This document shows, one piece after another, positions 1-64,000 of a stretch of DNA of 64,000 bases. Numbering within the stretch: the first letter of the stretch is position 1; every line of letters begins with the position of its first letter. The stretch lies in contig CAVSHF010000005.1 in assembly GCA_963727805.1 (NCBI GenBank), positions 544,001 to 608,000 of the forward strand, in the 5' to 3' direction. Source of the stretch: an uncultured Nitrospiraceae bacterium (GTDB taxonomy: Bacteria; Nitrospirota; Thermodesulfovibrionia; Thermodesulfovibrionales; Dissulfurispiraceae). Below the pieces are notes generated by a model. The model made no database searches and was not told the origin of the DNA. It was given only the letters and a program-made list of their open reading frames with translations. The position numbers and the translations under genes are program-made.

Positions 1-313
1 GACGCATCCTGATTTCCTTGATTGTGAGAGTCGTTTGCTGCTTCCTAGCCTTTCGCTCTTTTTTGCCTTCTTCGAATTTGAACTTCGTGTAATCCATAAT
101 CTTGCATACCGGCGGCTCTGCCTGAGGGCTGATCTCCACAAGATCCAAATCTCGTTCCTCGGCCATCTTCAATGCTGAGTCGATATCCATTATTCCGATT
201 TGTCCTTCATCGGCGACAACCCGTATCTCTTTCGCTTTAATCATATGGATCTGATTATTTACTCGGGTCTTATCGACAACCCGTACAGGTGATACTCGTC
301 CTTGATTAGCTAT
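1..313 (-). CDS. infC: Translation initiation factor IF-3, 5' part (runs off window edge), non-AUG (ATA) start
   Basis: Manual translation: (I/M)ANQGRVSPVRVVDKTRVNNQIHMIKAKEIRVVADEGQIGIMDIDSALKMAEERDLDLVEISPQAEPPVCKIMDYTKFKFEEGKKERKARK. It carries the IF-3 N-domain motif DLVEISP.A.PPVCKIMDY. RBS AAAAGGAGG lies 7 nt before the ATA at 313-311. Absent from the ORF track. Confidence 0.93.
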   Translation of the reverse strand, partial: MANQGRVSPVRVVDKTRVNNQIHMIKAKEIRVVADEGQIGIMDIDSALKMAEERDLDLVEISPQAEPPVCKIMDYTKFKFEEGKKERKARKQQTTLTIKEIRMR

Positions 314-570
314 GGTGCGTCCTCCTTTTTTGTTGAGCTTGTCGGCAATTCTGCTCGTTCCGTACACAATAAACGGCACTCATAAGTATAACACTTTTAT
401 CCGCTAAGATTATATTTAATAACAGTAAATGTCGTAATTACATAGTAAGCTCCGCTATTCAGTAAATGCCTGATGGTTCCGTTGTCATCACGCCAACTGT
501 CGTGTTATACCCCGTTGACTATTCCGCGAGATGCAGTAGAATAAGAGTAAGTCTAATCAAGGAGGACATC

Positions 571-687
571 ATGAGTAAAGAAAAAAACAAGCAAAAACCA
601 AATGAAAAGAAAAAACCTCAGCACAGCCTAAAAGAAAAAAGACAAGCAAAGAAAGAAAAGGCCGAAGGTAAGAGCGCCTCTATATGA
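571..687 (+). CDS. Small Lys-rich protein (38 aa)
   Basis: AAGGAGG RBS then ATG at 571; MSKEKNKQKPNEKKKPQHSLKEKRQAKKEKAEGKSASI; followed by a terminator-like hairpin. Confidence 0.7.
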   Translation: MSKEKNKQKPNEKKKPQHSLKEKRQAKKEKAEGKSASI

Positions 688-706
688 TGCTCAGTTAAAC
701 TTACAA

Positions 707-747
707 TGGGTAGGTCTATTCCCGATTCATAGACCCACCCGTTTTTT
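707..747 (+). terminator. Intrinsic terminator between convergent genes
   Basis: GGGTAGGTCTAT...ATAGACCCACCC stem followed by GTTTTTT. Confidence 0.7.
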
Positions 748-751
748 CCCC

Positions 752-1039
752 TCAGCTTAAGTGCTTATTGACTAATTTGGTCATCTCAAACATCGAGACT
801 TGGTTCTTCCCGTCGAATATAGCCAAGAGATTCTCATCTGCATTGATATTTCTCTTGTTCTTTGCATCCTGAAGATTATTTTTCTTTATATATGCCCAGA
901 GTTTCTTGGTTATTTCTGTCCTTGGAAGCGGTTCATTACCCACTATCTTTGCCAATGCACCGCTCGGCTTCATAGCTTTCATAAATGCCGGATTAGGAGC
1001 TCTATTTTTTGAAACTTTCTTTTCCGATTCTGTCATCAT
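752..1039 (-). CDS. Stand-alone SWIB/MDM2-domain protein
   Basis: PS.AL..IVG..PLPRTEITKKLWAYIKKNNLQD.KNKRNINADE.L..IF.GK.QVSMFEMTKLV.KHL, the typical bacterial SWIB signature. Confidence 0.9.
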   Translation of the reverse strand: MMTESEKKVSKNRAPNPAFMKAMKPSGALAKIVGNEPLPRTEITKKLWAYIKKNNLQDAKNKRNINADENLLAIFDGKNQVSMFEMTKLVNKHLS

Positions 1040-1154
1040 AATCTCCTTATGTTTGTGGTTTAGAGTCTGAATTCCTGTATTTCAGAACTGACACTTCTAA
1101 AGTATACACGAATCCAGCCTAAAGCGAGACATTGCACAACATACCACAATTAAT

Positions 1155-2375
1155 CTATCTGCCTACCATTATTTCTTTATAGCAGGTGGAGTTGCGGATG
1201 TTATCAAAATCGCTGTCGGTTCTAATATGTTTCCAGTTGCTATACCCCTTTTTAATTGCAGTTTTCAGCAAGTTGCATGCTTCAGATGTATTGTTTGTCA
1301 TTGAAAAAAGGCAAGCCTTTTCATAGTAAGCCTCAGCCAAATCAGGCTTGAGCTCTATGGCTTTGTTACAATCGTCCATTGCCTGCTGAGTATCACCTGA
1401 GTCATGGTAGTAAGCAGTTCCCCGCCTCGTATAGGCCTCAGCAAAATCAGGCTTGATTTCTATAGCTTTAGTGAAATCTTTAATAGCCTGTTGATCATTG
1501 CCTGAGAGGTAATAAGTAGATCCCCGATTAAAATAAGCCTCAGCAAAACCAGGCTTGATTTCTATAGCTTTAGTAAAATCTTTTATAGCCTGCTGAAAGT
1601 CGCGTAATGCACCATAAGCCCTTCCTCGGTTAAAATAAGCCTCCATATAATCAGGCTTGATTTCTATAGTTTTAGTGAAATCTTTAATAGCCTGCTGAAA
1701 GTCGCGTAATGCACCATAAACCATTCCCCGATTAAAATAAGCCTCAGCAAAATCAGGCTTGATTTCTATAGTTTTAGTGAAATCTTCAATAGCCTGCTGA
1801 AAGTCGTGTAATGCACCATAAGCCCTGCCTCGGTTAAAATGAGCCTTCATATAATCAGGCTTGATTTCTATAGCTTTAGTGAAATCTTTAATAGCCTGCT
1901 GATCATTGTCTGAGAGGTAATAAGTAGATCCCCGATTAAAATAAGCCTCAGCAAAATCAGGCCTGATTTCTATAGCTTTAGTAAAATCTTTAATAGCCTG
2001 CTGAAAGTCGCGTAATGCACCATAAGCCCTGCCTCGGTTAAAATAAGCCTCCATATAATCAGGTTTGAGTTCTATAGCTTTGTTAAACGCATCTCGTGCT
2101 GATCTGTTCATACCTGCTAAGAAATAGTTATTGCCCTGATTAAGCCAATATTCTGATGTATTTTCATAATTCTCGATATGGCTCCTTTGACTTATTGCCT
2201 CTCCTGCTTCATCATAGGCTATCATGACGACTACCGCCTTATTATTTTCCTTGAAAATATTCTGAGCATCCGCAAGACAGATAACGGGAAGAAGAATCAT
2301 GATGAGGAGTAAAATAACTGGAAATAAAGGAAGCTGTCTCTGCTTTAAGGAGTGTTTTATCATTTTCACTCTCAT
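1155..2375 (-). CDS. Secreted tetratricopeptide-repeat protein
   Basis: Hydrophobic signal peptide, about 9 TPR units (AYFNRG..Y....DFQQAIKDFTKAIEIKPD) and a C-terminal capping unit (AYYEKAC...KTAIKKGY...TDSDFDNIR). Confidence 0.92.
   Translation of the reverse strand: MRVKMIKHSLKQRQLPLFPVILLLIMILLPVICLADAQNIFKENNKAVVVMIAYDEAGEAISQRSHIENYENTSEYWLNQGNNYFLAGMNRSARDAFNKAIELKPDYMEAYFNRGRAYGALRDFQQAIKDFTKAIEIRPDFAEAYFNRGSTYYLSDNDQQAIKDFTKAIEIKPDYMKAHFNRGRAYGALHDFQQAIEDFTKTIEIKPDFAEAYFNRGMVYGALRDFQQAIKDFTKTIEIKPDYMEAYFNRGRAYGALRDFQQAIKDFTKAIEIKPGFAEAYFNRGSTYYLSGNDQQAIKDFTKAIEIKPDFAEAYTRRGTAYYHDSGDTQQAMDDCNKAIELKPDLAEAYYEKACLFSMTNNTSEACNLLKTAIKKGYSNWKHIRTDSDFDNIRNSTCYKEIMVGR
1420..2070 (-). repeat. 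Near-identical 102-bp tandem repeats encoding TPR units
   Basis: Blocks such as 'atcaggcttgatttctatagctttagtgaaatctttaatagcctgctga' recur with a 102-nt period; two unit types (GRAYGALRDF and GSTYYLS.ND). Confidence 0.9.
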
Positions 2376-2741
2376 ATGTATCCTCCTGTGATAATGTCTC
2401 GGGACACCTATATCATATTAACACCTTAAAACAGAACTGCTCAGGATGCAAGTCTCCAGTCCACCTTCTATCAAATAGAGCCAATTTTTAACGAAGGCAA
2501 TTTCAGCTACGCCGCCACAAGCATGAGAGAATGTCGGCAGTGCATATTTGCGTTATATGCACATAACCCGCATTGTAACTCTACTATCTTTGCAGCGAGG
2601 CATCTTGCACTGTGGTAAGTGTTTCTTGTGTGTCGGCCTCCAAAGAGAACTTCTAGTGAAAATCTTAATTGATCTCACAACAATGAAAAGCCAGCTAAGG
2701 ATGGATAGCATACCAGCAATTATTGTGTCCTGACCAATTTT

Positions 2742-3182
2742 TTAACTGCGCTCAAAAATCCAAAAGTAGCGCGACATAAAATTCCATAAAAAAGCTACTC
2801 CTGTAGCAGCAATCTTAGCAATAAAAATATAGAGGTTGGTCCACTCAACAAGTGCAGAAAGCACCACTAAATTAATGAAAAGGCCGATGATGCTAACCAT
2901 GTAAACTAGTACAATCTCGCGCTGACGAACGTGACGCCCACTTTTAAAGACAAAGCACAAACTCAAAATATAATTTACAGCGGTAGCCAGGATGAATGAT
3001 AAAATAGCTGAATTTATATAATGCCATTTCAGTATGTATATAAAAATGGCAAACACAAGCCATTCTGACATTGCGGCAATGCCACCAACGCAAAAATATT
3101 TACTGAATTTTAAAAGTAGAGGTTTATATCGCGAAAGACATTTCCTTAAGGCATGTGATGCTATTAAAGTTTCGGAGCCCAC
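2742..3182 (-). CDS. GtrA-family membrane protein (lipid-linked sugar flippase-like)
   Basis: KF.KYF.VGG.A, NY.LS..FVF and WNF.SRYFWIF motifs; four TM segments. Confidence 0.85.
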   Translation of the reverse strand: MGSETLIASHALRKCLSRYKPLLLKFSKYFCVGGIAAMSEWLVFAIFIYILKWHYINSAILSFILATAVNYILSLCFVFKSGRHVRQREIVLVYMVSIIGLFINLVVLSALVEWTNLYIFIAKIAATGVAFLWNFMSRYFWIFERS

Positions 3183-3221
3183 GGATTATCTCTCACGAAT
3201 AGTCATGCTTACTCAACAATA

Positions 3222-3917
3222 TCAACTAAAAAGGTTATACTTCAATATACATCTGAGGGCAGAAACACCGTCGCGCCAACCAATTTTTTTCCCTTCTTCA
3301 TAAGTTCTGCCAGCGTACGATATGCCTACTTCATATATACGAGCTCTCAGTTTAGACACCTTAGCGGTAATTTCAGGCTCAAAACCAAACCGATTTTCTT
3401 CGATAGTAATCTTTGTGTATATGTCCCGTGTGAATACCTTGTAGCAAGTTTCCATATCGGTGAGGTTCAGGTTTGTTAACATGTTGGAAAGAAGGGTTAA
3501 CAGTTTATTTCCAACCATATGCCAGAAATATAATACCCTGTGAGCCTCACCACCCATAAAACGTGAACCATAGACTACATCAGCCCTTCCCAGAAGGATA
3601 GGCTCGATCAACCGCGGGTATTCATTCGGGTTATACTCTAAATCAGCATCCTGAATTATCAATATATCACCAGTGACTTTTCGAAAACCGGTCCGTAAAG
3701 CAGCACCTTTCCCCATATTTTTCTCATGGAGGCAAACCGTTGTGTCGCCACCCGCTAGCGTTTTGACGATTTCCCTTGTACCGTCCGTAGAGCCGTCATC
3801 CACTAAAATAATTTCTTTGTCTATCTCTATAGCCTTTATTGCACGATAGATTTCAATGATCGTTGTTTTTTCATTAAAGACAGGGACAATAACTGACAGT
3901 TTCATTTTACAATCCAA
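3222..3917 (-). CDS. GT2 glycosyltransferase (polyprenol-phosphate sugar transferase, GtrB/DPM1-like)
   Basis: [43 protein letters not shown] and [11 protein letters not shown] motifs. Confidence 0.93.
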
Positions 3918-4835
3918 TTATATCTGCGAAATATGCTACGGTTTTGTTTAAACCTTCAGTGAGATTGACGGACGGGAGCCAAGCCAGCTTCTCCTTGGCC
4001 AATGCGATATCGAGTTGCCTCTGTTTGGGATCATCTTCTGATATAGTCTTAAATGTAATTCTTGATCTCGAACCGGTCAACTTTATTATCACCTCTGCCA
4101 ATTCGCGGACGGAAACTTCCACAGTATTTCCTAACTTTACAGGACCGACAAAATCATCGGGACTTTTCATAAGTTTAACAAGTCCATCAATAAGGTCATC
4201 AACATAACAGAAACTCCTCGTCTGACTACCATCGCCATATATTATAATGTCCTCACCCTTCAACGCCGCAGTAGTAAAAGTTGCTCACCTCGCGACCATC
4301 ATCCAGATGCATTTTCGGTCCATACGTATTAAATATCCTCGCAACTTTTATTTTCAATTTATGCTGCCGATAATAGTCAAAAAAAAAGGGTTCAGCACAT
4401 CGCTTCCCTTCATCGTAACACGCCCTCGATCCAATAGTATTCACATTTCCCCAATAGGTTTCAGGCTGAGGATGAACAGAGGGGTCTCCATATACTTCAC
4501 TTGCAGATGCAAGCAAAATCTTGGCCTTCACTCGCTTGGTTAATACTTCCATGGACCGAAGTCTTTGTTGTTTGAACCGGATCAAACTGATAATGTATTG
4601 GAGACGCCGGACAGACAAGGTTATAGATCTCATCCACTTCACCATAAAGAGGAAAGCAAATGTCATGACACATAACTTCGAAAAAAGGATTTTGCATCAA
4701 AATGGTGATGTTTGCTTTCCTCCCAGTATAATAATTATCCACGCAAAGCACTTCGTCTCCGTCATTCAAAAGTCTTTCACAGAGATGAGAGCCAAGAAAA
4801 CCTGTGCCGCCAGTCACCAGAATACTCTTTTTTAT
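3907..4835 (-). pseudogene. UDP-glucuronate decarboxylase (UXS-like SDR), frameshifted into three pieces
   Basis: [42 protein letters not shown] and GDGSQTRSFCYVDDL are split across ORFs 4497-4817, 4253-4666 and 3907-4263. A deletion near 4540 removes MLGLA, and there is a +1 insertion near 4277. Confidence 0.9.
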
Positions 4836-5298
4836 GGAATTGTTCTTTGGGATTTCTCAATATATTAGATATTATGTCTATATTAACACATAAAGTATAG
4901 TCTTAATTTTTACATATTACTTTCAATTCGACAACACTTCAATTGTGGTCTACACTCTCCAAAGAGCAGACATTCAATTGAGTCAATATTGCTATACAAG
5001 GAAAGGAGCGGCTTAATGCGCAACTGAGAGCTGAAATAGTCGCTGAAAGTCTATCTCAAGCGCAGGTCATCAAGACCGCGTCCACGGTTTTCCTGCACAT
5101 TATATGGTTGCAGCGAATTGTATGACTTCTATGACGGCCGCACCCACTCAGCTTTTTGATGGCGGTAATCAGAGTGACTCGATAAAATGCATAGAAATGA
5201 ACTATAAAACAACCCTAGAATTAATCCTTTTATTTTGCGAGTCGTTTAGTTATACTAACCGCTAAGATAACTGTACAAAAAGATAGTATGCTGAATGG

Positions 5299-6030
5299 GT
5301 GACTCAAATGATCCAGCTTAGTTCGGACATCTGGAAGAGTTTTTGGGATGTGGTCCCTCTAAGTCAAACCACTATAAATTTTATTGAGAGCCCCCTTATT
5401 GGCACAACGTCATTTCTGATCCCCTTCTATCTGTTCCTGATCTCTAGTGCGGTACTCATCTTTATTGTTGAAAATCTGCGTCATGGTGATTTACAACTGG
5501 GAAGATCCTTCAAAAGTACTTCTCACAAGAGACGCTCAGATCTTCGCACTGGTCCGCAAGGTCGTAGACATCATCTCCTACAAACTATCGTGCTATCACT
5601 CATGAAAACAGTTATCCTCACCTGTATTGCGGGAGGAATATTATTTGCTCTAAGAATGGATTATGGGTGGTATAAGCTATGGGAATTCGATAAGGAAGTC
5701 CTCGCACCAATGAGTCTCGACGAACGGATTGCTTTTTTGGAGCAGGCACGAATAAATTTATTTGCTCAATGGTTGAGAACAAATATACCACAAAATGAGC
5801 AAGTAAGAATCATCACTAGCAATTCTTATTTCAGGTTTGTACTAAAATATTACCTTCTACCGGTAAAAAGCTCCGAAAATGGAAACTACATAGTTGTCGC
5901 AGGAGAAAATTATTCTTTTGATCCGGCAAAACATACCTTGCTGCAAGATCGAAATATCGTTGAACAAAATCTTGTCTTGATTAGCCTGGGTCGAGAGTTT
6001 ATTGTATGTCGAAAAGCTAGAGTTAACTAG
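5299..6030 (+). CDS. Membrane protein of unknown function
   Basis: 243-aa ORF with two TM segments and a soluble C-terminal part (..YYLLP..); abuts the next gene. Confidence 0.65.
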   Translation: MTQMIQLSSDIWKSFWDVVPLSQTTINFIESPLIGTTSFLIPFYLFLISSAVLIFIVENLRHGDLQLGRSFKSTSHKRRSDLRTGPQGRRHHLLQTIVLSLMKTVILTCIAGGILFALRMDYGWYKLWEFDKEVLAPMSLDERIAFLEQARINLFAQWLRTNIPQNEQVRIITSNSYFRFVLKYYLLPVKSSENGNYIVVAGENYSFDPAKHTLLQDRNIVEQNLVLISLGREFIVCRKARVN

Positions 6031-7446
6031 ATGATAATTATGATGCTTAGCTATGCAATATTACTACCCACATTAACAGGTTTTTTGTTTGTCAGTTATT
6101 TTTCTCGCTATGAAGATAAACACAATTTGTTTGAAAGACTATGTTTTGGTTTCGGCATGGGGACTGCTTTGCTTACTTTTGAAATGTTTATAGTTGGTCT
6201 GTTGCAAATTCGATTTAGCTTACATTTATTTTCAGCAGTACAAATATTGACTATGATTTTATTTGGTTCGTTGTTGTTTAAATCAAAATATACTTTTATA
6301 GAACTATTTGAATTTAGGCTAAGTAGTGAAATGGGGATACCGTTCTTAAATAACTCCAAGGCACAGTTGATTTTGTTTTTGCTGCTAACAAGCTGGATTC
6401 TGCTAAAGTTTTTTCTTATTACCCGCACGAGCTATATATTGCCGGTTTTTGCGTGGGATAGTTTGGAAAATTGGAGTTCTGCTGCAAAATTTTTTTTCTA
6501 TGAGAAGGGGCTTGCACTGGAGCATTCAGAAGAGCACTTTTTTGGCACGGGATACAGAACCTTTTTGAATTATCCACTGCATGTTCCTTTAATACAGGTA
6601 TGGTTTTCTCTCTGTATCGGAAATATCCATGAAGCATACATCAAATACTGGAATGTTATTTACTTTATTAGCGTTGTTGGATTGCTTTTCTTTGCGCTGA
6701 AAAGGGAAGTTTCAGCAATTATTGCTATTTTCGCAGCTTTCTTCCTCTCATCTGTGCCGCTGCTTACATTTCATGCGACCCAAGCTTATGCAGATTTGCC
6801 TTTGAGCTATTATGCTCTGGCAGTTACCGTATATTTCAGAAAATACATGAAAAGCGAACAAAAAGATGCTAATTACGGCATCCTTACAGTCATGGGATTA
6901 TTTGCAGCTTTCTGTTTATGGACAAAAATAGAGGGCGTTTTGTTTTGTTTAGCATTCAGTACAACTTTAATTTTTTACCTTTTCTTGAAAAGAAACGGTA
7001 CTAAGGAGTTATTAAATAGCATTTGTTTCTATTTGCTGCCTATAAGTATCATAAGCTTTTCCTGGTTTTCTTTTATATTATTGAATAGTATTTCAGGACG
7101 CGGGCTTGAAGGTTTCCTCACTTCGGGTCTCCATTTTGAGGTTTTCCCAATCATCTGGGATCAAATCATGTTTTCTGCAAATTTTAATATTATTTTCATT
7201 TTTTTCTTCACTATGCTTTTCTTGAGTATTAAATCCGTTTTCAACTCTGACTTAAAATATCTTCTAATTGCACTATTATTAATTATGCTGATGTATCTCT
7301 TCATCTACGTGACTACGGATAATTACAAGTGGGTAATGGACTTGGCAGCCATAAATCGTAACATCCTGACGCTAATTCCTATGTTATATTATATCAGCGC
7401 GCTGATGACGGTAGATTTACTAAAGACAACAGATCGTGGAAGGTAA
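6031..7446 (+). CDS. Polytopic GT-C-fold glycosyltransferase (ArnT/PMT-like)
   Basis: About 13 TM helices; WD...W...AK, NYPLH.P, AYAD.PL and WTK.EG motifs typical of GT-C membrane transferases; AT-rich. Confidence 0.7.
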   Translation: MIIMMLSYAILLPTLTGFLFVSYFSRYEDKHNLFERLCFGFGMGTALLTFEMFIVGLLQIRFSLHLFSAVQILTMILFGSLLFKSKYTFIELFEFRLSSEMGIPFLNNSKAQLILFLLLTSWILLKFFLITRTSYILPVFAWDSLENWSSAAKFFFYEKGLALEHSEEHFFGTGYRTFLNYPLHVPLIQVWFSLCIGNIHEAYIKYWNVIYFISVVGLLFFALKREVSAIIAIFAAFFLSSVPLLTFHATQAYADLPLSYYALAVTVYFRKYMKSEQKDANYGILTVMGLFAAFCLWTKIEGVLFCLAFSTTLIFYLFLKRNGTKELLNSICFYLLPISIISFSWFSFILLNSISGRGLEGFLTSGLHFEVFPIIWDQIMFSANFNIIFIFFFTMLFLSIKSVFNSDLKYLLIALLLIMLMYLFIYVTTDNYKWVMDLAAINRNILTLIPMLYYISALMTVDLLKTTDRGR

Positions 7447-8053
7447 CAAGTCTTATCATGTTTCTATGGGCACGGCAAAAACTTTTTAATATTTCGCGGC
7501 CAGACGCGGGAAGGATGTTTGACATTAAGATGCCATGCTAAATATACCCTTTTATGACGTTCAGGTGAAATAATGATATTGAGCCGCAAAGCCTCTCATA
7601 TTAGATCCGGCACCGCATGTTTAAGTGAATATTTACAATATTCTCATGTGCGATGGTATTGTCGAGCAGTCTGATGGGTACAAGTGTAAAGAAACGGCCT
7701 TAGAATATCTATGTTCCTGCAGTCTCCGGCCACTACTTAAACGTTTTGGCAATTAGAGTATTGTTATCACTTGCCACTTATACACATCACCGTAGGGCAT
7801 GGCCTATTACTCAAGCTTTCTTTCGGAAGTCGAGACCATCGTTCGTCGGTGAAGAATGTTTGTACCACCTGAAAATCGATTTTTAGGCCACCTGGACCTA
7901 GCCCTGGTCATGGTGCCACTACGAATTAGAAAATGCCAGCATCACCAGTAATATTTACTTCTTGGTGGACTCTTGAGTCGAACCATATTGCTTTCCACTT
8001 GTACACTTCAGAGTCATCAGGTTAACAACAGGTGTTATTTTCGCGAGAAAAAG

Positions 8054-8082
8054 TTGCCAACTTTACTCTCTTTGGTTATACA
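8054..8082 (+). promoter_or_regulatory. Sigma70-type promoter candidate
   Basis: TTGCCA-17 nt-TATACA. Confidence 0.45.
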
Positions 8083-8234
8083 GTCCCAACTACAACACGG
8101 TGGAGACACGTTTTTTCTTTTTTGAACAGTCGTTTCGAAAAAGCAACCGAAATTTGACCATCTGCGATCACCGAATATTGATCACCCTAAGCTAGTTGAT
8201 AATCAGGGATGATAGTGGGTAATCATCCCGCCGT

Positions 8235-8486
8235 TTATTCGTACTGGCGTCTCAGTTGCCTTGCTTTCTTCCGGTCATACCCGATATCAGCCCTCGAAGT
8301 ATCAGGAACCCTGAGTGGATAGGCGTACCCGGACTCGCTGATCAGCATATCGCCGTCGAGATCCGTTATCATCGAGATATCGCCGGCATTGCTGCATTGC
8401 TTGAACCAGGTCGTATTGTCTCTGGTGAATGCGACTTCAACCGTTTCAAGTCTGCCTTTTTGAGGATTGTACACTGTGGTTTCCAT
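8235..8486 (-). CDS. IS21 passenger protein, unknown function (83 aa)
   Basis: AAGGAG RBS, starts 3 nt after the istB stop, lies inside the IS end repeats. Confidence 0.7.
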   Translation of the reverse strand: METTVYNPQKGRLETVEVAFTRDNTTWFKQCSNAGDISMITDLDGDMLISESGYAYPLRVPDTSRADIGYDRKKARQLRRQYE

Positions 8487-8489
8487 AAG

Positions 8490-9263
8490 TTATTTCTCCT
8501 TGCCTCCATGTTTTCTTTTTTCCTTAAGGCTCTGCTTCAGACGATAGCTGTCCCAGGTGCAGTTAATGATATGGGCTTTATGGGTCAGCCGATCCAGCAG
8601 CGCGGCGGTCATTACCGGATCGCCAAATACTTGGGTCCAGTCGGCAAACCCAAGATTGGTTGTGATCATCACTGACCCTTTCTCGTGCCTTTCCGCCAAA
8701 ACCTGAAACAGTAGTTCCGCTCCTTCCTTGGAGAAAGGTATATACCCCAGTTCGTCCAGAATGAGCAGATCGTAGCGAACATACCTTTGGATAAGACGCT
8801 GTAGCGTCCGCTGCTGTCTTGCTTCGATCAGTTCGTTGACCAGGCCGTAACAGGTGACAAACCGGGTCCGAAAGTTGTTTTTACAGGCTTCGATCCCCAG
8901 GGCAGTGGACATATGCGTCTTGCCAGTGCCACTTCTTCCAAGAAAGATGACATTCCGGCACTCCTTTATATAGCCTTCTGCGGTAAGTTCCCGGAACAGC
9001 CGAAGGTCCAGTTCCGGTACTGCTGCAAGATCGAAGGTCTCCAGTGGCTTGATAATGGGGAACTTTGCCTCCCTGACGCGGCGGTTCAACCTGCTTTCCG
9101 ATCTGGCTTGCAGTTCTGCTACGGTCAGATTGAGGAGAAACTCGTCATAGCCGATCCCGGCTTCCCGGGCTTGACGCACGAACCCCTCAATGTCGCGAGC
9201 CATGGCTGATAGATTCAGCGCCCTGAGATTTGCCTGCAGTTCCATCGACTCTCCGGCTTTCAT
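8490..9263 (-). CDS. istB: IS21 helper ATPase
   Basis: Walker A GRSGTGKTH, Walker B LLILDELGY, plus ITTNL.F..W and A.LDRL.H. Confidence 0.96.
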   Translation of the reverse strand: MKAGESMELQANLRALNLSAMARDIEGFVRQAREAGIGYDEFLLNLTVAELQARSESRLNRRVREAKFPIIKPLETFDLAAVPELDLRLFRELTAEGYIKECRNVIFLGRSGTGKTHMSTALGIEACKNNFRTRFVTCYGLVNELIEARQQRTLQRLIQRYVRYDLLILDELGYIPFSKEGAELLFQVLAERHEKGSVMITTNLGFADWTQVFGDPVMTAALLDRLTHKAHIINCTWDSYRLKQSLKEKRKHGGKEK

Positions 9264-10759
9264 TGAACACCTCCAAACTGCGCATAGACAGCCAAATCCG
9301 GAGGTGGCAGCGTCGGCCAGCAGGCCAATGGGGGTATGGGGCTGACGGTGTCACCCGTGTAAGCGAGCACATGATGCACGCCGTCGCTGGTGCTGATGTT
9401 GTTCTCTATGGCCAGTTCCACTGCCGCTTCAATCTCGCCGGCCTCATAATCACGATAGAACATAAGAACGGTGATGAAGTCCTTGATTCCTTTTGTTTCA
9501 CCCTGGGAACGGCAAAAACGCTCCAAAAGAAGGTGCAGGAACTGCGGCCAGCTCTTCCTCCATTGCTGGATTGGCCGTGCACTATTGAATGCCAACGGCC
9601 TCTGTTGGATAAGTTCAAGATAATGGTCAGCCTTCAGAGCCCATTTGTTGTTGCCGTACAAACGCTCATGCGTTGTCAGTTTCTTCGTGCCTGTAAAGAT
9701 CTCCACCCGATCAGCACGGAGCAGCACCTTCACTCTGAACCCAGCATAACGGCTTGGTACCGAATATCGGTTCTTATCCACGATGACCGTGGCATACTTG
9801 TCGGCCCGGCCCACTGATGTCTGCACATTGCTGAATACAGCTTCGGGAAGGGCAAGAAGATGCCCTTTCTCCTCTTCGTATAATTCGTTCACGGTGAGGT
9901 CGCGTCCAGCCATCTTGTGATCGCCGTAAGCGACGCACTGCCGAAGAATCTCCTCGTTCAGCTCTTCCAGGCTAGCTGCCTCCGGTATAGGGACCATGTA
10001 ATTGCGTCGTGCATAACCGACCAGTCCTTCAACGCCGCCTTTCTCATTACCGCTGTCGGGATTGCAAAACCGGGCTTCAAAGCTGTAGTAGGCCTTGAAC
10101 TTGCTGAATCCGGACTGCTCGATGCGATCGCGCCCTCGCAACACCTTCTGTACCGCTGTCGTTAGATTGTCGTAGATTAGGACCGGGAATATACCGTCAT
10201 AGAAGGAAAACGCGTGGATATGCGCATCCAGGAATGCCTGTTGTCTCTCACAAAGATAGAAACGTACGAAGTGTTTGCCGGAATACTTACTGCGCATGCA
10301 GAAAAACTTCAGCCGGAGTTCTTCCCCTGCAATGATCGCCGTCGCAGTGCCCCAGTCAACTTCCGCTTCCTGCCCTGCCTCTGGATTGCATGGGATAAAG
10401 ACGCGCGGTGTTTCGATCCCCAAAATCACCCTGGCAAGTCTCACATAGCGGCGAACAGTGGACTCTCCTCCTTTATAGTCACGCTCATCCACTAACCTAT
10501 TGTATATCCGGTGCGCCGTATGCCGCTGCTTCTTCGGTTTGTCTTTGTCGCTCTTAAGCCAGTTATCGATAGCCACCATGTAATCGCCAAGGGCAGGAAA
10601 CGGCTGATGGCTCCTTTCCTTGTACCCCCACGGCTCTCCGCGTATGGCTTTTTTGATCGTGTTCCGAGAATGGCCCGTTAATCTTGATAACTCACTGATG
10701 TTCTGTCCGTACACCCGATGACCCGTCCTGACCAATTCATACTGATCCATCTTGAGCAC
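9260..10759 (-). CDS. istA: IS21 transposase (start probably GTG 10759 or ATG 10750)
   Basis: N-terminal HTH; DDE motifs EAEVDWG, YDN and EKG.VE; NRYSVP. Confidence 0.96.
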   Translation of the reverse strand: MLKMDQYELVRTGHRVYGQNISELSRLTGHSRNTIKKAIRGEPWGYKERSHQPFPALGDYMVAIDNWLKSDKDKPKKQRHTAHRIYNRLVDERDYKGGESTVRRYVRLARVILGIETPRVFIPCNPEAGQEAEVDWGTATAIIAGEELRLKFFCMRSKYSGKHFVRFYLCERQQAFLDAHIHAFSFYDGIFPVLIYDNLTTAVQKVLRGRDRIEQSGFSKFKAYYSFEARFCNPDSGNEKGGVEGLVGYARRNYMVPIPEAASLEELNEEILRQCVAYGDHKMAGRDLTVNELYEEEKGHLLALPEAVFSNVQTSVGRADKYATVIVDKNRYSVPSRYAGFRVKVLLRADRVEIFTGTKKLTTHERLYGNNKWALKADHYLELIQQRPLAFNSARPIQQWRKSWPQFLHLLLERFCRSQGETKGIKDFITVLMFYRDYEAGEIEAAVELAIENNISTSDGVHHVLAYTGDTVSPIPPLACWPTLPPPDLAVYAQFGGVQ

Positions 10760-11504
10760 TCCTTCCTCCTCAGCATAAAAATGGGGCAACTTGGAAACTA
10801 TGCCCCACTTCATCATGAGGAGATATGCTTGGGATGATCAATTTTCGGTTATCAAAACCCCGCTTTGCTGGTCAATTTTAGGTTATCAAAACCAGTCGTT
10901 CTCAAAGGAGGAGGACATGATTGCGGGAGAGGGACTGCAACACAAATGTTTACTACTGTTTAGCTGCTAATTAGTTACCGACTCTATTTTTTAGTTACCA
11001 TCTATATTTTTCATGATCAATTATTGATTTGGACCAAAAATCTGTGACAGTGCTCTATATTTTATTTTCAATGAGTTATAAGTGATCGTACTGTTATACT
11101 TGTGCACGATATTTTGTCCATTCGAATACTGAAAGCATAGAGAAAATAACAAAAAAGTGCAACAGTACTACATCCTCCAAACACCGCACGATAAGCCCGC
11201 AATCGAAATCATTTTTTCAGCAAGACACATTCAGACTTTGCCACACATGCTTCGGCGGCTTTTATGGACTTAATGACTCGATTTCACCAAGAAAGCAATA
11301 CCTCGGCCATCCCAAGAGAAACGATGACTTCCGAAAATAACCATGCATCCAGAAATTTCGATACGCACGCTCGGTTGCTCACAGAAAGCATCTCGGGATG
11401 GCATAATGAATATAATGAAGTGTATGAGCAGTAAGCATCAGGGACGATTCTGAGGAACTTCGCTGCTCCGGTTGAGGATTCAGATGTTGAGATTGCAGCT
11501 CAAC

Positions 11505-12116
11505 CTATTCCTTAACATCATACCCCGGATACAGTTTTTTAGCGCAGTCTGGACATATCCCGTGAGATAGATACACGTCGTGCCGAGTAGCAAGGTATTC
11601 TTCTACGCTCTCCCAGTAGTTATCGTCGTTTCTGATCTTTTTACAGCTGCAGCATATCGGCATCATATCTCTGAGTTGAACTATCTCGCTGATGTCTTCG
11701 AGAAAGAGCACAGCAAGTGATTTGTCGTTATGTTTGAAAGGCGCAGCACTCACCATTAGATGAATTTCAGTCACACTGTCGCTATTATCAAGCTCCATTT
11801 TGGTCACTGCACGGATGGTCTTCCCTCCGTGAATAGCACCTGTGACAGAGTTTCTCACAACACACTCCGTACAAGCAGACGAATGACCACAGCCCTCCGC
11901 TGTCTCTGTAGATGAGATGCAATGCAGTGCTTCTCCACCACGCTTCATATAGACGGACTTCTTATCTTCGCCAAGGACTTTGGATGCTGCCGCATTATAA
12001 AAAAGAATTCGTACATCCTCATCTACAACCATGCAAATTGTAGGCATGCTATCAAAGAGGTCTCGCAGGAACTCGTTCCCTTCAATCACCGTGTCTTTTA
12101 TATCCATCTCCAACAA
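11505..12116 (-). CDS. PAS-domain protein with C-terminal Cys/His cluster (PICCSCKKIR...SHGICPDC)
   Basis: PAS-like N-terminus with an internal C...GCG....C..C insert; the C-terminal CxxC..H..CxxC module is seen on many signalling proteins of anaerobes. Confidence 0.8.
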   Translation of the reverse strand: MLEMDIKDTVIEGNEFLRDLFDSMPTICMVVDEDVRILFYNAAASKVLGEDKKSVYMKRGGEALHCISSTETAEGCGHSSACTECVVRNSVTGAIHGGKTIRAVTKMELDNSDSVTEIHLMVSAAPFKHNDKSLAVLFLEDISEIVQLRDMMPICCSCKKIRNDDNYWESVEEYLATRHDVYLSHGICPDCAKKLYPGYDVKE

Positions 12117-12459
12117 TCTCCATAATCGCTGCGTTATGTTCCATGAACTACGTCCTTATCTAACACTTTCCTTACTTTTCTAAACAGATATAGCCTTAAC
12201 ACCAATGCAAGATTGTGTAACCATTCAATCATAATCCTATTGTATACTCCGCTCTTTATTTTCGCAAAAAAAAGAGCCTGCTCTATGAACAGCCGGAGAG
12301 GGGCACGCACGGCATTGATTACTTTGTAGCCATTTGAGCAACAGGTCCTCACATTCATGGTGATGGAACCCGATACTCTAGAGACCTTTATCTGCAGTTG
12401 AGGTGCACCCTTTTATGGTATAAAAAAGGCATTCCTTGTAATTCTGATGAGGCTTCTTC

Positions 12460-13068
12460 TCAACAATTCGGACGCTCTGTGCATGGCTTATCTCCAGGTC
12501 CCGGCAATTCCGCTTTCTTCCCACCTGCTGATTCTCCTTCAATAAGAGATTCGACGTCAGGATACGGGTATATGGTAACGGCTCCGTTTTCAGGTAAACA
12601 TCCCGAATCGATCGATGGCCCGTATACACTATAGACTTTTCTCCCTAACAACCTAAGCAAAACTCCCTGCTCTGCCCGATGATGCGCAGTGTGTGTTATC
12701 CTTCTCAGCATAATCCAAGCCCTCGTTCTTATAACATCAAAAAAAGACACTTCAGTCTCCCACCATGCCTTATCTTTCTTTTTAAGAGCGGCGAGCCTCT
12801 TTCCACTATCTTCAGCATACCTTTTCATAAACTCAATGCGTATTTCCTGATTAGGCAAGGGAGGCGCTCCAACATCAATACCGAACATATTACAAAACCA
12901 CTTGTTTTCACTCAAACACTGATGCACCATATGTTCTAGGGCATTTCTGTCTCTTTCATCCAATGGATGAGGGCGAATTGAAAGATCGTCATCCATGAAT
13001 GTGCTCCAAACACTGAGAGTTTTTAGTCGTTCTGTCTCATAAGTGTCTATAAGAAAATCATATTCCAT
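12460..13068 (-). CDS. DinB-family protein
   Basis: EH.VHQC.SE..W, RR..H.AHHR and ..SVYGPS.D motifs. Confidence 0.85.
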   Translation of the reverse strand: MEYDFLIDTYETERLKTLSVWSTFMDDDLSIRPHPLDERDRNALEHMVHQCLSENKWFCNMFGIDVGAPPLPNQEIRIEFMKRYAEDSGKRLAALKKKDKAWWETEVSFFDVIRTRAWIMLRRITHTAHHRAEQGVLLRLLGRKVYSVYGPSIDSGCLPENGAVTIYPYPDVESLIEGESAGGKKAELPGPGDKPCTERPNC

Positions 13069-13336
13069 TTCTCCTCCTTCACTTAACTTGAGTTACTGTT
13101 CACAAGCATCCCGAAGAGAATAACTTTTGTTCCTAATGGCAGATAAAGTCTATAGATCTTATCTTCAGCCATTTCCCCTCGATATTTTAGCTGCCAAACA
13201 TTCTTTTCCAAGCCTATTTTTACAATCCTACCGCCTGACTCTGACAGAGTCAAGCGGTATTTGCACAAAATCGCCCTGAGCATTTCCAGTCTTACACACC
13301 AGCGTATTCAGGATACCCTCGACCGATGACAATAAG

Positions 13337-13375
13337 TAGCAGTTACTACTAGCAGTGACAACTAGCAGTTACTAT
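13337..13375 (+). repeat. Three tandem 13-nt repeats TAGCAGT(T/G)AC(T/A)A(C/T)
   Basis: tagcagttactac / tagcagtgacaac / tagcagttactat; the last 17 nt are the IS target duplication. Confidence 0.75.
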
Positions 13376-14819
13376 TGTTACGGCAATATGATAATGTCCT
13401 CTTATAGCAAGATAGAAATGTCCTCATAAAGATGCTATCATGCCCTTTTTTATAAGGGGGCGAGATGGCAGGAGAGGACAGAGTATTAATGAGCGCGAAA
13501 GAGGTCAAGCGACTGCACGTACTAGAGAAGTATAACGAGGGATTGATAGGGCAAACCGAGGGAGCGGAGATATTAGGGGTTAGTGTGCGGCATTTCAGGA
13601 GGTTGCAGAAGAGAGTCCTGGTAGAAGGAGCAATGGGAGTAGTTAATAGGCACAGAGGGAAGCCTTCCAATCGTGCCATCCAGATGCAAACACGTCAAAG
13701 GGCACTGGAAGCCTATCGAAGTAAGTATTATGACTTTGGTCCGACATTGGCAGCAGAGAAGCTGTTGGAATACGAGAGCATAAAGGTAAGCAAAGAGACT
13801 TTTCGGAAATGGCTTATAGATGCCGGGTTATGGCAGAAACCAAAGAAGAAAGCGAAACATCGACGATATCGGCAGCGCAAGAGCTGTTTTGGCATGATGG
13901 TGCAGGTAGACGGCTCGGAGCATGCCTGGTTTGAAGATCGTGGACCCAGGGGTGTCCTGATGGCTTATATTGATGATGCTACGAATCATATCTATGGAAG
14001 GTTTTACAAATACGAAGGTACAATCCCAGCCATGGACAGCTTCATGAGATATGCCCGCAAGTATGGTCTTCCCGGCAGCATCTATCTGGACAGGCATCAA
14101 ACATACAAATCAAACGGGAAGCAAGAGGATGTCTATGATGAGAATGGAAACGCTATAGATGCTTTAAGCCAGTTTGCGCGGGCGATGAAGGAACTGGAAG
14201 TGAGAGTAATCTATGCATACAGTCCCCAGGCTAAAGGAAGAGTGGAGCGTTTGTTTGGGATACTGCAGGACAGGCTGGTTAAGGAGTTGCGGCTTAAAGG
14301 GATCAGCAGCATAGAAGAGGCAAACAGTTACTTGCCCGAATACTTCAAAAGACACAATGCACAGTTTGCTGTAGTGGCGGAACAAGCATAGGATATGCAC
14401 CGGCCTGCGCCAGTGGCTTCAGCATTGCGTGAGATCCTCTGCATAAAGACAGAACGAACGGTGAGAAACGACAATACCATATCGCACGATTCTAAGCTTT
14501 ATCAGATAGACGCAACTTTACATGGCAAGAAGGTGATGATTGAAGAGAGTATAGATGGCAAGATGCTGATAAGACATAACAATGACATCTTTAATTTCAG
14601 TGAAATAACAAAGAGGCCGGAAAAGAAACGAAAAGCAGTTCGCCCATATCGGCAAAGAAAGGCAATTCCGATGCCAATTGACCATCCGTTCAGAAAGACA
14701 AAGGACCTAATGTTTAAGAAGGATCAACTGAGAAAAGAGAGAAAACAACAAGTGCCATGGGCACTTCTATAAAACCGGACACCCATTTAGAGGGCACCCA
14801 TTTCTACTTTGCCTTGACA
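13376..14819 (+). mobile_element. IS1202-type (formerly ISNCY) insertion sequence
   Basis: Ends TGTTACGGCAA... / ...TTGCCTTGACA; exact 17-bp direct repeat CAACTAGCAGTTACTAT at 13359-13375 and 14820-14836. Confidence 0.88.
13465..14772 (+). pseudogene. DDE transposase with one in-frame amber stop (14389-14391)
   Basis: HTH, Y.DFGPTLA.EKL, Q.DGS.H.WFE.R, IDDAT, Y.D and SPQAKGRVER. The ORF continues in the same frame after TAG (EQA*DMHRP...R.VR.DNTI). Confidence 0.88.
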
Positions 14820-14902
14820 CAACTAGCAGTTACTATTTGCTATGATGCTAAAAGTGTGCTATAGTTGCAAAAAGATGAAAAAGGAATTTCATATATTAAT
14901 CG

Positions 14903-15208
14903 TTGAATGCATCAATGAAAATGAATGATATGCTCTTTAATATTTTATTGGCTATAGCAGCATTGTGTTGGATTGCATGTATTCTTGTGTATTTATCAAT
15001 ACAACTCCATTATTCTGCTCGGAGAGAAGGATTCGCTGGTAGATTATTCTTATCATCTTTAAAGTTAGACTATTCATCTGTTACTAAAGAAATGACGCCC
15101 AGGGATAGGAAATTATATCTACTGACTTTTATTGGAACATGGGTCCTTTTGTTGCCGGGGGGCTATTTTATTGGTTCCATCTTGCACTGGTATTTAAACA
15201 AACATTGA
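14903..15208 (+). CDS. Small two-TM membrane protein
   Basis: Two hydrophobic helices; AT-rich ORF. Confidence 0.55.
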   Translation: MNASMKMNDMLFNILLAIAALCWIACILVYLSIQLHYSARREGFAGRLFLSSLKLDYSSVTKEMTPRDRKLYLLTFIGTWVLLLPGGYFIGSILHWYLNKH

Positions 15209-15404
15209 CGAAACGTCTCGCAGGATGACATAAAACTGCCCACGGCCTACCCGTAAGCTTGAGCGTGTAGGAGGGTTAACAATTACCGATAGAAATAAAG
15301 CGTCTTCACTAAGGCTGGCGCTATCGAGTAGAAAGCTCCAGGTTGAAATAGAGCTTTGCGGCTACAGATGAACGTTGTCCCTAAAATACTAGTGAGCCTA
15401 CACT

Positions 15405-17420
15405 TCATTTATCTAGAATCGCTCGCACCTCTTGCAAAAGCTGTCTTAGTGAAATGGGCTTTGAGAGTGAACGTAATCCTTTTTCAAGCAATCCTTGTTT
15501 TTGAAGTGTTTCCGCTGTGTAACCGCTTGTGAATATGGCTTTGATCCTGGGTCTCATGCTCCGTATCTCCATGTATGCCTCTTTCCCATTTTTCTTTGGC
15601 ATTATTACATCTGCAATAAGAAGATCTATTTTATTACTGTGTTCACTAAATTTATTTATTGCATCCTGCCCATCATCTGCCACTATCACCGTGTATCCAA
15701 ATTGCTCAAGGACGGCTTGTGTGACCGCTCTCACTTCAGCATTATCTTCCGCCAACAGTATCGTCTCCGACCCACCTTTTAATGATATTTGTTCTTTTGT
15801 TTCTGCTTCCTCAGCTCTTAGTTGTATTGCTGGCAGATAAATCCTGAATATAGTGCCTTCCCCTAGTTCGCTGTACACATTGATAAATCCCTTGTGCTGC
15901 TTGATGATCCCATAGGCCATTGCGAGCCCAAGCCCGGTCCCTTTGCCAACATCCTTTGTCGTAAAGAATGGTTCAAATATCCTTACCCTTGTCTTTTCAT
16001 CCATCCCAATCCCTGTATCTGTCACTGATAATAAGGCAAACTTGCCTATCTCTCCGTATCCATGGATCTTTATGAATTCTGTGTCTAGCTCCGTTAGCTT
16101 CGTGCTCAGAGTCAATATGCCGCCACTTGGCATCGCATCTCTTGCATTGGTGGCAAGATTAACCAATACCTGCTCGATCTGACCCCTATCCACAAATGAA
16201 ACAATGCTCTCTTCTGTGAGCATTGTTATTAGCTCTATGTGCTCTCCTATGAGTCGCATCAACAGTTTGGTTGTCGTCTGAACTATATCATTGATGTCTG
16301 TAGGCTTCTGATCCATTGCCTGTTTCCTACTAAAAGCAAGCAAACTGCGAGTAAGATTAGCTGCCCTGCCTGACACTGCGACAATCTGGGAAGCATAGTC
16401 CCTTGTCATATCCTCTTTTGTCCGCATTTGCACGAGGCTGGAATACCCCATTATCGCACTCAATATGTTGTTGAAGTCGTGTGCCACTCCCCCCGCAAGT
16501 TGCCCGACCGCCTCCATTTTCTGGGCCTGGATAAGTTGTTGTTCCAGTGTCTTGCGTTCCGTTAGATCATGAAAAATGACTATATTTTTGTCTTTTATTG
16601 ACGCCATCCTAAACTCAATATCGCGCACATCCCCATTCTTACAAGTGACTCTCCATTCCCGAGATTCTGTCTCTTTTCCGTCTCTTCTGGCTTTGCTCGC
16701 CGCCATTCTCCAGCTATTAATTACCTTTGCTCTATATTCTTCATTAGGGTATGCAAGAGGCCACCAGTCATCTACTGAGGGAATTTCTTCTAGAGTGTAT
16801 CCGAAGGTTTCTATGAATTTATTGTTGAAGAATGTTAAGTTGCCTACTTTGTCTGCCACTGCAATGGCAACCGGAATACGCTCTAGTAGCTGTTTAAAGT
16901 TTTCTTCATTTCTCTTCAGTGCTTCCTCGGCAAGCGTACGTTCGGTGATATCCTGCAATGTCTCAATGGCTGCTATTAGGTTTCCCTCACTGTCACATAT
17001 GGCAGCAGCGTCAAAAAGAATGTATCTATCCTTCTTGTTTAAATTCGGGTACCATCCCTCCGCATGCAAGGAATTGGGGTTTAGCGTGGACTTAGCATAT
17101 ACCGAGTATAAATCAGAGAGTCTATTAACATCTCCATCAATAATAACATCGGCAAGACATGGCCGTTTATAAGGATAAAAAGCTTTCCAGTGATTATCTG
17201 TTCCTATCATTTTAGAAGCTGGAATACCTGTGAGTTCTTGGCAAGCCGTGTTCCAAGTCAAGACTGTGTGTCGGTGGTCCAGCACAAAGGTTGCGACCGC
17301 AGAATTCTCTATCAACTTCTCTGCGAAGCCCCGGTTGGCCATATTGACCAGACTGTCTTGTTGTGAATTCACTTTGCTGATGTCAGCGCCCAGCTTATCT
17401 CTAGTATTGATCAATGCCAT
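15405..17420 (-). CDS. Hybrid sensor kinase PAS-PAS-HisKA-HATPase-REC
   Basis: [10 protein letters not shown]-box, [28 protein letters not shown]-terminal receiver. Confidence 0.95.
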
Positions 17421-17874
17421 ATACCTACGTCTTTTCTAAGTGTCGTATCCACCTTATCTTATCGGATTATATGAAGATTTCTTGAATTGATGCTATGATT
17501 GCCAGTGAGGAGTATTATAGGCAACTTTTACCATCTCAAAGTGATGCCGTGAGGTTGTTCGGTGAAGCTGGCGGGATGACGTGCATTTACAAGAGAAACC
17601 TTGCGTGATATTCAATATATCGCGTGTGTTTATTTCCAGAAATAATCTGCAATGCACCCCATCATGCCGCGATAGAGGTTATGAATAGTAGGACTAAACC
17701 GCTGCGCGGTGGATTCGATTAGCAAGGGCCTATCAGTAGTAGTACCATCTTTTTCGAATAGCCACTTTTGCCTGATCACATTTCTTTGTTGAACCATCGA
17801 AGTCTTTTTACAATCTCTCTTTGCTGTGCTGCCGGCATGAGCTGGCAGAAAACAGTTTCAAAGGAGATTGTATT

Positions 17875-18720
17875 ATGAGCGCGTTGAAAGAACGGTTGCT
17901 GCAGGATCTTCAGTTGAAGGGCATTACGCTTGGTGTCCAAAGGAAATATCTCCGGGAAGTCGGTAACCTTGAGAATTATTTCGGCAAGTCTCCTGAAGAA
18001 CTGAGTACAGAGGAAGTGAAGCAGTATCTGGTTCATCTTATGGAAGAAAGGGGTTTAACGAGGGGGACATACAGAACCTATGTGGCCGGGATCAAGTTCC
18101 TTTATAATACGACCCTGAATCGTGCGGATGTAGTCAATAATATTCAATATCCGAAAGCCCAGAAGAAGCTGCCTCTCGTTTTGGATTTGTCCGAAGTCCA
18201 GGCGATTTTCTCAGTCACTGAAAACATCAAGCACAAGGCGCTTCTGATGATCACCTATTCTGCCGGGTTGAGAATAAGTGAAGCTGCGCGACTGAAGGTG
18301 ACAGATATCGACAGCAAGAGTATGCTGGTTTATGTCCGTCTTGGAAAAGGGGCAAAGGACCGTTACTCCATCTTATCGCAGACTGCCCTTGAGTGCTTAA
18401 GACAGTATTGGAGGGAATATCGCCCGGAGGAGTGGTTATTTGAAGGCGAGAAGGACAACACCCATATCACTATAAGCTCCATCTACCAGATATTCCAAAA
18501 ATCCAAGAAACGCGCCGGCATCGCAAAGAATGCTTGCGTGCATACTCTGAGGCATAGTTTTGCGACACACCTTATCGAGGCGGGGACTAGTCTTCATCAT
18601 GTCCAACTGCTTCTTGGGCACAGGTCACCGACGACCACGACCGTTTATCTTCATGTCAGCAAGATGAATCTGGCAAAAGTTGTCAGTCCGCTGGACATAG
18701 CAACTAAAAAATATCTGTAG
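17875..18720 (+). CDS. Tyrosine recombinase/integrase with SAM-like N-domain
   Basis: GLR.SE, GKG.KDR, HTLRHSFATHL.E.G, Q.LLGH and T..Y catalytic set intact; AAGGAG RBS before ATG 17875. Confidence 0.95.
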   Translation: MSALKERLLQDLQLKGITLGVQRKYLREVGNLENYFGKSPEELSTEEVKQYLVHLMEERGLTRGTYRTYVAGIKFLYNTTLNRADVVNNIQYPKAQKKLPLVLDLSEVQAIFSVTENIKHKALLMITYSAGLRISEAARLKVTDIDSKSMLVYVRLGKGAKDRYSILSQTALECLRQYWREYRPEEWLFEGEKDNTHITISSIYQIFQKSKKRAGIAKNACVHTLRHSFATHLIEAGTSLHHVQLLLGHRSPTTTTVYLHVSKMNLAKVVSPLDIATKKYL

Positions 18721-18741
18721 CACTCTGAGCCGTAAATCCAG

Positions 18742-19938
18742 ATGCGCCAGTCTCGTGGTGTGGAGGTGGCGGATATCTTACGCCGCTACGGCTCCGATTA
18801 TCGGCAGTCTCATTCCTTGCCTCTTCGTCATCTGCGGGCCATGCACGCCGTGGAGATATGCAGGACGGCAGCACTCGGAGGCCATAGGGACAAGTGCGAG
18901 GATTGCGGCCACGTCGAGATATCCTACAACTCCTGCCGGAACAGGCACTGTCCCAAATGCCAGACCCTGAAAAAAGAACAGTGGATTGAGGCCAGACAAC
19001 AGGACCTTTTGCCCATCCAGTACTTCCATGTAGTTTTCACTATCCCGTCGGAACTCAATCCGGTTGTCATAATGAATCAGAAGGTCATGTATGATCTGCT
19101 GTTCCGTTGTGTCTCCGAAACTCTCACCGAACTCTCAAATGACCAGAAGCATCTCGGTGCCCGCATCGGCTTCATCAGCATCCTTCATACCTGGGGGCAG
19201 AATCTGATGGACCATCCCCATATCCACTGTGTCGTCACCGGAGGCGGCCTGTCTTGCGACGGAGACAGTTGGGTATCCTGCCGCAAAGGCTTCTTCATTC
19301 CGGTCAGGGTAATGTCGGCGTTGTTCCGGGGAAAGTTCCTCGATCATCTGAAAAGGATCTTTGAAGCGGGTGATCTTATCTTTCCCGGAGGAATAAGTCA
19401 TCTCGGCGATTCCCATACCTTCGAGATGCTCAGAAGAAAGCTTTATCACAAGAAGTGGGTTGTCTACTGCAAACCGCCCTTCGACGGAGTTGGCGGCGTC
19501 CTGCAATATCTCGGCCGATATACGCACAGGATCGCCATCAGCAACAATCGTATAATCGAGGCCGAAAACGGCAAGGTCTCGTTCAAATGGCGTGATTACG
19601 CAGATGACGATAAGCACAAGGTGATGACTCTGCAGGCCGATGAGTTCATCAGAAGATTCCTTCTGCATGTACTGCCGAATCGATACGTTCGGATAAGGCA
19701 CTTCGGCCTGCTGGCAAACAGGAAACGTAGAGATAACATTGCTGCATGCCGCGAGCTTCTTGACAGTCACAACACCGTAATGAAAGAGCAGGACAAGCCT
19801 GAGACCTGGCAGGAACAGCTGCTAAGGATCTGCGGCATTGACGTCACCACCTGCCCCGTTTGCAAAAAAGGCAAGATGCGCCGAATTGAGATTCTGCCTC
19901 CCCGCCGCTGCAACGATCCTCCGGAGCAATGCCGATGA
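18742..19938 (+). CDS. IS91-family transposase with Zn-binding domain
   Basis: CRT..LGG...C..C, YNSCRNRHCPKCQ, HTWG..L..HPH.HC (HUH), YL.RY (Y2), EFIRRFL.HVLP and C-terminal CP.C. Confidence 0.95.
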   Translation: MRQSRGVEVADILRRYGSDYRQSHSLPLRHLRAMHAVEICRTAALGGHRDKCEDCGHVEISYNSCRNRHCPKCQTLKKEQWIEARQQDLLPIQYFHVVFTIPSELNPVVIMNQKVMYDLLFRCVSETLTELSNDQKHLGARIGFISILHTWGQNLMDHPHIHCVVTGGGLSCDGDSWVSCRKGFFIPVRVMSALFRGKFLDHLKRIFEAGDLIFPGGISHLGDSHTFEMLRRKLYHKKWVVYCKPPFDGVGGVLQYLGRYTHRIAISNNRIIEAENGKVSFKWRDYADDDKHKVMTLQADEFIRRFLLHVLPNRYVRIRHFGLLANRKRRDNIAACRELLDSHNTVMKEQDKPETWQEQLLRICGIDVTTCPVCKKGKMRRIEILPPRRCNDPPEQCR

Positions 19939-20429
19939 AAACCGTGGTCGTTTCAAAAATCGCCTCAATATCGCCCCGCGAAAAAAACATCTCTTTTCGC
20001 AACACGGTCTTGTTGTCCGAAAACGCCACTTTCGGCCCTTGCACATCATCGCAAAGGTCAAACAGGGGCATTAAAGACGCTGCCTATCAGCCTTGTTCAG
20101 CAAGACTTGCTCCTATATATCCTAAAAGATGCCACTGCCGATAGTATAAGGAAGGATAATCTTCGATTGAATTGACATATCCGCACAGCGGCTTAGTCCT
20201 TCACACGTCAATCCGCAACTTCGCAGCGGATTGACGCTTATTCGTACTGTTTCAATGACGTCAGAATCCTTTTTGTGCGGAGTATAAGTGGAACATCTCA
20301 GTGACCCGATCCTCGATAACTACTTATAATCGCGAGTCCTCCCAACACGGTGAAGACGCTTGATTTCGATCGGTAATCTTTGACGTACCCAATACGGCTT
20401 AGACCATTTGCCGAGCGATAAAAAACATC

Positions 20430-20997
20430 TTAGCGCTTCCATAACAGCAAAGATAAGATCAATAACAGAAAGATCACTGATAATATCCCGAAGAGATTAT
20501 TTATCCGAAAGGAAGCACCGCCATCGCCTTCACCAAACCTCTCTTCTGGATGGTGAGCATAATACTCTTTGATGTCTTCGACTTTTCGGCCGCACGAGGG
20601 GCATTTTAAATCAACTAGCTGCCGCCCATTAAACGTCCCCTTACAATGCGGGCAGATTGCGAATTTGGGCTTATTAACCTCAGCTCGATAAAGTTCTCGC
20701 TGCTTTCGACTGCTTAAATCCTTGAAAATTGAAAGGAGACTGTAAATAAAGATTGTTAATCCGCTGAACAAAGTCAGCCAAGCGGTACCTTTTGCATTGT
20801 TCCCATAAATATGATAAGAATGATATACGATCTCGCCCGTATCGTAGTACTCCCAGAAACAAATAACACCATATAGATAATGCGGTTAGGGATATCATAA
20901 AAGTACTGAGTACTGCCCTGATAAGTTTCTTGTTATGGAGATAGAGATACTTCAGAGAATGAAGCAGTACTTCGAGTCTATTATTATTGTCAGGCAT
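20430..20997 (-). pseudogene. Membrane protein with Zn-ribbon (CPHC..CPSC), frameshifted near 20880
   Basis: The 20997 ORF reads well to ..ISLTAL. The adjacent frame continues YGVICFWEYYDTGEIVYHSYHIYGNNAKGTAWLTLFSGLTIF.. into the 20430-20771 ORF. Confidence 0.55.
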
Positions 20998-21000
20998 AGC

Positions 21001-21513
21001 TCAGGACTCTTTGTTAAACATTCTTACAATAATAGGCTTGGTTTTCTTAGCTTCCCACCAAAAACCTCCCGAAGTGAGAGCAATACCGAATACGAGCATT
21101 CCCAGTGGGACCAGTAGTGCTGGCAATGGGGTCATTTTCCCGCTAAGTGCAGCCGCTAGGAATGTTAGCACCCCTATGCTTACCCCGCTAAGCCAGACAA
21201 GCATAAAAATCCCAACAAACCGATGGAGCCTCATCGTCACCGATATTCGTTTCCCTGATGCTGTTGGAGTAATCACACCCTCTATAACCGGCAGAAACGA
21301 GTTCCGGTACTTGATTATCCTCATAATCTTAAATCCATCTGTTGCAAATTCACCTTGGAATATTTTACTGCTTGCTGTCGGCCGTCGAAACCACTTTGGC
21401 GGCTCTACCACAGCTTCAAGAGCTGAATGTATCTGTTCAGAAGACATTGTTGTAGCAATTTCAAACGTGTCTTTAGGGTAGATATTTATCATGGCCCATG
21501 CCCCGTTATTCAC
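21001..21513 (-). CDS. Membrane protein of unknown function
   Basis: F.G......FKI.RII.YRNSFLP.I.G followed by two TM helices. Confidence 0.7.
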   Translation of the reverse strand: MNNGAWAMINIYPKDTFEIATTMSSEQIHSALEAVVEPPKWFRRPTASSKIFQGEFATDGFKIMRIIKYRNSFLPVIEGVITPTASGKRISVTMRLHRFVGIFMLVWLSGVSIGVLTFLAAALSGKMTPLPALLVPLGMLVFGIALTSGGFWWEAKKTKPIIVRMFNKES

Positions 21514-21820
21514 TTCGGCTGCTCAGCAGATTATAGCAAATCGCAAGTGTGAATGCTGTAAGGATGGATACAATGGGTATAAATTATTGTGAGACAGTTA
21601 TTGTGAGGCAATAAAGTCGCGTGACGTCGCACATGTCTTTGCGAATTTGCTACTGCTAATCGCGAGTGCATACAATACTGAGAAGATGCTATGTTTCAAC
21701 GTGCAATCAATGGTGCTTCCGGAGAGCCCCGCTTGAAGGTGAGAAATCCTAGACTTTTTCTACAGCCTCGAATAATGGAATTCTGCGATGCGGCGGCGCT
21801 ACATCCGCGGCAATAATTAG

Positions 21821-22354
21821 TTATGGCGCACAAACTATCCGCTTACCTTTAGTATCGATGCAGAACCAATCGCCACCCTTCAGTTCATGATACTCCCCGG
21901 TGGAATCTACTGGTACCGTTCTGCATCCGTTGCATACAAGAGCCTTTCCCTCCTCAAATGCTTCGCATCCGTCAAAATGCGGAATGATAGTGCCTCTACC
22001 ATCCGCCGTTGCATAACCGCATTTTCCTCCGCGCTCAAAGCGAACAAAGCCATTATGGAAATTATCTGGGCCATTGTCGACGGGATAAACGCCCGCCACC
22101 ACCACCTTGCCCTGCCTGTTCACATACATCCAGCCTTGCACTTTCCCATAAACGATCGCCAAGTTGCCATTGAATTTAAGACTAGCCAGATGAAATCGCT
22201 TAACCTGAAGCCACTCTTTCCCACGTTGTTCAAGGCAATTCTTATGCTCTGAGAAACCATTCGAATCTGAATACCAGCAGGGTAACCCGCCCGCTGTAGA
22301 AATTCCAACCGCTGCTGTGATGATCACGGCAATGAGAATCAAAGTTCTTTTCAT
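21821..22354 (-). CDS. Secreted WG-repeat-type protein
   Basis: Signal peptide; W.YVNRQGK, DNGPD.F..G.VR, K.GY....G..II...F....F.EG.A.VC and W..ID..GK. Confidence 0.75.
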   Translation of the reverse strand: MKRTLILIAVIITAAVGISTAGGLPCWYSDSNGFSEHKNCLEQRGKEWLQVKRFHLASLKFNGNLAIVYGKVQGWMYVNRQGKVVVAGVYPVDNGPDNFHNGFVRFERGGKCGYATADGRGTIIPHFDGCEAFEEGKALVCNGCRTVPVDSTGEYHELKGGDWFCIDTKGKRIVCAP

Positions 22355-22803
22355 AGTTCGCCTTAACAATGTCATTAACGTTCATCTTTCAGCAACTATA
22401 GCTCATATTTGTTCCTACTTAAAATCTCCATCTCGGATGCCAAGATTGAAAGTATTATCTTTTTAGTCTTATATTTAATAGCGGCCATGGTGGAGTGGGA
22501 AGTGATGGCTCGGTCTGGGTGGGGGTCTTTATGATTGTCGTAATATTGCTCCTGGTAGTTTTGGCTGTGGTAGTAGTGGTGGCAATAGTTCTAGTGCTGG
22601 CGGCGCTGGTAGTGGTGCTGTTAAGGTAGTAGCTATCTACAACGCCTGCAAATATCAGCAGGCTAATAATAGCCGCAAAGCTTTATTTTAACCTAGAAAC
22701 TTCTACTTATTATCAACACAGCAGGGACACGGTTCATTATTCAAGGTTTCTTCCCATAATCGATATCAACGCTGCTCGCCAGAGGTTACCGGGTCTGCCT
22801 TGA

Positions 22804-23013
22804 TTACTTTGCTTTTCTATTCTTGCTACTGAACGATGTCCAAATAAAAGCGATACCTACAATAATCATGAAAATCCCAAGAAAAACGTTATAACCAGTT
22901 GCATTAAGGGTCACCCTATATATGTCGTTGCAAATTACAGGGTCGTTTATTATTCCTATGCCAAGAAATATCAAGATAAGACCCAATATTGTAAAACCAA
23001 TTTTATTAAACAT
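22804..23013 (-). CDS. Small two-TM membrane protein
   Basis: Two hydrophobic helices and a basic C-terminus. Confidence 0.6.
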   Translation of the reverse strand: MFNKIGFTILGLILIFLGIGIINDPVICNDIYRVTLNATGYNVFLGIFMIIVGIAFIWTSFSSKNRKAK

Positions 23014-23481
23014 AAATATTTCCATTTGACATACGGCGCTCGGTGTCATGCTCTTGATTATTTGTAGTCAACGCAATTATATCAGATTGCGCAGTGTATA
23101 TTTCTAAAAGTTGATGACGATGGAATATTTCTTGTTTCTTGGGAAATATTGCATTCTGATTATTGAGCTTGTGACGATTACGTGGTGCAACGAGAACGGA
23201 CCACTTATAACTACTTAAAACCAATAGTCGGCGATATCGGCTCGTGATACGAGCTTTCTCCCGGAAATAGATACTATCGCAGGTCGGTAGAGAATGATGA
23301 CAATGTGACGGCTGCATTAGATGTCGGGACATTGCTATTTTGCCTTGACAGGCACAAATATTTTTGTTGAAGAGTAGGTTTAGGTGTGATAGCATGTAGC
23401 CAATGAGTTATTCGTATGATTACGGAGAAGGGCAACAGCTCTGAATGCCTGTTATAGAAAATATAAGGGAGGTTACAAGAA

Positions 23482-23925
23482 ATGAAAAAAATGCTTATTC
23501 TTGCTATCTGCTGCATCTTTGCTATCGTTTCGTTATGCTTCGCGTCTGATCTCAAAAAGGTTGACAATCCGACGATTGAAATGCTCCAAGGCAAATGGGA
23601 GGGAAAATATGAAAGAACATCGGGAAATAGGACGGAAGGTCCGTTTGAGATGAAATTTAAAGGTAACAAAGCAAAAATTACGCGGGGTTATAACTGCACC
23701 GATCCTCTTAGTCAGGGGTTTGCTACGATCGATAAGATCGAGGGAAGCAAAATATTCATGTCTTCTAAAAACTCCAATTTTGAAATTGAGTTGTTTACTA
23801 ACAATAATGCTGAGTTTTTCATTGAAGGCAACTTTACCGGCTACAAGGAGGCCGCTGTCGGAATTGGGTCTGCAACAAGAAACTCCGACATTAAACTACA
23901 AAGAACGAGTACTAATAGACGCTAA
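23482..23925 (+). CDS. Secreted protein of unknown function
   Basis: GGGAGG RBS, MKK signal peptide, L.GKWEG.Y. Confidence 0.7.
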   Translation: MKKMLILAICCIFAIVSLCFASDLKKVDNPTIEMLQGKWEGKYERTSGNRTEGPFEMKFKGNKAKITRGYNCTDPLSQGFATIDKIEGSKIFMSSKNSNFEIELFTNNNAEFFIEGNFTGYKEAAVGIGSATRNSDIKLQRTSTNRR

Positions 23926-24657
23926 GAATGTATCAGATAAAGCAGTAAAAGAGTGAGCAGAAATCAATTACGCTTGATGGTCGTCCTGTGATAATCACTT
24001 ACTGGCACTAAGTATTGAAGAATATTAGCGATAAGGCTAGCTCTTTAGCGCTAAAAGGGGAAAGAAAACGGAGCTGATTTCTTTTATGATAGCCGGATCT
24101 ACCGTCGTAATAATCATCGGCAGTTCCGGCTGTTTAAGACTAGATGATCACACTTTTGCCGAAGCACGTGCAGCTAGGCTTTGCAGGCGGAGTTTTGATG
24201 AAGACGGCCTCTCAATATTTACGCTTAGACGTACCCATAATTGTATTCAGGATACTCCTTTTTGTTGACCGAAGCTGTTCGTATGCCGAGAGGCTTGCCA
24301 CGTCGGAACCTTGCGTCTTCGGGGTCCAGGTCGGCGATCGAAGAGCGAAGAGCGAAGACCCCTAGTCAAGCACGGGGTTTAATGCCCCGCGCGCAAAGCT
24401 GGTCCTAGAGCGCATAGTACGATCGGGCCCTTACTCCCGTGAGAAGGCAGTGAGAGTTGAGAAATTTTTCGATGCAAGGTTAGTAGTCGAAGTCATCGAT
24501 ACTGCATGATCGCCCAAATCGATGACTTCTTGGTGTAATGATCGGAAGTTGTCTCTACATTGCATTCCATCCGAAGATTTACAATATGCGTGCTCAAATT
24601 CCTCAGTTACCGACTCTATTTTTCAGTTGCCATCTTTATTTTTCGCAATCAATTATC

Positions 24658-25407
24658 TCATTTACGCCCATTAAGTTTGCTTTCGATTCTGGAACATATA
24701 CCGTGAAGCATGTTAACTTCCCATTCCGTAATACCTGCCCTGCCGATAAAGTGTTTAAGGTTCGTCATGATCTTTTTTTCAATGTCTCGATCCCCCATCG
24801 GGATATATTCGAGCAACTTCAGGGTATCCGAGATTCTTGCATACAATAATGAAAGTTCCTCGTGACGGACGAGTCGGACAGACGCGAGAGAAGCTTTCCC
24901 GTAGGATTCTGACTCTCTATAATCGACGCGTGAAAGCTCATATGCCACAATAAGGACCGCCTGCGAAAGGTTGAGTGATGGATGTTCGCTATTGGCCGGA
25001 ATGGAGAGAAGTAAGCCGCATTCTTCAATCTCTTCATTAAAGAGGCCCCGATCTTCCCGTCCGAACAGAATCGCTATCTCGTTATCCGCTGCAAGGGCAC
25101 GCAGCTTCTGTACCCCTTGCGCGACGGGATAAATAATGCCTCGCTTCTTCCCCTTTCGACGTGTAGTCCCTGCAACAATCGCCTTATTACTTATCGCCTC
25201 TTTCAGGTTTTGATAAACAGGAGTGGCTTCGAGCACATCGAGAGCATTGCGCGCAAACCATTTCGCCTCGTCAGTAATTGCCACAGGCTTGACAAGGCAG
25301 AGTCGTCCGAATCCCATGTTCTTGATCGCCCTCGCAGAAGCGCCCATATTCCCGGGTTCGCGCGGCTCAACGAGGATAAAAGAGACATTATCCTTCCAGC
25401 TTTTCAT
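24658..25407 (-). CDS. trmJ: tRNA 2'-O-methyltransferase, TrmJ/LasT (SPOUT) family
   Basis: LVEP..PGN.GA.ARA.KNMG, ILFGRED.GL.NEE and SLNLSQAV...YE. Confidence 0.88.
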   Translation of the reverse strand: MKSWKDNVSFILVEPREPGNMGASARAIKNMGFGRLCLVKPVAITDEAKWFARNALDVLEATPVYQNLKEAISNKAIVAGTTRRKGKKRGIIYPVAQGVQKLRALAADNEIAILFGREDRGLFNEEIEECGLLLSIPANSEHPSLNLSQAVLIVAYELSRVDYRESESYGKASLASVRLVRHEELSLLYARISDTLKLLEYIPMGDRDIEKKIMTNLKHFIGRAGITEWEVNMLHGICSRIESKLNGRK

Positions 25408-25470
25408 ACACAGATTATAACACCTGCCGAATCCTTATCCCCAAAATAGCGATCATACCGAATTACACAC

Positions 25471-25506
25471 AAAAAAGGGCGGGACTTTGTTAGCAGTCCC
25501 GCCCTT
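25471..25506 (-). terminator. Intrinsic terminator
   Basis: GGGCGGGACT..AGTCCCGCCC perfect stem with a U-run on the minus strand. Confidence 0.88.
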
Positions 25507-25535
25507 CTCATGAACAAGTATTCAGCTCTATTAAA

Positions 25536-25775
25536 CTAGCAGCCTTCAATAGCCTTTTTCTTCTGGATCTTGCCGTCTTTCACCATAACCTTATCGCCGA
25601 CCTTGAAGCCCTTTGCATCTCCTTCAACAGTCGTCTCCTTACCGTCAGCAGCCTTCACCGTAATCTTGCTGCCATCGATCTTGGTGATCGAACCCTTCAC
25701 ATCGGCGGCGAAGCAAAGGCCGACAACACCGAGAGTAAAGATGATCGCCACCAATAATACGAGTACCTTCTTCAT
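25536..25775 (-). CDS. Small secreted beta-barrel-like protein ending KKKAIEGC
   Basis: GGAGG RBS, signal peptide, G.I.KIDG.KITVK..DGKE.TV..FKVGDKV.V, terminal Cys. Confidence 0.85.
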   Translation of the reverse strand: MKKVLVLLVAIIFTLGVVGLCFAADVKGSITKIDGSKITVKAADGKETTVEGDAKGFKVGDKVMVKDGKIQKKKAIEGC

Positions 25776-25862
25776 TTCTTGCACCTCCTTTCGATTAAAG
25801 ATTAGAACCATCTTCAGTTCTTACTTATGTATTTTACTATATCAGCCACACTTTAAGCCAGA

Positions 25863-26951
25863 TCAGTCCTTCATGGGCTTGATGAACATGAAGTAGACCA
25901 TTGTCCAGTTCCCCAGGATTATGAAGACAGTTGCAACGATACTTTGCAGCGCCAGTCCTGACACACCTGTCAGGGCATGTCCCACCGTTCAACCACCGGC
26001 AAGTGCGCCTCCTATGCCCATAATAACTCCTCCGAAAAAGACCCTTACCAGTTCCGCAGCGTCTCTCGGGGTGGTCAGTTTGAATTCTGAAAGCCCCTTG
26101 GCGCTAATATAAGCACCCAAAGGAACACCTAAAATATAGAGAGAACTCCATGAGATGGCACCATAGTTAAAGATGCTGAAAAGTTGGTCATTTTTTGCAC
26201 CACTGTCTCCGGTAAGGAAGAACATCATTGATTCAGCGAGAGGGCCTGAGAACGAAAGACCCCTTGCGCGACCTCCCCACTGAAAAGAAGTCCACCATGC
26301 GCCGACTATGACCAGACCGACAAGGAGTCCGCCCAGTGACCATGACCAGCCCTTCTTCGGCTGTTTGGCGAAAGGCTTTCCTTTGAGAATGACCGGAATC
26401 AATATGCCCACAATAACGGCGATAATAATCCATTTGTAGTCGGGACCTCCCAAAATGTCCCACAGAGCGGGATTGGCAATCGCATCATCGCCCGTCCCTA
26501 TCGGCACCTTGTAGCTTTTCAGGAACTGCATAAGCGGCTGGAGCGGCCCGTGATAGCTGGCGATAAGGGACAAGCCAAATCCGAGCATCGCTACAAAGGC
26601 TGCGAACGCTCCCTCACCCTGCTTGTAAAGGACTCCGCTACCGCATCCTCCAGCCATGACTATACCTAGACCAAAAATATAGCCGCCGACAATGGCCGCT
26701 ATAGGAGCAAATGTCTGACGAGTCAGCCCGTCATCACCAAGAAATCCGAGTGCTTCAAGCCCATTTGAACCAACAATAGCCACAACAAGAGCGAGAAGCC
26801 ATGCGCGCAATAACGTTGTATCGTTTACAAAGATCACGTCTCTGAACGCTGAGTTCATTCAATATCTGCCGCGCTGCAGGACGAAACCGAAGACAAGACC
26901 TGTAAGGACACCGCTCAGGATGACCATTATGGTCGCCGGTTGTACCTCCAT
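25863..26951 (-). CDS. YeeE/YedE-family sulfur/selenium transporter with two predicted selenocysteines (U31, U321), 362 aa
   Basis: GGGAGG RBS and ATG 26951. Reads MEVQ...GFVLQRGRY-UGA-MNSAFRD...AGGCGSG...LAGG-UGA-TVGHALTG...KPMKD. Both UGAs sit at the family's conserved Cys positions (RGRFC, GGCT) and are followed by hairpins. Confidence 0.9.
25951..25976 (-). promoter_or_regulatory. Bacterial SECIS-like hairpin after UGA 25989-25991
   Basis: 12 nt after the UGA: GC-CCUGACA-GGUG-UGUCAGG-ACU-GGC, a 7-bp perfect upper stem with a G-rich apical loop. Confidence 0.85.
26822..26848 (-). promoter_or_regulatory. Bacterial SECIS-like hairpin after UGA 26859-26861
   Basis: 10 nt after the UGA: CGUU-CAGAGA-cguga-UCUUUG-ua-AACG. 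Confidence 0.7.
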
Positions 26952-27216
26952 CTGATACCTCCCTATTTTGTGATATTTTCCAGCCAATGGCCTTGTAACT
27001 GACAGACTAATCTCTTTCTATATGCAGGGGACTCCTCTCCTCATCACAGGCTATCAATGTGCATTTCGCTGTAACAGATGTCGAAGCTGTTTCTTTTATC
27101 AGTTTCAATCACTAAAGGCATACCGATTTTTTAGCATAAGCCGCGAATAAAAGTAAACTGCCTTAAGAAATCTGGGTGGCCGAGAAAGAGCGAAATTTTT
27201 GCCCGTACGTGTAATC

Positions 27217-27657
27217 TCAGATGCTGTGATAGAGATAGATAACCATGAAGATGCCGATTGCCATGACGGTAATCGCAAGAAGCATGTCGAGTAGCCTGGA
27301 TGGATGAAAGGTATCCTCTTCGATCTGATGCTCGACTTTCTTGAACCTGATGAATGAAAGCACTCCCATCAGAGCACCCAAACCTACAAGAATGATCCCG
27401 AAAATCGATGAATAGCCCATTTGCGATATAGAATCATGCGCTGCCTCGCGCACTTCATGTGTGCCAGGCGCCACAGAGACGTTTCCCACATAGAGCGAGA
27501 ACTGCTTGACGAAAATAGCAAATTTCTCGACGACAAACCCGAAGCCCATAATTCCGATGCTTGTCCGTATCCATGCGAGAAAAGTCCTTTCATTCGCCAT
27601 GTGTACACGGCGATTGCGTATTCTTTCAGACTTTCTCTTGTCGGATATTTCAGTCAT
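27217..27657 (-). CDS. YidH/DUF202 membrane protein
   Basis: R.H.ANERTFLAWIRTSI..M.FGF signature. Confidence 0.9.
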   Translation of the reverse strand: MTEISDKRKSERIRNRRVHMANERTFLAWIRTSIGIMGFGFVVEKFAIFVKQFSLYVGNVSVAPGTHEVREAAHDSISQMGYSSIFGIILVGLGALMGVLSFIRFKKVEHQIEEDTFHPSRLLDMLLAITVMAIGIFMVIYLYHSI

Positions 27658-27761
27658 AGGTTAAACCGATTGCACGAATACTTTAATTATAGCTAAAGAC
27701 TTAATAAGAAGGAAGGATTAATGGGACCAATATCAATGTAATGGAAACTAGGCGAATATGT

Positions 27762-28619
27762 CTATTGCGATTTGACGACAAGAACAGGACATGATGCAAA
27801 GCCAATCACTCTTGCGGTAACACTGCCCATGAGGAGCCGCCGCAATCCCGTTCTGCCGTGGGAGGACATGACAATGACATCGGCATTAACATCTTTTGCA
27901 ACTGACAGAATTGCTTTTGCACTATCGCCTTCACGGACAAACGCCTCTGATTTGACGCCCTTCGCTTCCGCTTCGCTTTTCACATCTCCTGCGTATTTCT
28001 TTGCCTTCATGATCATGGCATCGGCAACATCTGTGGCTTCGGCATAAAACTCATCGGGGACGTCAACTACCGACAGCGCTGTCAATGTACCGTTATACGA
28101 TTGAGCGAAATCTATCGCTCTTGCTGCCGCGGCCCGGCTGTATTTGGAGCCGTCCGTTGCGAAGAGGATGGACTTCCATCCCACCTCCGCATTGGACGGA
28201 ACGACCAGAACATCTTTCTGACTGTATCCTATTACCCGCGCCGTAACGCTTCCTATGAGCGTTTTTTCGATCGATCCCCTCCCCGACCGCCCCATGACGA
28301 TCAGGTCGGCATTCTCGGCCTCAGACAGATCAACAATCCTTTCGTAAGGGTCGCCTTGCTCGCAGACAGTCTTTATCAGCGCCCTTTCGCTGTGAGCCAT
28401 TTCCGTAGCTGCCGCAAGTGCCAGTTCACAGGGTTCATTCAATGCCCTCCGCAAATCTCCTATTGCCGTAGTTGATAAGTCCCCGTTATAATCAAGGGCA
28501 ACAGAAACGACAGTTATCCAGCATTTCTCGAAGACTGCAAGCTTGAGGGATTCCCGCAGAGCATGCATGCTCTGCTCTGAACCGTCGACAGCCACCAGGA
28601 TCTTACGATATCTGCCCAC
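27762..28619 (-). CDS. Tandem-domain universal stress protein
   Basis: Two USP domains (ILVAVDGS..DLIVMG..G....GSV; ILFATDGS..DVIVMSSHGRTG...MGSV..V.....CPVLVV). The start codon is GTG. Confidence 0.93.
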   Translation of the reverse strand: MGRYRKILVAVDGSEQSMHALRESLKLAVFEKCWITVVSVALDYNGDLSTTAIGDLRRALNEPCELALAAATEMAHSERALIKTVCEQGDPYERIVDLSEAENADLIVMGRSGRGSIEKTLIGSVTARVIGYSQKDVLVVPSNAEVGWKSILFATDGSKYSRAAAARAIDFAQSYNGTLTALSVVDVPDEFYAEATDVADAMIMKAKKYAGDVKSEAEAKGVKSEAFVREGDSAKAILSVAKDVNADVIVMSSHGRTGLRRLLMGSVTARVIGFASCPVLVVKSQ

Positions 28620-28623
28620 TATC

Positions 28624-29715
28624 TTACTGTGATACTCTTTCGAGGGCTTGTTCCACTGCAGGATGATGCTCCGCCCTGTATCCCTGCCACACTGATTTCA
28701 AAACTATAAAGGCGCCCACCAGAAGTGCGAAGGCCATGATAACAAAGCTCGACCGAGTCAAAACAGTGACCAGAGTTTCATCCAATGATCCCATAATCCC
28801 CAACTGCGAGAGATAAATCGGCACCATCAACCCGCGGCTGAAAATAACGATGACCATGATGAGTCCCATAACTAGCTTGATCATGAAAGGTTTTACATAG
28901 GTGGTTCCAATAGCGCCTAACTGAATGCCGAAGAGCGAACCTGCGAGGAGGATCATGGCAAGTCTGATATCGACGAGGCCATGCATGGCATATTTTAATG
29001 AGCCCCCAACCCCCATGACAAAAGCTACTACCAGCTCCGTTGCCGAAGCCATCAAGCTCGGCGCTCCCATAACATAGATCATGGACGGCACCCCGATAAA
29101 CCCTCCAACAGCGATTGTCGCCGCAAGCATCCCCGTAGCAAATCCGAGAGGGATAGTAAATAGTATCGAGATACGCGCGTTTAGACTCTTAAAATATACC
29201 ATGGTGTATGGAATGTTGACCGACTGTACCCACAGGGCCAGCTTGGAAGTCAGTTCTTTGGCATTGGTGTTTCCGGACCTGTATGTTTTTATAGCGTCGC
29301 TAAGGATAAAACCACCCACGACTGCAAGGATCACTATGAAAACAACACTCACATAGAGATTCGAACCGGCAGTTCCAAACGCTGCCTTGATTTTTTCCTG
29401 GATACTGGCACCGTAAAGGACACCAGCCTCTCCTGAAATTCCCATTACAATGCCGAGTTTCAGATCGACCTGTCCATAGCGGGCACGCTTAATCGAGCCA
29501 ACCAAGGCCTTGGGGAACTTATGGCACATGTTGCTTGCTACCGCAACGAGAGCCGGCACCCCCAGGCTCATCAGGGCGGGGGTCATTACGAATGCTCCTC
29601 CGGATCCGATGAACCCGCTGACGAGTCCACCGATAAAGCCCACGACGAAAAGATATAGTATATTTACTGAGTCAAGAGTGATGAAGTTAGCCGCTTGATT
29701 CGCTATGTCGTGCAT
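28624..29715 (-). CDS. TauE/SafE (TSUP) family transporter
   Basis: GF.GGL.SGFIG.GGAFV.TP and IAVGGFIGVP repeats; polytopic. Confidence 0.9.
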   Translation of the reverse strand: MHDIANQAANFITLDSVNILYLFVVGFIGGLVSGFIGSGGAFVMTPALMSLGVPALVAVASNMCHKFPKALVGSIKRARYGQVDLKLGIVMGISGEAGVLYGASIQEKIKAAFGTAGSNLYVSVVFIVILAVVGGFILSDAIKTYRSGNTNAKELTSKLALWVQSVNIPYTMVYFKSLNARISILFTIPLGFATGMLAATIAVGGFIGVPSMIYVMGAPSLMASATELVVAFVMGVGGSLKYAMHGLVDIRLAMILLAGSLFGIQLGAIGTTYVKPFMIKLVMGLIMVIVIFSRGLMVPIYLSQLGIMGSLDETLVTVLTRSSFVIMAFALLVGAFIVLKSVWQGYRAEHHPAVEQALERVSQ

Positions 29716-29966
29716 TACCGTGCCTCCTTCTTTTTAGACGCCTCGATTCCCATTACGCTCCAGAAACTGCCGGTAAACGAACCGTGCACATATGAAAATA
29801 AAAAAGCCACCACTATCGGCAGAAGAGCGAATAATCCCCCACGCCCGAAATAGTCAATCACTGGTTCCTGATAAAGCAATAAAGCCGCGTACATGGCTAT
29901 CGAAAGTCCCCCCCAAATAGCGGCGCTCGCCCAAGGTTTCTTCTTTTTGTTACTCTGCATGCCCAT
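29715..29966 (-). CDS. Small two-TM membrane protein
   Basis: ALLPI..AF.FSYVHG.F...FW...GI.A; translationally coupled to tauE. Confidence 0.8.
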   Translation of the reverse strand: MGMQSNKKKKPWASAAIWGGLSIAMYAALLLYQEPVIDYFGRGGLFALLPIVVAFLFSYVHGSFTGSFWSVMGIEASKKKEAR

Positions 29967-30020
29967 GTCCTCACCTTCCTCCTTTTATTTGTTTAATTAA
30001 TCACGTGTCGTTTATTTTGA

Positions 30021-30497
30021 TTAAGCGCCAACCACAACCAGCGGGCACTTGATCACATCCCTTACATCAGGCAGGATCTCAGCCTCATCACCGCATCCCG
30101 TATCTAGCCCTCCGTATGAATTCACTACTACATAATCGAAGCCTGAGTTCTGACGGGTAACGTCCACAACCGCTTTTTTCAGACATCCATCTACGACATT
30201 GAAGCGGTAGTCGATTCCCGCCTCCTTGAGTTCGGAATCCAGGCGCTCAACCATGGCCCTGCCTGATTCCATACAAAGAATTTCGAGGCCGGCCTTCATC
30301 CTTTTGCAGAAATTGAGGGCATACGTAAAGCACTTAACGTCTGATGACCGACCTGTGAGGACAAGCAATACCTTCTGTTTCGTTCCGGCCATCTCACGAG
30401 CCATTTCAAATTCTCCTGCCTCTGCAAAAGCCGTTGCAGCCATGATAGTCTCGAATCTCTTGATAAGGCTGCTAAGCTTCATCTTTTTGCTTTCCAT
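30021..30497 (-). CDS. Degenerate USP-like protein with N-terminal FAEAGEF motif
   Basis: GGAGG RBS before ATG 30497; MAATAFAEAGEFEMARE, then KVLLV..YA.NFC.R..A.LEIL..CPLVVV. Confidence 0.8.
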   Translation of the reverse strand: MESKKMKLSSLIKRFETIMAATAFAEAGEFEMAREMAGTKQKVLLVLTGRSSDVKCFTYALNFCKRMKAGLEILCMESGRAMVERLDSELKEAGIDYRFNVVDGCLKKAVVDVTRQNSGFDYVVVNSYGGLDTGCGDEAEILPDVRDVIKCPLVVVGA

Positions 30498-30525
30498 GTG
30501 CGTCACCTCCATCCCTAACAATAGG

Positions 30526-30540
30526 TCAATTTCCGTGCCA
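30526..30540 (-). promoter_or_regulatory. Sigma54 (-24/-12) promoter
   Basis: TGGCAC-GGAAA-TTGA about 30 nt upstream of the first gene of the USP/TauE operon. Confidence 0.75.
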
Positions 30541-30617
30541 AGCATGAAATAACATGCAACTTATTGTATTTAAGTGACATTTATAATATGACCTCAAATA
30601 CTTCAAACAACCCCATG

Positions 30618-30632
30618 GTTGCATTTTGCAAC
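30618..30632. promoter_or_regulatory. Palindromic enhancer-like site
   Basis: GTTGCA-TTT-TGCAAC about 80 nt upstream of the sigma54 site. Confidence 0.7.
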
Positions 30633-30866
30633 TCATGGAAAATTATCAGTTCAAATTGGCATTCTCGGGGACATGCGGGGATGTTGCATGAGGGAGAGCA
30701 TTGGTCCATTGTGAAACGGTAACAGACACTACAGGCCCTGCTGTCCATATCTTTACGAATGGTTTAGTTATTAAAACCGGCTCGCGATTATATGCCTCGG
30801 AGGAGCCAAATGATAAGACCGTTTGTCATTGTTGCTTTTTGCAATAGACGGTGATAGAATGAAACT

Positions 30867-32354
30867 ATGATGGACTATAAACCGAGCATCAGGCGGAAGA
30901 TAACCTTTGGTTACTATGCCGGAGTTGCGGTTATTCTCGCCCTGTTCGTCTTTACATTCACAGAACTGATTATCGTTGAAAAAAAGTTGACGTTCGGAGC
31001 GGTCATCAATGAATTTTTCGATATGACCCTTGAAATGAGACGCTTCGAAAAAAACTTCTTTCTTTATGAAAAGTATTCGGATTATCAGGAAAATATGCAG
31101 TACGTCACAAAAGCTCAGGACATCCTTGCGCAACATATCAATGAATACCGTACACTTGTGATAGCCGACAGACTGGAGGCCTTGCAAAGCGTCTTGAAGG
31201 AATACCGCGAACTCATGGAACAGTATGCCGTGCTCAAGCACGAGGACCCCAAGCGAGTTGCAATAGAAAAGTCCCTAAGGGAAAAAGGCAAAGAAATCAC
31301 TTCGTTTGCGGAGGATATCTCGAAGACCGAGCGGGAAAGGGTAAGTACACTGCTCGATCAATCGAGGATAGTTCTTGCCATAGCAATCGTCGTGCTTTCA
31401 CTTGGCGGTATCATTGTGGGGCAGATCATGTCCCGGATTGTAGTGAGACCCCTCAAGGAACTGGAGGAAAGCATGGTAGCCATCGCCGCCGGGGCTCGGA
31501 ATACTATCGACATACGCTCAAAGGACCGCGAAATCCATTCGCTCACGGCGGCATTCAACAAGATGCTGAGGGAACTAGAACTCCGGCAGCGACATCTGCT
31601 CCAGTCGGAAAAACTCGCCTCTCTTGGTACGCTCATGGCAGGCATCGCTCATGAACTCAACAATCCGCTGTCGAACATATCGACCTCTTCACAAATCCTC
31701 ATCGAAGAGCTTGAAGAGTCCGACGTTGAATTCAGAAAAGAGATGCTGCACCAGATAGAAACCCAGACGGAAAGAGCTCGTAATATCGTCCGGTCACTTC
31801 TGGATTTTTCGCGAGAAAAGGAGTTTAAGCGTGATATTCTCCCCCTCGGAAAGCTTATTCATGAAACACTTAATTTTATCAAGGGGCAGATCCCGGCCAG
31901 AGTCTCTATATCGGTCGAGGTACCAGAGGACATCGTTATCTTCGCTGACAAGCAGCGTATTCAGCAGGCTTTTTTGAACCTCCTCAAAAACGCTGTTGAA
32001 GCAGTAACGGAAGAGGGGAGCGTTTTCATACGAGCAGAAAGGCAGCTTCCCGAAGGCATGGAGAATGCTGAATCCTACATCCAGATGCTGGATAACAGCC
32101 GATGCAAGTCTTTCGGAGACGACGTTTACATCACTATCAGGGACACGGGAAGCGGTATACCGCTCGATATCCTGCCCCGAATAATGGACCCATTCTTTAC
32201 GACAAAGGATGTTGGGAAAGGATCGGGTCTCGGCCTCTCAATTGTTCATGAAATCATTGACGAGCACGATGGCTGCATCAGGGTCCATAGCGAGGAAGGC
32301 AAAGGCACGACCTTCATACTACGTCTGCCTGCAAAGGACGTCCGCTTTGAATAA
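30867..32354 (+). CDS. Membrane sensor histidine kinase (HAMP-HisKA-HATPase)
   Basis: Two TMs, [37 protein letters not shown]. Confidence 0.95.
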
Positions 32355-33705
32355 CTCCATTAGAATACTCATTGTTGATGACGAAAGAATAGCGCTCAAG
32401 AACCTCGAACATGTCATGAAAAAAGAAGAATACGACGTGGTCAGCACACAGAGCGGACAGAATGCCCTCAAGCTTCTCGAAGAGCAGCAATTTGACGTAA
32501 TCCTCACGGATCTCAAGATGGAGAAGGTTGATGGAATGCAGGTGCTTAAAAAGAGCAAAGAGCTATACCCCGATTCCGAAGTAATCATAATAACCGGGTT
32601 TGCAACGCTCGATTCTGCGGTAAAAGGAATGAAGCATGGGGCTTTTTATTATATCGCAAAGCCTTTCAAGCTCGATGAGGTGCGCCAAGTCGTTAAAGAG
32701 GCCGTCGAAAAAATACATCTGAAAAATGAGAACCGGCAGTTACGGGAGCAGCTCGAATCCTACAAGGGGAAGGTCAAAATCATAACCCAAAATACTGCTA
32801 TGATGAGGCTTCTCGATACTGCGAGGCAGATCGCTCCCACCGATTGCAATGTCCTACTGAGCGGCGAAAGCGGCACCGGCAAAGAACTCTTCGCACGGCT
32901 AATCCACATAGAAAGCAAGCGTTCAGAAGGGACCTTCTTCGCCATTAACTGCGGTGCCTTTACAGAAGAGTTGCTGGCAAACGAGCTTTTCGGCCATGAA
33001 AAGGGTGCTTTCACCAACGCATCAGCCATGAAGAACGGATTGATCGAGATGGCATCGGGAGGTACTCTGTTCCTCGACGAGGTAACTGAAATGACGCCCT
33101 CTATGCAGGTGAAACTGCTTCGGGTCATCCAGGAAAGAGAGGTCCTTCGGGTTGGCGCTACAAAGCCTATCAAGGTGGACGTCAGGTTTATCGCCGCTAC
33201 AAACAGGGACATCCATGACGTCATCAAATCAGGCAGTTTCAGACAAGACCTCTATTTTAGACTGAATGTCGTATCGCTGCATATCCCGCCTCTGTCGGAG
33301 CGCAAGGACGATATCCCCCTGCTCTGCTACTACTTCCTGACAAAATACTCGACTCTCATGAAAAAGGATGTTTCTGACATATCGGCGGATGTAATGGAAC
33401 TCCTTTCTAACTATGATTTTCCAGGAAATGTCCGGGAGCTCGAAAATATAATAGAGCGGGGCGTCGCCCTCGCCGGTAGTAACACCATAGAAATATCAGG
33501 TCTCCCTGATGACCTGAAAGAACTTAACATCAAGATATTCAGGAAGAAGGGAGGTAAGATCCCATCACTCGAAGATCAGGAAAGGGATTATATCACATGG
33601 GTGCTGACCGAGTTTGGGGGCAACAGGACTCTTGCCGCCCAGACGCTCGGCATCGACCGCGTATCTCTCTGGCGGAAGCTGAAGAAATACGGACTTGAGG
33701 AATAA
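32347..33705 (+). CDS. Sigma54-dependent response regulator (NtrC family); probable TTG start at 32347
   Basis: REC, GESGTGKE, GHEKGAFT, TLFLDEV, FRQDL.FRLNV, PGNVREL and Fis-type HTH. Confidence 0.95.
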   Translation: MNNSIRILIVDDERIALKNLEHVMKKEEYDVVSTQSGQNALKLLEEQQFDVILTDLKMEKVDGMQVLKKSKELYPDSEVIIITGFATLDSAVKGMKHGAFYYIAKPFKLDEVRQVVKEAVEKIHLKNENRQLREQLESYKGKVKIITQNTAMMRLLDTARQIAPTDCNVLLSGESGTGKELFARLIHIESKRSEGTFFAINCGAFTEELLANELFGHEKGAFTNASAMKNGLIEMASGGTLFLDEVTEMTPSMQVKLLRVIQEREVLRVGATKPIKVDVRFIAATNRDIHDVIKSGSFRQDLYFRLNVVSLHIPPLSERKDDIPLLCYYFLTKYSTLMKKDVSDISADVMELLSNYDFPGNVRELENIIERGVALAGSNTIEISGLPDDLKELNIKIFRKKGGKIPSLEDQERDYITWVLTEFGGNRTLAAQTLGIDRVSLWRKLKKYGLEE

Positions 33706-33859
33706 CAGTTTCCCGACAATACAATACGGATGAATTGACTAAGGTTGCAAATACTTTTTTAAACATTAATGACAAAACATCCATGCTATGCAATTATATC
33801 AATACATAGATGGTCCGAAATGAGTATTCCGGGAATAAATAGAGAATTCGGGGGGTAGC

Positions 33860-34342
33860 ATGAAAGCAATGATTTTCAGAAGCGTTTTATTTGTGATTGC
33901 GATTATTTTTTCTGTCTCGCTGCTGTTGGGATGCTCAACTGAACCACCGAAAGCTACAGACAACCAGCCGCCAAGAGTCATAGACAAGATGACCCTGAGA
34001 GTGCTTTTCGACTACAACAAAGCAACACTTACAAAAAGTGATATTGTTGAGCTCGAGAAAGCAATAGATTTTGTAAAAAAATACCCCGGCTCCCGCATCA
34101 TACTTGAAGGACATACTGACAACCTTGGCCCGGATAAATATAATCTGGAACTTTCTCAAAAAAGGGCGGAAGCGGTGAGGCAACACCTCATTCAGGCAGG
34201 CGCCGTTGCCGAAGCACGGATTGTGGCAACGGGGTTCGGCCAGACGAAACCTATCGCACCCAACAAGACAAAAGAAGGCAAGGATAATCCCGAGGGAAGG
34301 GCCCAGAATAGAAGAGTCGAGATTATTATAATGTCCGATTAA
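33860..34342 (+). CDS. OmpA-family lipoprotein
   Basis: Lipobox LLGC; GHTD..G...YN..LS.KRA; NRRVEI. Confidence 0.92.
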   Translation: MKAMIFRSVLFVIAIIFSVSLLLGCSTEPPKATDNQPPRVIDKMTLRVLFDYNKATLTKSDIVELEKAIDFVKKYPGSRIILEGHTDNLGPDKYNLELSQKRAEAVRQHLIQAGAVAEARIVATGFGQTKPIAPNKTKEGKDNPEGRAQNRRVEIIIMSD

Positions 34343-34677
34343 ACTTTTTCCGACGATACATTCTTATTGATCAGCGGCGCATAAGCTTCAAATCCCGCTA
34401 TGCCCAACTGCTTCAACCTGCTCAGTTCTGGCGTACGATGCGCAGGAAGGTGATAGCGGCGATTTTTGCCGTTCAGCATCTTCATAGGTTGGTCTTTTCT
34501 CTTTCATTTTTTGTTATCACAACAAATTAAGCTTTCTACACACCGCGCAAGATTACTATACCAAACCACGTCAAGCACATTATTATGCATTTAATATTGA
34601 CTTTACTATATTTTATATCGTATTATTATATTAATACTGTATTTTATGCTGTTAATATGGCTAAGGAGGTGTTTGTC

Positions 34678-35151
34678 GTGTCATTTGATTTTGATAATTT
34701 TGACAAAGAAATAATCAGTATTCTTCAAAACAATGCATCAATATCTAATATAGAATTGTCAAAAAAAATAGGATTGTCGCCTTCTGCATGTCTCAGCCGG
34801 ACGAAGAGGCTTGAAGAACTAGGGGTAATAAAACAATATGCTGCAATAATTGACAACCAAAAAGTCGGCCTAGAAATAGTTGCGTTTACTTTTGTGAATT
34901 TATCTCCGCACAACAGGCGTACTTCAACCGCCTTTCAGTCAAAAGTAAAGGAAACGCCACAAATCTTGGAGTGTTATAACATTACCGGGACGTGGGATTA
35001 TTTGTTGAAGGTAGTATCCCGCGATATAGCTTCTTATCGTGACTTTATCATCGATTCACTTCTGGAATTCCCAGGGGTAAATAAGATCGAAACAAACATC
35101 GTTTTAAGTACCGACAAGCAAAGTTTCAGTTTGCCTATTGCGCTGGATTGA
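34678..35151 (+). CDS. Lrp/AsnC-family transcriptional regulator
   Basis: D..I...LQ.NA.ISN.EL...IGLSPSACL.R.KRLE and ECY.ITG..DYLLKV; AAGGAGG RBS before GTG 34678. Confidence 0.92.
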   Translation: MSFDFDNFDKEIISILQNNASISNIELSKKIGLSPSACLSRTKRLEELGVIKQYAAIIDNQKVGLEIVAFTFVNLSPHNRRTSTAFQSKVKETPQILECYNITGTWDYLLKVVSRDIASYRDFIIDSLLEFPGVNKIETNIVLSTDKQSFSLPIALD

Positions 35152-35165
35152 TTATCAAGTGATGA

Positions 35166-36506
<1,341 letters not shown>

Positions 36507-36528
36507 AACTGCTATAATAGGAGGCACT

Positions 36529-37461
36529 ATGAACATATTGCAGGACATAACGAAAACAGTGGGCGGAACACCGTTGGTGAAGATAAATCGTCTCTCCACA
36601 GGATTGCCGGGGACCATTGTCGCAAAACTTGAGTCCTTCAACCCTCTGTCGAGCGTAAAAGATCGCATCGGGGTTGCGATGATCGAGGCTGCCGAAAAAG
36701 AAGGCTTAATTGACAAGGATACGGTAATCGTCGAACCGACAAGCGGCAACACCGGCATTGCCCTCGCCTTCGTCTGCGCGGCCAAAGGATATCGGCTCAT
36801 CCTGACAATGCCCGAGACAATGAGCCTCGAAAGGCGGCAGTTGCTTAAGATCTTTGGGGCAGAACTCATTCTGACCGAAGGCGCAAAAGGCATGCGCGGC
36901 GCTATCTCAAAGGCGGAAGAAATACTGAAAGAGCATCCGAAGAGCTACATGCCGCAACAGTTTAATAATCCCTCTAATCCTGATATCCATCGCAGGACTA
37001 CCGCCGAGGAGATTTGGCGTGCCACGGATGGCAAGGTGGATATCTTTGTGGCAGGCGTCGGCACAGGAGGCACTATCACAGGCGTCGGGGAAGTCCTGAA
37101 AGGGAAAAAGCCTTCATTGAAAATCGTCGCCGTTGAGCCGGCCGATTCAGCCGTACTTTCGGGCGGCCAGCCTGGACCGCATAAGATCCAGGGCATCGGC
37201 GCGGGCTTTATACCGTCGGTGCTGAACACTAACGTTTACGATGAAATAATAAAAGTGGCTAATGACGATGCTGGAGATGTGGCGCGCAAACTGGCTCGAC
37301 TGGAAGGAATTTTCGCCGGCATATCGAGTGGTGCAGCCATGTGGGCGGCCCTTGAGGTAGCTAAACGCAGAGAATCTGAAGGCAAGACTATTGTGGTCCT
37401 GCTCCCCGACACTGGGGAACGCTATCTCTCCACCTGGCTCTTTCAGGAGTTTCTAGGTTGA
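36529..37461 (+). CDS. cysK: Cysteine synthase A
   Basis: [43 protein letters not shown]. Confidence 0.95.
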
Positions 37462-38606
37462 AGAAAAAAGGCGTAGGGATTGTCGAGACGCTGTCTTTCA
37501 CGTTCGCGCAGCCGCCGGATGAGATCGTCCTCGAATCCGGGCAGAAGCTCGGTCCCATAACGCTTGCCTACGAAACGTATGGCACTCTCGACAAAAACCA
37601 CAGTAATGCCATCCTTGTACTCCACGCCTTTTCAGGGGACGCCCATGCCGCGGGCTATCACACGGGCGATGAAAAGCCGGGGTGGTGGGACGATATGATC
37701 GGGCCGGGAAAAGCCCTTGACACCGACAAGTTTTTTATCATCTGCCCCAATGTCATCGGCGGGTGCAAGGGCAGCACAGGGCCTTCGTCGATCAATCCCG
37801 ATACCGGAGAACCCTACGCCCTCGATTTCCCCGGTATCACCATCGCCGATATGGTCAATACTCAGACACACCTTATTAACCATCTCGGTATCCGGAAATT
37901 ACTCTGTGTGATCGGCGGATCAATGGGGGGGATGCAGGTCCTGCAATGGGTAGCAGCCTATCCCGATCGCATATGCTCAGCTATTCCCATTGCAACGACC
38001 CTGAAGCATTCACCTCAACAGATCGCTTTCAACGAGGTGGGGCGTCAATCAGTCATGGCAGACCCCGCCTGGAACCACGGCAACTATTATGGAAAGTCAC
38101 GGCCTGAACGTGGCCTCGCCATTGCGCGCATGATTGGGCATATCACATTCATGAGCGATAAATCTATGGAGGAAAAATTCTCCAGAAGGCTGAAGGACAA
38201 GGACTACAGTTACCGCTTCCAAACCGATTTCGAGGTCGAGGGATATCTGAAATACAAGGGCGACAGCTTCGTGCGTCGCTTTGACGCGAACTCCTATCTC
38301 TACATAACGAAGGCCATCGATTATTTCGACCTTCCGGGCCCGAAACTCATCCCGACCTGCAAGCCTATCGATGTCCGTTTTCTCGTTATTGCCTTCCAGT
38401 CAGACTGGCTTTATCCGCCCTATCAGTCACAGGAAATAGTCAGGCAGCTGAAGATGCGACACATCGATGCCACGTACATGGAGATTAAATCGACGTATGG
38501 TCATGACGCATTCCTCCTGGAAATCGAAGAAGAGACGATGCTGATACGCCATTTTCTGAACAGGATCACCTGCGAAAACGAAGAAACAAACCTCTATGAA
38601 ATCTGA
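37458..38606 (+). CDS. metX: Homoserine O-acetyltransferase
   Basis: HAFSGD.H, GGSMGG nucleophile elbow, RFDANSY, GHDAFL. Confidence 0.93.
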
Positions 38607-39189
38607 CAGCGTCCGCCTTGACCATATAGTCATCCTGGACATCGTTGAACCCGATTCAAGGGTGCTTGACCTCGGCTGCGGTGATGGCTCGCTCCTTCAA
38701 CTGCTGGTGACAGAAAAAAATGCCCGCGCTCAGGGGATCGAATTCGCCGACTCGCAAATCTACAAATGTGTCGCCAGAGGAGTGAGTGTGTTCCATGGAG
38801 ACATCGACACGGGCCTGTCCGAATACCCTGATCAATCTTTTGATTACATTATCCTGAACCAGAGCATGCAGGAGGTGGTCAAGGTCGATTTTGTCCTCAG
38901 CGAAGCCCTCCGTGTCGGACAAAAAGTTATCGTCGGGTTCTCTAACTTCGCTTATTACAAGGCCCGCATGGATCTCTTTTTTAAAGGGAGAGTACCGGTT
39001 ACTGAGTCTCTGCCTAATCAATGGTACGCCACTCCGAACCTGCACTTTCTGAGTATCCGGGACTTCGAGGATTACTGTGCCCACAAGAACGTCAGGATAC
39101 TGGCCAAATACTGTCTTGGAGAGCACACGCTTATCCACTTACTGCCCAATCTCCGCGCCCTCAATGCCATCTTCGTTATTTCAAAATGA
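38596..39189 (+). CDS. metW: Methionine biosynthesis protein MetW
   Basis: [11 protein letters not shown] and LP..WY.TPN.HF; overlaps metX. Confidence 0.92.
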
Positions 39190-39191
39190 CT

Positions 39192-41165
39192 TCAGTCCGC
39201 ATTCACAGACTCACCTGTCGGAACGGTCACAGTAATTTTAGTACCCTTATTCGGGCCGCTGCTCACCTGGACATTTCCTCCCCATGGATAGACACGCTCG
39301 CGCATCCCCAGAAGTCCGAAGGAATTGGATCCTAAAATCTCTTCTTCTGCGATCCCTTTGCCGTTATCGCTGACTTCCAGTATTACCTTACCATCTTCTT
39401 CAGTCAGGTTGACCATAACTCTACTCGCATTGGCGTGGTGATGTATATTTGTCAGTGCTTCCTGAAAAATTCTGAAAATGGCCATTGTGCGGTCGCGGTC
39501 CAACTTAATGTCATCCTGCACGGCAACTTCGCATGGAACGCCTGTCCTGTTCTGAAATTCTCCCGCCTGCCATTTGATTGCTGCACTAATCCCCAGCATG
39601 TCAGGTATCCCAGGCCTGAGTTCCGTGCATATCTTCTTCACCGATTTAATTGATGCCTCTATGTGATTCAAGGTCGCCGCTGTCTTTTTAAGAATCACTT
39701 CGTCATCAGAATATTTGCTATTTAACCAAGCAATGTCTATCTTTATGACTGCCATAATCTGACCAATTTCATCATGTATTTCACGGGCGATGTTTGCCCG
39801 TTCTTCCTCTCTCACGTACTGCAGATTCATATAAAGATTTCGCAAACTCTCCTGATTCTGCATCAATTCACTCTGTACCTTAGCCAATTCAGAAGTTCGT
39901 TCCCGAACTCTTGTTTCAAATTTCTCGTGGGATTGTTGAAGTGCATCTTCCACTCTTTTACGGATCTTCACTTCTGTTATCAAGTGATCATTAAGCTTTG
40001 ATAGCTCTATAGTACGCTCCTCTACTCGGTGTTCCAACTCATCGTACGCTTTCTGCAGCGACTCTTTCGCCTGTTTGCGATCATCGATATCCTGTGCCAA
40101 TGCCGTGGCCATCAGATCGAAACTCTTCCCCAATAGGCCTATTTCATCCTGTTCGCCAGCCATATCAACCCTGGCACTCAGATTCCCATTCGCGAGTTCA
40201 TGAGTCGCTTCAACAAGTTTTTCCATTCGTCGCTTTATGAGGAAATCACCGAAAAACCAAGCCGCTGCCCCTGAGATAATCGCTGTAATCAATAGCCATA
40301 TTAGGCCTTGAAGCAGTATTCGATTAACCTTGGAATAAGCTACCTTGGGGGAAATACCACAACAAATAAACATGCCATTGTCAGTTCCTTTAATTGGAAT
40401 AAATGAGAATATTCGTTGCGTTCCAGACAAACCGATTGTTTCAAATGTTCCTTCCTTTCGTTCCAGGATAGTTTTTACAATAGGTGACTCTGACAGATTT
40501 CTGCCTATCCCCTGTTCCGCATCTGGATAACGGGACAAGATGGTTCCCTCACTATCAATCAGAAAGATCTCTGCTTCCTTAGGTACTTGTTTTTTTGTAA
40601 GTTGTTCGCTCAACCATTGCAGGTCGATGGTTATACTGACAACCGCTTTAAGCCGCCCTTCCCTATCCTTTACCGGCAGGGCCGCACTAATCAAGGGGTT
40701 ACCTGTAATCTTTCCTATTTGATATATTCCAAAGTAATATTCTCCAGTTTCAACTACCCGCTGAAACCAGAGACGATCCACAACATTTATTCCCTTTTCA
40801 AAAGGAAGCGGACTACAGAATATTTTACCATCAGGTTTTACTGCCATGACATTGCCATACATCGGCAAACGTTTTTTCAATAGTGAGAAGTATTCATTGC
40901 AGGCAGTTGAATCATGATTACGGACTGAACGAAGTTCCGAAATGACCGAGAGGACTTGTCGAGATCCCTCAGCCAACTGCTCAATATTACTAGCGGCAAT
41001 CTTAACCGTGTCCAGGGTGTCTACCCTTATTTCAACTTCGCTGTTCTTCTTTTGCTCGGAGGCTATGAACAACACAAGCATAAATGCTGGAATTACTGAG
41101 ATAAAAACAAGGATGAGAAGACGGACTCGCAGACTCAATAAAGACAGACGGCTGATCATTATCAA
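39192..41165 (-). CDS. Sensor histidine kinase (Cache-HAMP-HisKA_3-HATPase)
   Basis: EER..IAREIHDE.GQ, R.FQEALTN...HA, DNG.G, FGL.GMRER. Confidence 0.93.
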   Translation of the reverse strand: MIMISRLSLLSLRVRLLILVFISVIPAFMLVLFIASEQKKNSEVEIRVDTLDTVKIAASNIEQLAEGSRQVLSVISELRSVRNHDSTACNEYFSLLKKRLPMYGNVMAVKPDGKIFCSPLPFEKGINVVDRLWFQRVVETGEYYFGIYQIGKITGNPLISAALPVKDREGRLKAVVSITIDLQWLSEQLTKKQVPKEAEIFLIDSEGTILSRYPDAEQGIGRNLSESPIVKTILERKEGTFETIGLSGTQRIFSFIPIKGTDNGMFICCGISPKVAYSKVNRILLQGLIWLLITAIISGAAAWFFGDFLIKRRMEKLVEATHELANGNLSARVDMAGEQDEIGLLGKSFDLMATALAQDIDDRKQAKESLQKAYDELEHRVEERTIELSKLNDHLITEVKIRKRVEDALQQSHEKFETRVRERTSELAKVQSELMQNQESLRNLYMNLQYVREEERANIAREIHDEIGQIMAVIKIDIAWLNSKYSDDEVILKKTAATLNHIEASIKSVKKICTELRPGIPDMLGISAAIKWQAGEFQNRTGVPCEVAVQDDIKLDRDRTMAIFRIFQEALTNIHHHANASRVMVNLTEEDGKVILEVSDNGKGIAEEEILGSNSFGLLGMRERVYPWGGNVQVSSGPNKGTKITVTVPTGESVNAD

Positions 41166-41184
41166 ACCCCGGAAGAAGACCTCT

Positions 41185-41346
41185 CTACTGGTCTCGACTA
41201 AGTATTTTGATTTCTTCGATCAATTCTGAGGGGGTAATAATCCCTTTTTTTAACAGCAGGTTAATCAACGCCTCTTGTTCAAGGACGCTGCTTATTATCA
41301 ATTCCTCCAAGGTTTCGGTTTCATTTCGCTTGTTTTCATCGCTCAT
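41185..41346 (-). CDS. Small acidic helical protein (53 aa), not in the ORF track
   Basis: GAGGAG RBS; MSDENKRNETETLEELIISSVLEQEALINLLLKKGIITPSELIEEIKILSRDQ; ends 19 nt before the kinase gene. Confidence 0.65.
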   Translation of the reverse strand: MSDENKRNETETLEELIISSVLEQEALINLLLKKGIITPSELIEEIKILSRDQ

Positions 41347-41510
41347 GATCAGCACTCCTCAAATGTAATCACTCTCAAATATTAATCTGCATTAAACGAA
41401 CGTATGATTATAACAGATTTAGTAAAATGTAGAGACCGGAAGAAAGACTGAGCATCATTCAGCGATGCTGTTTAATCAGACTTCCCCCTCTGCTATTTGT
41501 TATAGAACAT

Positions 41511-42835
41511 CACTAGTGTCCGGTTAAGAATCATATAGATTCAATTGGTTACGATTTACCATAGCATTTAATGCTGTGCCATTTTCCTGAAACGCTTGCT
41601 GCAAGGGCATTTTCTCGAAGATGGTGACCGATAGGATCTGTAACAACGTATAGAGCGAAACATCGAGATTGAGCCTTTTCTTGATGATAGCGATAAGAAC
41701 ATAAACGGAAACAGCGATCCAGATTTGGGATTTGACGGCATTTTCTGAAATGCCGTAGAAACGCTTTATGCGAAGATGTTGCTTGATCCATTTGAAGAAC
41801 AGTTCGATCTGCCAGCGGCTCTTGTATAGTGAGCATATGGTCAATGCTGGCAAGGTATGGTGATTGGTGAGAAACAGCAATGTTTTGCCGGACTCCGCGT
41901 CTTTGAAACGGATGCGGCGCAGATGGCCCGGAAAGTGTCTGCTGCTGTAATAACCATTCATGGCGATGGTCTGATCGCAGATCACGCCTGTAGTTCGATC
42001 TGCAGAGGCGGAATAAAGTCTTCTGGCATTCAGATTGGATTTGGCTCGGGTAACAAAAAAGCTGCCGGCCTGATGCAGGACATACAGACGCTCGAAGTCG
42101 AGATATGCTCGATCCATCACATAGAAGGCCCCGGCTTCTGGAATAAGCAGGTCCAGAACATTGATATCGTGAAGCTTGCCATCGGAGATATGAATAAAGC
42201 TTGGGATAGAACCCCTGAGGTCCATCAGCGTATGAACTTTTACGGCAGCCTTGGCAGTCCGAAAAGGAGCCCAAGGAAACATCGACAGGCAGAGGTCTAT
42301 GGTCGTAGAATCCAGAGCGTAGGCGGTATTGGAGATATCCACACCGAAGCTCTCTCCGGCATAGAGCTTTCTTGCTTGACCGATCAGCCGTTGAGCGAAG
42401 TCTGCGTAAATGCGCCAATCGCGAGATTCGTTGGCATCGGCCAGGGTCGAGCGACTGACTGGTCCTCGAAGGCCCATGTGATAAAGTTTTGCAGCTTGAG
42501 CCGACAAACAGGCTTCGATATCGCGGAGACTCTCCCGATAAGTAAGTTGCGCAAAAGCCATTATTCGAAATTGCTCGGCACAACGAAGACAGCGCACACG
42601 ATGGTCGCCGCTGTATTTCTGAACAATACGATGAAAAGTGCTCCACGGGAGAACGTCCATAATCTGAGCAAAAAGGGTCTTGCCTGTATTCATTGGTGCC
42701 TCCGGAACAACATGTTCCGAAACCATCACTGATATGCAGATGCAATTTCAAATCGACACCACCTTTTTTGCTCAGATTGCGATTGTTAATCATATGCTTA
42801 TGGGCTGCTTATTCATTTTTAACCGGACACTAATG
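41511..42835 (-). mobile_element. IS4-family insertion sequence
   Basis: Inverted repeats CA(C/T)TAGTGTCCGGTTAA; 9-bp direct repeat ATAGAACAT at 41502-41510 and 42836-42844. Confidence 0.95.
41524..42693 (-). CDS. IS4-family transposase
   Basis: FAQL..RESLRD, DSTTI.L, DR.Y.D and Y..RW.IELFFKW.KQ; ATG 42693 after GGAGG. Confidence 0.95.
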   Translation of the reverse strand: MNTGKTLFAQIMDVLPWSTFHRIVQKYSGDHRVRCLRCAEQFRIMAFAQLTYRESLRDIEACLSAQAAKLYHMGLRGPVSRSTLADANESRDWRIYADFAQRLIGQARKLYAGESFGVDISNTAYALDSTTIDLCLSMFPWAPFRTAKAAVKVHTLMDLRGSIPSFIHISDGKLHDINVLDLLIPEAGAFYVMDRAYLDFERLYVLHQAGSFFVTRAKSNLNARRLYSASADRTTGVICDQTIAMNGYYSSRHFPGHLRRIRFKDAESGKTLLFLTNHHTLPALTICSLYKSRWQIELFFKWIKQHLRIKRFYGISENAVKSQIWIAVSVYVLIAIIKKRLNLDVSLYTLLQILSVTIFEKMPLQQAFQENGTALNAMVNRNQLNLYDS

Positions 42836-43038
42836 ATAGAACATATTGCTTTAGCATGGAAGTGAGTAAGATGTCATTGCCGAGCGATAAGATGAAAACA
42901 AGTGGAGTTAAAGTCCCCGCTATAAGGAGACGGTTAACTGCGTGCTAAAACAAAAATAGACGATCTGTTAAAAAAGCTTCCATTTCCGAAGCTCCATGGT
43001 CGGCCGGCTCATCATGTGAGAACAGTGAGAAAGGTGAT

Positions 43039-43447
43039 GTGGCAAGGCTGAATCTCGATACCGGGGTACTGACCCTCCAACAGGTCAACCTGATACTTAC
43101 ACATTTACCGGTCGATGTCACTTTTGTTAATGAGAGCTATGAGGTTGTATACTACTCTCAAACTAAAGAAAGGATATTCCCGAGAAGTCCCGGTGTTATC
43201 GGCAGAAAAGTCCAGAATTGTCATCCCCAGAAAAGTGTGGATACGGTCCAGAAAATCCTCGATGAATTTCCGGCGGGTAAAAAGGAAGGTGCTGATTTCT
43301 GGGTTCAGATGTGAGGACAGTTTTTCCGCATCAGGCCCTTCGCTCTGCGAGACAATTCTGGTAGTTAGGGGAACGCTTGAAGTATCCCGGGATGTCACCG
43401 ACATAAAGAAATTAGATGGCCAAAAAAGATTGCTGGATTGGGAATAA
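43039..43447 (+). pseudogene. Remnant of a PAS_10/DUF438-type protein C-terminus
   Basis: LP.D.TFV...RIFPR....IGR.VQNCHP..S and G.LEVS.D.T.I..L.G..RLL.W, interrupted by an in-frame stop and a frameshift. Confidence 0.8.
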
Positions 43448-43464
43448 AAGTAGGTGCGACTGTA

Positions 43465-44496
43465 ATGAAAGCAATGGTGTTAAACAGGATCTGCAACCTT
43501 ACTGAAGAAAGGGAGCCGCTCAAGCTGACAGAGGTGCCGGTGCCGGTGCCCGCTGAAAACGGTATCCTGGTAAAAGTATCTTCCTGCGGAGTCTGCCATA
43601 CCGAACTTGATGAGATAGAGGGGAGGACCCCGCCGCCACTGTTGCCGGTTATCATTGGACATCAGATCGTGGGAAAGATCGAAGCATTGGGCAAGAGTGC
43701 TTGCAAATTCGGCGTCGGCGATCGGGTCGGTATAGCCTGGATACATTCCGCTTGCGGGACATGCAGCTTCTGTCTTGATGGCAGGGAAAACCTCTGTGCG
43801 GATTTTGCCGCGACAGGCAGGGATGCAAATGGCGGCTACGCTGAATATACGACTGTTTCTGAAGATTTCGCGTACAATATCCCTGATATTTTTACGGATA
43901 CAGAGGCGGCCCCTCTTTTATGCGCCGGGGCAGTGGGCTTCCGCTCGCTCAGACTGACGGGCTTGATAAATGGGCAGAACCTTGGACTTATCGGATTCGG
44001 TGCATCGGCGCATATCGTTTTGCAAATGGTTAGACATAGGTATCCGGACTCGAAGGTCTTCGTCTTTTCCAGGACAATGGGCGAAAGAGCGTTTGCCAGA
44101 GAACTCGGCGCTTTCTGGTCCGGAGGTCTCGACGATCCGCTACCCCATAAACTCCATTGCGCGATCGATACTACACCCGTATGGAAGCCCGTAGTCGATA
44201 CATTAAAAAACCTTGAGCGTGGCGGCAGGCTTGTTGTCAACGCGATAAGAAAAGAAGAAGACGACAAAGATTATCTCCTTAAGCTTGACTACTCCAGGGA
44301 CGTCTGGATGGAAAAAGAGATTAAGAGTGTGACGAATGTTACAAGAAGAGATGTCAATGAATTTCTTCAAATCGCGTCAGGGATCCCGATCAGGCCCGAG
44401 ATACAGGAGTTTAAACTTCATGAAGCGAACAGGGCGTTAATGGAATTAAAACAACGAAAGATTCGTGGGGCGAAAGTCTTAAGAATAGGGGGATAA
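43465..44496 (+). CDS. Zinc-dependent alcohol dehydrogenase family protein
   Basis: CGVCHT, GHQ.VG, C..C..C.......C and APLLCAG. Confidence 0.93.
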   Translation: MKAMVLNRICNLTEEREPLKLTEVPVPVPAENGILVKVSSCGVCHTELDEIEGRTPPPLLPVIIGHQIVGKIEALGKSACKFGVGDRVGIAWIHSACGTCSFCLDGRENLCADFAATGRDANGGYAEYTTVSEDFAYNIPDIFTDTEAAPLLCAGAVGFRSLRLTGLINGQNLGLIGFGASAHIVLQMVRHRYPDSKVFVFSRTMGERAFARELGAFWSGGLDDPLPHKLHCAIDTTPVWKPVVDTLKNLERGGRLVVNAIRKEEDDKDYLLKLDYSRDVWMEKEIKSVTNVTRRDVNEFLQIASGIPIRPEIQEFKLHEANRALMELKQRKIRGAKVLRIGG

Positions 44497-44513
44497 GCAT
44501 CGCACGTCTACGT

Positions 44514-46055
44514 CTATGTCTCAGGCGCAGCAGCTTCCACCCTGTTTCTTCCTCCTTTTTTTGCGACATAGAGTGCCTCGTCAGCTTTCGTTATTAAGGC
44601 AGCTCCGGAGTCCTTATCCAACAATTCGGCAACACCGGCACTTATCGTTACGTTACCGACAGCAGGATAGGAGTATTGCCCGACTGCCACGCGTATCTTC
44701 TCCGCAAGCACTAAAGCTCCTTCAATGCTTGTTTCCGGTGAGAGGACTATAAACTCTTCTCCGCCGTACCGTGCAAAGATATCGACTTGTCGGATGACAC
44801 TACCAACAATATTCGTAATTGTCTTCAGAACGATGTCTCCACTAGTATGCCCGTAATTATCGTTAACTTTTTTAAAATGGTCGATGTCCAACATAATGAT
44901 CGAGAGTGGGCGTGAATACCTTTTCGCCTTTTCGACTTCGGTCCCAAGCAGTTCTAGAAGCTTTCTCCTGTTATAGATCATCGTCAGAGGATCTCTTTCT
45001 GAAAGCTCGCGCAGCTTTTCCTCAACGCGTTTGCGCTCCGCAATCTCGCCCAGCAGCAACTCGTTGGTTTCAGCAAGATCAATGGTCCGTTCCCGGATCC
45101 TCATCTCGAGCTCAGCATACGCTTTTTGAAGCTTTTCTCCCGCCTGTTTTCGCTCGGTAATATCCTCTATCACCCCGTCCATCCATTTGATGTCGCCGTT
45201 TTCGTCATATTGCGCAGTCGCCGTAACTGAACACCAGATGGGCGTCCCATCTTTTTTTCGCACAGCCAGTTCCCTGTCTTTTACAAAGCCGGTCTGTTTT
45301 AGCTCAATAATGAAATTTATCCTGTCCTCAGGATTCTGGTATGTGCTTGATACTGTATTTTCCATAAATTCCTCTACCGAATCATACCCAAACATCTTCG
45401 CCATGGCCGGGTTTGCCTGAATAAAACGTCCTTCTCCAGAAGTATTCCTATAAATGCCAATATTGATATTGTTAATAACCGAACGATATTTATCCTCGCT
45501 CTCGCTCAGGGACTTTTGAGTTTCGATTATCTTGAGAGAACGTTCCGCCAGATCGGAGATGAAACGCACGAGTGCCCTATCATAGGCGAGGATATAGTTA
45601 ACCTTTTCTTCACTAAAGACCGGCATCTGGTCGAGTGCCTCAAGATAGCTGTCGAGATTATATCCGAATTCATGCGCCTGTCGGATGAAAAATTCCCGAT
45701 CGGGACCTTCTCCTTCAAAATTAAACTGCGTCAGAAACATAGTTGCAAGGTGCCGTCCCGCTACCACAATAGGCATGGCGATATGCCAAAGTCCATTCTT
45801 GCATTTATATTGACAGGTTTCCCCCTCAATGAGCTGATCCCTGACATATGCGTCGCTTTCAAGACAACGTGCATGCGAAAGGGGGTTTGCGCGGTGAAAC
45901 TTTGTGCAGATATCCTGCCATCCTGCCGAAACAAGGATTGATGTGTCAAAAGCATCGATAATGCTCATCGGCAAGCCACTAGCGCGGAAGTTCGATTCGG
46001 CGAGTGTTTGAATGATAGTCATGTCAAGTAATTCAGGAAGCCGGTAATCAGTCAT
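44514..46055 (-). CDS. Diguanylate cyclase, PocR-PAS-GGDEF
   Basis: PocR (C.KFHR....C..SD..Y.C..GL), PAS, D.D.FK.VND.YGH..GD, RxxD I-site and GGEEF. Confidence 0.92.
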   Translation of the reverse strand: MTDYRLPELLDMTIIQTLAESNFRASGLPMSIIDAFDTSILVSAGWQDICTKFHRANPLSHARCLESDAYVRDQLIEGETCQYKCKNGLWHIAMPIVVAGRHLATMFLTQFNFEGEGPDREFFIRQAHEFGYNLDSYLEALDQMPVFSEEKVNYILAYDRALVRFISDLAERSLKIIETQKSLSESEDKYRSVINNINIGIYRNTSGEGRFIQANPAMAKMFGYDSVEEFMENTVSSTYQNPEDRINFIIELKQTGFVKDRELAVRKKDGTPIWCSVTATAQYDENGDIKWMDGVIEDITERKQAGEKLQKAYAELEMRIRERTIDLAETNELLLGEIAERKRVEEKLRELSERDPLTMIYNRRKLLELLGTEVEKAKRYSRPLSIIMLDIDHFKKVNDNYGHTSGDIVLKTITNIVGSVIRQVDIFARYGGEEFIVLSPETSIEGALVLAEKIRVAVGQYSYPAVGNVTISAGVAELLDKDSGAALITKADEALYVAKKGGRNRVEAAAPET

Positions 46056-46324
46056 CTACTCCCTCTCAACTGTTCGCCCGTGTTTCAGAGATATAACGTT
46101 TTATTATTGCTTAAATTCATCTCAATAATAAAGCCAGCGATGAGGTATTTGTCAACTTAACGACAAATGTTGTCAAAGGACATTGTGGCAGGTGGTTATT
46201 AAAGATGTCACCTCTGACTCTGGATAGCATGCGAGGATCGCAGGAATCTATCGTCAAATATGTCCGGATTTAAAGAAATCACCCAAGAATGCTATGCTAT
46301 CATTTATGTATAGCGGAGACTCAC

Positions 46325-48988
46325 ATGATTGAAAGAACATACAAATACCGCAGGGAAGACTTTGGCGAACTTCCTATCAAGCTCGACCATATGACCATGT
46401 ACATCAATTTTCTTGAAGATAGGGTGACGGCGACAAACTGCCTTGAAATAACTGCACGGATTGATGTTGATGAAGTCGCTCTTGACGCACGTGAACTGCA
46501 GATCCATCTGGTTGAATGGTGCTGGCGCCCTGATAAACTTAAGGAGGAATCAAGGCAGCTGGCCTACCACTTTATCCCGGAGAAGAATCAACTCATCGTA
46601 AAACTCCCAAAGACCGTGAAAACCGGCGAATGCTTCATATTACGCACCACAACATCCTGCCTCCCCTCTGATCATCTTTTTGAGGGAATTTACAAAGACA
46701 CTACTCCGCCCGGAGCTCCGCAACAGTACATGTCACAGTGCCAGCAGTGGGGTTTTCAGCGCATTATGCCAGTATTTGACGATTGCAGGGCTAAGTGCAC
46801 AATGACAACTACCATAGAAGCGGATAGCCGGTATACACACCTAATCAGCAACGGCGATGTCAGCCGCAAAACCAATCCCAACGGCAAGTCTCTGTTGAAG
46901 CCAGGAGATCCGTCGCGGCAGATTATCACTTACGAAAACCTGCTGCCCATGGCGCCTTATCTGTTCCTCATCTGCGTCGGAACATGGGACACCCTCGTTG
47001 ATGAGGTGATATATCCGTCAGGTCGCACGGTGCGGATGGAATATTTAGTGCCGCCTGGCATGACTGAATATGTCCGCATGCCGATGGAAATCCTCAAGGA
47101 GTCTGCCCTGTGGATTGAAAAGACACAAGGATACGAATACACAGGAGAGATCTACCGGACCATATGCATGAACAAATCCAACTTTGGCGGGATGGAAAAT
47201 GTAGGCAACACCACGATAGTCACCGATGCAGCGATAATCACTGACCATACGCTCGATTCAGGGCTTCTGTACGCCCATGCTGTCATCGTGCACGAGTTCG
47301 AGCACAACCAGTGCGGAAGCGAGACGACCATGGAAACGCCCTTTGACGTATGGCTCAATGAAGCCTATACAGTCGATGTAGAACGGCAATTTATGGCGGA
47401 TCTGTTCAATCCTGCTTTTATCAGGCTCAACCAAGTCGAAAGCATAAGGAATCCTCTGCTCGGCCCGCTTGCGATCGAGGATGCCGGCTACGGCGGACGT
47501 ATCGTCCGCGAAGGCTTCAATGACCCGGAGGAACTGATCGATGGCGTCACCTATGTAAAAGCCGCTGAGGTTATAAGGATGCTCCGCCTGATTCTCGGCA
47601 ATGACAGGTTTCTTGCAGGTAAAAGGCTCTACTTCAGCCGTTATTATAACAGCAATGCCGATACCGAACAGTTTCTCGCCTGCTTCGAAGAGGTTTCAGG
47701 TATTTCCCTTAAACAGTTCAGTCAGGGATGGCTATATCAAGCAGGGTATCCAAAGGTTACTGCGGAGACCTGGTATGAAGCCTCTTCAAAGCATTATACA
47801 ATTCGCTTAGCGCAGGAACTTGCGACGGACCACATACCGTTTCACATGCCGATAGAACTCGCACTCGTAGACACAATGGGGAAAGACATACCGGGGACCG
47901 CAACAACGTATCAGTTAAAAGATGTTTCGGCAGAATTGACCTTCGAAGGCATTGAAGAGCCACCGGCATTTGCCTCGCTAAATCGTGACTATTCCTTTTA
48001 TGGAACCTTCGTTGATAAGAGCTCAACTAAAGAGAGCCTTGCGATCCAGGCGCAATTCGATTCAAATCCTTACAACAAAGTCGATGCCTTTCGCAGACTC
48101 ACGGATGCTGAACGGACCAAATTTCTCGAGGACCCAAATGCAGCTATCGACACCCATTGGCTTGAACTCTATGGCAAAATGCTGCGAGATACGACAATCC
48201 ATCCTTCACTTAAGGCATATAGCCTGAAAATTGAGGAGCAGCCGCTCGATAGGGCTTATCTCACTTGGTATCAGGAGCAGGTGATCGCCAGAGAAAAATT
48301 AATGACGGCAGTCAATAGCACATACCAAGACACGCTCGTCGCTCAGTTTCACGCGATCGATACCCATTCAAAAGCAAAAAGGCGATCGCCAAACGATGGT
48401 ATCGAGGAGCGAATGCTCAAAAATGTACTACTAGACCTGATTGCGATCGATGATAGCGCTATGAGCCATTCCATCATTCTTGAGCATTACCGGCTTGCAA
48501 CCACGGCGACTGACAGAGTAGTTGCCCTCTCCGCTCTCAACAGGAGTTCAGAACAATCACGCCTCGGTATCCTTGAAGAAATCTATAGACAATGGCACCC
48601 CCACCTGAGCGGTTATGCCAATTATCTACGCATAGTTTCAGGCGGTACTTGCAATGATGTCTTTGAAATGATCGAGGTTGAGAGACGGCGGCCGACCTTC
48701 GATATTACCCAGCCGACCTGGGCGAGAGCGCTCTTCCTGACCATGGCGATGAACAATAAGATGGTCTGGACGGAAACAGGGATTGGATGGCTCACTAATA
48801 CGATCATTGAGTTGGCGCCAATCAACATGACGACCGCAAGCCGGCTGCTCAATACCTTCCAGCACGCCCGCAATCTGAAGTCTGCTCTCAGGGAAAGGGT
48901 TCTGGGATCCCTAGAGCTAATTATCGACAAGCTTACCGAAAGTAAACATCCGGCAATCCATCAGCAGGCAACGGCATATCTCGGATAA
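46325..48988 (+). CDS. pepN: Aminopeptidase N (M1 family)
   Basis: SQCQ..GF.RI, GGMEN, HEFEH-x18-E and TY.KAAEVIRML. Confidence 0.88.
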   Translation: MIERTYKYRREDFGELPIKLDHMTMYINFLEDRVTATNCLEITARIDVDEVALDARELQIHLVEWCWRPDKLKEESRQLAYHFIPEKNQLIVKLPKTVKTGECFILRTTTSCLPSDHLFEGIYKDTTPPGAPQQYMSQCQQWGFQRIMPVFDDCRAKCTMTTTIEADSRYTHLISNGDVSRKTNPNGKSLLKPGDPSRQIITYENLLPMAPYLFLICVGTWDTLVDEVIYPSGRTVRMEYLVPPGMTEYVRMPMEILKESALWIEKTQGYEYTGEIYRTICMNKSNFGGMENVGNTTIVTDAAIITDHTLDSGLLYAHAVIVHEFEHNQCGSETTMETPFDVWLNEAYTVDVERQFMADLFNPAFIRLNQVESIRNPLLGPLAIEDAGYGGRIVREGFNDPEELIDGVTYVKAAEVIRMLRLILGNDRFLAGKRLYFSRYYNSNADTEQFLACFEEVSGISLKQFSQGWLYQAGYPKVTAETWYEASSKHYTIRLAQELATDHIPFHMPIELALVDTMGKDIPGTATTYQLKDVSAELTFEGIEEPPAFASLNRDYSFYGTFVDKSSTKESLAIQAQFDSNPYNKVDAFRRLTDAERTKFLEDPNAAIDTHWLELYGKMLRDTTIHPSLKAYSLKIEEQPLDRAYLTWYQEQVIAREKLMTAVNSTYQDTLVAQFHAIDTHSKAKRRSPNDGIEERMLKNVLLDLIAIDDSAMSHSIILEHYRLATTATDRVVALSALNRSSEQSRLGILEEIYRQWHPHLSGYANYLRIVSGGTCNDVFEMIEVERRRPTFDITQPTWARALFLTMAMNNKMVWTETGIGWLTNTIIELAPINMTTASRLLNTFQHARNLKSALRERVLGSLELIIDKLTESKHPAIHQQATAYLG

Positions 48989-49067
48989 CTCTCTCACAAG
49001 AGGCGTACACTTCTTGGATGGTAAACAAAGGGGAGCGAAGTCAGAAGCATTATAGCAAACAGCGCTA

Positions 49068-51071
49068 TCAGAGGAGAACCTTGTCTGCCATCTCCTGAAC
49101 GCTTTCTGCAAAAAAGAAACTCACGTCTTTTTTTATCTTCGCAGGAAGGTTGTCAATATCCACCCTATTCTTAACAGGCAGAATTACTTCCTTGATCCCT
49201 GCTCTCCGTGCAGCAAGAATCTTTTCCCTTATGCCCCCGACAGGCAATATTCTGCCGCTGAGCGTAAGCTCGCCTGACACCGCTACATCTCGTCTGGCAG
49301 GCCTTCCCATAAGAAGGGAGATAAGCGCCATAGCGATCGTGACCCCGGCCGACGGGCCATCCTTTGGTATGGCTCCTGCGGGCACATGGATATGGATATC
49401 ATGATTTTCGAAGAAATCTTCAGGCAACTTGAATGTCCCCGCATTACTTCTTACATAACTCAGAGCGGCTTGAGCAGACTCGCGCATTACTGTACCAAGA
49501 GAGCCGGTGAGGATAAGCTCTTTGCTGCCCCACATCTTCGCTGCCTCCACAAATATAATATCACCACCTGTTTCAGTCCAAACCAAGCCAGTGGTGACTC
49601 CTATGCGGTTCTTGGCAGTCGCTGCCTCGAAATCATATTTTCTCGGGCCGAGGAATGATTCGACCACTTCCGGCGTGATCCGAAGAACTTCTGCAGGACA
49701 CTTTTTCAGGACTGTTTCTTTGGCTATCTTGCGGCACACGGTTGCGATCTGCCGTTCAAGACCCCTCAGTCCCGCTTCCTTTGTGTATCCCTGTATGATT
49801 TTCGCAACTGCTTCTGTATTAAATTTAGGTGGGCATTGAGACAGGCCTTGCTCGCGGACCTGTCTTGGAATGAGATACCGTTGGGCGATCATTTCCTTGT
49901 CCTCCTCGGTATATCCGGAGAACTCGATGACCTCGAGCCTGTCAAGAAGGGGTTCATAGATATTATCAGCTACATTAGCCGTCACAATAAACATCACACT
50001 TGAAAGATCAAAGGGGACATCGAGGTAGTGATCTATAAATGCGCAGTGTTGTTCGGGGTCAAGCACCTCCAGAAGAGCTGAAGCAGTGTCAACCCTGGAC
50101 TCGTTATGCATCTTGTCTATCTCATCGAGCATAAGGACAGGATTCGCAGACTGAGCACGTCGTATTTCTTCGATGATTCTTCCCGGCATGGCGCCAGCAT
50201 AAGTCCTGCGGTGACCCCTGATTTCCGCTTCATCGCGCACACCACCAAGAGATATCCTGGAGAACTGTCTTCCAAGGGCATCGGCGATACCGTGGCCCAA
50301 TGATGTCTTGCCCGTGCCCGGAGGGCCAGAAAAGCACAGGACAGACCCTTTCACAGACGTTTTTGAAGCGCTCGCTACAGCCTTCTTTACTGAAGCCCTG
50401 ACTTCGTCGAGATTAAAAGGTTTAGTGATGTAGTCGAATGCACCCTTCTTAGTGGCTTCCAGGGCTGACTCAATGGAAGCATAAGCTGTTATAATAATCA
50501 CTCTCGTATCCGGATAGCTGATCCTGATCTTTTCGAGCAATTCCATACCACCCATTTTGGCCATTCTCAGGTCCGTTAGAACGATATCAAAGCTGGACAC
50601 ATCAGCTTTCCTTATGGCCTCAGTGCCACTTGCAGCGGTTTCGACGGCATAATTCTCCCGCTTCAGGATGTGCTCAAGATTTTTGACCGCGACCTCTTCG
50701 TCGTCTACAATCAGGATGTTGGGCTGCTTGCCCTGGGACTTCAGCAGTGTTTTTACAGCGAGATGTTCGAGAATCCGTTCTTTGACATTACCGAGCCCGA
50801 AATGCCTTTCACTGAGAATCATTTCCGCCCGGCGCAGGTCGAGGTTGTCTTCGGTCTTTTTGTTCCAAGGTAGACTGACAAGGTATTCAATATAGGTAAG
50901 GCCTATTGAATATTCCGCCATCAGGGGGCTAATCCTGGAGATAGTCAGAAGTTCATTCTGAGCTATCTCCAGGACTTCGGTAGGCATACTCGCGGAGAAG
51001 ATCTTCTGTTTCAGGTCTTCTATTGCATCTATCTGGAGTTTATCGTCACCTTTCTTAAAAAAGCTCATCAA
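49068..51071 (-). CDS. lon: Lon-family ATP-dependent protease lacking the N-domain, with an inserted receiver domain
   Basis: LPW..., HFGL..VKERILE.LAV, [REC aa ~118-233], GPPGTGKT, RGHRRTY.GA.PG, LDEIDK, PKDGPSAG (Ser) and GG..EK (Lys). Confidence 0.93.
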   Translation of the reverse strand: MMSFFKKGDDKLQIDAIEDLKQKIFSASMPTEVLEIAQNELLTISRISPLMAEYSIGLTYIEYLVSLPWNKKTEDNLDLRRAEMILSERHFGLGNVKERILEHLAVKTLLKSQGKQPNILIVDDEEVAVKNLEHILKRENYAVETAASGTEAIRKADVSSFDIVLTDLRMAKMGGMELLEKIRISYPDTRVIIITAYASIESALEATKKGAFDYITKPFNLDEVRASVKKAVASASKTSVKGSVLCFSGPPGTGKTSLGHGIADALGRQFSRISLGGVRDEAEIRGHRRTYAGAMPGRIIEEIRRAQSANPVLMLDEIDKMHNESRVDTASALLEVLDPEQHCAFIDHYLDVPFDLSSVMFIVTANVADNIYEPLLDRLEVIEFSGYTEEDKEMIAQRYLIPRQVREQGLSQCPPKFNTEAVAKIIQGYTKEAGLRGLERQIATVCRKIAKETVLKKCPAEVLRITPEVVESFLGPRKYDFEAATAKNRIGVTTGLVWTETGGDIIFVEAAKMWGSKELILTGSLGTVMRESAQAALSYVRSNAGTFKLPEDFFENHDIHIHVPAGAIPKDGPSAGVTIAMALISLLMGRPARRDVAVSGELTLSGRILPVGGIREKILAARRAGIKEVILPVKNRVDIDNLPAKIKKDVSFFFAESVQEMADKVLL

Positions 51072-51131
51072 TTACATTATTACATAAATGATGTCTTCAT
51101 GCCAGTGTCTTGCATCCTAATTATTTCTTAA

Positions 51132-51311
51132 TTATTTCCTCAAGCCTGGGGCCTTAAGTTCTTTCCTCGGCCTTAACGAGGGAACGACACGCTCAAACTG
51201 CCGCGGCCTGTCTTCCTCGCGCATATATTCTCTTGCAGTCTCAAATTCACCTGCTTCGGCAAAAGTGATGGCGACGAATAAATTCTCGATCTTTTTGGTC
51301 AGCCCTTTCAT
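51132..51311 (-). CDS. Small FAEAGEF-motif protein (59 aa)
   Basis: AAAAGGAGG RBS; MKGLTKKIENLFVAITFAEAGEFETAREYMREEDRPRQ... Confidence 0.8.
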   Translation of the reverse strand: MKGLTKKIENLFVAITFAEAGEFETAREYMREEDRPRQFERVVPSLRPRKELKAPGLRK

Positions 51312-51392
51312 AATGATCCTCCTTTTTACTCCTCTTAGTAAGGCCGGAGAGTTCTCTCCAGCTCCCAATTCCGTACTCGTTATTATATTTAA

Positions 51393-51408
51393 TGCATTTC
51401 TCATGCCA
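51393..51408 (-). promoter_or_regulatory. Sigma54 (-24/-12) promoter
   Basis: TGGCAT-GAGAA-ATGCA upstream of the small protein-lon pair. Confidence 0.7.
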
Positions 51409-51582
51409 GATCGTATCTCATTGAAAAACTAAGGCCACAGCTGACTCGCTAGATTGTAAGTACTTTCCTGATGATTCAAAATGAAACGCCGAAGGAACAC
51501 TGTAGTATTTTCAGCCCCCAACGCCGCCTAGTAACAACAGACCTATTAACCGGAGATAAACTGTTGCGTTTAAAATAGCTCT

Positions 51583-51597
51583 ATTGCATTTTGCAAT
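51583..51597. promoter_or_regulatory. Palindromic enhancer-like site
   Basis: ATTGCA-TTT-TGCAAT, the same 13-bp core as at 30619-30631; degenerate copy at 51473-51487. Confidence 0.65.
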
Positions 51598-51877
51598 GCA
51601 TATGGTAAAACAGGCAATTATCTTGAGAATTCACAAAGATTCGCCTTGAAAATCCCTACATCTCATGGTATGCTCAGAAAAGCGAATGCATTGCATTGCA
51701 TTGCAATGATTCGGGCGTTCCATCGTCAATCATGGCATCGAAAAAGTCCGGCGTGATACTGATCTTAAAGGGACAGAGCGAACAATCAGGACACTGCACC
51801 ATCTAATGTCGTATTCTCACAAGTTGTATCATGGGCAGTCCTGTCGCTTCATCATGACTGAGGAAAGGGGTCTATTT

Positions 51878-54031
51878 ATGCGTCCGCGCATCGATGAAGA
51901 GTTGGATACCGTTAAACGGCTTGACAAAGTAGTGGATCTGATCGAAATCGCTGGAGGGTTGCCGGCTTCTACAGTTTTGGTAGTCGGCGGGCACCGCGTC
52001 GAGGACCTTCGACTTGTCGAGTCTGCGAGGGACCACGGGATAGTCGACAGAATAATCCTCGTGGGCGTGAAAAATCGAATCACAAAATCCATAGACGAAG
52101 TTGGGATTGAAATTGATCAAAAAGATATCGTACCGGCTGACAATGACGAGCAGATCGCCAGAGCGACTGTCGAGTTCATCAAGACCGGCGGAGTCGACAT
52201 AGTGCTGAAAGGGGCCATCTCTACCCCCATTATCAACCGCAATATGCTCCCGTTGGCCATCCGTTCCACTGTGAGCCTGGCTACTGTCTTTGACGCCGCA
52301 TCCATAGCTGGTGGTCGACCCATCCTTCTCACCGACGCAGGTGTCACAACTGTATGCAACTTTGGTAGAATACAGGACCTGGTCCGCAATGCTGTTGATG
52401 TGGCGCGGACAGTAATGGGTATCGATCGACCACGGGTGGCAATGCTTTCTGCCAACGAAAAACAGATACCCTCTCTCCCATCAACCTGGATTGGGTTAGA
52501 GACTGCAAAAAGATCCTGGCCGGATGCCATTGTCTGCGGGCCGCTCTCATTTGATCTGGCAACCGATCCCGAATCGGTCTCTATCAAGGGTCTGCCGGAC
52601 GTGCCCAATGCTGCTGAGGTGGCTGGACGTGCCGATATTCTCGTCTGCCCCGGTATCGACACCGCAAATACGCTGTATAAGACAATATCAGCCATGAATA
52701 AATACGGTGAGGCTTCTCTGGCCAGCATCACAGTTGGCTTCCCCATGCCGTATATCATCCTTTCACGCTCGGACAGCCTGGAGACACGGCTGGTTTCGGT
52801 TGCCTTGTCTGCAGTCTACGTCCAGCGCAGCTTGCAGAAACATATCATCTCACAGCCTGACACAGTAGCGACCCCTGTTTCGAAAGCCTATCGTGTGCTG
52901 GCGGTCAACCCAGGATCAACGTCGATGAAAGTTGCGCTCTACGAGGGCGATCGTTGTCTGCAGCAGGAGGAAGTTGCCTGTGAGATTGTCCTTGGCGGTA
53001 CTGCTGCCCAGCGCAATATCCAAGCAGAGCAATTGACTCAGCAGGCAATCGACTTGCTTGATAACTGGAAAGAAACAAAAATAGATGCAGTCGCCGCCCG
53101 CGGAGGGTTTCTGTCGCGTCCGGCAGAAAAACTGGCTGGGGGCTCATATCTTGTCGCGGAAAAGTGCGATGGGAAAATCATCGTAGACGACGCCATTGTT
53201 TCAGCGGTGCGGGACTACCCTGAGAGGGAACATGCCAGTAATTATGGGGCCCCTGTTGCTGCCGCGCTGGCTGAGAAGCTAGGCGTTCCGGCACTAGTCG
53301 TAGACCCGGTGGTGGTAGATGAATTCAGCCTGGAAGCTGAACTGTCGGGATACGAACCGATAGTTCGCCGCAGCACCTCGCATGCCCTAAGTATTCGCGC
53401 AGCAGCTCGAAGGACGGCTCAGGATATCGGCCGTTCAATTGAGGATATCAATCTTGTAGTCGCGCACTTGGGCGGCGGAATTACAGTAGCGGCTGTTCGC
53501 GGAGGCAAGATCGTCGATAACAACATAGCCCTGCTTGGCGGCGGGCCATTCACGCCTCAAAGGGCCGGGGAATTACCCACCGGAGAACTAATCGATTTAT
53601 GCTATTCGGGGCGGTTCACACGGGATGAACTGATCGCGGAACTCACCAAAAAAGGGGGGCTCCAGTCTTATCTTGGTACCCACCGAATGGAAGAGATCGA
53701 GCAGCAGATCGCTACCGGCGACAAGCGTGCGAGTCTCGCTGTCGATGCGATGTGCTACCAGATAGCCAAAGAGATCGGCAAAGCATTCGTTGCAGTAGGA
53801 TGCGACGTGGAGGCGATCGTACTGACCGGCGGGCTGACTCACAGTAAGTTGGTGCGCGACAACCTTCGTCGACGGGTAATCCGGTTGGCGCCGGTCATCG
53901 TTTACGCGGGTTCACTAGAGATGGCAGCACTTGCCGCTGGTGCGATGGACATGCTATCAGGCCGTCGCACTCCAACTCGCTACAAGGCTTCCGTAACCAT
54001 TGACATATCCCGAAATATCGGAGGGACTTAA
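51878..54031 (+). CDS. Phosphate butyryltransferase-butyrate kinase fusion (start could be 51854)
   Basis: N-half: D.VLKG...T, L.TDAG, GPLS.DLA, VAG.ADILV.P, P.I..SR.DS. C-half: VNPGSTS.K, RGG, HASN.G, VAHLGGGI.V, GPF.P.RAG, IVLTGG. Confidence 0.9.
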   Translation: MRPRIDEELDTVKRLDKVVDLIEIAGGLPASTVLVVGGHRVEDLRLVESARDHGIVDRIILVGVKNRITKSIDEVGIEIDQKDIVPADNDEQIARATVEFIKTGGVDIVLKGAISTPIINRNMLPLAIRSTVSLATVFDAASIAGGRPILLTDAGVTTVCNFGRIQDLVRNAVDVARTVMGIDRPRVAMLSANEKQIPSLPSTWIGLETAKRSWPDAIVCGPLSFDLATDPESVSIKGLPDVPNAAEVAGRADILVCPGIDTANTLYKTISAMNKYGEASLASITVGFPMPYIILSRSDSLETRLVSVALSAVYVQRSLQKHIISQPDTVATPVSKAYRVLAVNPGSTSMKVALYEGDRCLQQEEVACEIVLGGTAAQRNIQAEQLTQQAIDLLDNWKETKIDAVAARGGFLSRPAEKLAGGSYLVAEKCDGKIIVDDAIVSAVRDYPEREHASNYGAPVAAALAEKLGVPALVVDPVVVDEFSLEAELSGYEPIVRRSTSHALSIRAAARRTAQDIGRSIEDINLVVAHLGGGITVAAVRGGKIVDNNIALLGGGPFTPQRAGELPTGELIDLCYSGRFTRDELIAELTKKGGLQSYLGTHRMEEIEQQIATGDKRASLAVDAMCYQIAKEIGKAFVAVGCDVEAIVLTGGLTHSKLVRDNLRRRVIRLAPVIVYAGSLEMAALAAGAMDMLSGRRTPTRYKASVTIDISRNIGGT

Positions 54032-54033
54032 AA

Positions 54034-54519
54034 ATGAATCAGACAGAAAAAAACCATTGGGTCTTCAGAGCCCACGTACTTGATCGTTCCGGTGCGCTGA
54101 CCAGCATCGCCTCCGCTTTCAGCAATGAGGGCGTAAGCATCGACACTGTCGTGGGGCACGGCTCCGAGGTCTTAGCGGGTACAGATGGCAGCGTTGTGCT
54201 GACCTTCTGTTGTAGCGAAGAGGAAAAAGACAGGATGGTCCGCAAGGTAAGACGTCTCAGCAAGGTGACTCGTCTGCAGGAGCATCCTTATGAGTCGCAG
54301 AGCCTGCGAAAGTCGGCTATCATTCTGGCAAACCGAGAGCTAAAGCCGATTGACGTGGTGGGAGAAATAGCCTTTCTGACAAGCGAGCTAGTGAAAGCCG
54401 ATGCTAACGGCTGGACTTATCTGCTGGCGGGCTCACCCAGTGACCTTGACCCTGTGCTGGAACGCCTCGAAACCGGAGGGGTTGTTAAGGACATCATCTA
54501 CTCGGTGCTGAGTCTCTAA
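54034..54519 (+). CDS. ACT-domain protein (acetolactate synthase small-subunit-like N-terminus)
   Basis: V.DRSGAL..IAS.FS..G.SID..; starts 2 nt after the ptb-buk stop. Confidence 0.7.
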   Translation: MNQTEKNHWVFRAHVLDRSGALTSIASAFSNEGVSIDTVVGHGSEVLAGTDGSVVLTFCCSEEEKDRMVRKVRRLSKVTRLQEHPYESQSLRKSAIILANRELKPIDVVGEIAFLTSELVKADANGWTYLLAGSPSDLDPVLERLETGGVVKDIIYSVLSL

Positions 54520-54564
54520 AATTCACGGCCGCAACAACTTGCTTGCTTTGAGCACTTGCGAACG

Positions 54565-55209
54565 TCATTTGACTTTTGTTACGGCCGGCATCTTAATTAC
54601 CGTTTCACAGCCATTATTTAAGATAACTGCGCCGAGTTCCATGGCTATACCCTCTATCTCCCCAGCATTGCTTGTTTCTGCAATATCGGACGACGGCACA
54701 GTCCCTCCCTCGGAAGCCAGTGTTATGCAAAAGCATCCATCCGAAAAGTGCGTACCGATAGATATAACACCGTTGCTGTTAAGGGATAACATCTTTGCTT
54801 CAATCAGGCAGAACAAAAGATAATGGAAATGTATCGGATTGAGCATAGTCGAGGGCAGTCCGCCCCTTAATTGTTTATTAAAGGAGATACGGTTTCGGTA
54901 AGCCAGTCGGGTCATCAGTGCAACCAGTTCGTCAATAAGATCATTAATATGCACAGCCACATGGTCAGCTTCCATGCGGTGGGCAAACCGAGTGAGGTAA
55001 TCGGTGATCGCCGTAGCCCGCCCTACTTGTTCGTCAACGCATCCTATAAAGCCCAAAAAATGCTTTTCGTCCAGTGCTTTGGACTTCTTTATTTCTATGA
55101 CATCTTTCATCAACCCATTGGTTTCCTTGATGATGGCGAGGTAATTCTTTACCTCATGAGTATAGCAGGATATGATCCTGCCGACAAAGGACATCCGAAG
55201 GTCTTTCAT
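54565..55209 (-). CDS. Degenerate histidine kinase-like protein (H-box kept, ATP-binding boxes lost)
   Basis: THEVKN.LAII.E..GLMKD matches the neighbouring kinase H-box; no N-box, DxGxG or GxGLG. Confidence 0.8.
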   Translation of the reverse strand: MKDLRMSFVGRIISCYTHEVKNYLAIIKETNGLMKDVIEIKKSKALDEKHFLGFIGCVDEQVGRATAITDYLTRFAHRMEADHVAVHINDLIDELVALMTRLAYRNRISFNKQLRGGLPSTMLNPIHFHYLLFCLIEAKMLSLNSNGVISIGTHFSDGCFCITLASEGGTVPSSDIAETSNAGEIEGIAMELGAVILNNGCETVIKMPAVTKVK

Positions 55210-55580
55210 TTCAGCCTTTTCTCATACGCGCTGTCGATTTTGGCTACAAGCGTTTCTATTTCCGAAGGTTTAATGGCGTAATCCGCTGCACCATCCGCCG
55301 CCCATTCAGCAGCGCACTGCTCTGAGCCGTGCCCCGTCAGCAGGATCACCTCAGAGGAGGGGCTGATCTTTTTGATCTTTTTGAGCACCTCGACACCATT
55401 CATGCCGGGCATCTTGAGGTCGAGAAGGACAACGTCGGGCGGTTCATTCCTCACCTTGTCAAGAGCGTCCTCGGCGCAAAACACCGCATTCGCTTCATAG
55501 CCTCTTATCTGAAGCCGTTCTGCGAGAGTCGATGCAAATTCGACCTCATCGTCTACAAGGAGCACTTTTACTTTTGACAT
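55206..55580 (-). CDS. Stand-alone receiver protein
   Basis: VLLVDDE, LLDLKMPG, LTG.G, KP. Confidence 0.93.
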   Translation of the reverse strand: MSKVKVLLVDDEVEFASTLAERLQIRGYEANAVFCAEDALDKVRNEPPDVVLLDLKMPGMNGVEVLKKIKKISPSSEVILLTGHGSEQCAAEWAADGAADYAIKPSEIETLVAKIDSAYEKRLK

Positions 55581-55589
55581 CGTTTCCTC

Positions 55590-57356
55590 TCACTGCGCCT
55601 CTGCGCGTACCGGTAATTCTACATGGAACGTCGTACCCACACTTACTTCACTCTCGACACGTATAGAGCCTCCCAGCCTGTCAACTATTCCATACGTGAT
55701 CGAGAGGCCAAGTCCGGTTCCCTTACCCTTTTCCTTAGTCGTATAGAAAGGCTCGAATATATGCTTGATCTTTTCTTTAGCGATACCTTGGCCATTGTCC
55801 TTGATTGAGACCCTTATCCTTTCAGGATTGTGCAATTCCGTAGAAATGATTATCAAGCCCCCATCCTCTACGGCATCGATGGCGTTGTTGATGATATTAA
55901 GAAAAACCTGCTGGAGCTGTCCCTTGTCAGATATGATCCTGGGCAAGTCTTCCTTTAAGCGTGTTTCGAGGCGAATGTTCCTGTAAAGAATCTCCTTGTC
56001 CAGAAATTCAATGACTTCTCTTATCGTATCGTTCAGATCGATCTCCTCATGCCTTACGTCCATCCGACGCGCAAACCCCAAAAGTCGCTGTGTAATAGCT
56101 TTGCACCGGGTTACACTGTCTGATATGGCCTGAATGAGACCAATAAATTTCTCCTTGTCGATATGAGAACCTTTGGACATGAGAAGGAGATCCTTCATCA
56201 AGCCAGCCTTCTCGTTGATTATTGCAAGTGGATTATTAATCTCATGGGCGACACCTGCACCTAAACGGCCGATGGAGGCAAGCCTCCCCGAATGCTGGGT
56301 CTGGGCTATGGCCTCCTCCCGTTCCAACTCCGCCTCTCTAATCCAATTCACTAACGCAATTGAAATCTTGATATTCGCAATGATACCCAAAAAGATGAGA
56401 AAAACCGCAAGATATACTGAAGCCATGTCTCTTGTCAACAAATCAAGAAGTTTTGATTGTGCTGTAGAAGCAACAGTCATGCCCAGTATCCATGGAGATT
56501 TTTTGATAGACGTGTAGCCAAAGATCAGCGGCGTGCCACCGTTCTGCCGGACGTCAGATAGTATCACATCTTCCGTTGGACGAGGGACCTCGATGGCAAT
56601 TTTTTCAAGCACATTGCCGTGATATCTCGACCGGGTCTGCAAAATGCCCTGATAGTTTATGATAAAGGCGTCGTCCCTACTCTTTAGGTTTACTATCGAT
56701 ACGTAACGATTGAGGGTCACCATATCAATAGTCGCCCTGAGTATACAGAATGTACCCTTTTCCGGCAACTCCTTCTTCACCGCAATTGCAAAATGGGGTA
56801 TTTTCCTGTAGCCCATAAAAACATCACTCACGTAGACACCTCTTACAGCCACCTCGTTGAACCAGTCCTGATTAGAGTAATTTTTGCCTTGCAGGGAATA
56901 TGGACCTGAGTAGCTTAGCTGCATGCCTTTGGAATCGATCAAGCCGAGATCGACTAGTTCCCCAAACTCTCTCTTGAATTTTATGAAAATATCATTAAGA
57001 TATTTTTCATCGGACAATTGCACAAAAGAATTAGCAGCAGCAAGAAACCTCAGGGCCGATATGCGCTCGTCTATAAAAAACTCAACAGACTGCCGGGTGC
57101 TTTCTATATTCCCTCTCATCTGGTTGTTGAAGTCCTCTTTAAAAGCCCCTTGAAGCGAGAGATAACTAAGGATCGTTATCATTATGAGAGGGACGCCAGC
57201 CAAAGTACCTATAAGGAGAAAAATCCTAATTTTAAGAGTTGTATAGCGGTCTTTCGAAAGAGAGGGAACAGACGTAGACGACGGATCTGTATGCAGCAGC
57301 TTCCTGTAGCGGGTTATCATCTTCTGAACCAGCCCATTAGGTCGTTCATCTGTCAT
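55590..57356 (-). CDS. Sensor histidine kinase with Cache-type periplasmic domain
   Basis: GVAHEINNPL, NIINNA.DA, DNG.GI, FEPFYTTK, GTGLGL. Confidence 0.95.
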   Translation of the reverse strand: MTDERPNGLVQKMITRYRKLLHTDPSSTSVPSLSKDRYTTLKIRIFLLIGTLAGVPLIMITILSYLSLQGAFKEDFNNQMRGNIESTRQSVEFFIDERISALRFLAAANSFVQLSDEKYLNDIFIKFKREFGELVDLGLIDSKGMQLSYSGPYSLQGKNYSNQDWFNEVAVRGVYVSDVFMGYRKIPHFAIAVKKELPEKGTFCILRATIDMVTLNRYVSIVNLKSRDDAFIINYQGILQTRSRYHGNVLEKIAIEVPRPTEDVILSDVRQNGGTPLIFGYTSIKKSPWILGMTVASTAQSKLLDLLTRDMASVYLAVFLIFLGIIANIKISIALVNWIREAELEREEAIAQTQHSGRLASIGRLGAGVAHEINNPLAIINEKAGLMKDLLLMSKGSHIDKEKFIGLIQAISDSVTRCKAITQRLLGFARRMDVRHEEIDLNDTIREVIEFLDKEILYRNIRLETRLKEDLPRIISDKGQLQQVFLNIINNAIDAVEDGGLIIISTELHNPERIRVSIKDNGQGIAKEKIKHIFEPFYTTKEKGKGTGLGLSITYGIVDRLGGSIRVESEVSVGTTFHVELPVRAEAQ

Positions 57357-58066
57357 CGTAGTAAGATTACCCTCAACTTACACAAATCCCTTTGCATGCG
57401 CCTCAATTAAAATCACCTTGTCGCATTATAATACTTTAAAGTTAATCAATCGCACAACAGTAATACACAAATAATAACGATGTTAATTTCTTCTTAGTGC
57501 CATTATCGTTGTTGGAATATTTTATTAAAATGCTGGGTTAGGCTATCATACACTAGACAGTAGGATTATTATACGGATGCGACCAGAAAACCGTCGAACT
57601 TTCGTGTGGAGAGCAGCAGCGCGTAACTGTAGCGAGGAAGTTGCTGTTGTAACTCCACGTTGTTCTTGCCAACTAACCGACGTGCAATGTCGATACAGCA
57701 ACGGGTGAACCCCTTTTCAGAGAACTCATCGACATCAACTAAAAGCAAGGTGTTACATTTGTCATCTTAACGCACAACGAATCGCTCTCCAAGAGGTGCT
57801 ATCGCGTCATCAAGATGATTGATGTGATATTATTGAATCGTCAGGGGGTAATGGGCTATGATATACCTTAACTTTTCCGTTAAGGAGGGATTGCCATAAA
57901 ACTTTTGTTGTCAGATGTTTCCACCAAAGAGATAGAACCTTCAAAACTGAATAAAACAGCGAGCATCATCCTTGATAAAATCAAGTGGGTACATGTACCT
58001 ATTTTGTATGTTCCTGTTTAACACAATTATAGTGTTTTAAATACTAAAGGAGGTCTTATTGTAGTT

Positions 58067-59107
58067 ATGGCAAAAAATACTTTCCCATCTCTGCCCAAAC
58101 AACGGATTCCGGACATATTCAACCGTGTCCGAAAGCTTCGAGTCTCTCGTACCGTCATAGTTTGTTTGATCGCGCTGGCATTAACAGTGCTGCTATGCCT
58201 GTCTATTGCACTAGCCTCACCTGAAGCAACGCAGGCAGTTCAGGAGGGCGTTAAGTCATCCATGCCCTGGTGGGCATGGCCTCTGATACTTTTTGTAGTT
58301 ACCTTTTTTCTCGGCATAGTGGCCGTACTCGGAGGAGTAGGAGGCGGGGTTCTTTACGTGCCGATCATCGGTGGTTTCTTCCCGTTCCATCTTGATTTTG
58401 TAAGGGGCGCGGGACTCCTTGTGGCACTCGCCGGTGCACTCGCTGCAGGTCCCGGTCTTCTGAAGAAGGGCATGGCAGACCTGAGGCTTTCCCTTCCTAT
58501 CGGCATCATCGCTTCGGCCTGCGCCATCGTCGGCGCGATGATCGGACTTGCGCTTCCGACGAATGTCGTCCAGACTGCTTTAGGAGCGACAATACTTGGC
58601 ATAGTTTTTATAATGCTCCTAGCCAAGAAATCGGAATATCCCGAGGTAAAGCAGGCTGACGCACTCTCCACGGCACTCAGGATTAACGGCATATATCATG
58701 AACCGTCAAGCGGGCACGATGTCAACTGGAAGGTCCACCGGACCCCTCAGGCGCTTGCAACATTTATCCTGATCGGCATAATGGCAGGCATGTTCGGAAT
58801 GGGCGCAGGATGGGCGAATGTGCCGGTACTCAATATGATGATGGGCGCGCCTCTGAAGGTCTCCGTTGCGACGAGCAAGTTTCTGCTCTCCATCACCGAC
58901 ACCTCAGCAGCATGGATTTATGTGAACAACGGGGCCGTGCTTCCGATGATCGTCGTCCCGTCTATAATCGGGATAATGCTCGGCTCGCTTGTGGGCGTGA
59001 GGATTCTCTCAAGAACAAAGCCAGCCGCCATCAGGTATATCGTTATTACCATGCTGCTTTTCGCAGGCCTTAGGGCGTTGCTTAAAGGTCTTGGCATATG
59101 GACTTAG
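58067..59107 (+). CDS. TauE/SafE (TSUP) family transporter
   Basis: G.GGGVL.VP and AGMFG.GAGWANVP; polytopic. Confidence 0.9.
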   Translation: MAKNTFPSLPKQRIPDIFNRVRKLRVSRTVIVCLIALALTVLLCLSIALASPEATQAVQEGVKSSMPWWAWPLILFVVTFFLGIVAVLGGVGGGVLYVPIIGGFFPFHLDFVRGAGLLVALAGALAAGPGLLKKGMADLRLSLPIGIIASACAIVGAMIGLALPTNVVQTALGATILGIVFIMLLAKKSEYPEVKQADALSTALRINGIYHEPSSGHDVNWKVHRTPQALATFILIGIMAGMFGMGAGWANVPVLNMMMGAPLKVSVATSKFLLSITDTSAAWIYVNNGAVLPMIVVPSIIGIMLGSLVGVRILSRTKPAAIRYIVITMLLFAGLRALLKGLGIWT

Positions 59108-59121
59108 ATAAGGAGGATTAA

Positions 59122-59538
59122 ATGTCAAACAAATTGAAAGCTACCGAAGAACAACTCGCTTACGCAGCACTCCTCGATAAGGGGATGAAAATCGGGCTTC
59201 TCATGCTGATAATCACCTTTATTATCTACTTGACCGGCATCCTGTCGCCGTATGTGCCGGTCAACGACCTTCCCAAATACTGGATCATGCCGGTGCATTC
59301 CTATCTTGAACAGACAGGGATACATCCCGGCTGGGCATGGCTCTACCTGCTTGATAAAGGGGATTTTCTTAACTTTACCGGGATTGCCTTCCTTGCTGCT
59401 GTGACCCTTATCTGCTTTGTCAGGATTATCCCAATACTGTTCAGGAAAAAGGATACGATCTACGGTATTATCGCCATTCTAGAACTTCTGGTGCTTTCAC
59501 TTGCGGCATCCGGAGTATTGAAAACAGGAGGTCATTGA
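59122..59538 (+). CDS. DUF1634-like membrane protein
   Basis: EQ..YA.LL, GW.WL..L..GD.LN..GI.FL; follows tauE. Confidence 0.75.
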   Translation: MSNKLKATEEQLAYAALLDKGMKIGLLMLIITFIIYLTGILSPYVPVNDLPKYWIMPVHSYLEQTGIHPGWAWLYLLDKGDFLNFTGIAFLAAVTLICFVRIIPILFRKKDTIYGIIAILELLVLSLAASGVLKTGGH

Positions 59539-59675
59539 ACCAGAACAGTATTGTATAGAGCCCCCGGCATTCACTCTATTTGAAATGAAACCGACGGACT
59601 GTTCATGGTTGAATGGAAATAAAGTTTAACATTTAGCCAAAAATATCTTAATATATAGTATAAGGTAAGGAGGTT

Positions 59676-60137
59676 TTGGTGAAAAGAAATAAAGACATAA
59701 AAGTACTGCTGGTCGACGACGAGGAAGCATTTGTCAATACCCTCGCACAACGTTTGAAAATGAGGGAACTTAACGTAGAAACCGTCTATGACGGAGAGCA
59801 GGCACTCGCACAGGTTAAATCAAAGGAGCCCGATGTCATGGTGCTCGACCTGAAAATGCCCGGGCTTCACGGGATGGATGTGCTCAGAGAAATTCGAAAA
59901 TCGTACCCCAATATGCAGGTCATAATCCTTACCGGACACGGGACTGAGAAAGACGAGGAGGAGGCAAGACGGCTGGGGGGATTCGACTTCCTGAGAAAAC
60001 CCGCCGATATCGATAAACTCATCGGGAAAATTAAGGAAGCATATGCTGAAAAGCTCGAAAGAGCGATGACAGCAATCGCTTTTGCCGAAGAAGGTGAGTT
60101 CGACACTGCGAGAAAAATCATAAGAGAAGAAGAATAA
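59676..60137 (+). CDS. Receiver protein with C-terminal FAEEGEF tail
   Basis: REC motifs followed by KLERAMTAIAFAEEGEFDTARKII. Confidence 0.92.
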   Translation: MVKRNKDIKVLLVDDEEAFVNTLAQRLKMRELNVETVYDGEQALAQVKSKEPDVMVLDLKMPGLHGMDVLREIRKSYPNMQVIILTGHGTEKDEEEARRLGGFDFLRKPADIDKLIGKIKEAYAEKLERAMTAIAFAEEGEFDTARKIIREEE

Positions 60138-60163
60138 TTTTCCTTTGAAAACTGCAAGGCACC

Positions 60164-60544
60164 ATGACTAACGAGTTGCTAGCGAACATCCTTCTGGTCG
60201 ATGACGAGGAAAGGTTTGTCGAGATTCTGGCTCAGCGTCTTCAGGCTCGTGGCCTAATCATAGATGTAGCCACGACAGGCGAAAAAGCAATCGCCCTGAC
60301 AAAAGCAAAAGATTTCGACGCGGTCCTTCTGGACCTCTCGATGCCTGGGATGGACGGGATTGAGGTATTGAGAGCTATGAAAAAGACGAATCCGCTGCTC
60401 CAGGTTATCATCCTTACAGGCCAGGGCTCAATTCAGGCAACCGTCGAGGTCATGAAAGAAGGCGCCATGGACTTCATGGAAAAGCCAGTAGATATCAATA
60501 AGCTCCTTGAAAAGATAACAGAGGCTAAACTTAGAAGATCGTAG
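60164..60544 (+). CDS. Stand-alone receiver protein
   Basis: ILLVDDE, LLDL.MPG.DG, LTG.G, KP. Confidence 0.93.
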   Translation: MTNELLANILLVDDEERFVEILAQRLQARGLIIDVATTGEKAIALTKAKDFDAVLLDLSMPGMDGIEVLRAMKKTNPLLQVIILTGQGSIQATVEVMKEGAMDFMEKPVDINKLLEKITEAKLRRS

Positions 60545-61376
60545 AAGCAGCGAAGCTTTTCATTCCCGACGCCAGCAGCAATTTTTATGCTTACTGTAGT
60601 AAACGGATTCATCAGCCTCCGGAAAACAAACCATGGTCTCGGAGGCCGATTCGTTATCAGAGGACATCCTCCACTGCAGAACTATCGTCTAGCATGGATG
60701 CTTCAATTGCACAATAAAAATATCTGTTGCGTAAAGCATTTCCCTTGTGTTGAGCTCTGTGCTGAAGCCGGATCATCAAATCACCTGCCTTCATATCGGT
60801 CCACTGTTAGCCTGCGGATCTCGCCGCGGCTATCGACGAACAAAGTATCTGAGTCAAACACATAGCGTACCGATTCGGTGTAGATAAGTCCTCTGCATCG
60901 CTTTTAAAGAAGACGACCGGGATTCACTTTATTTCTAAAAAGGTCTCTTGATAATTATGGTCTTAACAAAGGAAAGACTAAAGGCTGGCTTTTCCCCTCC
61001 AGACAGCCGCTCTCAATGGATGCTGCTGTAAATCATTCCTTCAGGTATGTGGTTATATCCCTTGAGTATAAATATTAATCATTCCCTCAAGTCTACGACA
61101 CATGACTCAGATACCAAAAACTATTGATGGATATGCTGAAATGAAGTCTTGCAGATTTGCGACTGAAAGCCCGATAGGCTCCAATTCAAAGCGAAAGCAG
61201 GTATGCTCGGATTGGCGGAATTTTAAGACAATTAAGATAAATCTAAGAGTTAGGAAATTTTAATTCACAATTTTTCATAATTTCTTCGCTACAATTTCAC
61301 ATTTATGTGTTAATGTTGTGATGAGTGCGAGGTACGTTCCTGAACAAAAAAGAAATTCATTGATAAAATATATTTA

Positions 61377-62193
61377 GAACCTATCTCAAAATCGTTTGAG
61401 TAGCATGCATATAGACGCAAGCTGCACAAGACCGAGGAAATTCTCGGGGTAGTAGTCCCAGCGAACAAGGAGAGGACGATGCCATTGAAGCCAGGCCCAG
61501 AAACGTTCAACTATCCAGCGTCTCTTATATCGACGAAGTTTTCTTCCGTCCTGCGTCGGGTCTTTAACACGATTGGATTTGTGAGGAGCTATCATATCAA
61601 TACCTCGTTTGCCAAGATCAGCATCCAGGTCGTCGCTGTCATACGCCTTGTCGCCAATAAGCTTCTCGGGCTTCGCTTCTATCATATAAAAATCAAATGT
61701 CAGCTGAACCAATGTCACTTCATGATGATTCGCCGCATGAGTACAAACGGCAAGCGGAAGTCCATGCCTGTCAACGATTCCCATGATCTTTACGCCCTTG
61801 CCGCGCTTCGTTTTGCCGATGTCGGCACCACCGCCTTTGGCAGAGGCAAAGGTAGCATCTATAAAGCTTTCCCGTTCATCTATTTCTCCTTGCTCTCTCA
61901 GCGCATTGGCGAGGCTTGTCAGGACATTGCGAAGCACTTCGCTTCTACACCACTGCTGAAAACGACGATGAACTGTTTTGTAATTCGGAAAGCTCTGTGG
62001 CAACATGTGCCATTGCGCTCCAGTATTCAATATCCACAGAACAGCTTCCAAAACTTTGCGCGTAGGAACAGGTTTTCGACCAGCACGGCCATCTGGAATG
62101 TTCTCCTCAGGAAAGTGCTCTCGTATCAATTCCCATTGTGCATCACTCAAACGCATCCTTTATGATACATCATTTTAATTTTGAGATAGGTTC
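61377..62193 (-). mobile_element. IS5-family element (IS427-like)
   Basis: Perfect 16-bp inverted repeat GAACCTATCTCAAAAT; TA on both flanks. Confidence 0.93.
61386..62156 (-). CDS. IS5-family transposase (single ORF)
   Basis: LSD.QW, TG.QW..LP..FP...TVHRRF..W, IDAT, GDKAYD, RW.VER. Confidence 0.95.
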   Translation of the reverse strand: MRLSDAQWELIREHFPEENIPDGRAGRKPVPTRKVLEAVLWILNTGAQWHMLPQSFPNYKTVHRRFQQWCRSEVLRNVLTSLANALREQGEIDERESFIDATFASAKGGGADIGKTKRGKGVKIMGIVDRHGLPLAVCTHAANHHEVTLVQLTFDFYMIEAKPEKLIGDKAYDSDDLDADLGKRGIDMIAPHKSNRVKDPTQDGRKLRRYKRRWIVERFWAWLQWHRPLLVRWDYYPENFLGLVQLASICMLLKRF

Positions 62194-62271
62194 TAATAAC
62201 AAGTTGTTGAGATCCAATACGATGGGGCGGTACATATACAAACGAAACGTTCCACGCAAAGGAGGTTGGAA

Positions 62272-62754
62272 ATGAAGAAAAGCTTGTCTGTTTTTGTCCT
62301 TATTGTCTTGGTGCTGTTTTCAGTAAGCATGCTACCTGGAAATGCCATCGCAGCAGACGGTCATGGCGGGGGAGGTCATGGATGGGGTCATGGGGGAGGT
62401 CATGGATGGGGTCATGGCGGAGGTCATGGATGGGGTCTTGGATGGGGTCTTGGATGGGGTCCGTGGTGGGGTTATGGATGGGGTTATCCCTATTATCCCT
62501 ATTATCCCTACTATCCTTATTATCCTTACTATGATGCTCCTGCCGCTGTCTACCAGCAGCAGCCGGCATATGAGGAGGCAACACCACGACGAGAGGAGCA
62601 GAGTTACTGGTATTTCTGCACGAAACCCCAAGGCTACTATCCATACGTGAAAAAATGCCCTAGCGGTTGGCTGAAGGTTGTACCTTCTTCAGCTCCACCT
62701 GATCAGGAGATGAATAGTGCACCTTATCCGGATTTGCCGGATCAGAGGCGGTGA
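62272..62754 (+). CDS. Secreted Gly/His/Trp- and Tyr/Pro-rich protein
   Basis: Signal peptide; GHGWGHGG and YYP repeats; YWYFC..P.GYYPYV..CP.GW..V domain. Confidence 0.85.
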   Translation: MKKSLSVFVLIVLVLFSVSMLPGNAIAADGHGGGGHGWGHGGGHGWGHGGGHGWGLGWGLGWGPWWGYGWGYPYYPYYPYYPYYPYYDAPAAVYQQQPAYEEATPRREEQSYWYFCTKPQGYYPYVKKCPSGWLKVVPSSAPPDQEMNSAPYPDLPDQRR

Positions 62755-62758
62755 GGAT

Positions 62759-63322
62759 ATGATGAAAGGCAGAGAAAGTGTCTTTCCATTTTTTATGGTC
62801 TTACTTGTGCTGCTGACGATGGGCGGGTGTGCGACCGTCCCTACTGGTCCTAGCGTAATGTCATTACCAGCCCCGGGGAAACCGTTTGAGGAATTCCAGG
62901 CCGATGACGCCACTTGCAGGCAGTGGGCGGCACAACAGATTGGACAGAGTCCGCAGGAGACGGTCACCCAGAATACCGCCACAGGGGCAGTTGTTGGTAC
63001 GGCCATCGGCGCTGGTCTCGGTGCCGCCATCGGGGCTGCGTCGGGACATATGGGGACTGGCGCAGCCATCGGAGCTGGAAGTGGACTTCTCGTTGGGACG
63101 GCGTCAGGCGCCAATGCGGGGCAAGTATACGGCTGGCAAGCGCAACGGCGATATGATAACGCATATATCCAATGCATGTATGCCAAGGGGAACCAGGTGC
63201 CCGGAGCGGGACCGACTTATCAGTCTCACCGCGTCCGGAGAATTCCGCCACCTCCACCCCCAGATCTCGGCTCTGAGCCTCCAATCTATGAGGCTCCTCC
63301 TGCGCTGCCTCCAGTGCAATAG
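62759..63322 (+). CDS. Glycine-zipper lipoprotein
   Basis: Lipobox MGGC; GAVVGTAIGAGLGAAIG; Q.RYD.AY.QCMYAKG. Confidence 0.88.
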   Translation: MMKGRESVFPFFMVLLVLLTMGGCATVPTGPSVMSLPAPGKPFEEFQADDATCRQWAAQQIGQSPQETVTQNTATGAVVGTAIGAGLGAAIGAASGHMGTGAAIGAGSGLLVGTASGANAGQVYGWQAQRRYDNAYIQCMYAKGNQVPGAGPTYQSHRVRRIPPPPPPDLGSEPPIYEAPPALPPVQ

Positions 63323-63563
63323 CGGGGCTCGACGAGCGGAGTTTGTGGATTATTGCATGATAAGGAAGGGCAGGGCGAATGTCGTGTGCTGCACCGGCTG
63401 GATTGCTATCGAATAGAAGAAAGCGATTTGAGCGGGTTCACTGTAATTTTCAATCCAACGATTGTGACTGAAGGTTCGGCGAATTTGGCAATTTCGTGAG
63501 ATGCAATCACTCACGGACGCAGCCGCCGGTTTGTTTTGGTATATTTTACCATGTATATCTGCC

Positions 63564-63600
63564 GAAAAAGGGCCAGTCCATTGAAGGACGGCCCTTTTTC
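63564..63600. terminator. Bidirectional intrinsic terminator
   Basis: AAAAAGGGCC(a)GTCC..GGACGGCCCTTTTT between convergent genes. Confidence 0.8.
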
Positions 63601-63671
63601 TGTTTCAGTTGACTCCCGCCCGGTTATCTGATGTTGCAATCCGACGGATTCGATATTTTCTGCAGGGTAGG

Positions 63672-64000
63672 TTATTCCACCTTTTCCAATTCGTTGCCAC
63701 ACCTGCATTTCCCCGGTCTATCCGAGATAGTATTGCAATCGCATCCCGGACCGCAGTTACAAACATACAATCCCTTTAGGCTCACTCTCTTTACATTTTT
63801 GCCGCAGCCGCATTTTGTGGGATCGGCTTCGTTAATTTTGCAATCACATTCTTTCCCGCATGTACAAAGTATCGCCACTCCTTTTTCTATCTTAAGAACA
63901 TGCATCGGCACAAGATCCTGTCCGCAACTGCATTTCCCTGGCTTTGTCGACACAGTATTGCACTTGCATTGATCACCGCAATTGCAGACGTAGAGCAGGC
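63672..64000 (-). CDS. Cys-rich repeat protein, 3' part (start beyond window)
   Basis: The frame is open to the edge: LLYVCNCGDQCKCNTVSTKPGKCSCG...; nine CxC pairs in three repeats. Confidence 0.8.
   Translation of the reverse strand, partial: LLYVCNCGDQCKCNTVSTKPGKCSCGQDLVPMHVLKIEKGVAILCTCGKECDCKINEADPTKCGCGKNVKRVSLKGLYVCNCGPGCDCNTISDRPGKCRCGNELEKVE

Follow-up and report, generated by a model that had tools for sequence, protein, structure and literature searches.

We found that two loci in a 64,000-nt window of the Nitrospiraceae contig CAVSHF010000005.1 (the window being the whole stretch of DNA analyzed) together encode a sensor kinase, a sigma-54 activator, and a Lon protease with an internal receiver (REC-Lon), and that REC-Lon co-varies across genomes with a short basic C-terminal tail on a 59-residue mini-protein. 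Judged by sequence co-occurrence, the element linked to REC-Lon is this tail, which is separate from the FAE motif of the same mini-protein and is likely the recognition tag of a Lon without its N-terminal head. The sequence-only reading of this DNA had proposed an undescribed system of three loci (A, B, and C, within 27762..60544) joined by one peptide motif acting as adaptor or degron of Lon. The genes and domains that it listed for all three loci held up in open reading frame and domain checks, as did the three motifs, the promoter design of A and B, and the placing of A and B in one regulon; membership of C in the regulon, the motif as the Lon-linked element, and the novelty of the system did not. 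The Desulfovibrio counterpart of the core module was mapped in 2011 (PMC3333781), and it is the tail that stands out here as a short candidate recognition element for REC-Lon. Loci A and B contain the following features (window coordinates).

27762..28619, minus strand: tandem universal stress protein (USP), in the position of DVU3298
28624..29715, minus strand: TauE/SafE-family anion transporter, with the position and size of DVU3299
29715..29966, minus strand: small membrane protein ahead of TauE, in the position of DVU3300
30021..30497, minus strand: USP-fold protein with an N-terminal FAE hairpin (30384-30455) and no basic tail, with the position and about the size of DVU3301
30526..30540, minus strand: sigma-54 site of locus A, whose -12 element reads GA, likewise in relatives
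30618..30632, no strand assigned: activator palindrome of locus A, perfect
30831-30845, no strand assigned: second activator site of locus A, from its matrix rank
30867..32354, plus strand: sensor histidine kinase (HAMP-HisKA-HATPase), DVU3304-like role
32209..33705, plus strand: open frame of the sigma-54 response regulator (REC-AAA-Fis HTH; receiver from near 32356), DVU3305-like role
49068..51068, minus strand: REC-Lon, a Lon without its first ~260 residues and with a receiver inserted ahead of the Walker A motif
50373..50723, minus strand: receiver (REC) insert of Lon, closest in the genome to the receiver of the locus A activator
51132..51311, minus strand: 59-aa mini-protein, an FAE hairpin plus a basic C-terminal tail, with the size and position of DVU3302
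51135..51200 (core 51150-51173), minus strand: basic linker and tail of the mini-protein, co-varying with REC-Lon; candidate degron or tether
51219..51290, minus strand: FAE hairpin of the mini-protein
51394..51408, minus strand: sigma-54 -24/-12 site of locus B
51583..51597, no strand assigned: activator palindrome of locus B, DVU3305-type

The gene order, gene sizes (DVU3302-3299 being 59, 180, 97, and 356 aa), and activator site of loci A and B match those of DVU3298-3305, and the core of the system is thus already known. In Desulfovibrio vulgaris Hildenborough, DVU3303-DVU3304-DVU3305 act with the target operon DVU3302-3298 (PMC3333781; PMC4641369; PMC10102598). Common to both are a receiver within Lon, a linked kinase and sigma-54 response regulator (19 kb off here and adjacent in relatives), an identical type of activator palindrome, and a target operon of matching order with small proteins, whose last genes encode an anion transporter and a USP; the match is one of architecture, order, size, and DNA site rather than of compared D. 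vulgaris protein sequences. The two differ in that, here, the mini-gene and Lon form a cassette (locus B) with a promoter of its own, 19 kb away from the other genes. The accessible text of the same three papers calls DVU3300-3302 hypothetical and mentions no hairpin, tail, substrate, or adaptor. Receiver-Lon of sulfur-cycling anaerobes has been known since 2011, when phospho-control of the protease was proposed (PMC3333781). Two gene starts given earlier were corrected: the USP-like protein of locus A most likely begins at ATG 30497 (158 aa) and the mini-protein at ATG 51311 (59 aa), each behind GGAGG. The former has no Pfam match and was assigned to the USP fold from its predicted structure (pLDDT 85), which has only USPs among its top fold matches (TeaD ranking first, E 5.6e-5).

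The proposal that A and B share a promoter architecture was correct, as both have an activator palindrome and a sigma-54 site. The palindrome type, GTTGCA-N3-TGCAAC, lies upstream of both the Lon operon and the transporter operon and is that of the mapped DVU3305 site. The palindrome count alone is not above chance (four matches in the window at ≤2 mismatches versus 2.68 expected). When the sites of the 3.9-Mb genome were ranked with a matrix derived from other genomes, the top four were those of locus A (30618), locus B (51583), an orphan mini-gene, and the second site of locus A (30831), all with a sigma-54 site downstream. Further, A and B are contiguous in six relatives, four of the same genus and two of other families (G002, G003, G005, G007, G033, and G035), in which each keeps its own sigma-54 promoter and, in most, also the palindrome. 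Given this contiguity, A and B are a single locus broken up by rearrangement, which supports one regulon with one kinase/activator pair; all 12 full REC-Lon loci contain this activator type. Only 5-9% of words were present in 10 metatranscriptome runs, and the short pieces from related organisms that covered the mini-gene and Lon in three runs show neither expression nor co-expression.

REC-Lon has the Walker A and B motifs and Ser-Lys dyad of LonA, scores 693.7 bits against TIGR00763 (cut-off, 608.05), and retains its catalytic and phospho-acceptor residues (D166, K254, S573, and K616). Its N-terminal substrate-binding domain is absent, the alignment to the canonical Lon of this genome beginning at residue 260 of the latter, and REC-Lon must therefore select substrates in some other way; known C-terminal degrons of Lon, e.g. 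that of LarA, bind the N-terminal domain (PMC11882793). The suggested resemblance of the Lon receiver to that of the NtrC-like activator was found to be real but not exclusive: the locus A activator is its best match in the genome (53.5%), with two others close behind (50.0 and 48.7%). The literature search, which extended to neither subscription papers nor most supplements, found no study of REC-Lon substrates.

The tail follows the consensus R-P-R-x-x-L-R-A at the C terminus of the mini-protein. Under a rule set after the data had been seen, it was found in 51 of 56 REC-Lon genomes, five failing, and in 0 of 16 without REC-Lon. In the class sample of 111 genomes, a match reaching the tail was present in 31/31 REC-Lon genomes versus 4/41 other motif genomes, in one of which REC-Lon is cut by a contig end; the second phylum gave 12/21 (nine REC-Lon genomes being without such a match) versus 0/11. 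Other exceptions are G088, with a near-complete tail, and G128, which passes the tail rule, both without REC-Lon. The small membrane protein of locus A has a short C terminus here and a basic tail in other REC-Lon lineages: among 60 distinct proteins of this kind, 16 have a long basic tail, 15 of them in REC-Lon loci or genomes and one of undetermined status, and three REC-Lon loci without any hairpin carry the tail on this protein. In this genome, the top three of 21,576 ORF ends in a tail profile are three mini-proteins, which were included in building it; each of the three mini-genes has a sigma-54-like promoter. The tail is absent from the USP-like protein of locus A and the hairpin receiver of locus C. 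All of this evidence is co-occurrence, from which the role of degron or tether is predicted.

The FAE motif itself proved to be an uncatalogued TPR-like helical hairpin. That all three loci encode it was confirmed by a six-frame scan of the window, which gave exactly three F[AS]E.GE matches (30428(-), 51263(-), and 60081(+)). A profile built from these scored three further ORFs of the genome at 34-56 bits against a background of ≤7.8 bits among 47,364 ORFs, and the motif is thus not a chance match; with three additional copies elsewhere in the genome, it is not confined to loci A, B, and C. With 1,472 clusters matched at E 0.001 or better, a few of which are ordinary TPR proteins, the hairpin is a widespread module for which neither Pfam nor NCBIfam holds a family model. 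It resembles TPR (Pfam TPR_4) in being a helix-turn-helix with small, aromatic, and glycine positions in register, and 8 of 41 mini-proteins gave weak TPR_4 matches. However, all hairpin matches fall below the Pfam cut-off, and the 1-4 copies found on several carriers, also internally and as tandem repeats, are single or variably linked (mostly 34-47 residues apart) and form no packed arrays of 34-residue units, so that we did not class the hairpin as TPR. A PDB sequence search with the motif returned two antitoxin chains at E about 0.2, which were rejected; the ESM Atlas gave only Nitrospirota clusters without names; a weak search for fusions of the motif to long proteins gave 10 candidates, none significant; and, in the literature, FAEAGE-type strings occurred only in unrelated contexts and a search for response-regulator output domains found nothing. 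Modeling the mini-protein in complex with Lon 1-450, with activator 1-371, and with two kinase DHp helices scored 0.00 in both runs, whose controls were not folded, and thus speaks neither for nor against an interaction.

Among 28 full hairpin loci, a kinase is near in 24 and an activator in 23, TauE lies beside the hairpin in 25, and SLC13/ArsB/NhaD-like transporters do so in seven; the unrelated folds of these transporters argue against a single transporter docking site. One genome (L125) fuses the hairpin to the small membrane protein. TauE was set aside as the sole partner of the hairpin, motif genes also heading SLC13-like transporter operons, and REC-Lon was set aside as its partner on co-occurrence. 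The hairpin is likely a general docking module for a kinase/transporter complex.

From the gene content, the intact catalytic and phospho-acceptor residues, the promoter sites, the contiguity of A and B in relatives, and the way tail and protease vary together, we infer phosphotransfer, binding, degradation, and a hairpin partner in a scheme to which we give a little less than an even chance. With their similar receivers, the sigma-54 activator and REC-Lon are likely both phosphorylation targets of the sensor kinase, and the activator likely induces both operons. Headless REC-Lon likely recognizes the tail of the mini-protein, whose hairpin half likely docks at the kinase/transporter complex. 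Docking together with tail recognition would therefore make the mini-protein a consumable adaptor, bringing the activated protease to the TauE complex and limiting it; where the tail is on the small membrane partner of the transporter, the protease may attack that partner directly. Locus C would be a phosphorelay of its own, with the same hairpin in use on its output receiver. More tentatively, we regard it as possible that a kinase-switched Lon paralog reads a private, portable basic C-terminal tag, on a mini-adaptor or a membrane subunit, for timed destruction of the TauE complex, as an orthogonal protease-degron pair, with the hairpin as a new docking module by which USP, receiver, and phosphotransfer proteins come together at such systems. 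Should the tail prove to be the tag of REC-Lon, it would reveal how a headless Lon chooses its targets, provide a protease that is gated by a kinase and has a private tag, and explain the opposite phenotypes of D. vulgaris under chlorate, where loss of DVU3303, DVU3304, or DVU3305 helps and DVU3299 is needed (PMC10102598), a pattern consistent with the system acting, on balance, against the transporter. The authors of the chlorate study invoke DVU3299 expression (PMC10102598). We also note that DVU3303 insertions could be polar.

Other readings of the mini-protein and its tail have to be weighed against the consumable adaptor. The mini-protein could be a feedback inhibitor whose hairpin binds the sensor kinase or the sigma-54 activator and whose tail lets REC-Lon clear it. 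This has a precedent in Caulobacter, where the FixL-FixJ two-component system induces FixT, a small inhibitor of FixL that Lon degrades (PMC7078487), although FixT is a receiver domain degraded by the housekeeping Lon, whereas here the small protein combines hairpin and tail, and a dedicated Lon paralog that contains a receiver serves as the protease. The mini-gene usually comes first in the induced operon, and genomes lacking REC-Lon keep it in a tailless form, indicating that the hairpin has a Lon-independent job; the nearby kinases and activators, tandem copies suggestive of an oligomeric target, and the shared phenotype of DVU3303-3305 mutants also agree with an inhibitor. We nevertheless consider it unlikely, since it leaves the tail on the small membrane partner unexplained and fits the opposite chlorate phenotypes less well. 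That the tail is an allosteric effector of REC-Lon (activator or competitive inhibitor), in the manner of LarA with canonical Lon, rather than a delivery tag seems improbable. Lon can be activated by small substrates that bear a C-terminal degron (PMC10665427; PMC11882793), and three tail-bearing mini-genes with sigma-54-like promoters suggest that dosage matters, but a membrane-anchored tail carrier resembles a target more than a diffusible effector. SmiA (PMC9204741) and LarA (PMC11882793) are likewise small, direct or stimulate Lon, and involve terminal degrons, but their target is full-length Lon, which LarA engages through the N-terminal domain missing from REC-Lon, and the mini-protein has no family or structure match to either. 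It is quite improbable, finally, that tail and REC-Lon are just co-inherited in one cassette while the tail does other work, e.g. membrane or nucleic-acid binding. The sampled genomes are related and kin share cassettes, basic low-complexity tails are common, and in a quick activator tree REC-Lon status changes seven times (9.2 for shuffles), with well-supported branches forcing just one change; against this, tail and protease were lost together within genus g9 (G104 and G115 have both, G015 and G155 neither) and in several families, and outside the mini-protein the tail reappears, on an unrelated protein, only alongside REC-Lon.

The earlier proposal that REC-Lon has its adaptor or degron in the FAE motif itself and that A, B, and C are one regulon we now hold to be very improbable. 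The motif is indeed present in 31/31 REC-Lon genomes of the class sample and 17/21 of the second phylum, but full-length REC-Lon is missing from 41/72 motif-bearing genomes and, in the second phylum, from 11/28; three REC-Lon loci are motif-free, and the motif also occurs internally and in tandem repeats. Locus C contains the following features.

54565..55209, minus strand: pseudokinase, histidine kept and DxGxG missing (10/10 relatives)
55206..55580, minus strand: single-domain receiver
55590..57356, minus strand: sensor kinase (dCache-HisKA-HATPase) of an apparently separate phosphorelay
58067..59107, plus strand: TauE-family transporter, no sigma-54 promoter
59122..59538, plus strand: small membrane protein, no family match
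59676..60137, plus strand: receiver with a C-terminal FAE hairpin (60054-60125) that continues from helix 5, no basic tail
60164..60544, plus strand: second single-domain receiver

The label DUF1634-like for the small membrane protein was dropped, there being no Pfam or NCBIfam match. With no activator site, sigma-54 promoter, or tail, and thus no promoter feature in common with A and B, locus C falls outside their regulon; sigma-54 sites were found upstream of 0/19 C-type TauE and 0/16 receiver-FAE genes. C-type genes adjoin the module in 6/15 loci, which favors one regulon, but, showing no sign of co-regulation, locus C is better seen as a sometime neighbor of the module in other genomes. 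With its histidine kept and DxGxG missing, the pseudokinase is likely a phosphotransferase. Locus C resembles the CckA-ChpT-CpdR relay of Caulobacter (PMC6393856) in architecture only, with a kinase, a receiver, a kinase-like phosphotransferase, and a single-domain output receiver. CpdR, the single-domain receiver of that relay, gates ClpXP (PMC6393856), a parallel that would favor the earlier proposal; the link to a protease is not part of the likeness, and the output receiver of locus C differs in carrying the FAE hairpin.

The ORFs and domains on which the sequence-only reading was built were all present in the window, together with several neighboring genes, as follows.

25860-26858 (-), YeeE/YedE sulfur transporter
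27762-33705, locus A (kinase and sigma-54 activator divergent from USP-like protein, small membrane protein, TauE, and USP)
41527-42747 (-), transposase-like gene, between A and B
49068-51311, locus B (mini-protein and REC-Lon, a receiver-bearing Lon)
51806-54519 (+), fused phosphate butyryltransferase-butyrate kinase, then ACT-domain protein, divergent from promoter B
54565-60544, locus C (kinase, receiver, pseudokinase, TauE, small membrane protein, receiver-hairpin, and second receiver)
61386-62156 (-), transposase-like gene

The transposase-like gene at 41527-42747 has an off-frame shadow, the ORF at 41549-42793.

The proposal that loci A and B form one system reassembled correctly a module that is contiguous in six relatives: G002, G003, G005, and G007 (genomes of the same genus) and G033 and G035 (genomes of other families). 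In these, the activator and kinase genes are divergent from the mini-gene, REC-Lon, USP-like, small membrane protein, TauE, and USP genes, in that order, with the Lon gene inverted within the module in G033. Most of the six have separate sigma-54 sites at the mini-gene and the USP-like gene, and a perfect palindrome is usually found at the latter. A distance of 19 kb separates the mini-Lon cassette from the rest of the module in the window; because contigs of related sequence from sequencing run X11 span both cassette junctions, this split probably did not arise from misassembly. A matrix built from 159 activator sites of other genomes gave its top ranks genome-wide to sites at A, B, and one orphan mini-gene and to A's second site.

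The core of the A/B module is a known system. In the accessible text of Rajeev et al. 2011 (PMC3333781), DVU3303 (a Lon with a receiver), DVU3304, and DVU3305 are described, the targets of DVU3305 are mapped to its own operon and DVU3302-3298, its site is given as GTTGCGATATGCAAC, Thermodesulfovibrio orthologs are noted, and activation of the protease by phosphorylation is suggested. The available part of Kazakov et al. (PMC4641369) lists an identical DVU3305 regulon. As reported in the portion of Trotter et al. available (PMC10102598), cofitness among DVU3303-3305 exceeds 0.9, and under chlorate DVU3303-3305 are detrimental and DVU3299 is needed. From the gene lengths listed there (180, 543, 294, and 1,071 nt), DVU3302, DVU3301, DVU3300, and DVU3299 resemble, by order and size alone, the mini, USP-like, small membrane, and TauE genes here. 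Neither the hairpin nor, above all, the tail considered below appears in the descriptions in the accessible text of the papers found.

A scan of six frames confirmed exactly three occurrences of the FAE motif in the window, and a profile of these three recovered three further genomic copies, which scored 34-56 bits where the background stayed below 8 bits: two stand-alone mini-proteins and the USP-like protein of a paralogous kinase-activator-TauE-USP locus. We noted that the genome has two orphan tailed mini-genes (L026:751-942 and L027:449-646), each preceded by a sigma-54-like site, the L027 copy also having a top-ranked activator site. The paralogous locus (L028:768-7497) encodes a kinase, a sigma-54 activator, a USP-like protein whose hairpin is internal, TauE, a TIGR02186-like protein, and two USPs; Lon is absent from it.

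Both structure models predict a helix-turn-helix for the ~25-residue hairpin of the motif, which is weakly TPR-like and has no entry of its own in Pfam, NCBIfam, or PDB. The best named relatives are from Nitrospirota, chiefly Thermodesulfovibrionales. With a cutoff of E 0.001, a profile matched 1,472 clusters, and the best 150 were mainly small or USP-like proteins carrying one to four copies, two being ordinary TPR proteins. The hairpin also occurs fused to other proteins, namely receivers, a PEP-utilising enzyme-like protein, and, in a single case, the small membrane protein; in two ~890-aa PEP-utilising enzyme-like proteins (L129:1832-4522 and L090:13782-16454), the hairpin is inserted near residue 200.

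The motif had been taken for the adaptor or degron of REC-Lon, which proved to be the wrong element. Among 40 relatives, 26 have the motif, and of those 10 have full-length REC-Lon and 2 a split or cut copy. In a class sample of 111 genomes, counting this one, the motif is present in 72 and full-length REC-Lon in 31, all 31 within the 72, so that 41 of the 72 motif genomes lack the full-length protease; in a second phylum (131 genomes), the motif was found in 28, REC-Lon in 21, and both in 17. The kinase-activator-mini-USP-TauE layout is kept in Lon-less genomes, and 28 full 20-kb loci around the motif contained a transporter in 27 cases, a kinase in 24, an activator in 23, and REC-Lon in 12. 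We conclude that the hairpin is not specific to REC-Lon; what tracks REC-Lon instead is a basic C-terminal tail.

This tail is the new result of our analysis. At REC-Lon loci, the C terminus of the mini-protein consists of a Lys/Arg-rich linker and the core R-P-R-x-x-L-R-A; the tails of mini-proteins from Lon-less genomes are mostly acidic or neutral and unconserved. A rule set after seeing the data (a net charge of at least +2 together with a loose pattern) was positive in 51 of 56 REC-Lon genomes versus 0 of 16 others, a count that leaves out contig-edge ORFs and seven genomes of undetermined REC-Lon status and for which status was partly entered by hand. In the class sample, the match reached model position 54 or beyond in all 31 REC-Lon genomes, several of which were already in the training alignment, and, among the listed matches (150 of 244), in 4 of the 41 other motif genomes. 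These four are G146 (REC-Lon present, cut by the contig end), G088 (tail nearly complete, protease absent), G100 (the match being a USP-like protein), and G143. Of 20 fetched positives, chosen as best matches and thus confirming sequence rather than frequency, 17 satisfied the rule, 14 of these being new sequences, and the other three showed the tail by eye; 1 of 14 Lon-less genomes with fetched loci passed it, marginally. Tails are more varied in the second phylum, where position 50 was reached in 12 of 21 REC-Lon genomes versus 0 of 11 others. The activator tree required 7 changes of REC-Lon status versus 9.2 in shuffles, and a tail/REC-Lon contrast inside a genus was seen in one case (genus g9); because strongly supported branches force just one change, independent changes across lineages are only suggested.

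Long basic C-terminal extensions also occur in 16 of 60 distinct small membrane proteins, 14 clearly of the mini-protein tail type. Thirteen of the 16 are in REC-Lon loci, 2 in genomes with REC-Lon elsewhere, and 1 is of undetermined status; none is from a Lon-less genome. In three such loci, REC-Lon is present and the hairpin undetectable. None of 126 rows of USP-like hairpin proteins has the tail, nor do full-length receiver-hairpin proteins. To judge from these sequences, the tail is portable between unrelated carriers; the window's own small membrane protein ends short, and the mini-protein is the sole tagged protein.

REC-Lon aligns with the canonical Lon of the genome only from residue 260 onward, its receiver being inserted directly ahead of Walker A. 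Asp-166, Lys-254, Ser-573, and Lys-616 are invariant in 11 aligned copies, and the pore loop is Tyr-Ala in 26 of 30 pattern-matching rows (35 aligned), compared with Tyr-Val in the canonical paralog. Its N terminus (51051-51068, -) has a segment, M-x-[FLI]-F-[KRG]-[KR], conserved in nearly all of the 35 aligned copies, which might anchor the protease to a membrane or to a partner. Protease-less relatives (L131:6385-7512, L132:6235-7407, L133:221-1384, and L134:4221-5390) of ~380 aa comprise a helical bundle, a receiver, and an AAA domain with a degenerate Walker A. They occur in 8 of 111 genomes, two of which lack both full REC-Lon and any motif match, and are divergent from a kinase in three of four fetched loci.

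Beyond gene content, sites, and co-variation, the mechanism is our inference. The kinase would most likely feed the receivers of both the activator and REC-Lon, the activator would induce A and B, and phosphorylated REC-Lon would engage the tail. The hairpin-docked mini-protein would then deliver the protease to the transporter complex, or would itself be the regulator that is cleared. We prefer the former, in which the mini-protein would act as an adaptor, on two grounds: the tail is found again on the partner of the transporter, and this role fits the opposite chlorate phenotypes. A close second is that the mini-protein may be a feedback inhibitor cleared by REC-Lon, for which the accessible text on FixT (PMC7078487) offers a precedent. 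The tail makes the substrate question of REC-Lon directly testable.

Extending the regulon to locus C went too far. No activator or sigma-54 site was found at locus C in the window, and C-type upstream regions elsewhere had sigma-54 sites in 0 of 19, 0 of 16, and 1 of 9 cases. The core in relatives is kinase, receiver, pseudokinase, and receiver-hairpin, with frequent additions of a second receiver, TauE, and a small membrane gene. In a set enriched for REC-Lon loci, 6 of 15 C-type loci adjoin A's activator type and 5 of 15 adjoin REC-Lon; C-type TauE is adjacent in 16 of 54 cases. The pseudokinase, which keeps the histidine and lacks DxGxG in all 10 copies, appears phosphotransferase-like. 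On sequence grounds, we place locus C outside the regulon, as a neighbor with a common hairpin module.

Within the genus, the YeeE/YedE gene follows locus A. Its frame contains a TGA codon preceded by Gly-Gly (an earlier motif of the gene is Gly-Gly-Cys), and ~41 conserved codons lie beyond this TGA in seven of seven related loci that we examined. A tRNA-Sec is present in the genome, and this transporter is probably a selenoprotein.

Follow-up and report, generated by a model that had tools for sequence, protein, structure and literature searches.

A LonA-derived protease with an inserted receiver domain, no N-domain and a candidate peptide substrate

AAA+ proteolysis is known to be placed under two-component control by separate adaptors, of which the receiver-domain protein CpdR is one. 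The closest described system with a receiver and a Lon in one chain is DVU3303 of Desulfovibrio vulgaris Hildenborough, a Lon-bearing response regulator with a kinase and a sigma-54 partner (Rajeev 2011, PMC3333781), worded in the accessible part of that paper as "RR ... containing a lon protease" and "La, truncation". The same text calls DVU3303-DVU3304-DVU3305 a "three-component system", notes orthologues in Thermodesulfovibrio, and proposed in 2011 that phosphorylation may be required for the protease activity (PMC3333781). As given in the accessible part of a second study, Lon, kinase and regulator mutants of D. vulgaris displayed the same fitness sign in chlorate with cofitness above 0.9, while the regulon member DVU3299 displayed the opposite sign (Trotter 2023, PMC10102598). 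DVU3303 is the first gene of its listed operon in the regulon table of PMC4641369.

Going by this published description rather than by a named DVU3303 sequence, the receiver-Lon encoded in the window (the whole stretch of DNA analysed, 64,000 nucleotides; Table 1) appears to belong to the known DVU3303 kind, and its architecture is not new. Both systems combine a receiver and a truncated Lon in one chain, a linked histidine kinase and sigma-54 regulator (15 kb away here), a membrane/Usp target operon of the DVU3298-3302 type and a palindromic box, which in the window is a candidate activator site. They differ in that the Lon and peptide genes of the window stand apart from the kinase-regulator pair, at a distance of 15 kb, and have their own promoter. 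The accessible parts of the DVU3303 papers do not describe where the receiver is inserted, that the long helix is lost, or the peptide with its tail; what is added here is the displaced operon with its apparently retained control elements, and a candidate substrate. An earlier note on this DNA knew of no characterised example. No biochemical study or substrate of the receiver-Lon family, and no phosphorylation, ATPase or proteolysis data on it, were found in the literature searched, which covers few of the subscription journals. The note overstated the novelty, because both the family and the idea of phospho-activation have been in print since 2011.

Control in trans of an AAA+ protease, by two-component proteins or by tail peptides, is represented by RssB (with ClpXP) and by LarA and HspQ (PMC11882793, accessible part), whereas here the receiver is carried in the protease chain. 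LarA also needs the Lon N-domain (PMC11882793), which the receiver-Lon lacks.

Table 1. Features of the receiver-Lon locus and of the distant kinase-regulator cluster, in window coordinates
Feature	Coordinates	Strand	Remarks
Receiver-containing, N-domain-less LonA	49068..51068	-	666 aa from ATG; TTG at 51071 adds one residue
Short N-terminus with invariant Phe4, then retained three-helix bundle	50874..51068	-	from alignment and predicted helices
Inserted segment (residues 109-237) with receiver domain	50361..50747	-	phospho-Asp codon 50571-50573
AAA+ core and lid (Walker A/B, pore Tyr, sensor Asn, Arg finger, sensor-2 Arg)	49701..50339	-	
Lon protease domain, Ser-Lys dyad	49074..49679	-	PF05362, E 2e-82
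59-aa peptide gene: N-terminal FAEAGE-type helical motif, Arg-rich C-terminal tail	51132..51311	-	directly upstream of Lon
Sigma-54-type -24/-12 promoter element	51394..51407	-	upstream of peptide-Lon
Palindromic box (6+3+6)	51583..51597	.	candidate DVU3305-type activator site
Second palindromic box	30618..30632	.	upstream of TauE/Usp operon
HAMP-HisKA-HATPase histidine kinase	30867..32354	+	likely cognate kinase
Sigma-54 response regulator (DVU3305 type)	32347..33705	+	receiver 53.5% to Lon receiver
Likely target genes: 158-aa protein with FAEAGE motif (no Pfam family), 83-aa membrane protein, TauE, Usp, DUF202, Sulf_transp	25989..30497	-	

Architecture and distribution of the receiver-Lon

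The gene is an intact open frame (49068-51071, minus strand) of 667 aa from the TTG at 51071; the next ATG, at 51068, gives 666 aa, the length of most close homologues, so that D166 counted from the ATG is the D167 of the earlier note. Pfam displayed Response_reg at 119-228 (E 2e-30), AAA at 245-385, Lon_lid at 407-457 and Lon_C at 465-666, and the TIGR00763 score of 693.7 exceeded the cut-off of 608.05. There was no Pfam match to the Lon N-domain family, nor to Sigma54_activat or HTH_8, both of which are found on the separate regulator, and no N-domain-coding frame was found upstream of the gene. Against E. coli Lon (6u5z), residues 15-108 aligned with 249-342 and residues 238-661 with 345-766. 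About 240 N-terminal residues of E. coli Lon are thus missing, including both the globular N-domain and the long helix of LonA, and 129 residues take the place of two in E. coli Lon. In TTG numbering, the receiver harbors D123-D124, D167, T195 and K217-P218, the ATPase Walker A (249-256), Walker B (D316-E317), pore Y291 and Arg finger R378, and the protease the dyad S574 and K617.

These results bear out the earlier note on the absent substrate domain, the complete receiver within the ATPase module and the positions of its residues, the intact Walker motifs and dyad, and the shortness of canonical LonA at this point. Its helical start was right in that the N-domain is gone, whereas the part retained is a three-helix bundle (about residues 6-66); the gap it wrote before Walker A actually reads F-S.

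A single-sequence fold reached a pLDDT of 34.5, and an alignment-based model (pLDDT 85.4, pTM 0.73) was used instead. It placed N-terminal helices at 5-26, 30-45 and 51-65, AAA+ helices at 78-88 and 93-111, a receiver of five strands and five helices at 117-237, and the Walker A strand at 243, with receiver helix 5 running into that strand within about five residues. All Foldseek matches listed for the model were Lon structures, the best chains having a target TM-score of 0.83-0.87. The protein thereby shares with LonA (TIGR00763; E. coli 6u5z, M. taiwanensis 4ypl) the three-helix bundle, AAA+ domain, lid and Ser-Lys protease, and differs from it in that a receiver interrupts the chain ahead of the Walker A strand, the N-terminus is short and has an invariant Phe, and the globular N-domain and long helix are lost, and with them the entry gate. 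On its sequence, it is LonA-derived and not a canonical LonA. The short start, of the Met-x-(Phe/Ile)-Phe-Lys-Lys type (51057-51068, minus strand), keeps Phe4 in 101/101 receiver-Lons and could be a membrane or kinase tether.

The architecture search proposed in the earlier note, in which 8000 candidates were scored and at least 120 homologues obtained, recovered receiver, AAA and Lon_C together in all 120 homologues among the matches listed; those with names were Nitrospirota, and the closest belonged to Dissulfurispiraceae. Across 101 aligned receiver-Lons from two phyla, D122, D166, K216, P217, the Walker A Lys, the Walker B Glu and the Arg finger (ATG numbering), together with the Ser and Lys of the protease dyad, were invariant. 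The pore Tyr was kept in 100, and D123 and T194 in 99 each, the two exceptions at T194 being Ser. The insert measured 133 or 134 residues between fixed anchors in every one of these proteins. In whole-genome searches, 18 of 60 relatives had the architecture (one copy split, one cut by a contig end), as had 22 of 151 genomes from the phylum to which G061 belongs and 25 of 61 genomes from the family of G062 (a Desulfovibrionaceae-level sample, hereafter the third sample), the last at 49-58% identity. The longest open frame among the matches in these three samples was 806 aa. The family is common in the Nitrospirota-like and Desulfobacterota-like samples searched. RNA-library contigs from relatives overlap parts of the gene, which is not a measure of expression.

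That the gene is a truncated relic or an assembly chimera is exceedingly improbable and is refuted by the homologue set, as the same architecture recurs in all three samples with strictly conserved residues. The annotation of DVU3303 as a "truncation" (PMC3333781, accessible part) and one relative with a copy split into two ORFs (G013, L126:8662-10678, beside a truncated-looking cluster) would fit a relic. Both junctions that the earlier note had marked for checking are bridged by independent contigs from other runs, the one near 50373 by X4 (50222-50678), X15 (50323-50676) and X16 (50327-50477), and the one near 50720 by X4 (50686-51596); one contig covers the 5' junction together with the peptide gene and promoter. 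The GC and GC3 of the insert match those of the remainder of the gene.

A FastTree phylogeny on ATPase and protease columns only separated 37 receiver-Lons from 71 other Lons by a branch of support 99, the set having been gathered by similarity to the receiver-Lon gene and the outgroup Lons by a scan of genome contigs in which ordinary Lons predominated. A single origin is likely, though not proven, on this tree; no evolutionary intermediate was found in it, the sister Lons being full-length and without receiver. A full-length housekeeping Lon, 56% identical to the receiver-Lon, is also encoded in this genome, and full or partial copies occurred in all five other genomes checked. The receiver-Lon might therefore be a regulatory subunit that joins housekeeping Lon rings and tunes them when phosphorylated, the more so as an engineered Lon without residues 1-241, the same boundary, binds and inhibits full-length pentamers (PMC10643698, accessible part). 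This is very unlikely: the engineered constructs were monomers through interface mutations (PMC10643698), the two Lons fall in separate clades at 56% identity, and all catalytic residues of the receiver-Lon are conserved.

Kinase, sigma-54 regulator and promoter elements

The kinase lies in the same cluster as the receiver-Lon in 16 of 17 relatives' loci, and kinase and sigma-54 regulator together stand beside it in 16 of 17 loci and in 18 of 20 loci of another sample. In the same-genus loci L111-L114, the peptide and Lon genes lie between the kinase and the 158-aa gene, with the target genes directly after Lon. In the window, the TauE, Usp and small membrane genes occupy 27762-30497. A "Usp-like" label for the 158-aa protein was rejected, as Pfam gave it no support.

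Among the 57 receiver-like ORFs of the genome, the best match of the Lon receiver is the regulator of this distant cluster (53.5%). The helix-1 and beta5-alpha5 strips, which we take to be the kinase-contact strips of receivers, are nearly the same in the Lon and regulator receivers (15 pairs shown, 18 given). A second kinase (55590) is nearer, at 4.5 kb from the receiver-Lon, and the regulators beside it differ from the Lon receiver in the kinase-contact strip. A receiver-only tree was poorly resolved, Lon and cluster-regulator receivers mixing in one weak group with two long-branch strays.

Upstream of the peptide gene, the GG and TGC of the sigma-54 element were invariant in 9/9 aligned upstream regions, and a box related to that at 51583 was found at the same place in most aligned relatives. 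By eye, the boxes at 51583 and 30618 each differ at one position in 15 from the site given for THEYE_A0745, the Thermodesulfovibrio orthologue; between the two boxes there are two mismatches in 15. The 10 arm bases common to both occur six times in the genome against 4.0 expected, so that the box alone is not rare. Despite the 15 kb distance, the displaced Lon gene thus appears to keep a sigma-54 promoter, a regulator-type box and a look-alike receiver.

The earlier note had read the protein as a kinase-switched protease in which phosphorylation may act on ring assembly or the ATPase, as in NtrC-type activators. The switch residues, the receiver kinship and the D. vulgaris cofitness lend the kinase switch partial, indirect support. 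In NtrC, the receiver precedes the AAA+ domain. The two share a receiver of the same subfamily beside an AAA+ domain, and differ in that the receiver here splits that domain and the predicted output is proteolysis; the comparison is loose because the receiver is inserted inside the AAA+ domain instead of being appended ahead of it.

Shared kinase-contact strips would fit equally well a receiver that serves as a phosphate sink or kinase-docking module, and as the direction of control cannot be read from sequence, phosphorylation might also turn a constitutive protease off. Such readings are somewhat unlikely, since the switch Thr/Ser, the aromatic, the Lys-Pro and the fixed linker lengths are kept as for conformational output. 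A sink is further disfavored by the fitness effect of Lon loss, of the same sign as loss of the kinase or the regulator, unless that effect is polar; DVU3303 being the first gene of its operon, the shared sign could indeed reflect polarity.

Several other features were observed around these genes. Between the box and the sigma-54 element lies a further conserved element (51460-51490), possibly a site for IHF or a second regulator, and a short array of 5-base repeats with overlapping palindromes lies upstream of the promoter (51685-51708). A fused phosphate butyryltransferase-butyrate kinase (741 aa) and then an ACT-domain protein follow on the plus strand (51806-54519). A separate signalling cluster (54565-60544) holds a dCache kinase, a 214-aa kinase remnant, a second TauE and three single-domain regulators, one of which carries the FAEAGE motif as a C-terminal tail; in L116 and L117, a cluster of this type directly adjoins the Lon cluster. 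Insertion-sequence or integrase genes are found at 13465-19938, 41524-42729 and 61386-62156, the 41524 gene (DDE_Tnp_1) sitting between the kinase pair and the displaced Lon. At 63672-63953 (minus strand) lies a 93-aa ORF rich in Cys, which has repeated Cys-x-Cys-Gly units and matches no Pfam family. Elsewhere in the genome, a third kinase/sigma-54/TauE/Usp cluster (G000:C3:1888082-1894799) encodes a motif-bearing 174-aa protein and has no Lon. In L201, L203, L205, L206 and L208, the receiver-Lon is convergent with the regulator and kinase, and no TauE operon or peptide was detected within 12 kb, a minimal form of the system.

The 59-residue peptide and the proposed circuit

The peptide matched no Pfam or NCBIfam family, and its look-alikes in the Atlas were hypothetical proteins. 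In 15 of 17 loci, the cluster includes an unannotated peptide of about 60 aa, and in seven of them the peptide gene lies immediately upstream of Lon. The 158-aa protein has the same FAEAGE-type motif at its beginning, and the regulator at 59676-60137 carries it at its end. Two more stand-alone copies of the peptide with full tail (G000:C5:37345-37527 and G000:C3:100462-100644) are distant from any Lon, each preceded by a sigma-54-like element and related boxes.

The motif was found in 19/19 Lon-positive against 22/42 other genomes in the first sample, 16/22 against 8/129 in the second, and 16/25 against 8/36 in the third. A Lon-specific motif was rejected, given its presence in the 22 Lon-negative relatives. 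The tail behaves differently: beside Lon it is Arg-rich and ends in Arg-x-Arg/Lys-small, and in Lon-less clusters it is mostly decayed while the motif persists. The median Arg fraction of the tail was 0.25 in 33 Lon-positive genomes and 0.07 in 16 Lon-negative ones, by a metric chosen post hoc, on kin that are not independent and after filters that dropped some rows (e.g., L156, L182, L185, L176 and L179). The tail pattern matched in 23/33 and 2/16 of these genomes, respectively. In G004, one of the two Lon-negative matches, 120 bases separate the end of the peptide from a contig end, and the housekeeping Lon itself is fragmentary. Comparisons within genera (G034 with G015, G031 with G008) pointed in the same direction. 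In the second phylum, the motif-pattern count of 9/17 against 0/2 was not significant (p 0.47).

With the threshold fixed beforehand (Arg fraction at least 0.15), all 10 stand-alone peptides beside a receiver-Lon in the third sample passed, and these also ended in Arg-x-Arg/Lys-small (L194 was dropped by the filters). In that sample, three motif proteins from clusters without Lon, in genomes that have one elsewhere, were below the threshold. No stand-alone peptide was found in its Lon-negative genomes, so the threshold was applied to Lon-positive ones only. Exceptions occurred on both sides, the tail being absent from the Lon-positive G113, G144, G078 and G172 and partial in the Lon-negative G008, G032, G053, G056 and G205. 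The peptide is not an obligatory companion of the receiver-Lon, since in the third sample it showed at no more than 9 of 20 Lon loci, the other 11 showing none, and 9 of 25 Lon-positive genomes there had no motif match. In L217 and L218, proteins of about 120 aa carry the motif twice, and in L238 it lies near a second copy; these belong to Lon-less clusters and have a different, hydrophobic tail.

Because the peptide mostly retains its Arg-rich tail in genomes that retain the protease, it is a likely substrate of the receiver-Lon. It might instead be an adaptor or activator that replaces the N-domain, its motif pairing with motif-bearing clients and its tail docking on the protease. The same motif on three protein types of the clusters (with the 158-aa protein and the regulator tail at 59676-60137 as candidate clients), the tracking of receiver-Lon by the tail, and known Lon activators that act through C-terminal tails (LarA, HspQ; PMC11882793, accessible part) would all suit an adaptor. 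We regard it as unlikely: clusters without Lon still have the peptide, its motif intact, and in the third sample about half of the Lon loci show no peptide. A substrate with a function of its own is favored over a pure adaptor because the peptide outlives Lon while the tail does not. Complex prediction of Lon with the peptide (score 0.00, mark 0.32) spoke neither for nor against binding.

The reading preferred here, held with evenly balanced confidence, is that the N-headless receiver-Lon is the kinase-gated proteolytic output of the kinase/sigma-54 system and degrades mainly the 59-aa peptide. Its steps beyond co-occurrence are inferred. The kinase at 30867 would phosphorylate both the sigma-54 regulator and the receiver-Lon, and the phosphorylated regulator would transcribe the transporter operon and the peptide-Lon operon. 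Phosphorylation would activate rather than inhibit the protease, presumably through receiver helix 5, which would act both on the Walker A strand and on the helix that precedes the insert. Active Lon would then degrade a small set of regulon proteins, chiefly the peptide via its Arg-rich tail; the peptide motif may act as a brake on the system, and its removal would give a feed-forward loop. Removal of a brake would explain the same-sign fitness of the three D. vulgaris mutants, as polarity would too. Counting against the reading are the opposite fitness sign of DVU3299 and, in this genome, the 15 kb between Lon and its likely kinase when another kinase lies at 4.5 kb. As at least one C-terminal degron binds to the Lon N-domain (PMC11882793, accessible part), a headless Lon would need another route to its substrates.

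A bolder version, which is tentative and on the doubtful side, is a self-contained circuit in which a single kinase turns on a sigma-54 activator together with a headless Lon, and this Lon recognises a new class of Arg-rich C-terminal tag; the tagged peptide of about 60 aa would be either destroyed, releasing a brake, or a stand-in for the lost N-domain.

If true, this bolder version would mean that aspartate phosphorylation gates an AAA+ protease in cis and that its degron route circumvents the N-domain. A receiver built into the motor would amount to direct two-component control of proteolysis. The receiver-Lon would be a natural version of the N-truncated Lon engineered in structural work, and the peptide whose tail tracks it gives a concrete candidate substrate for this family.
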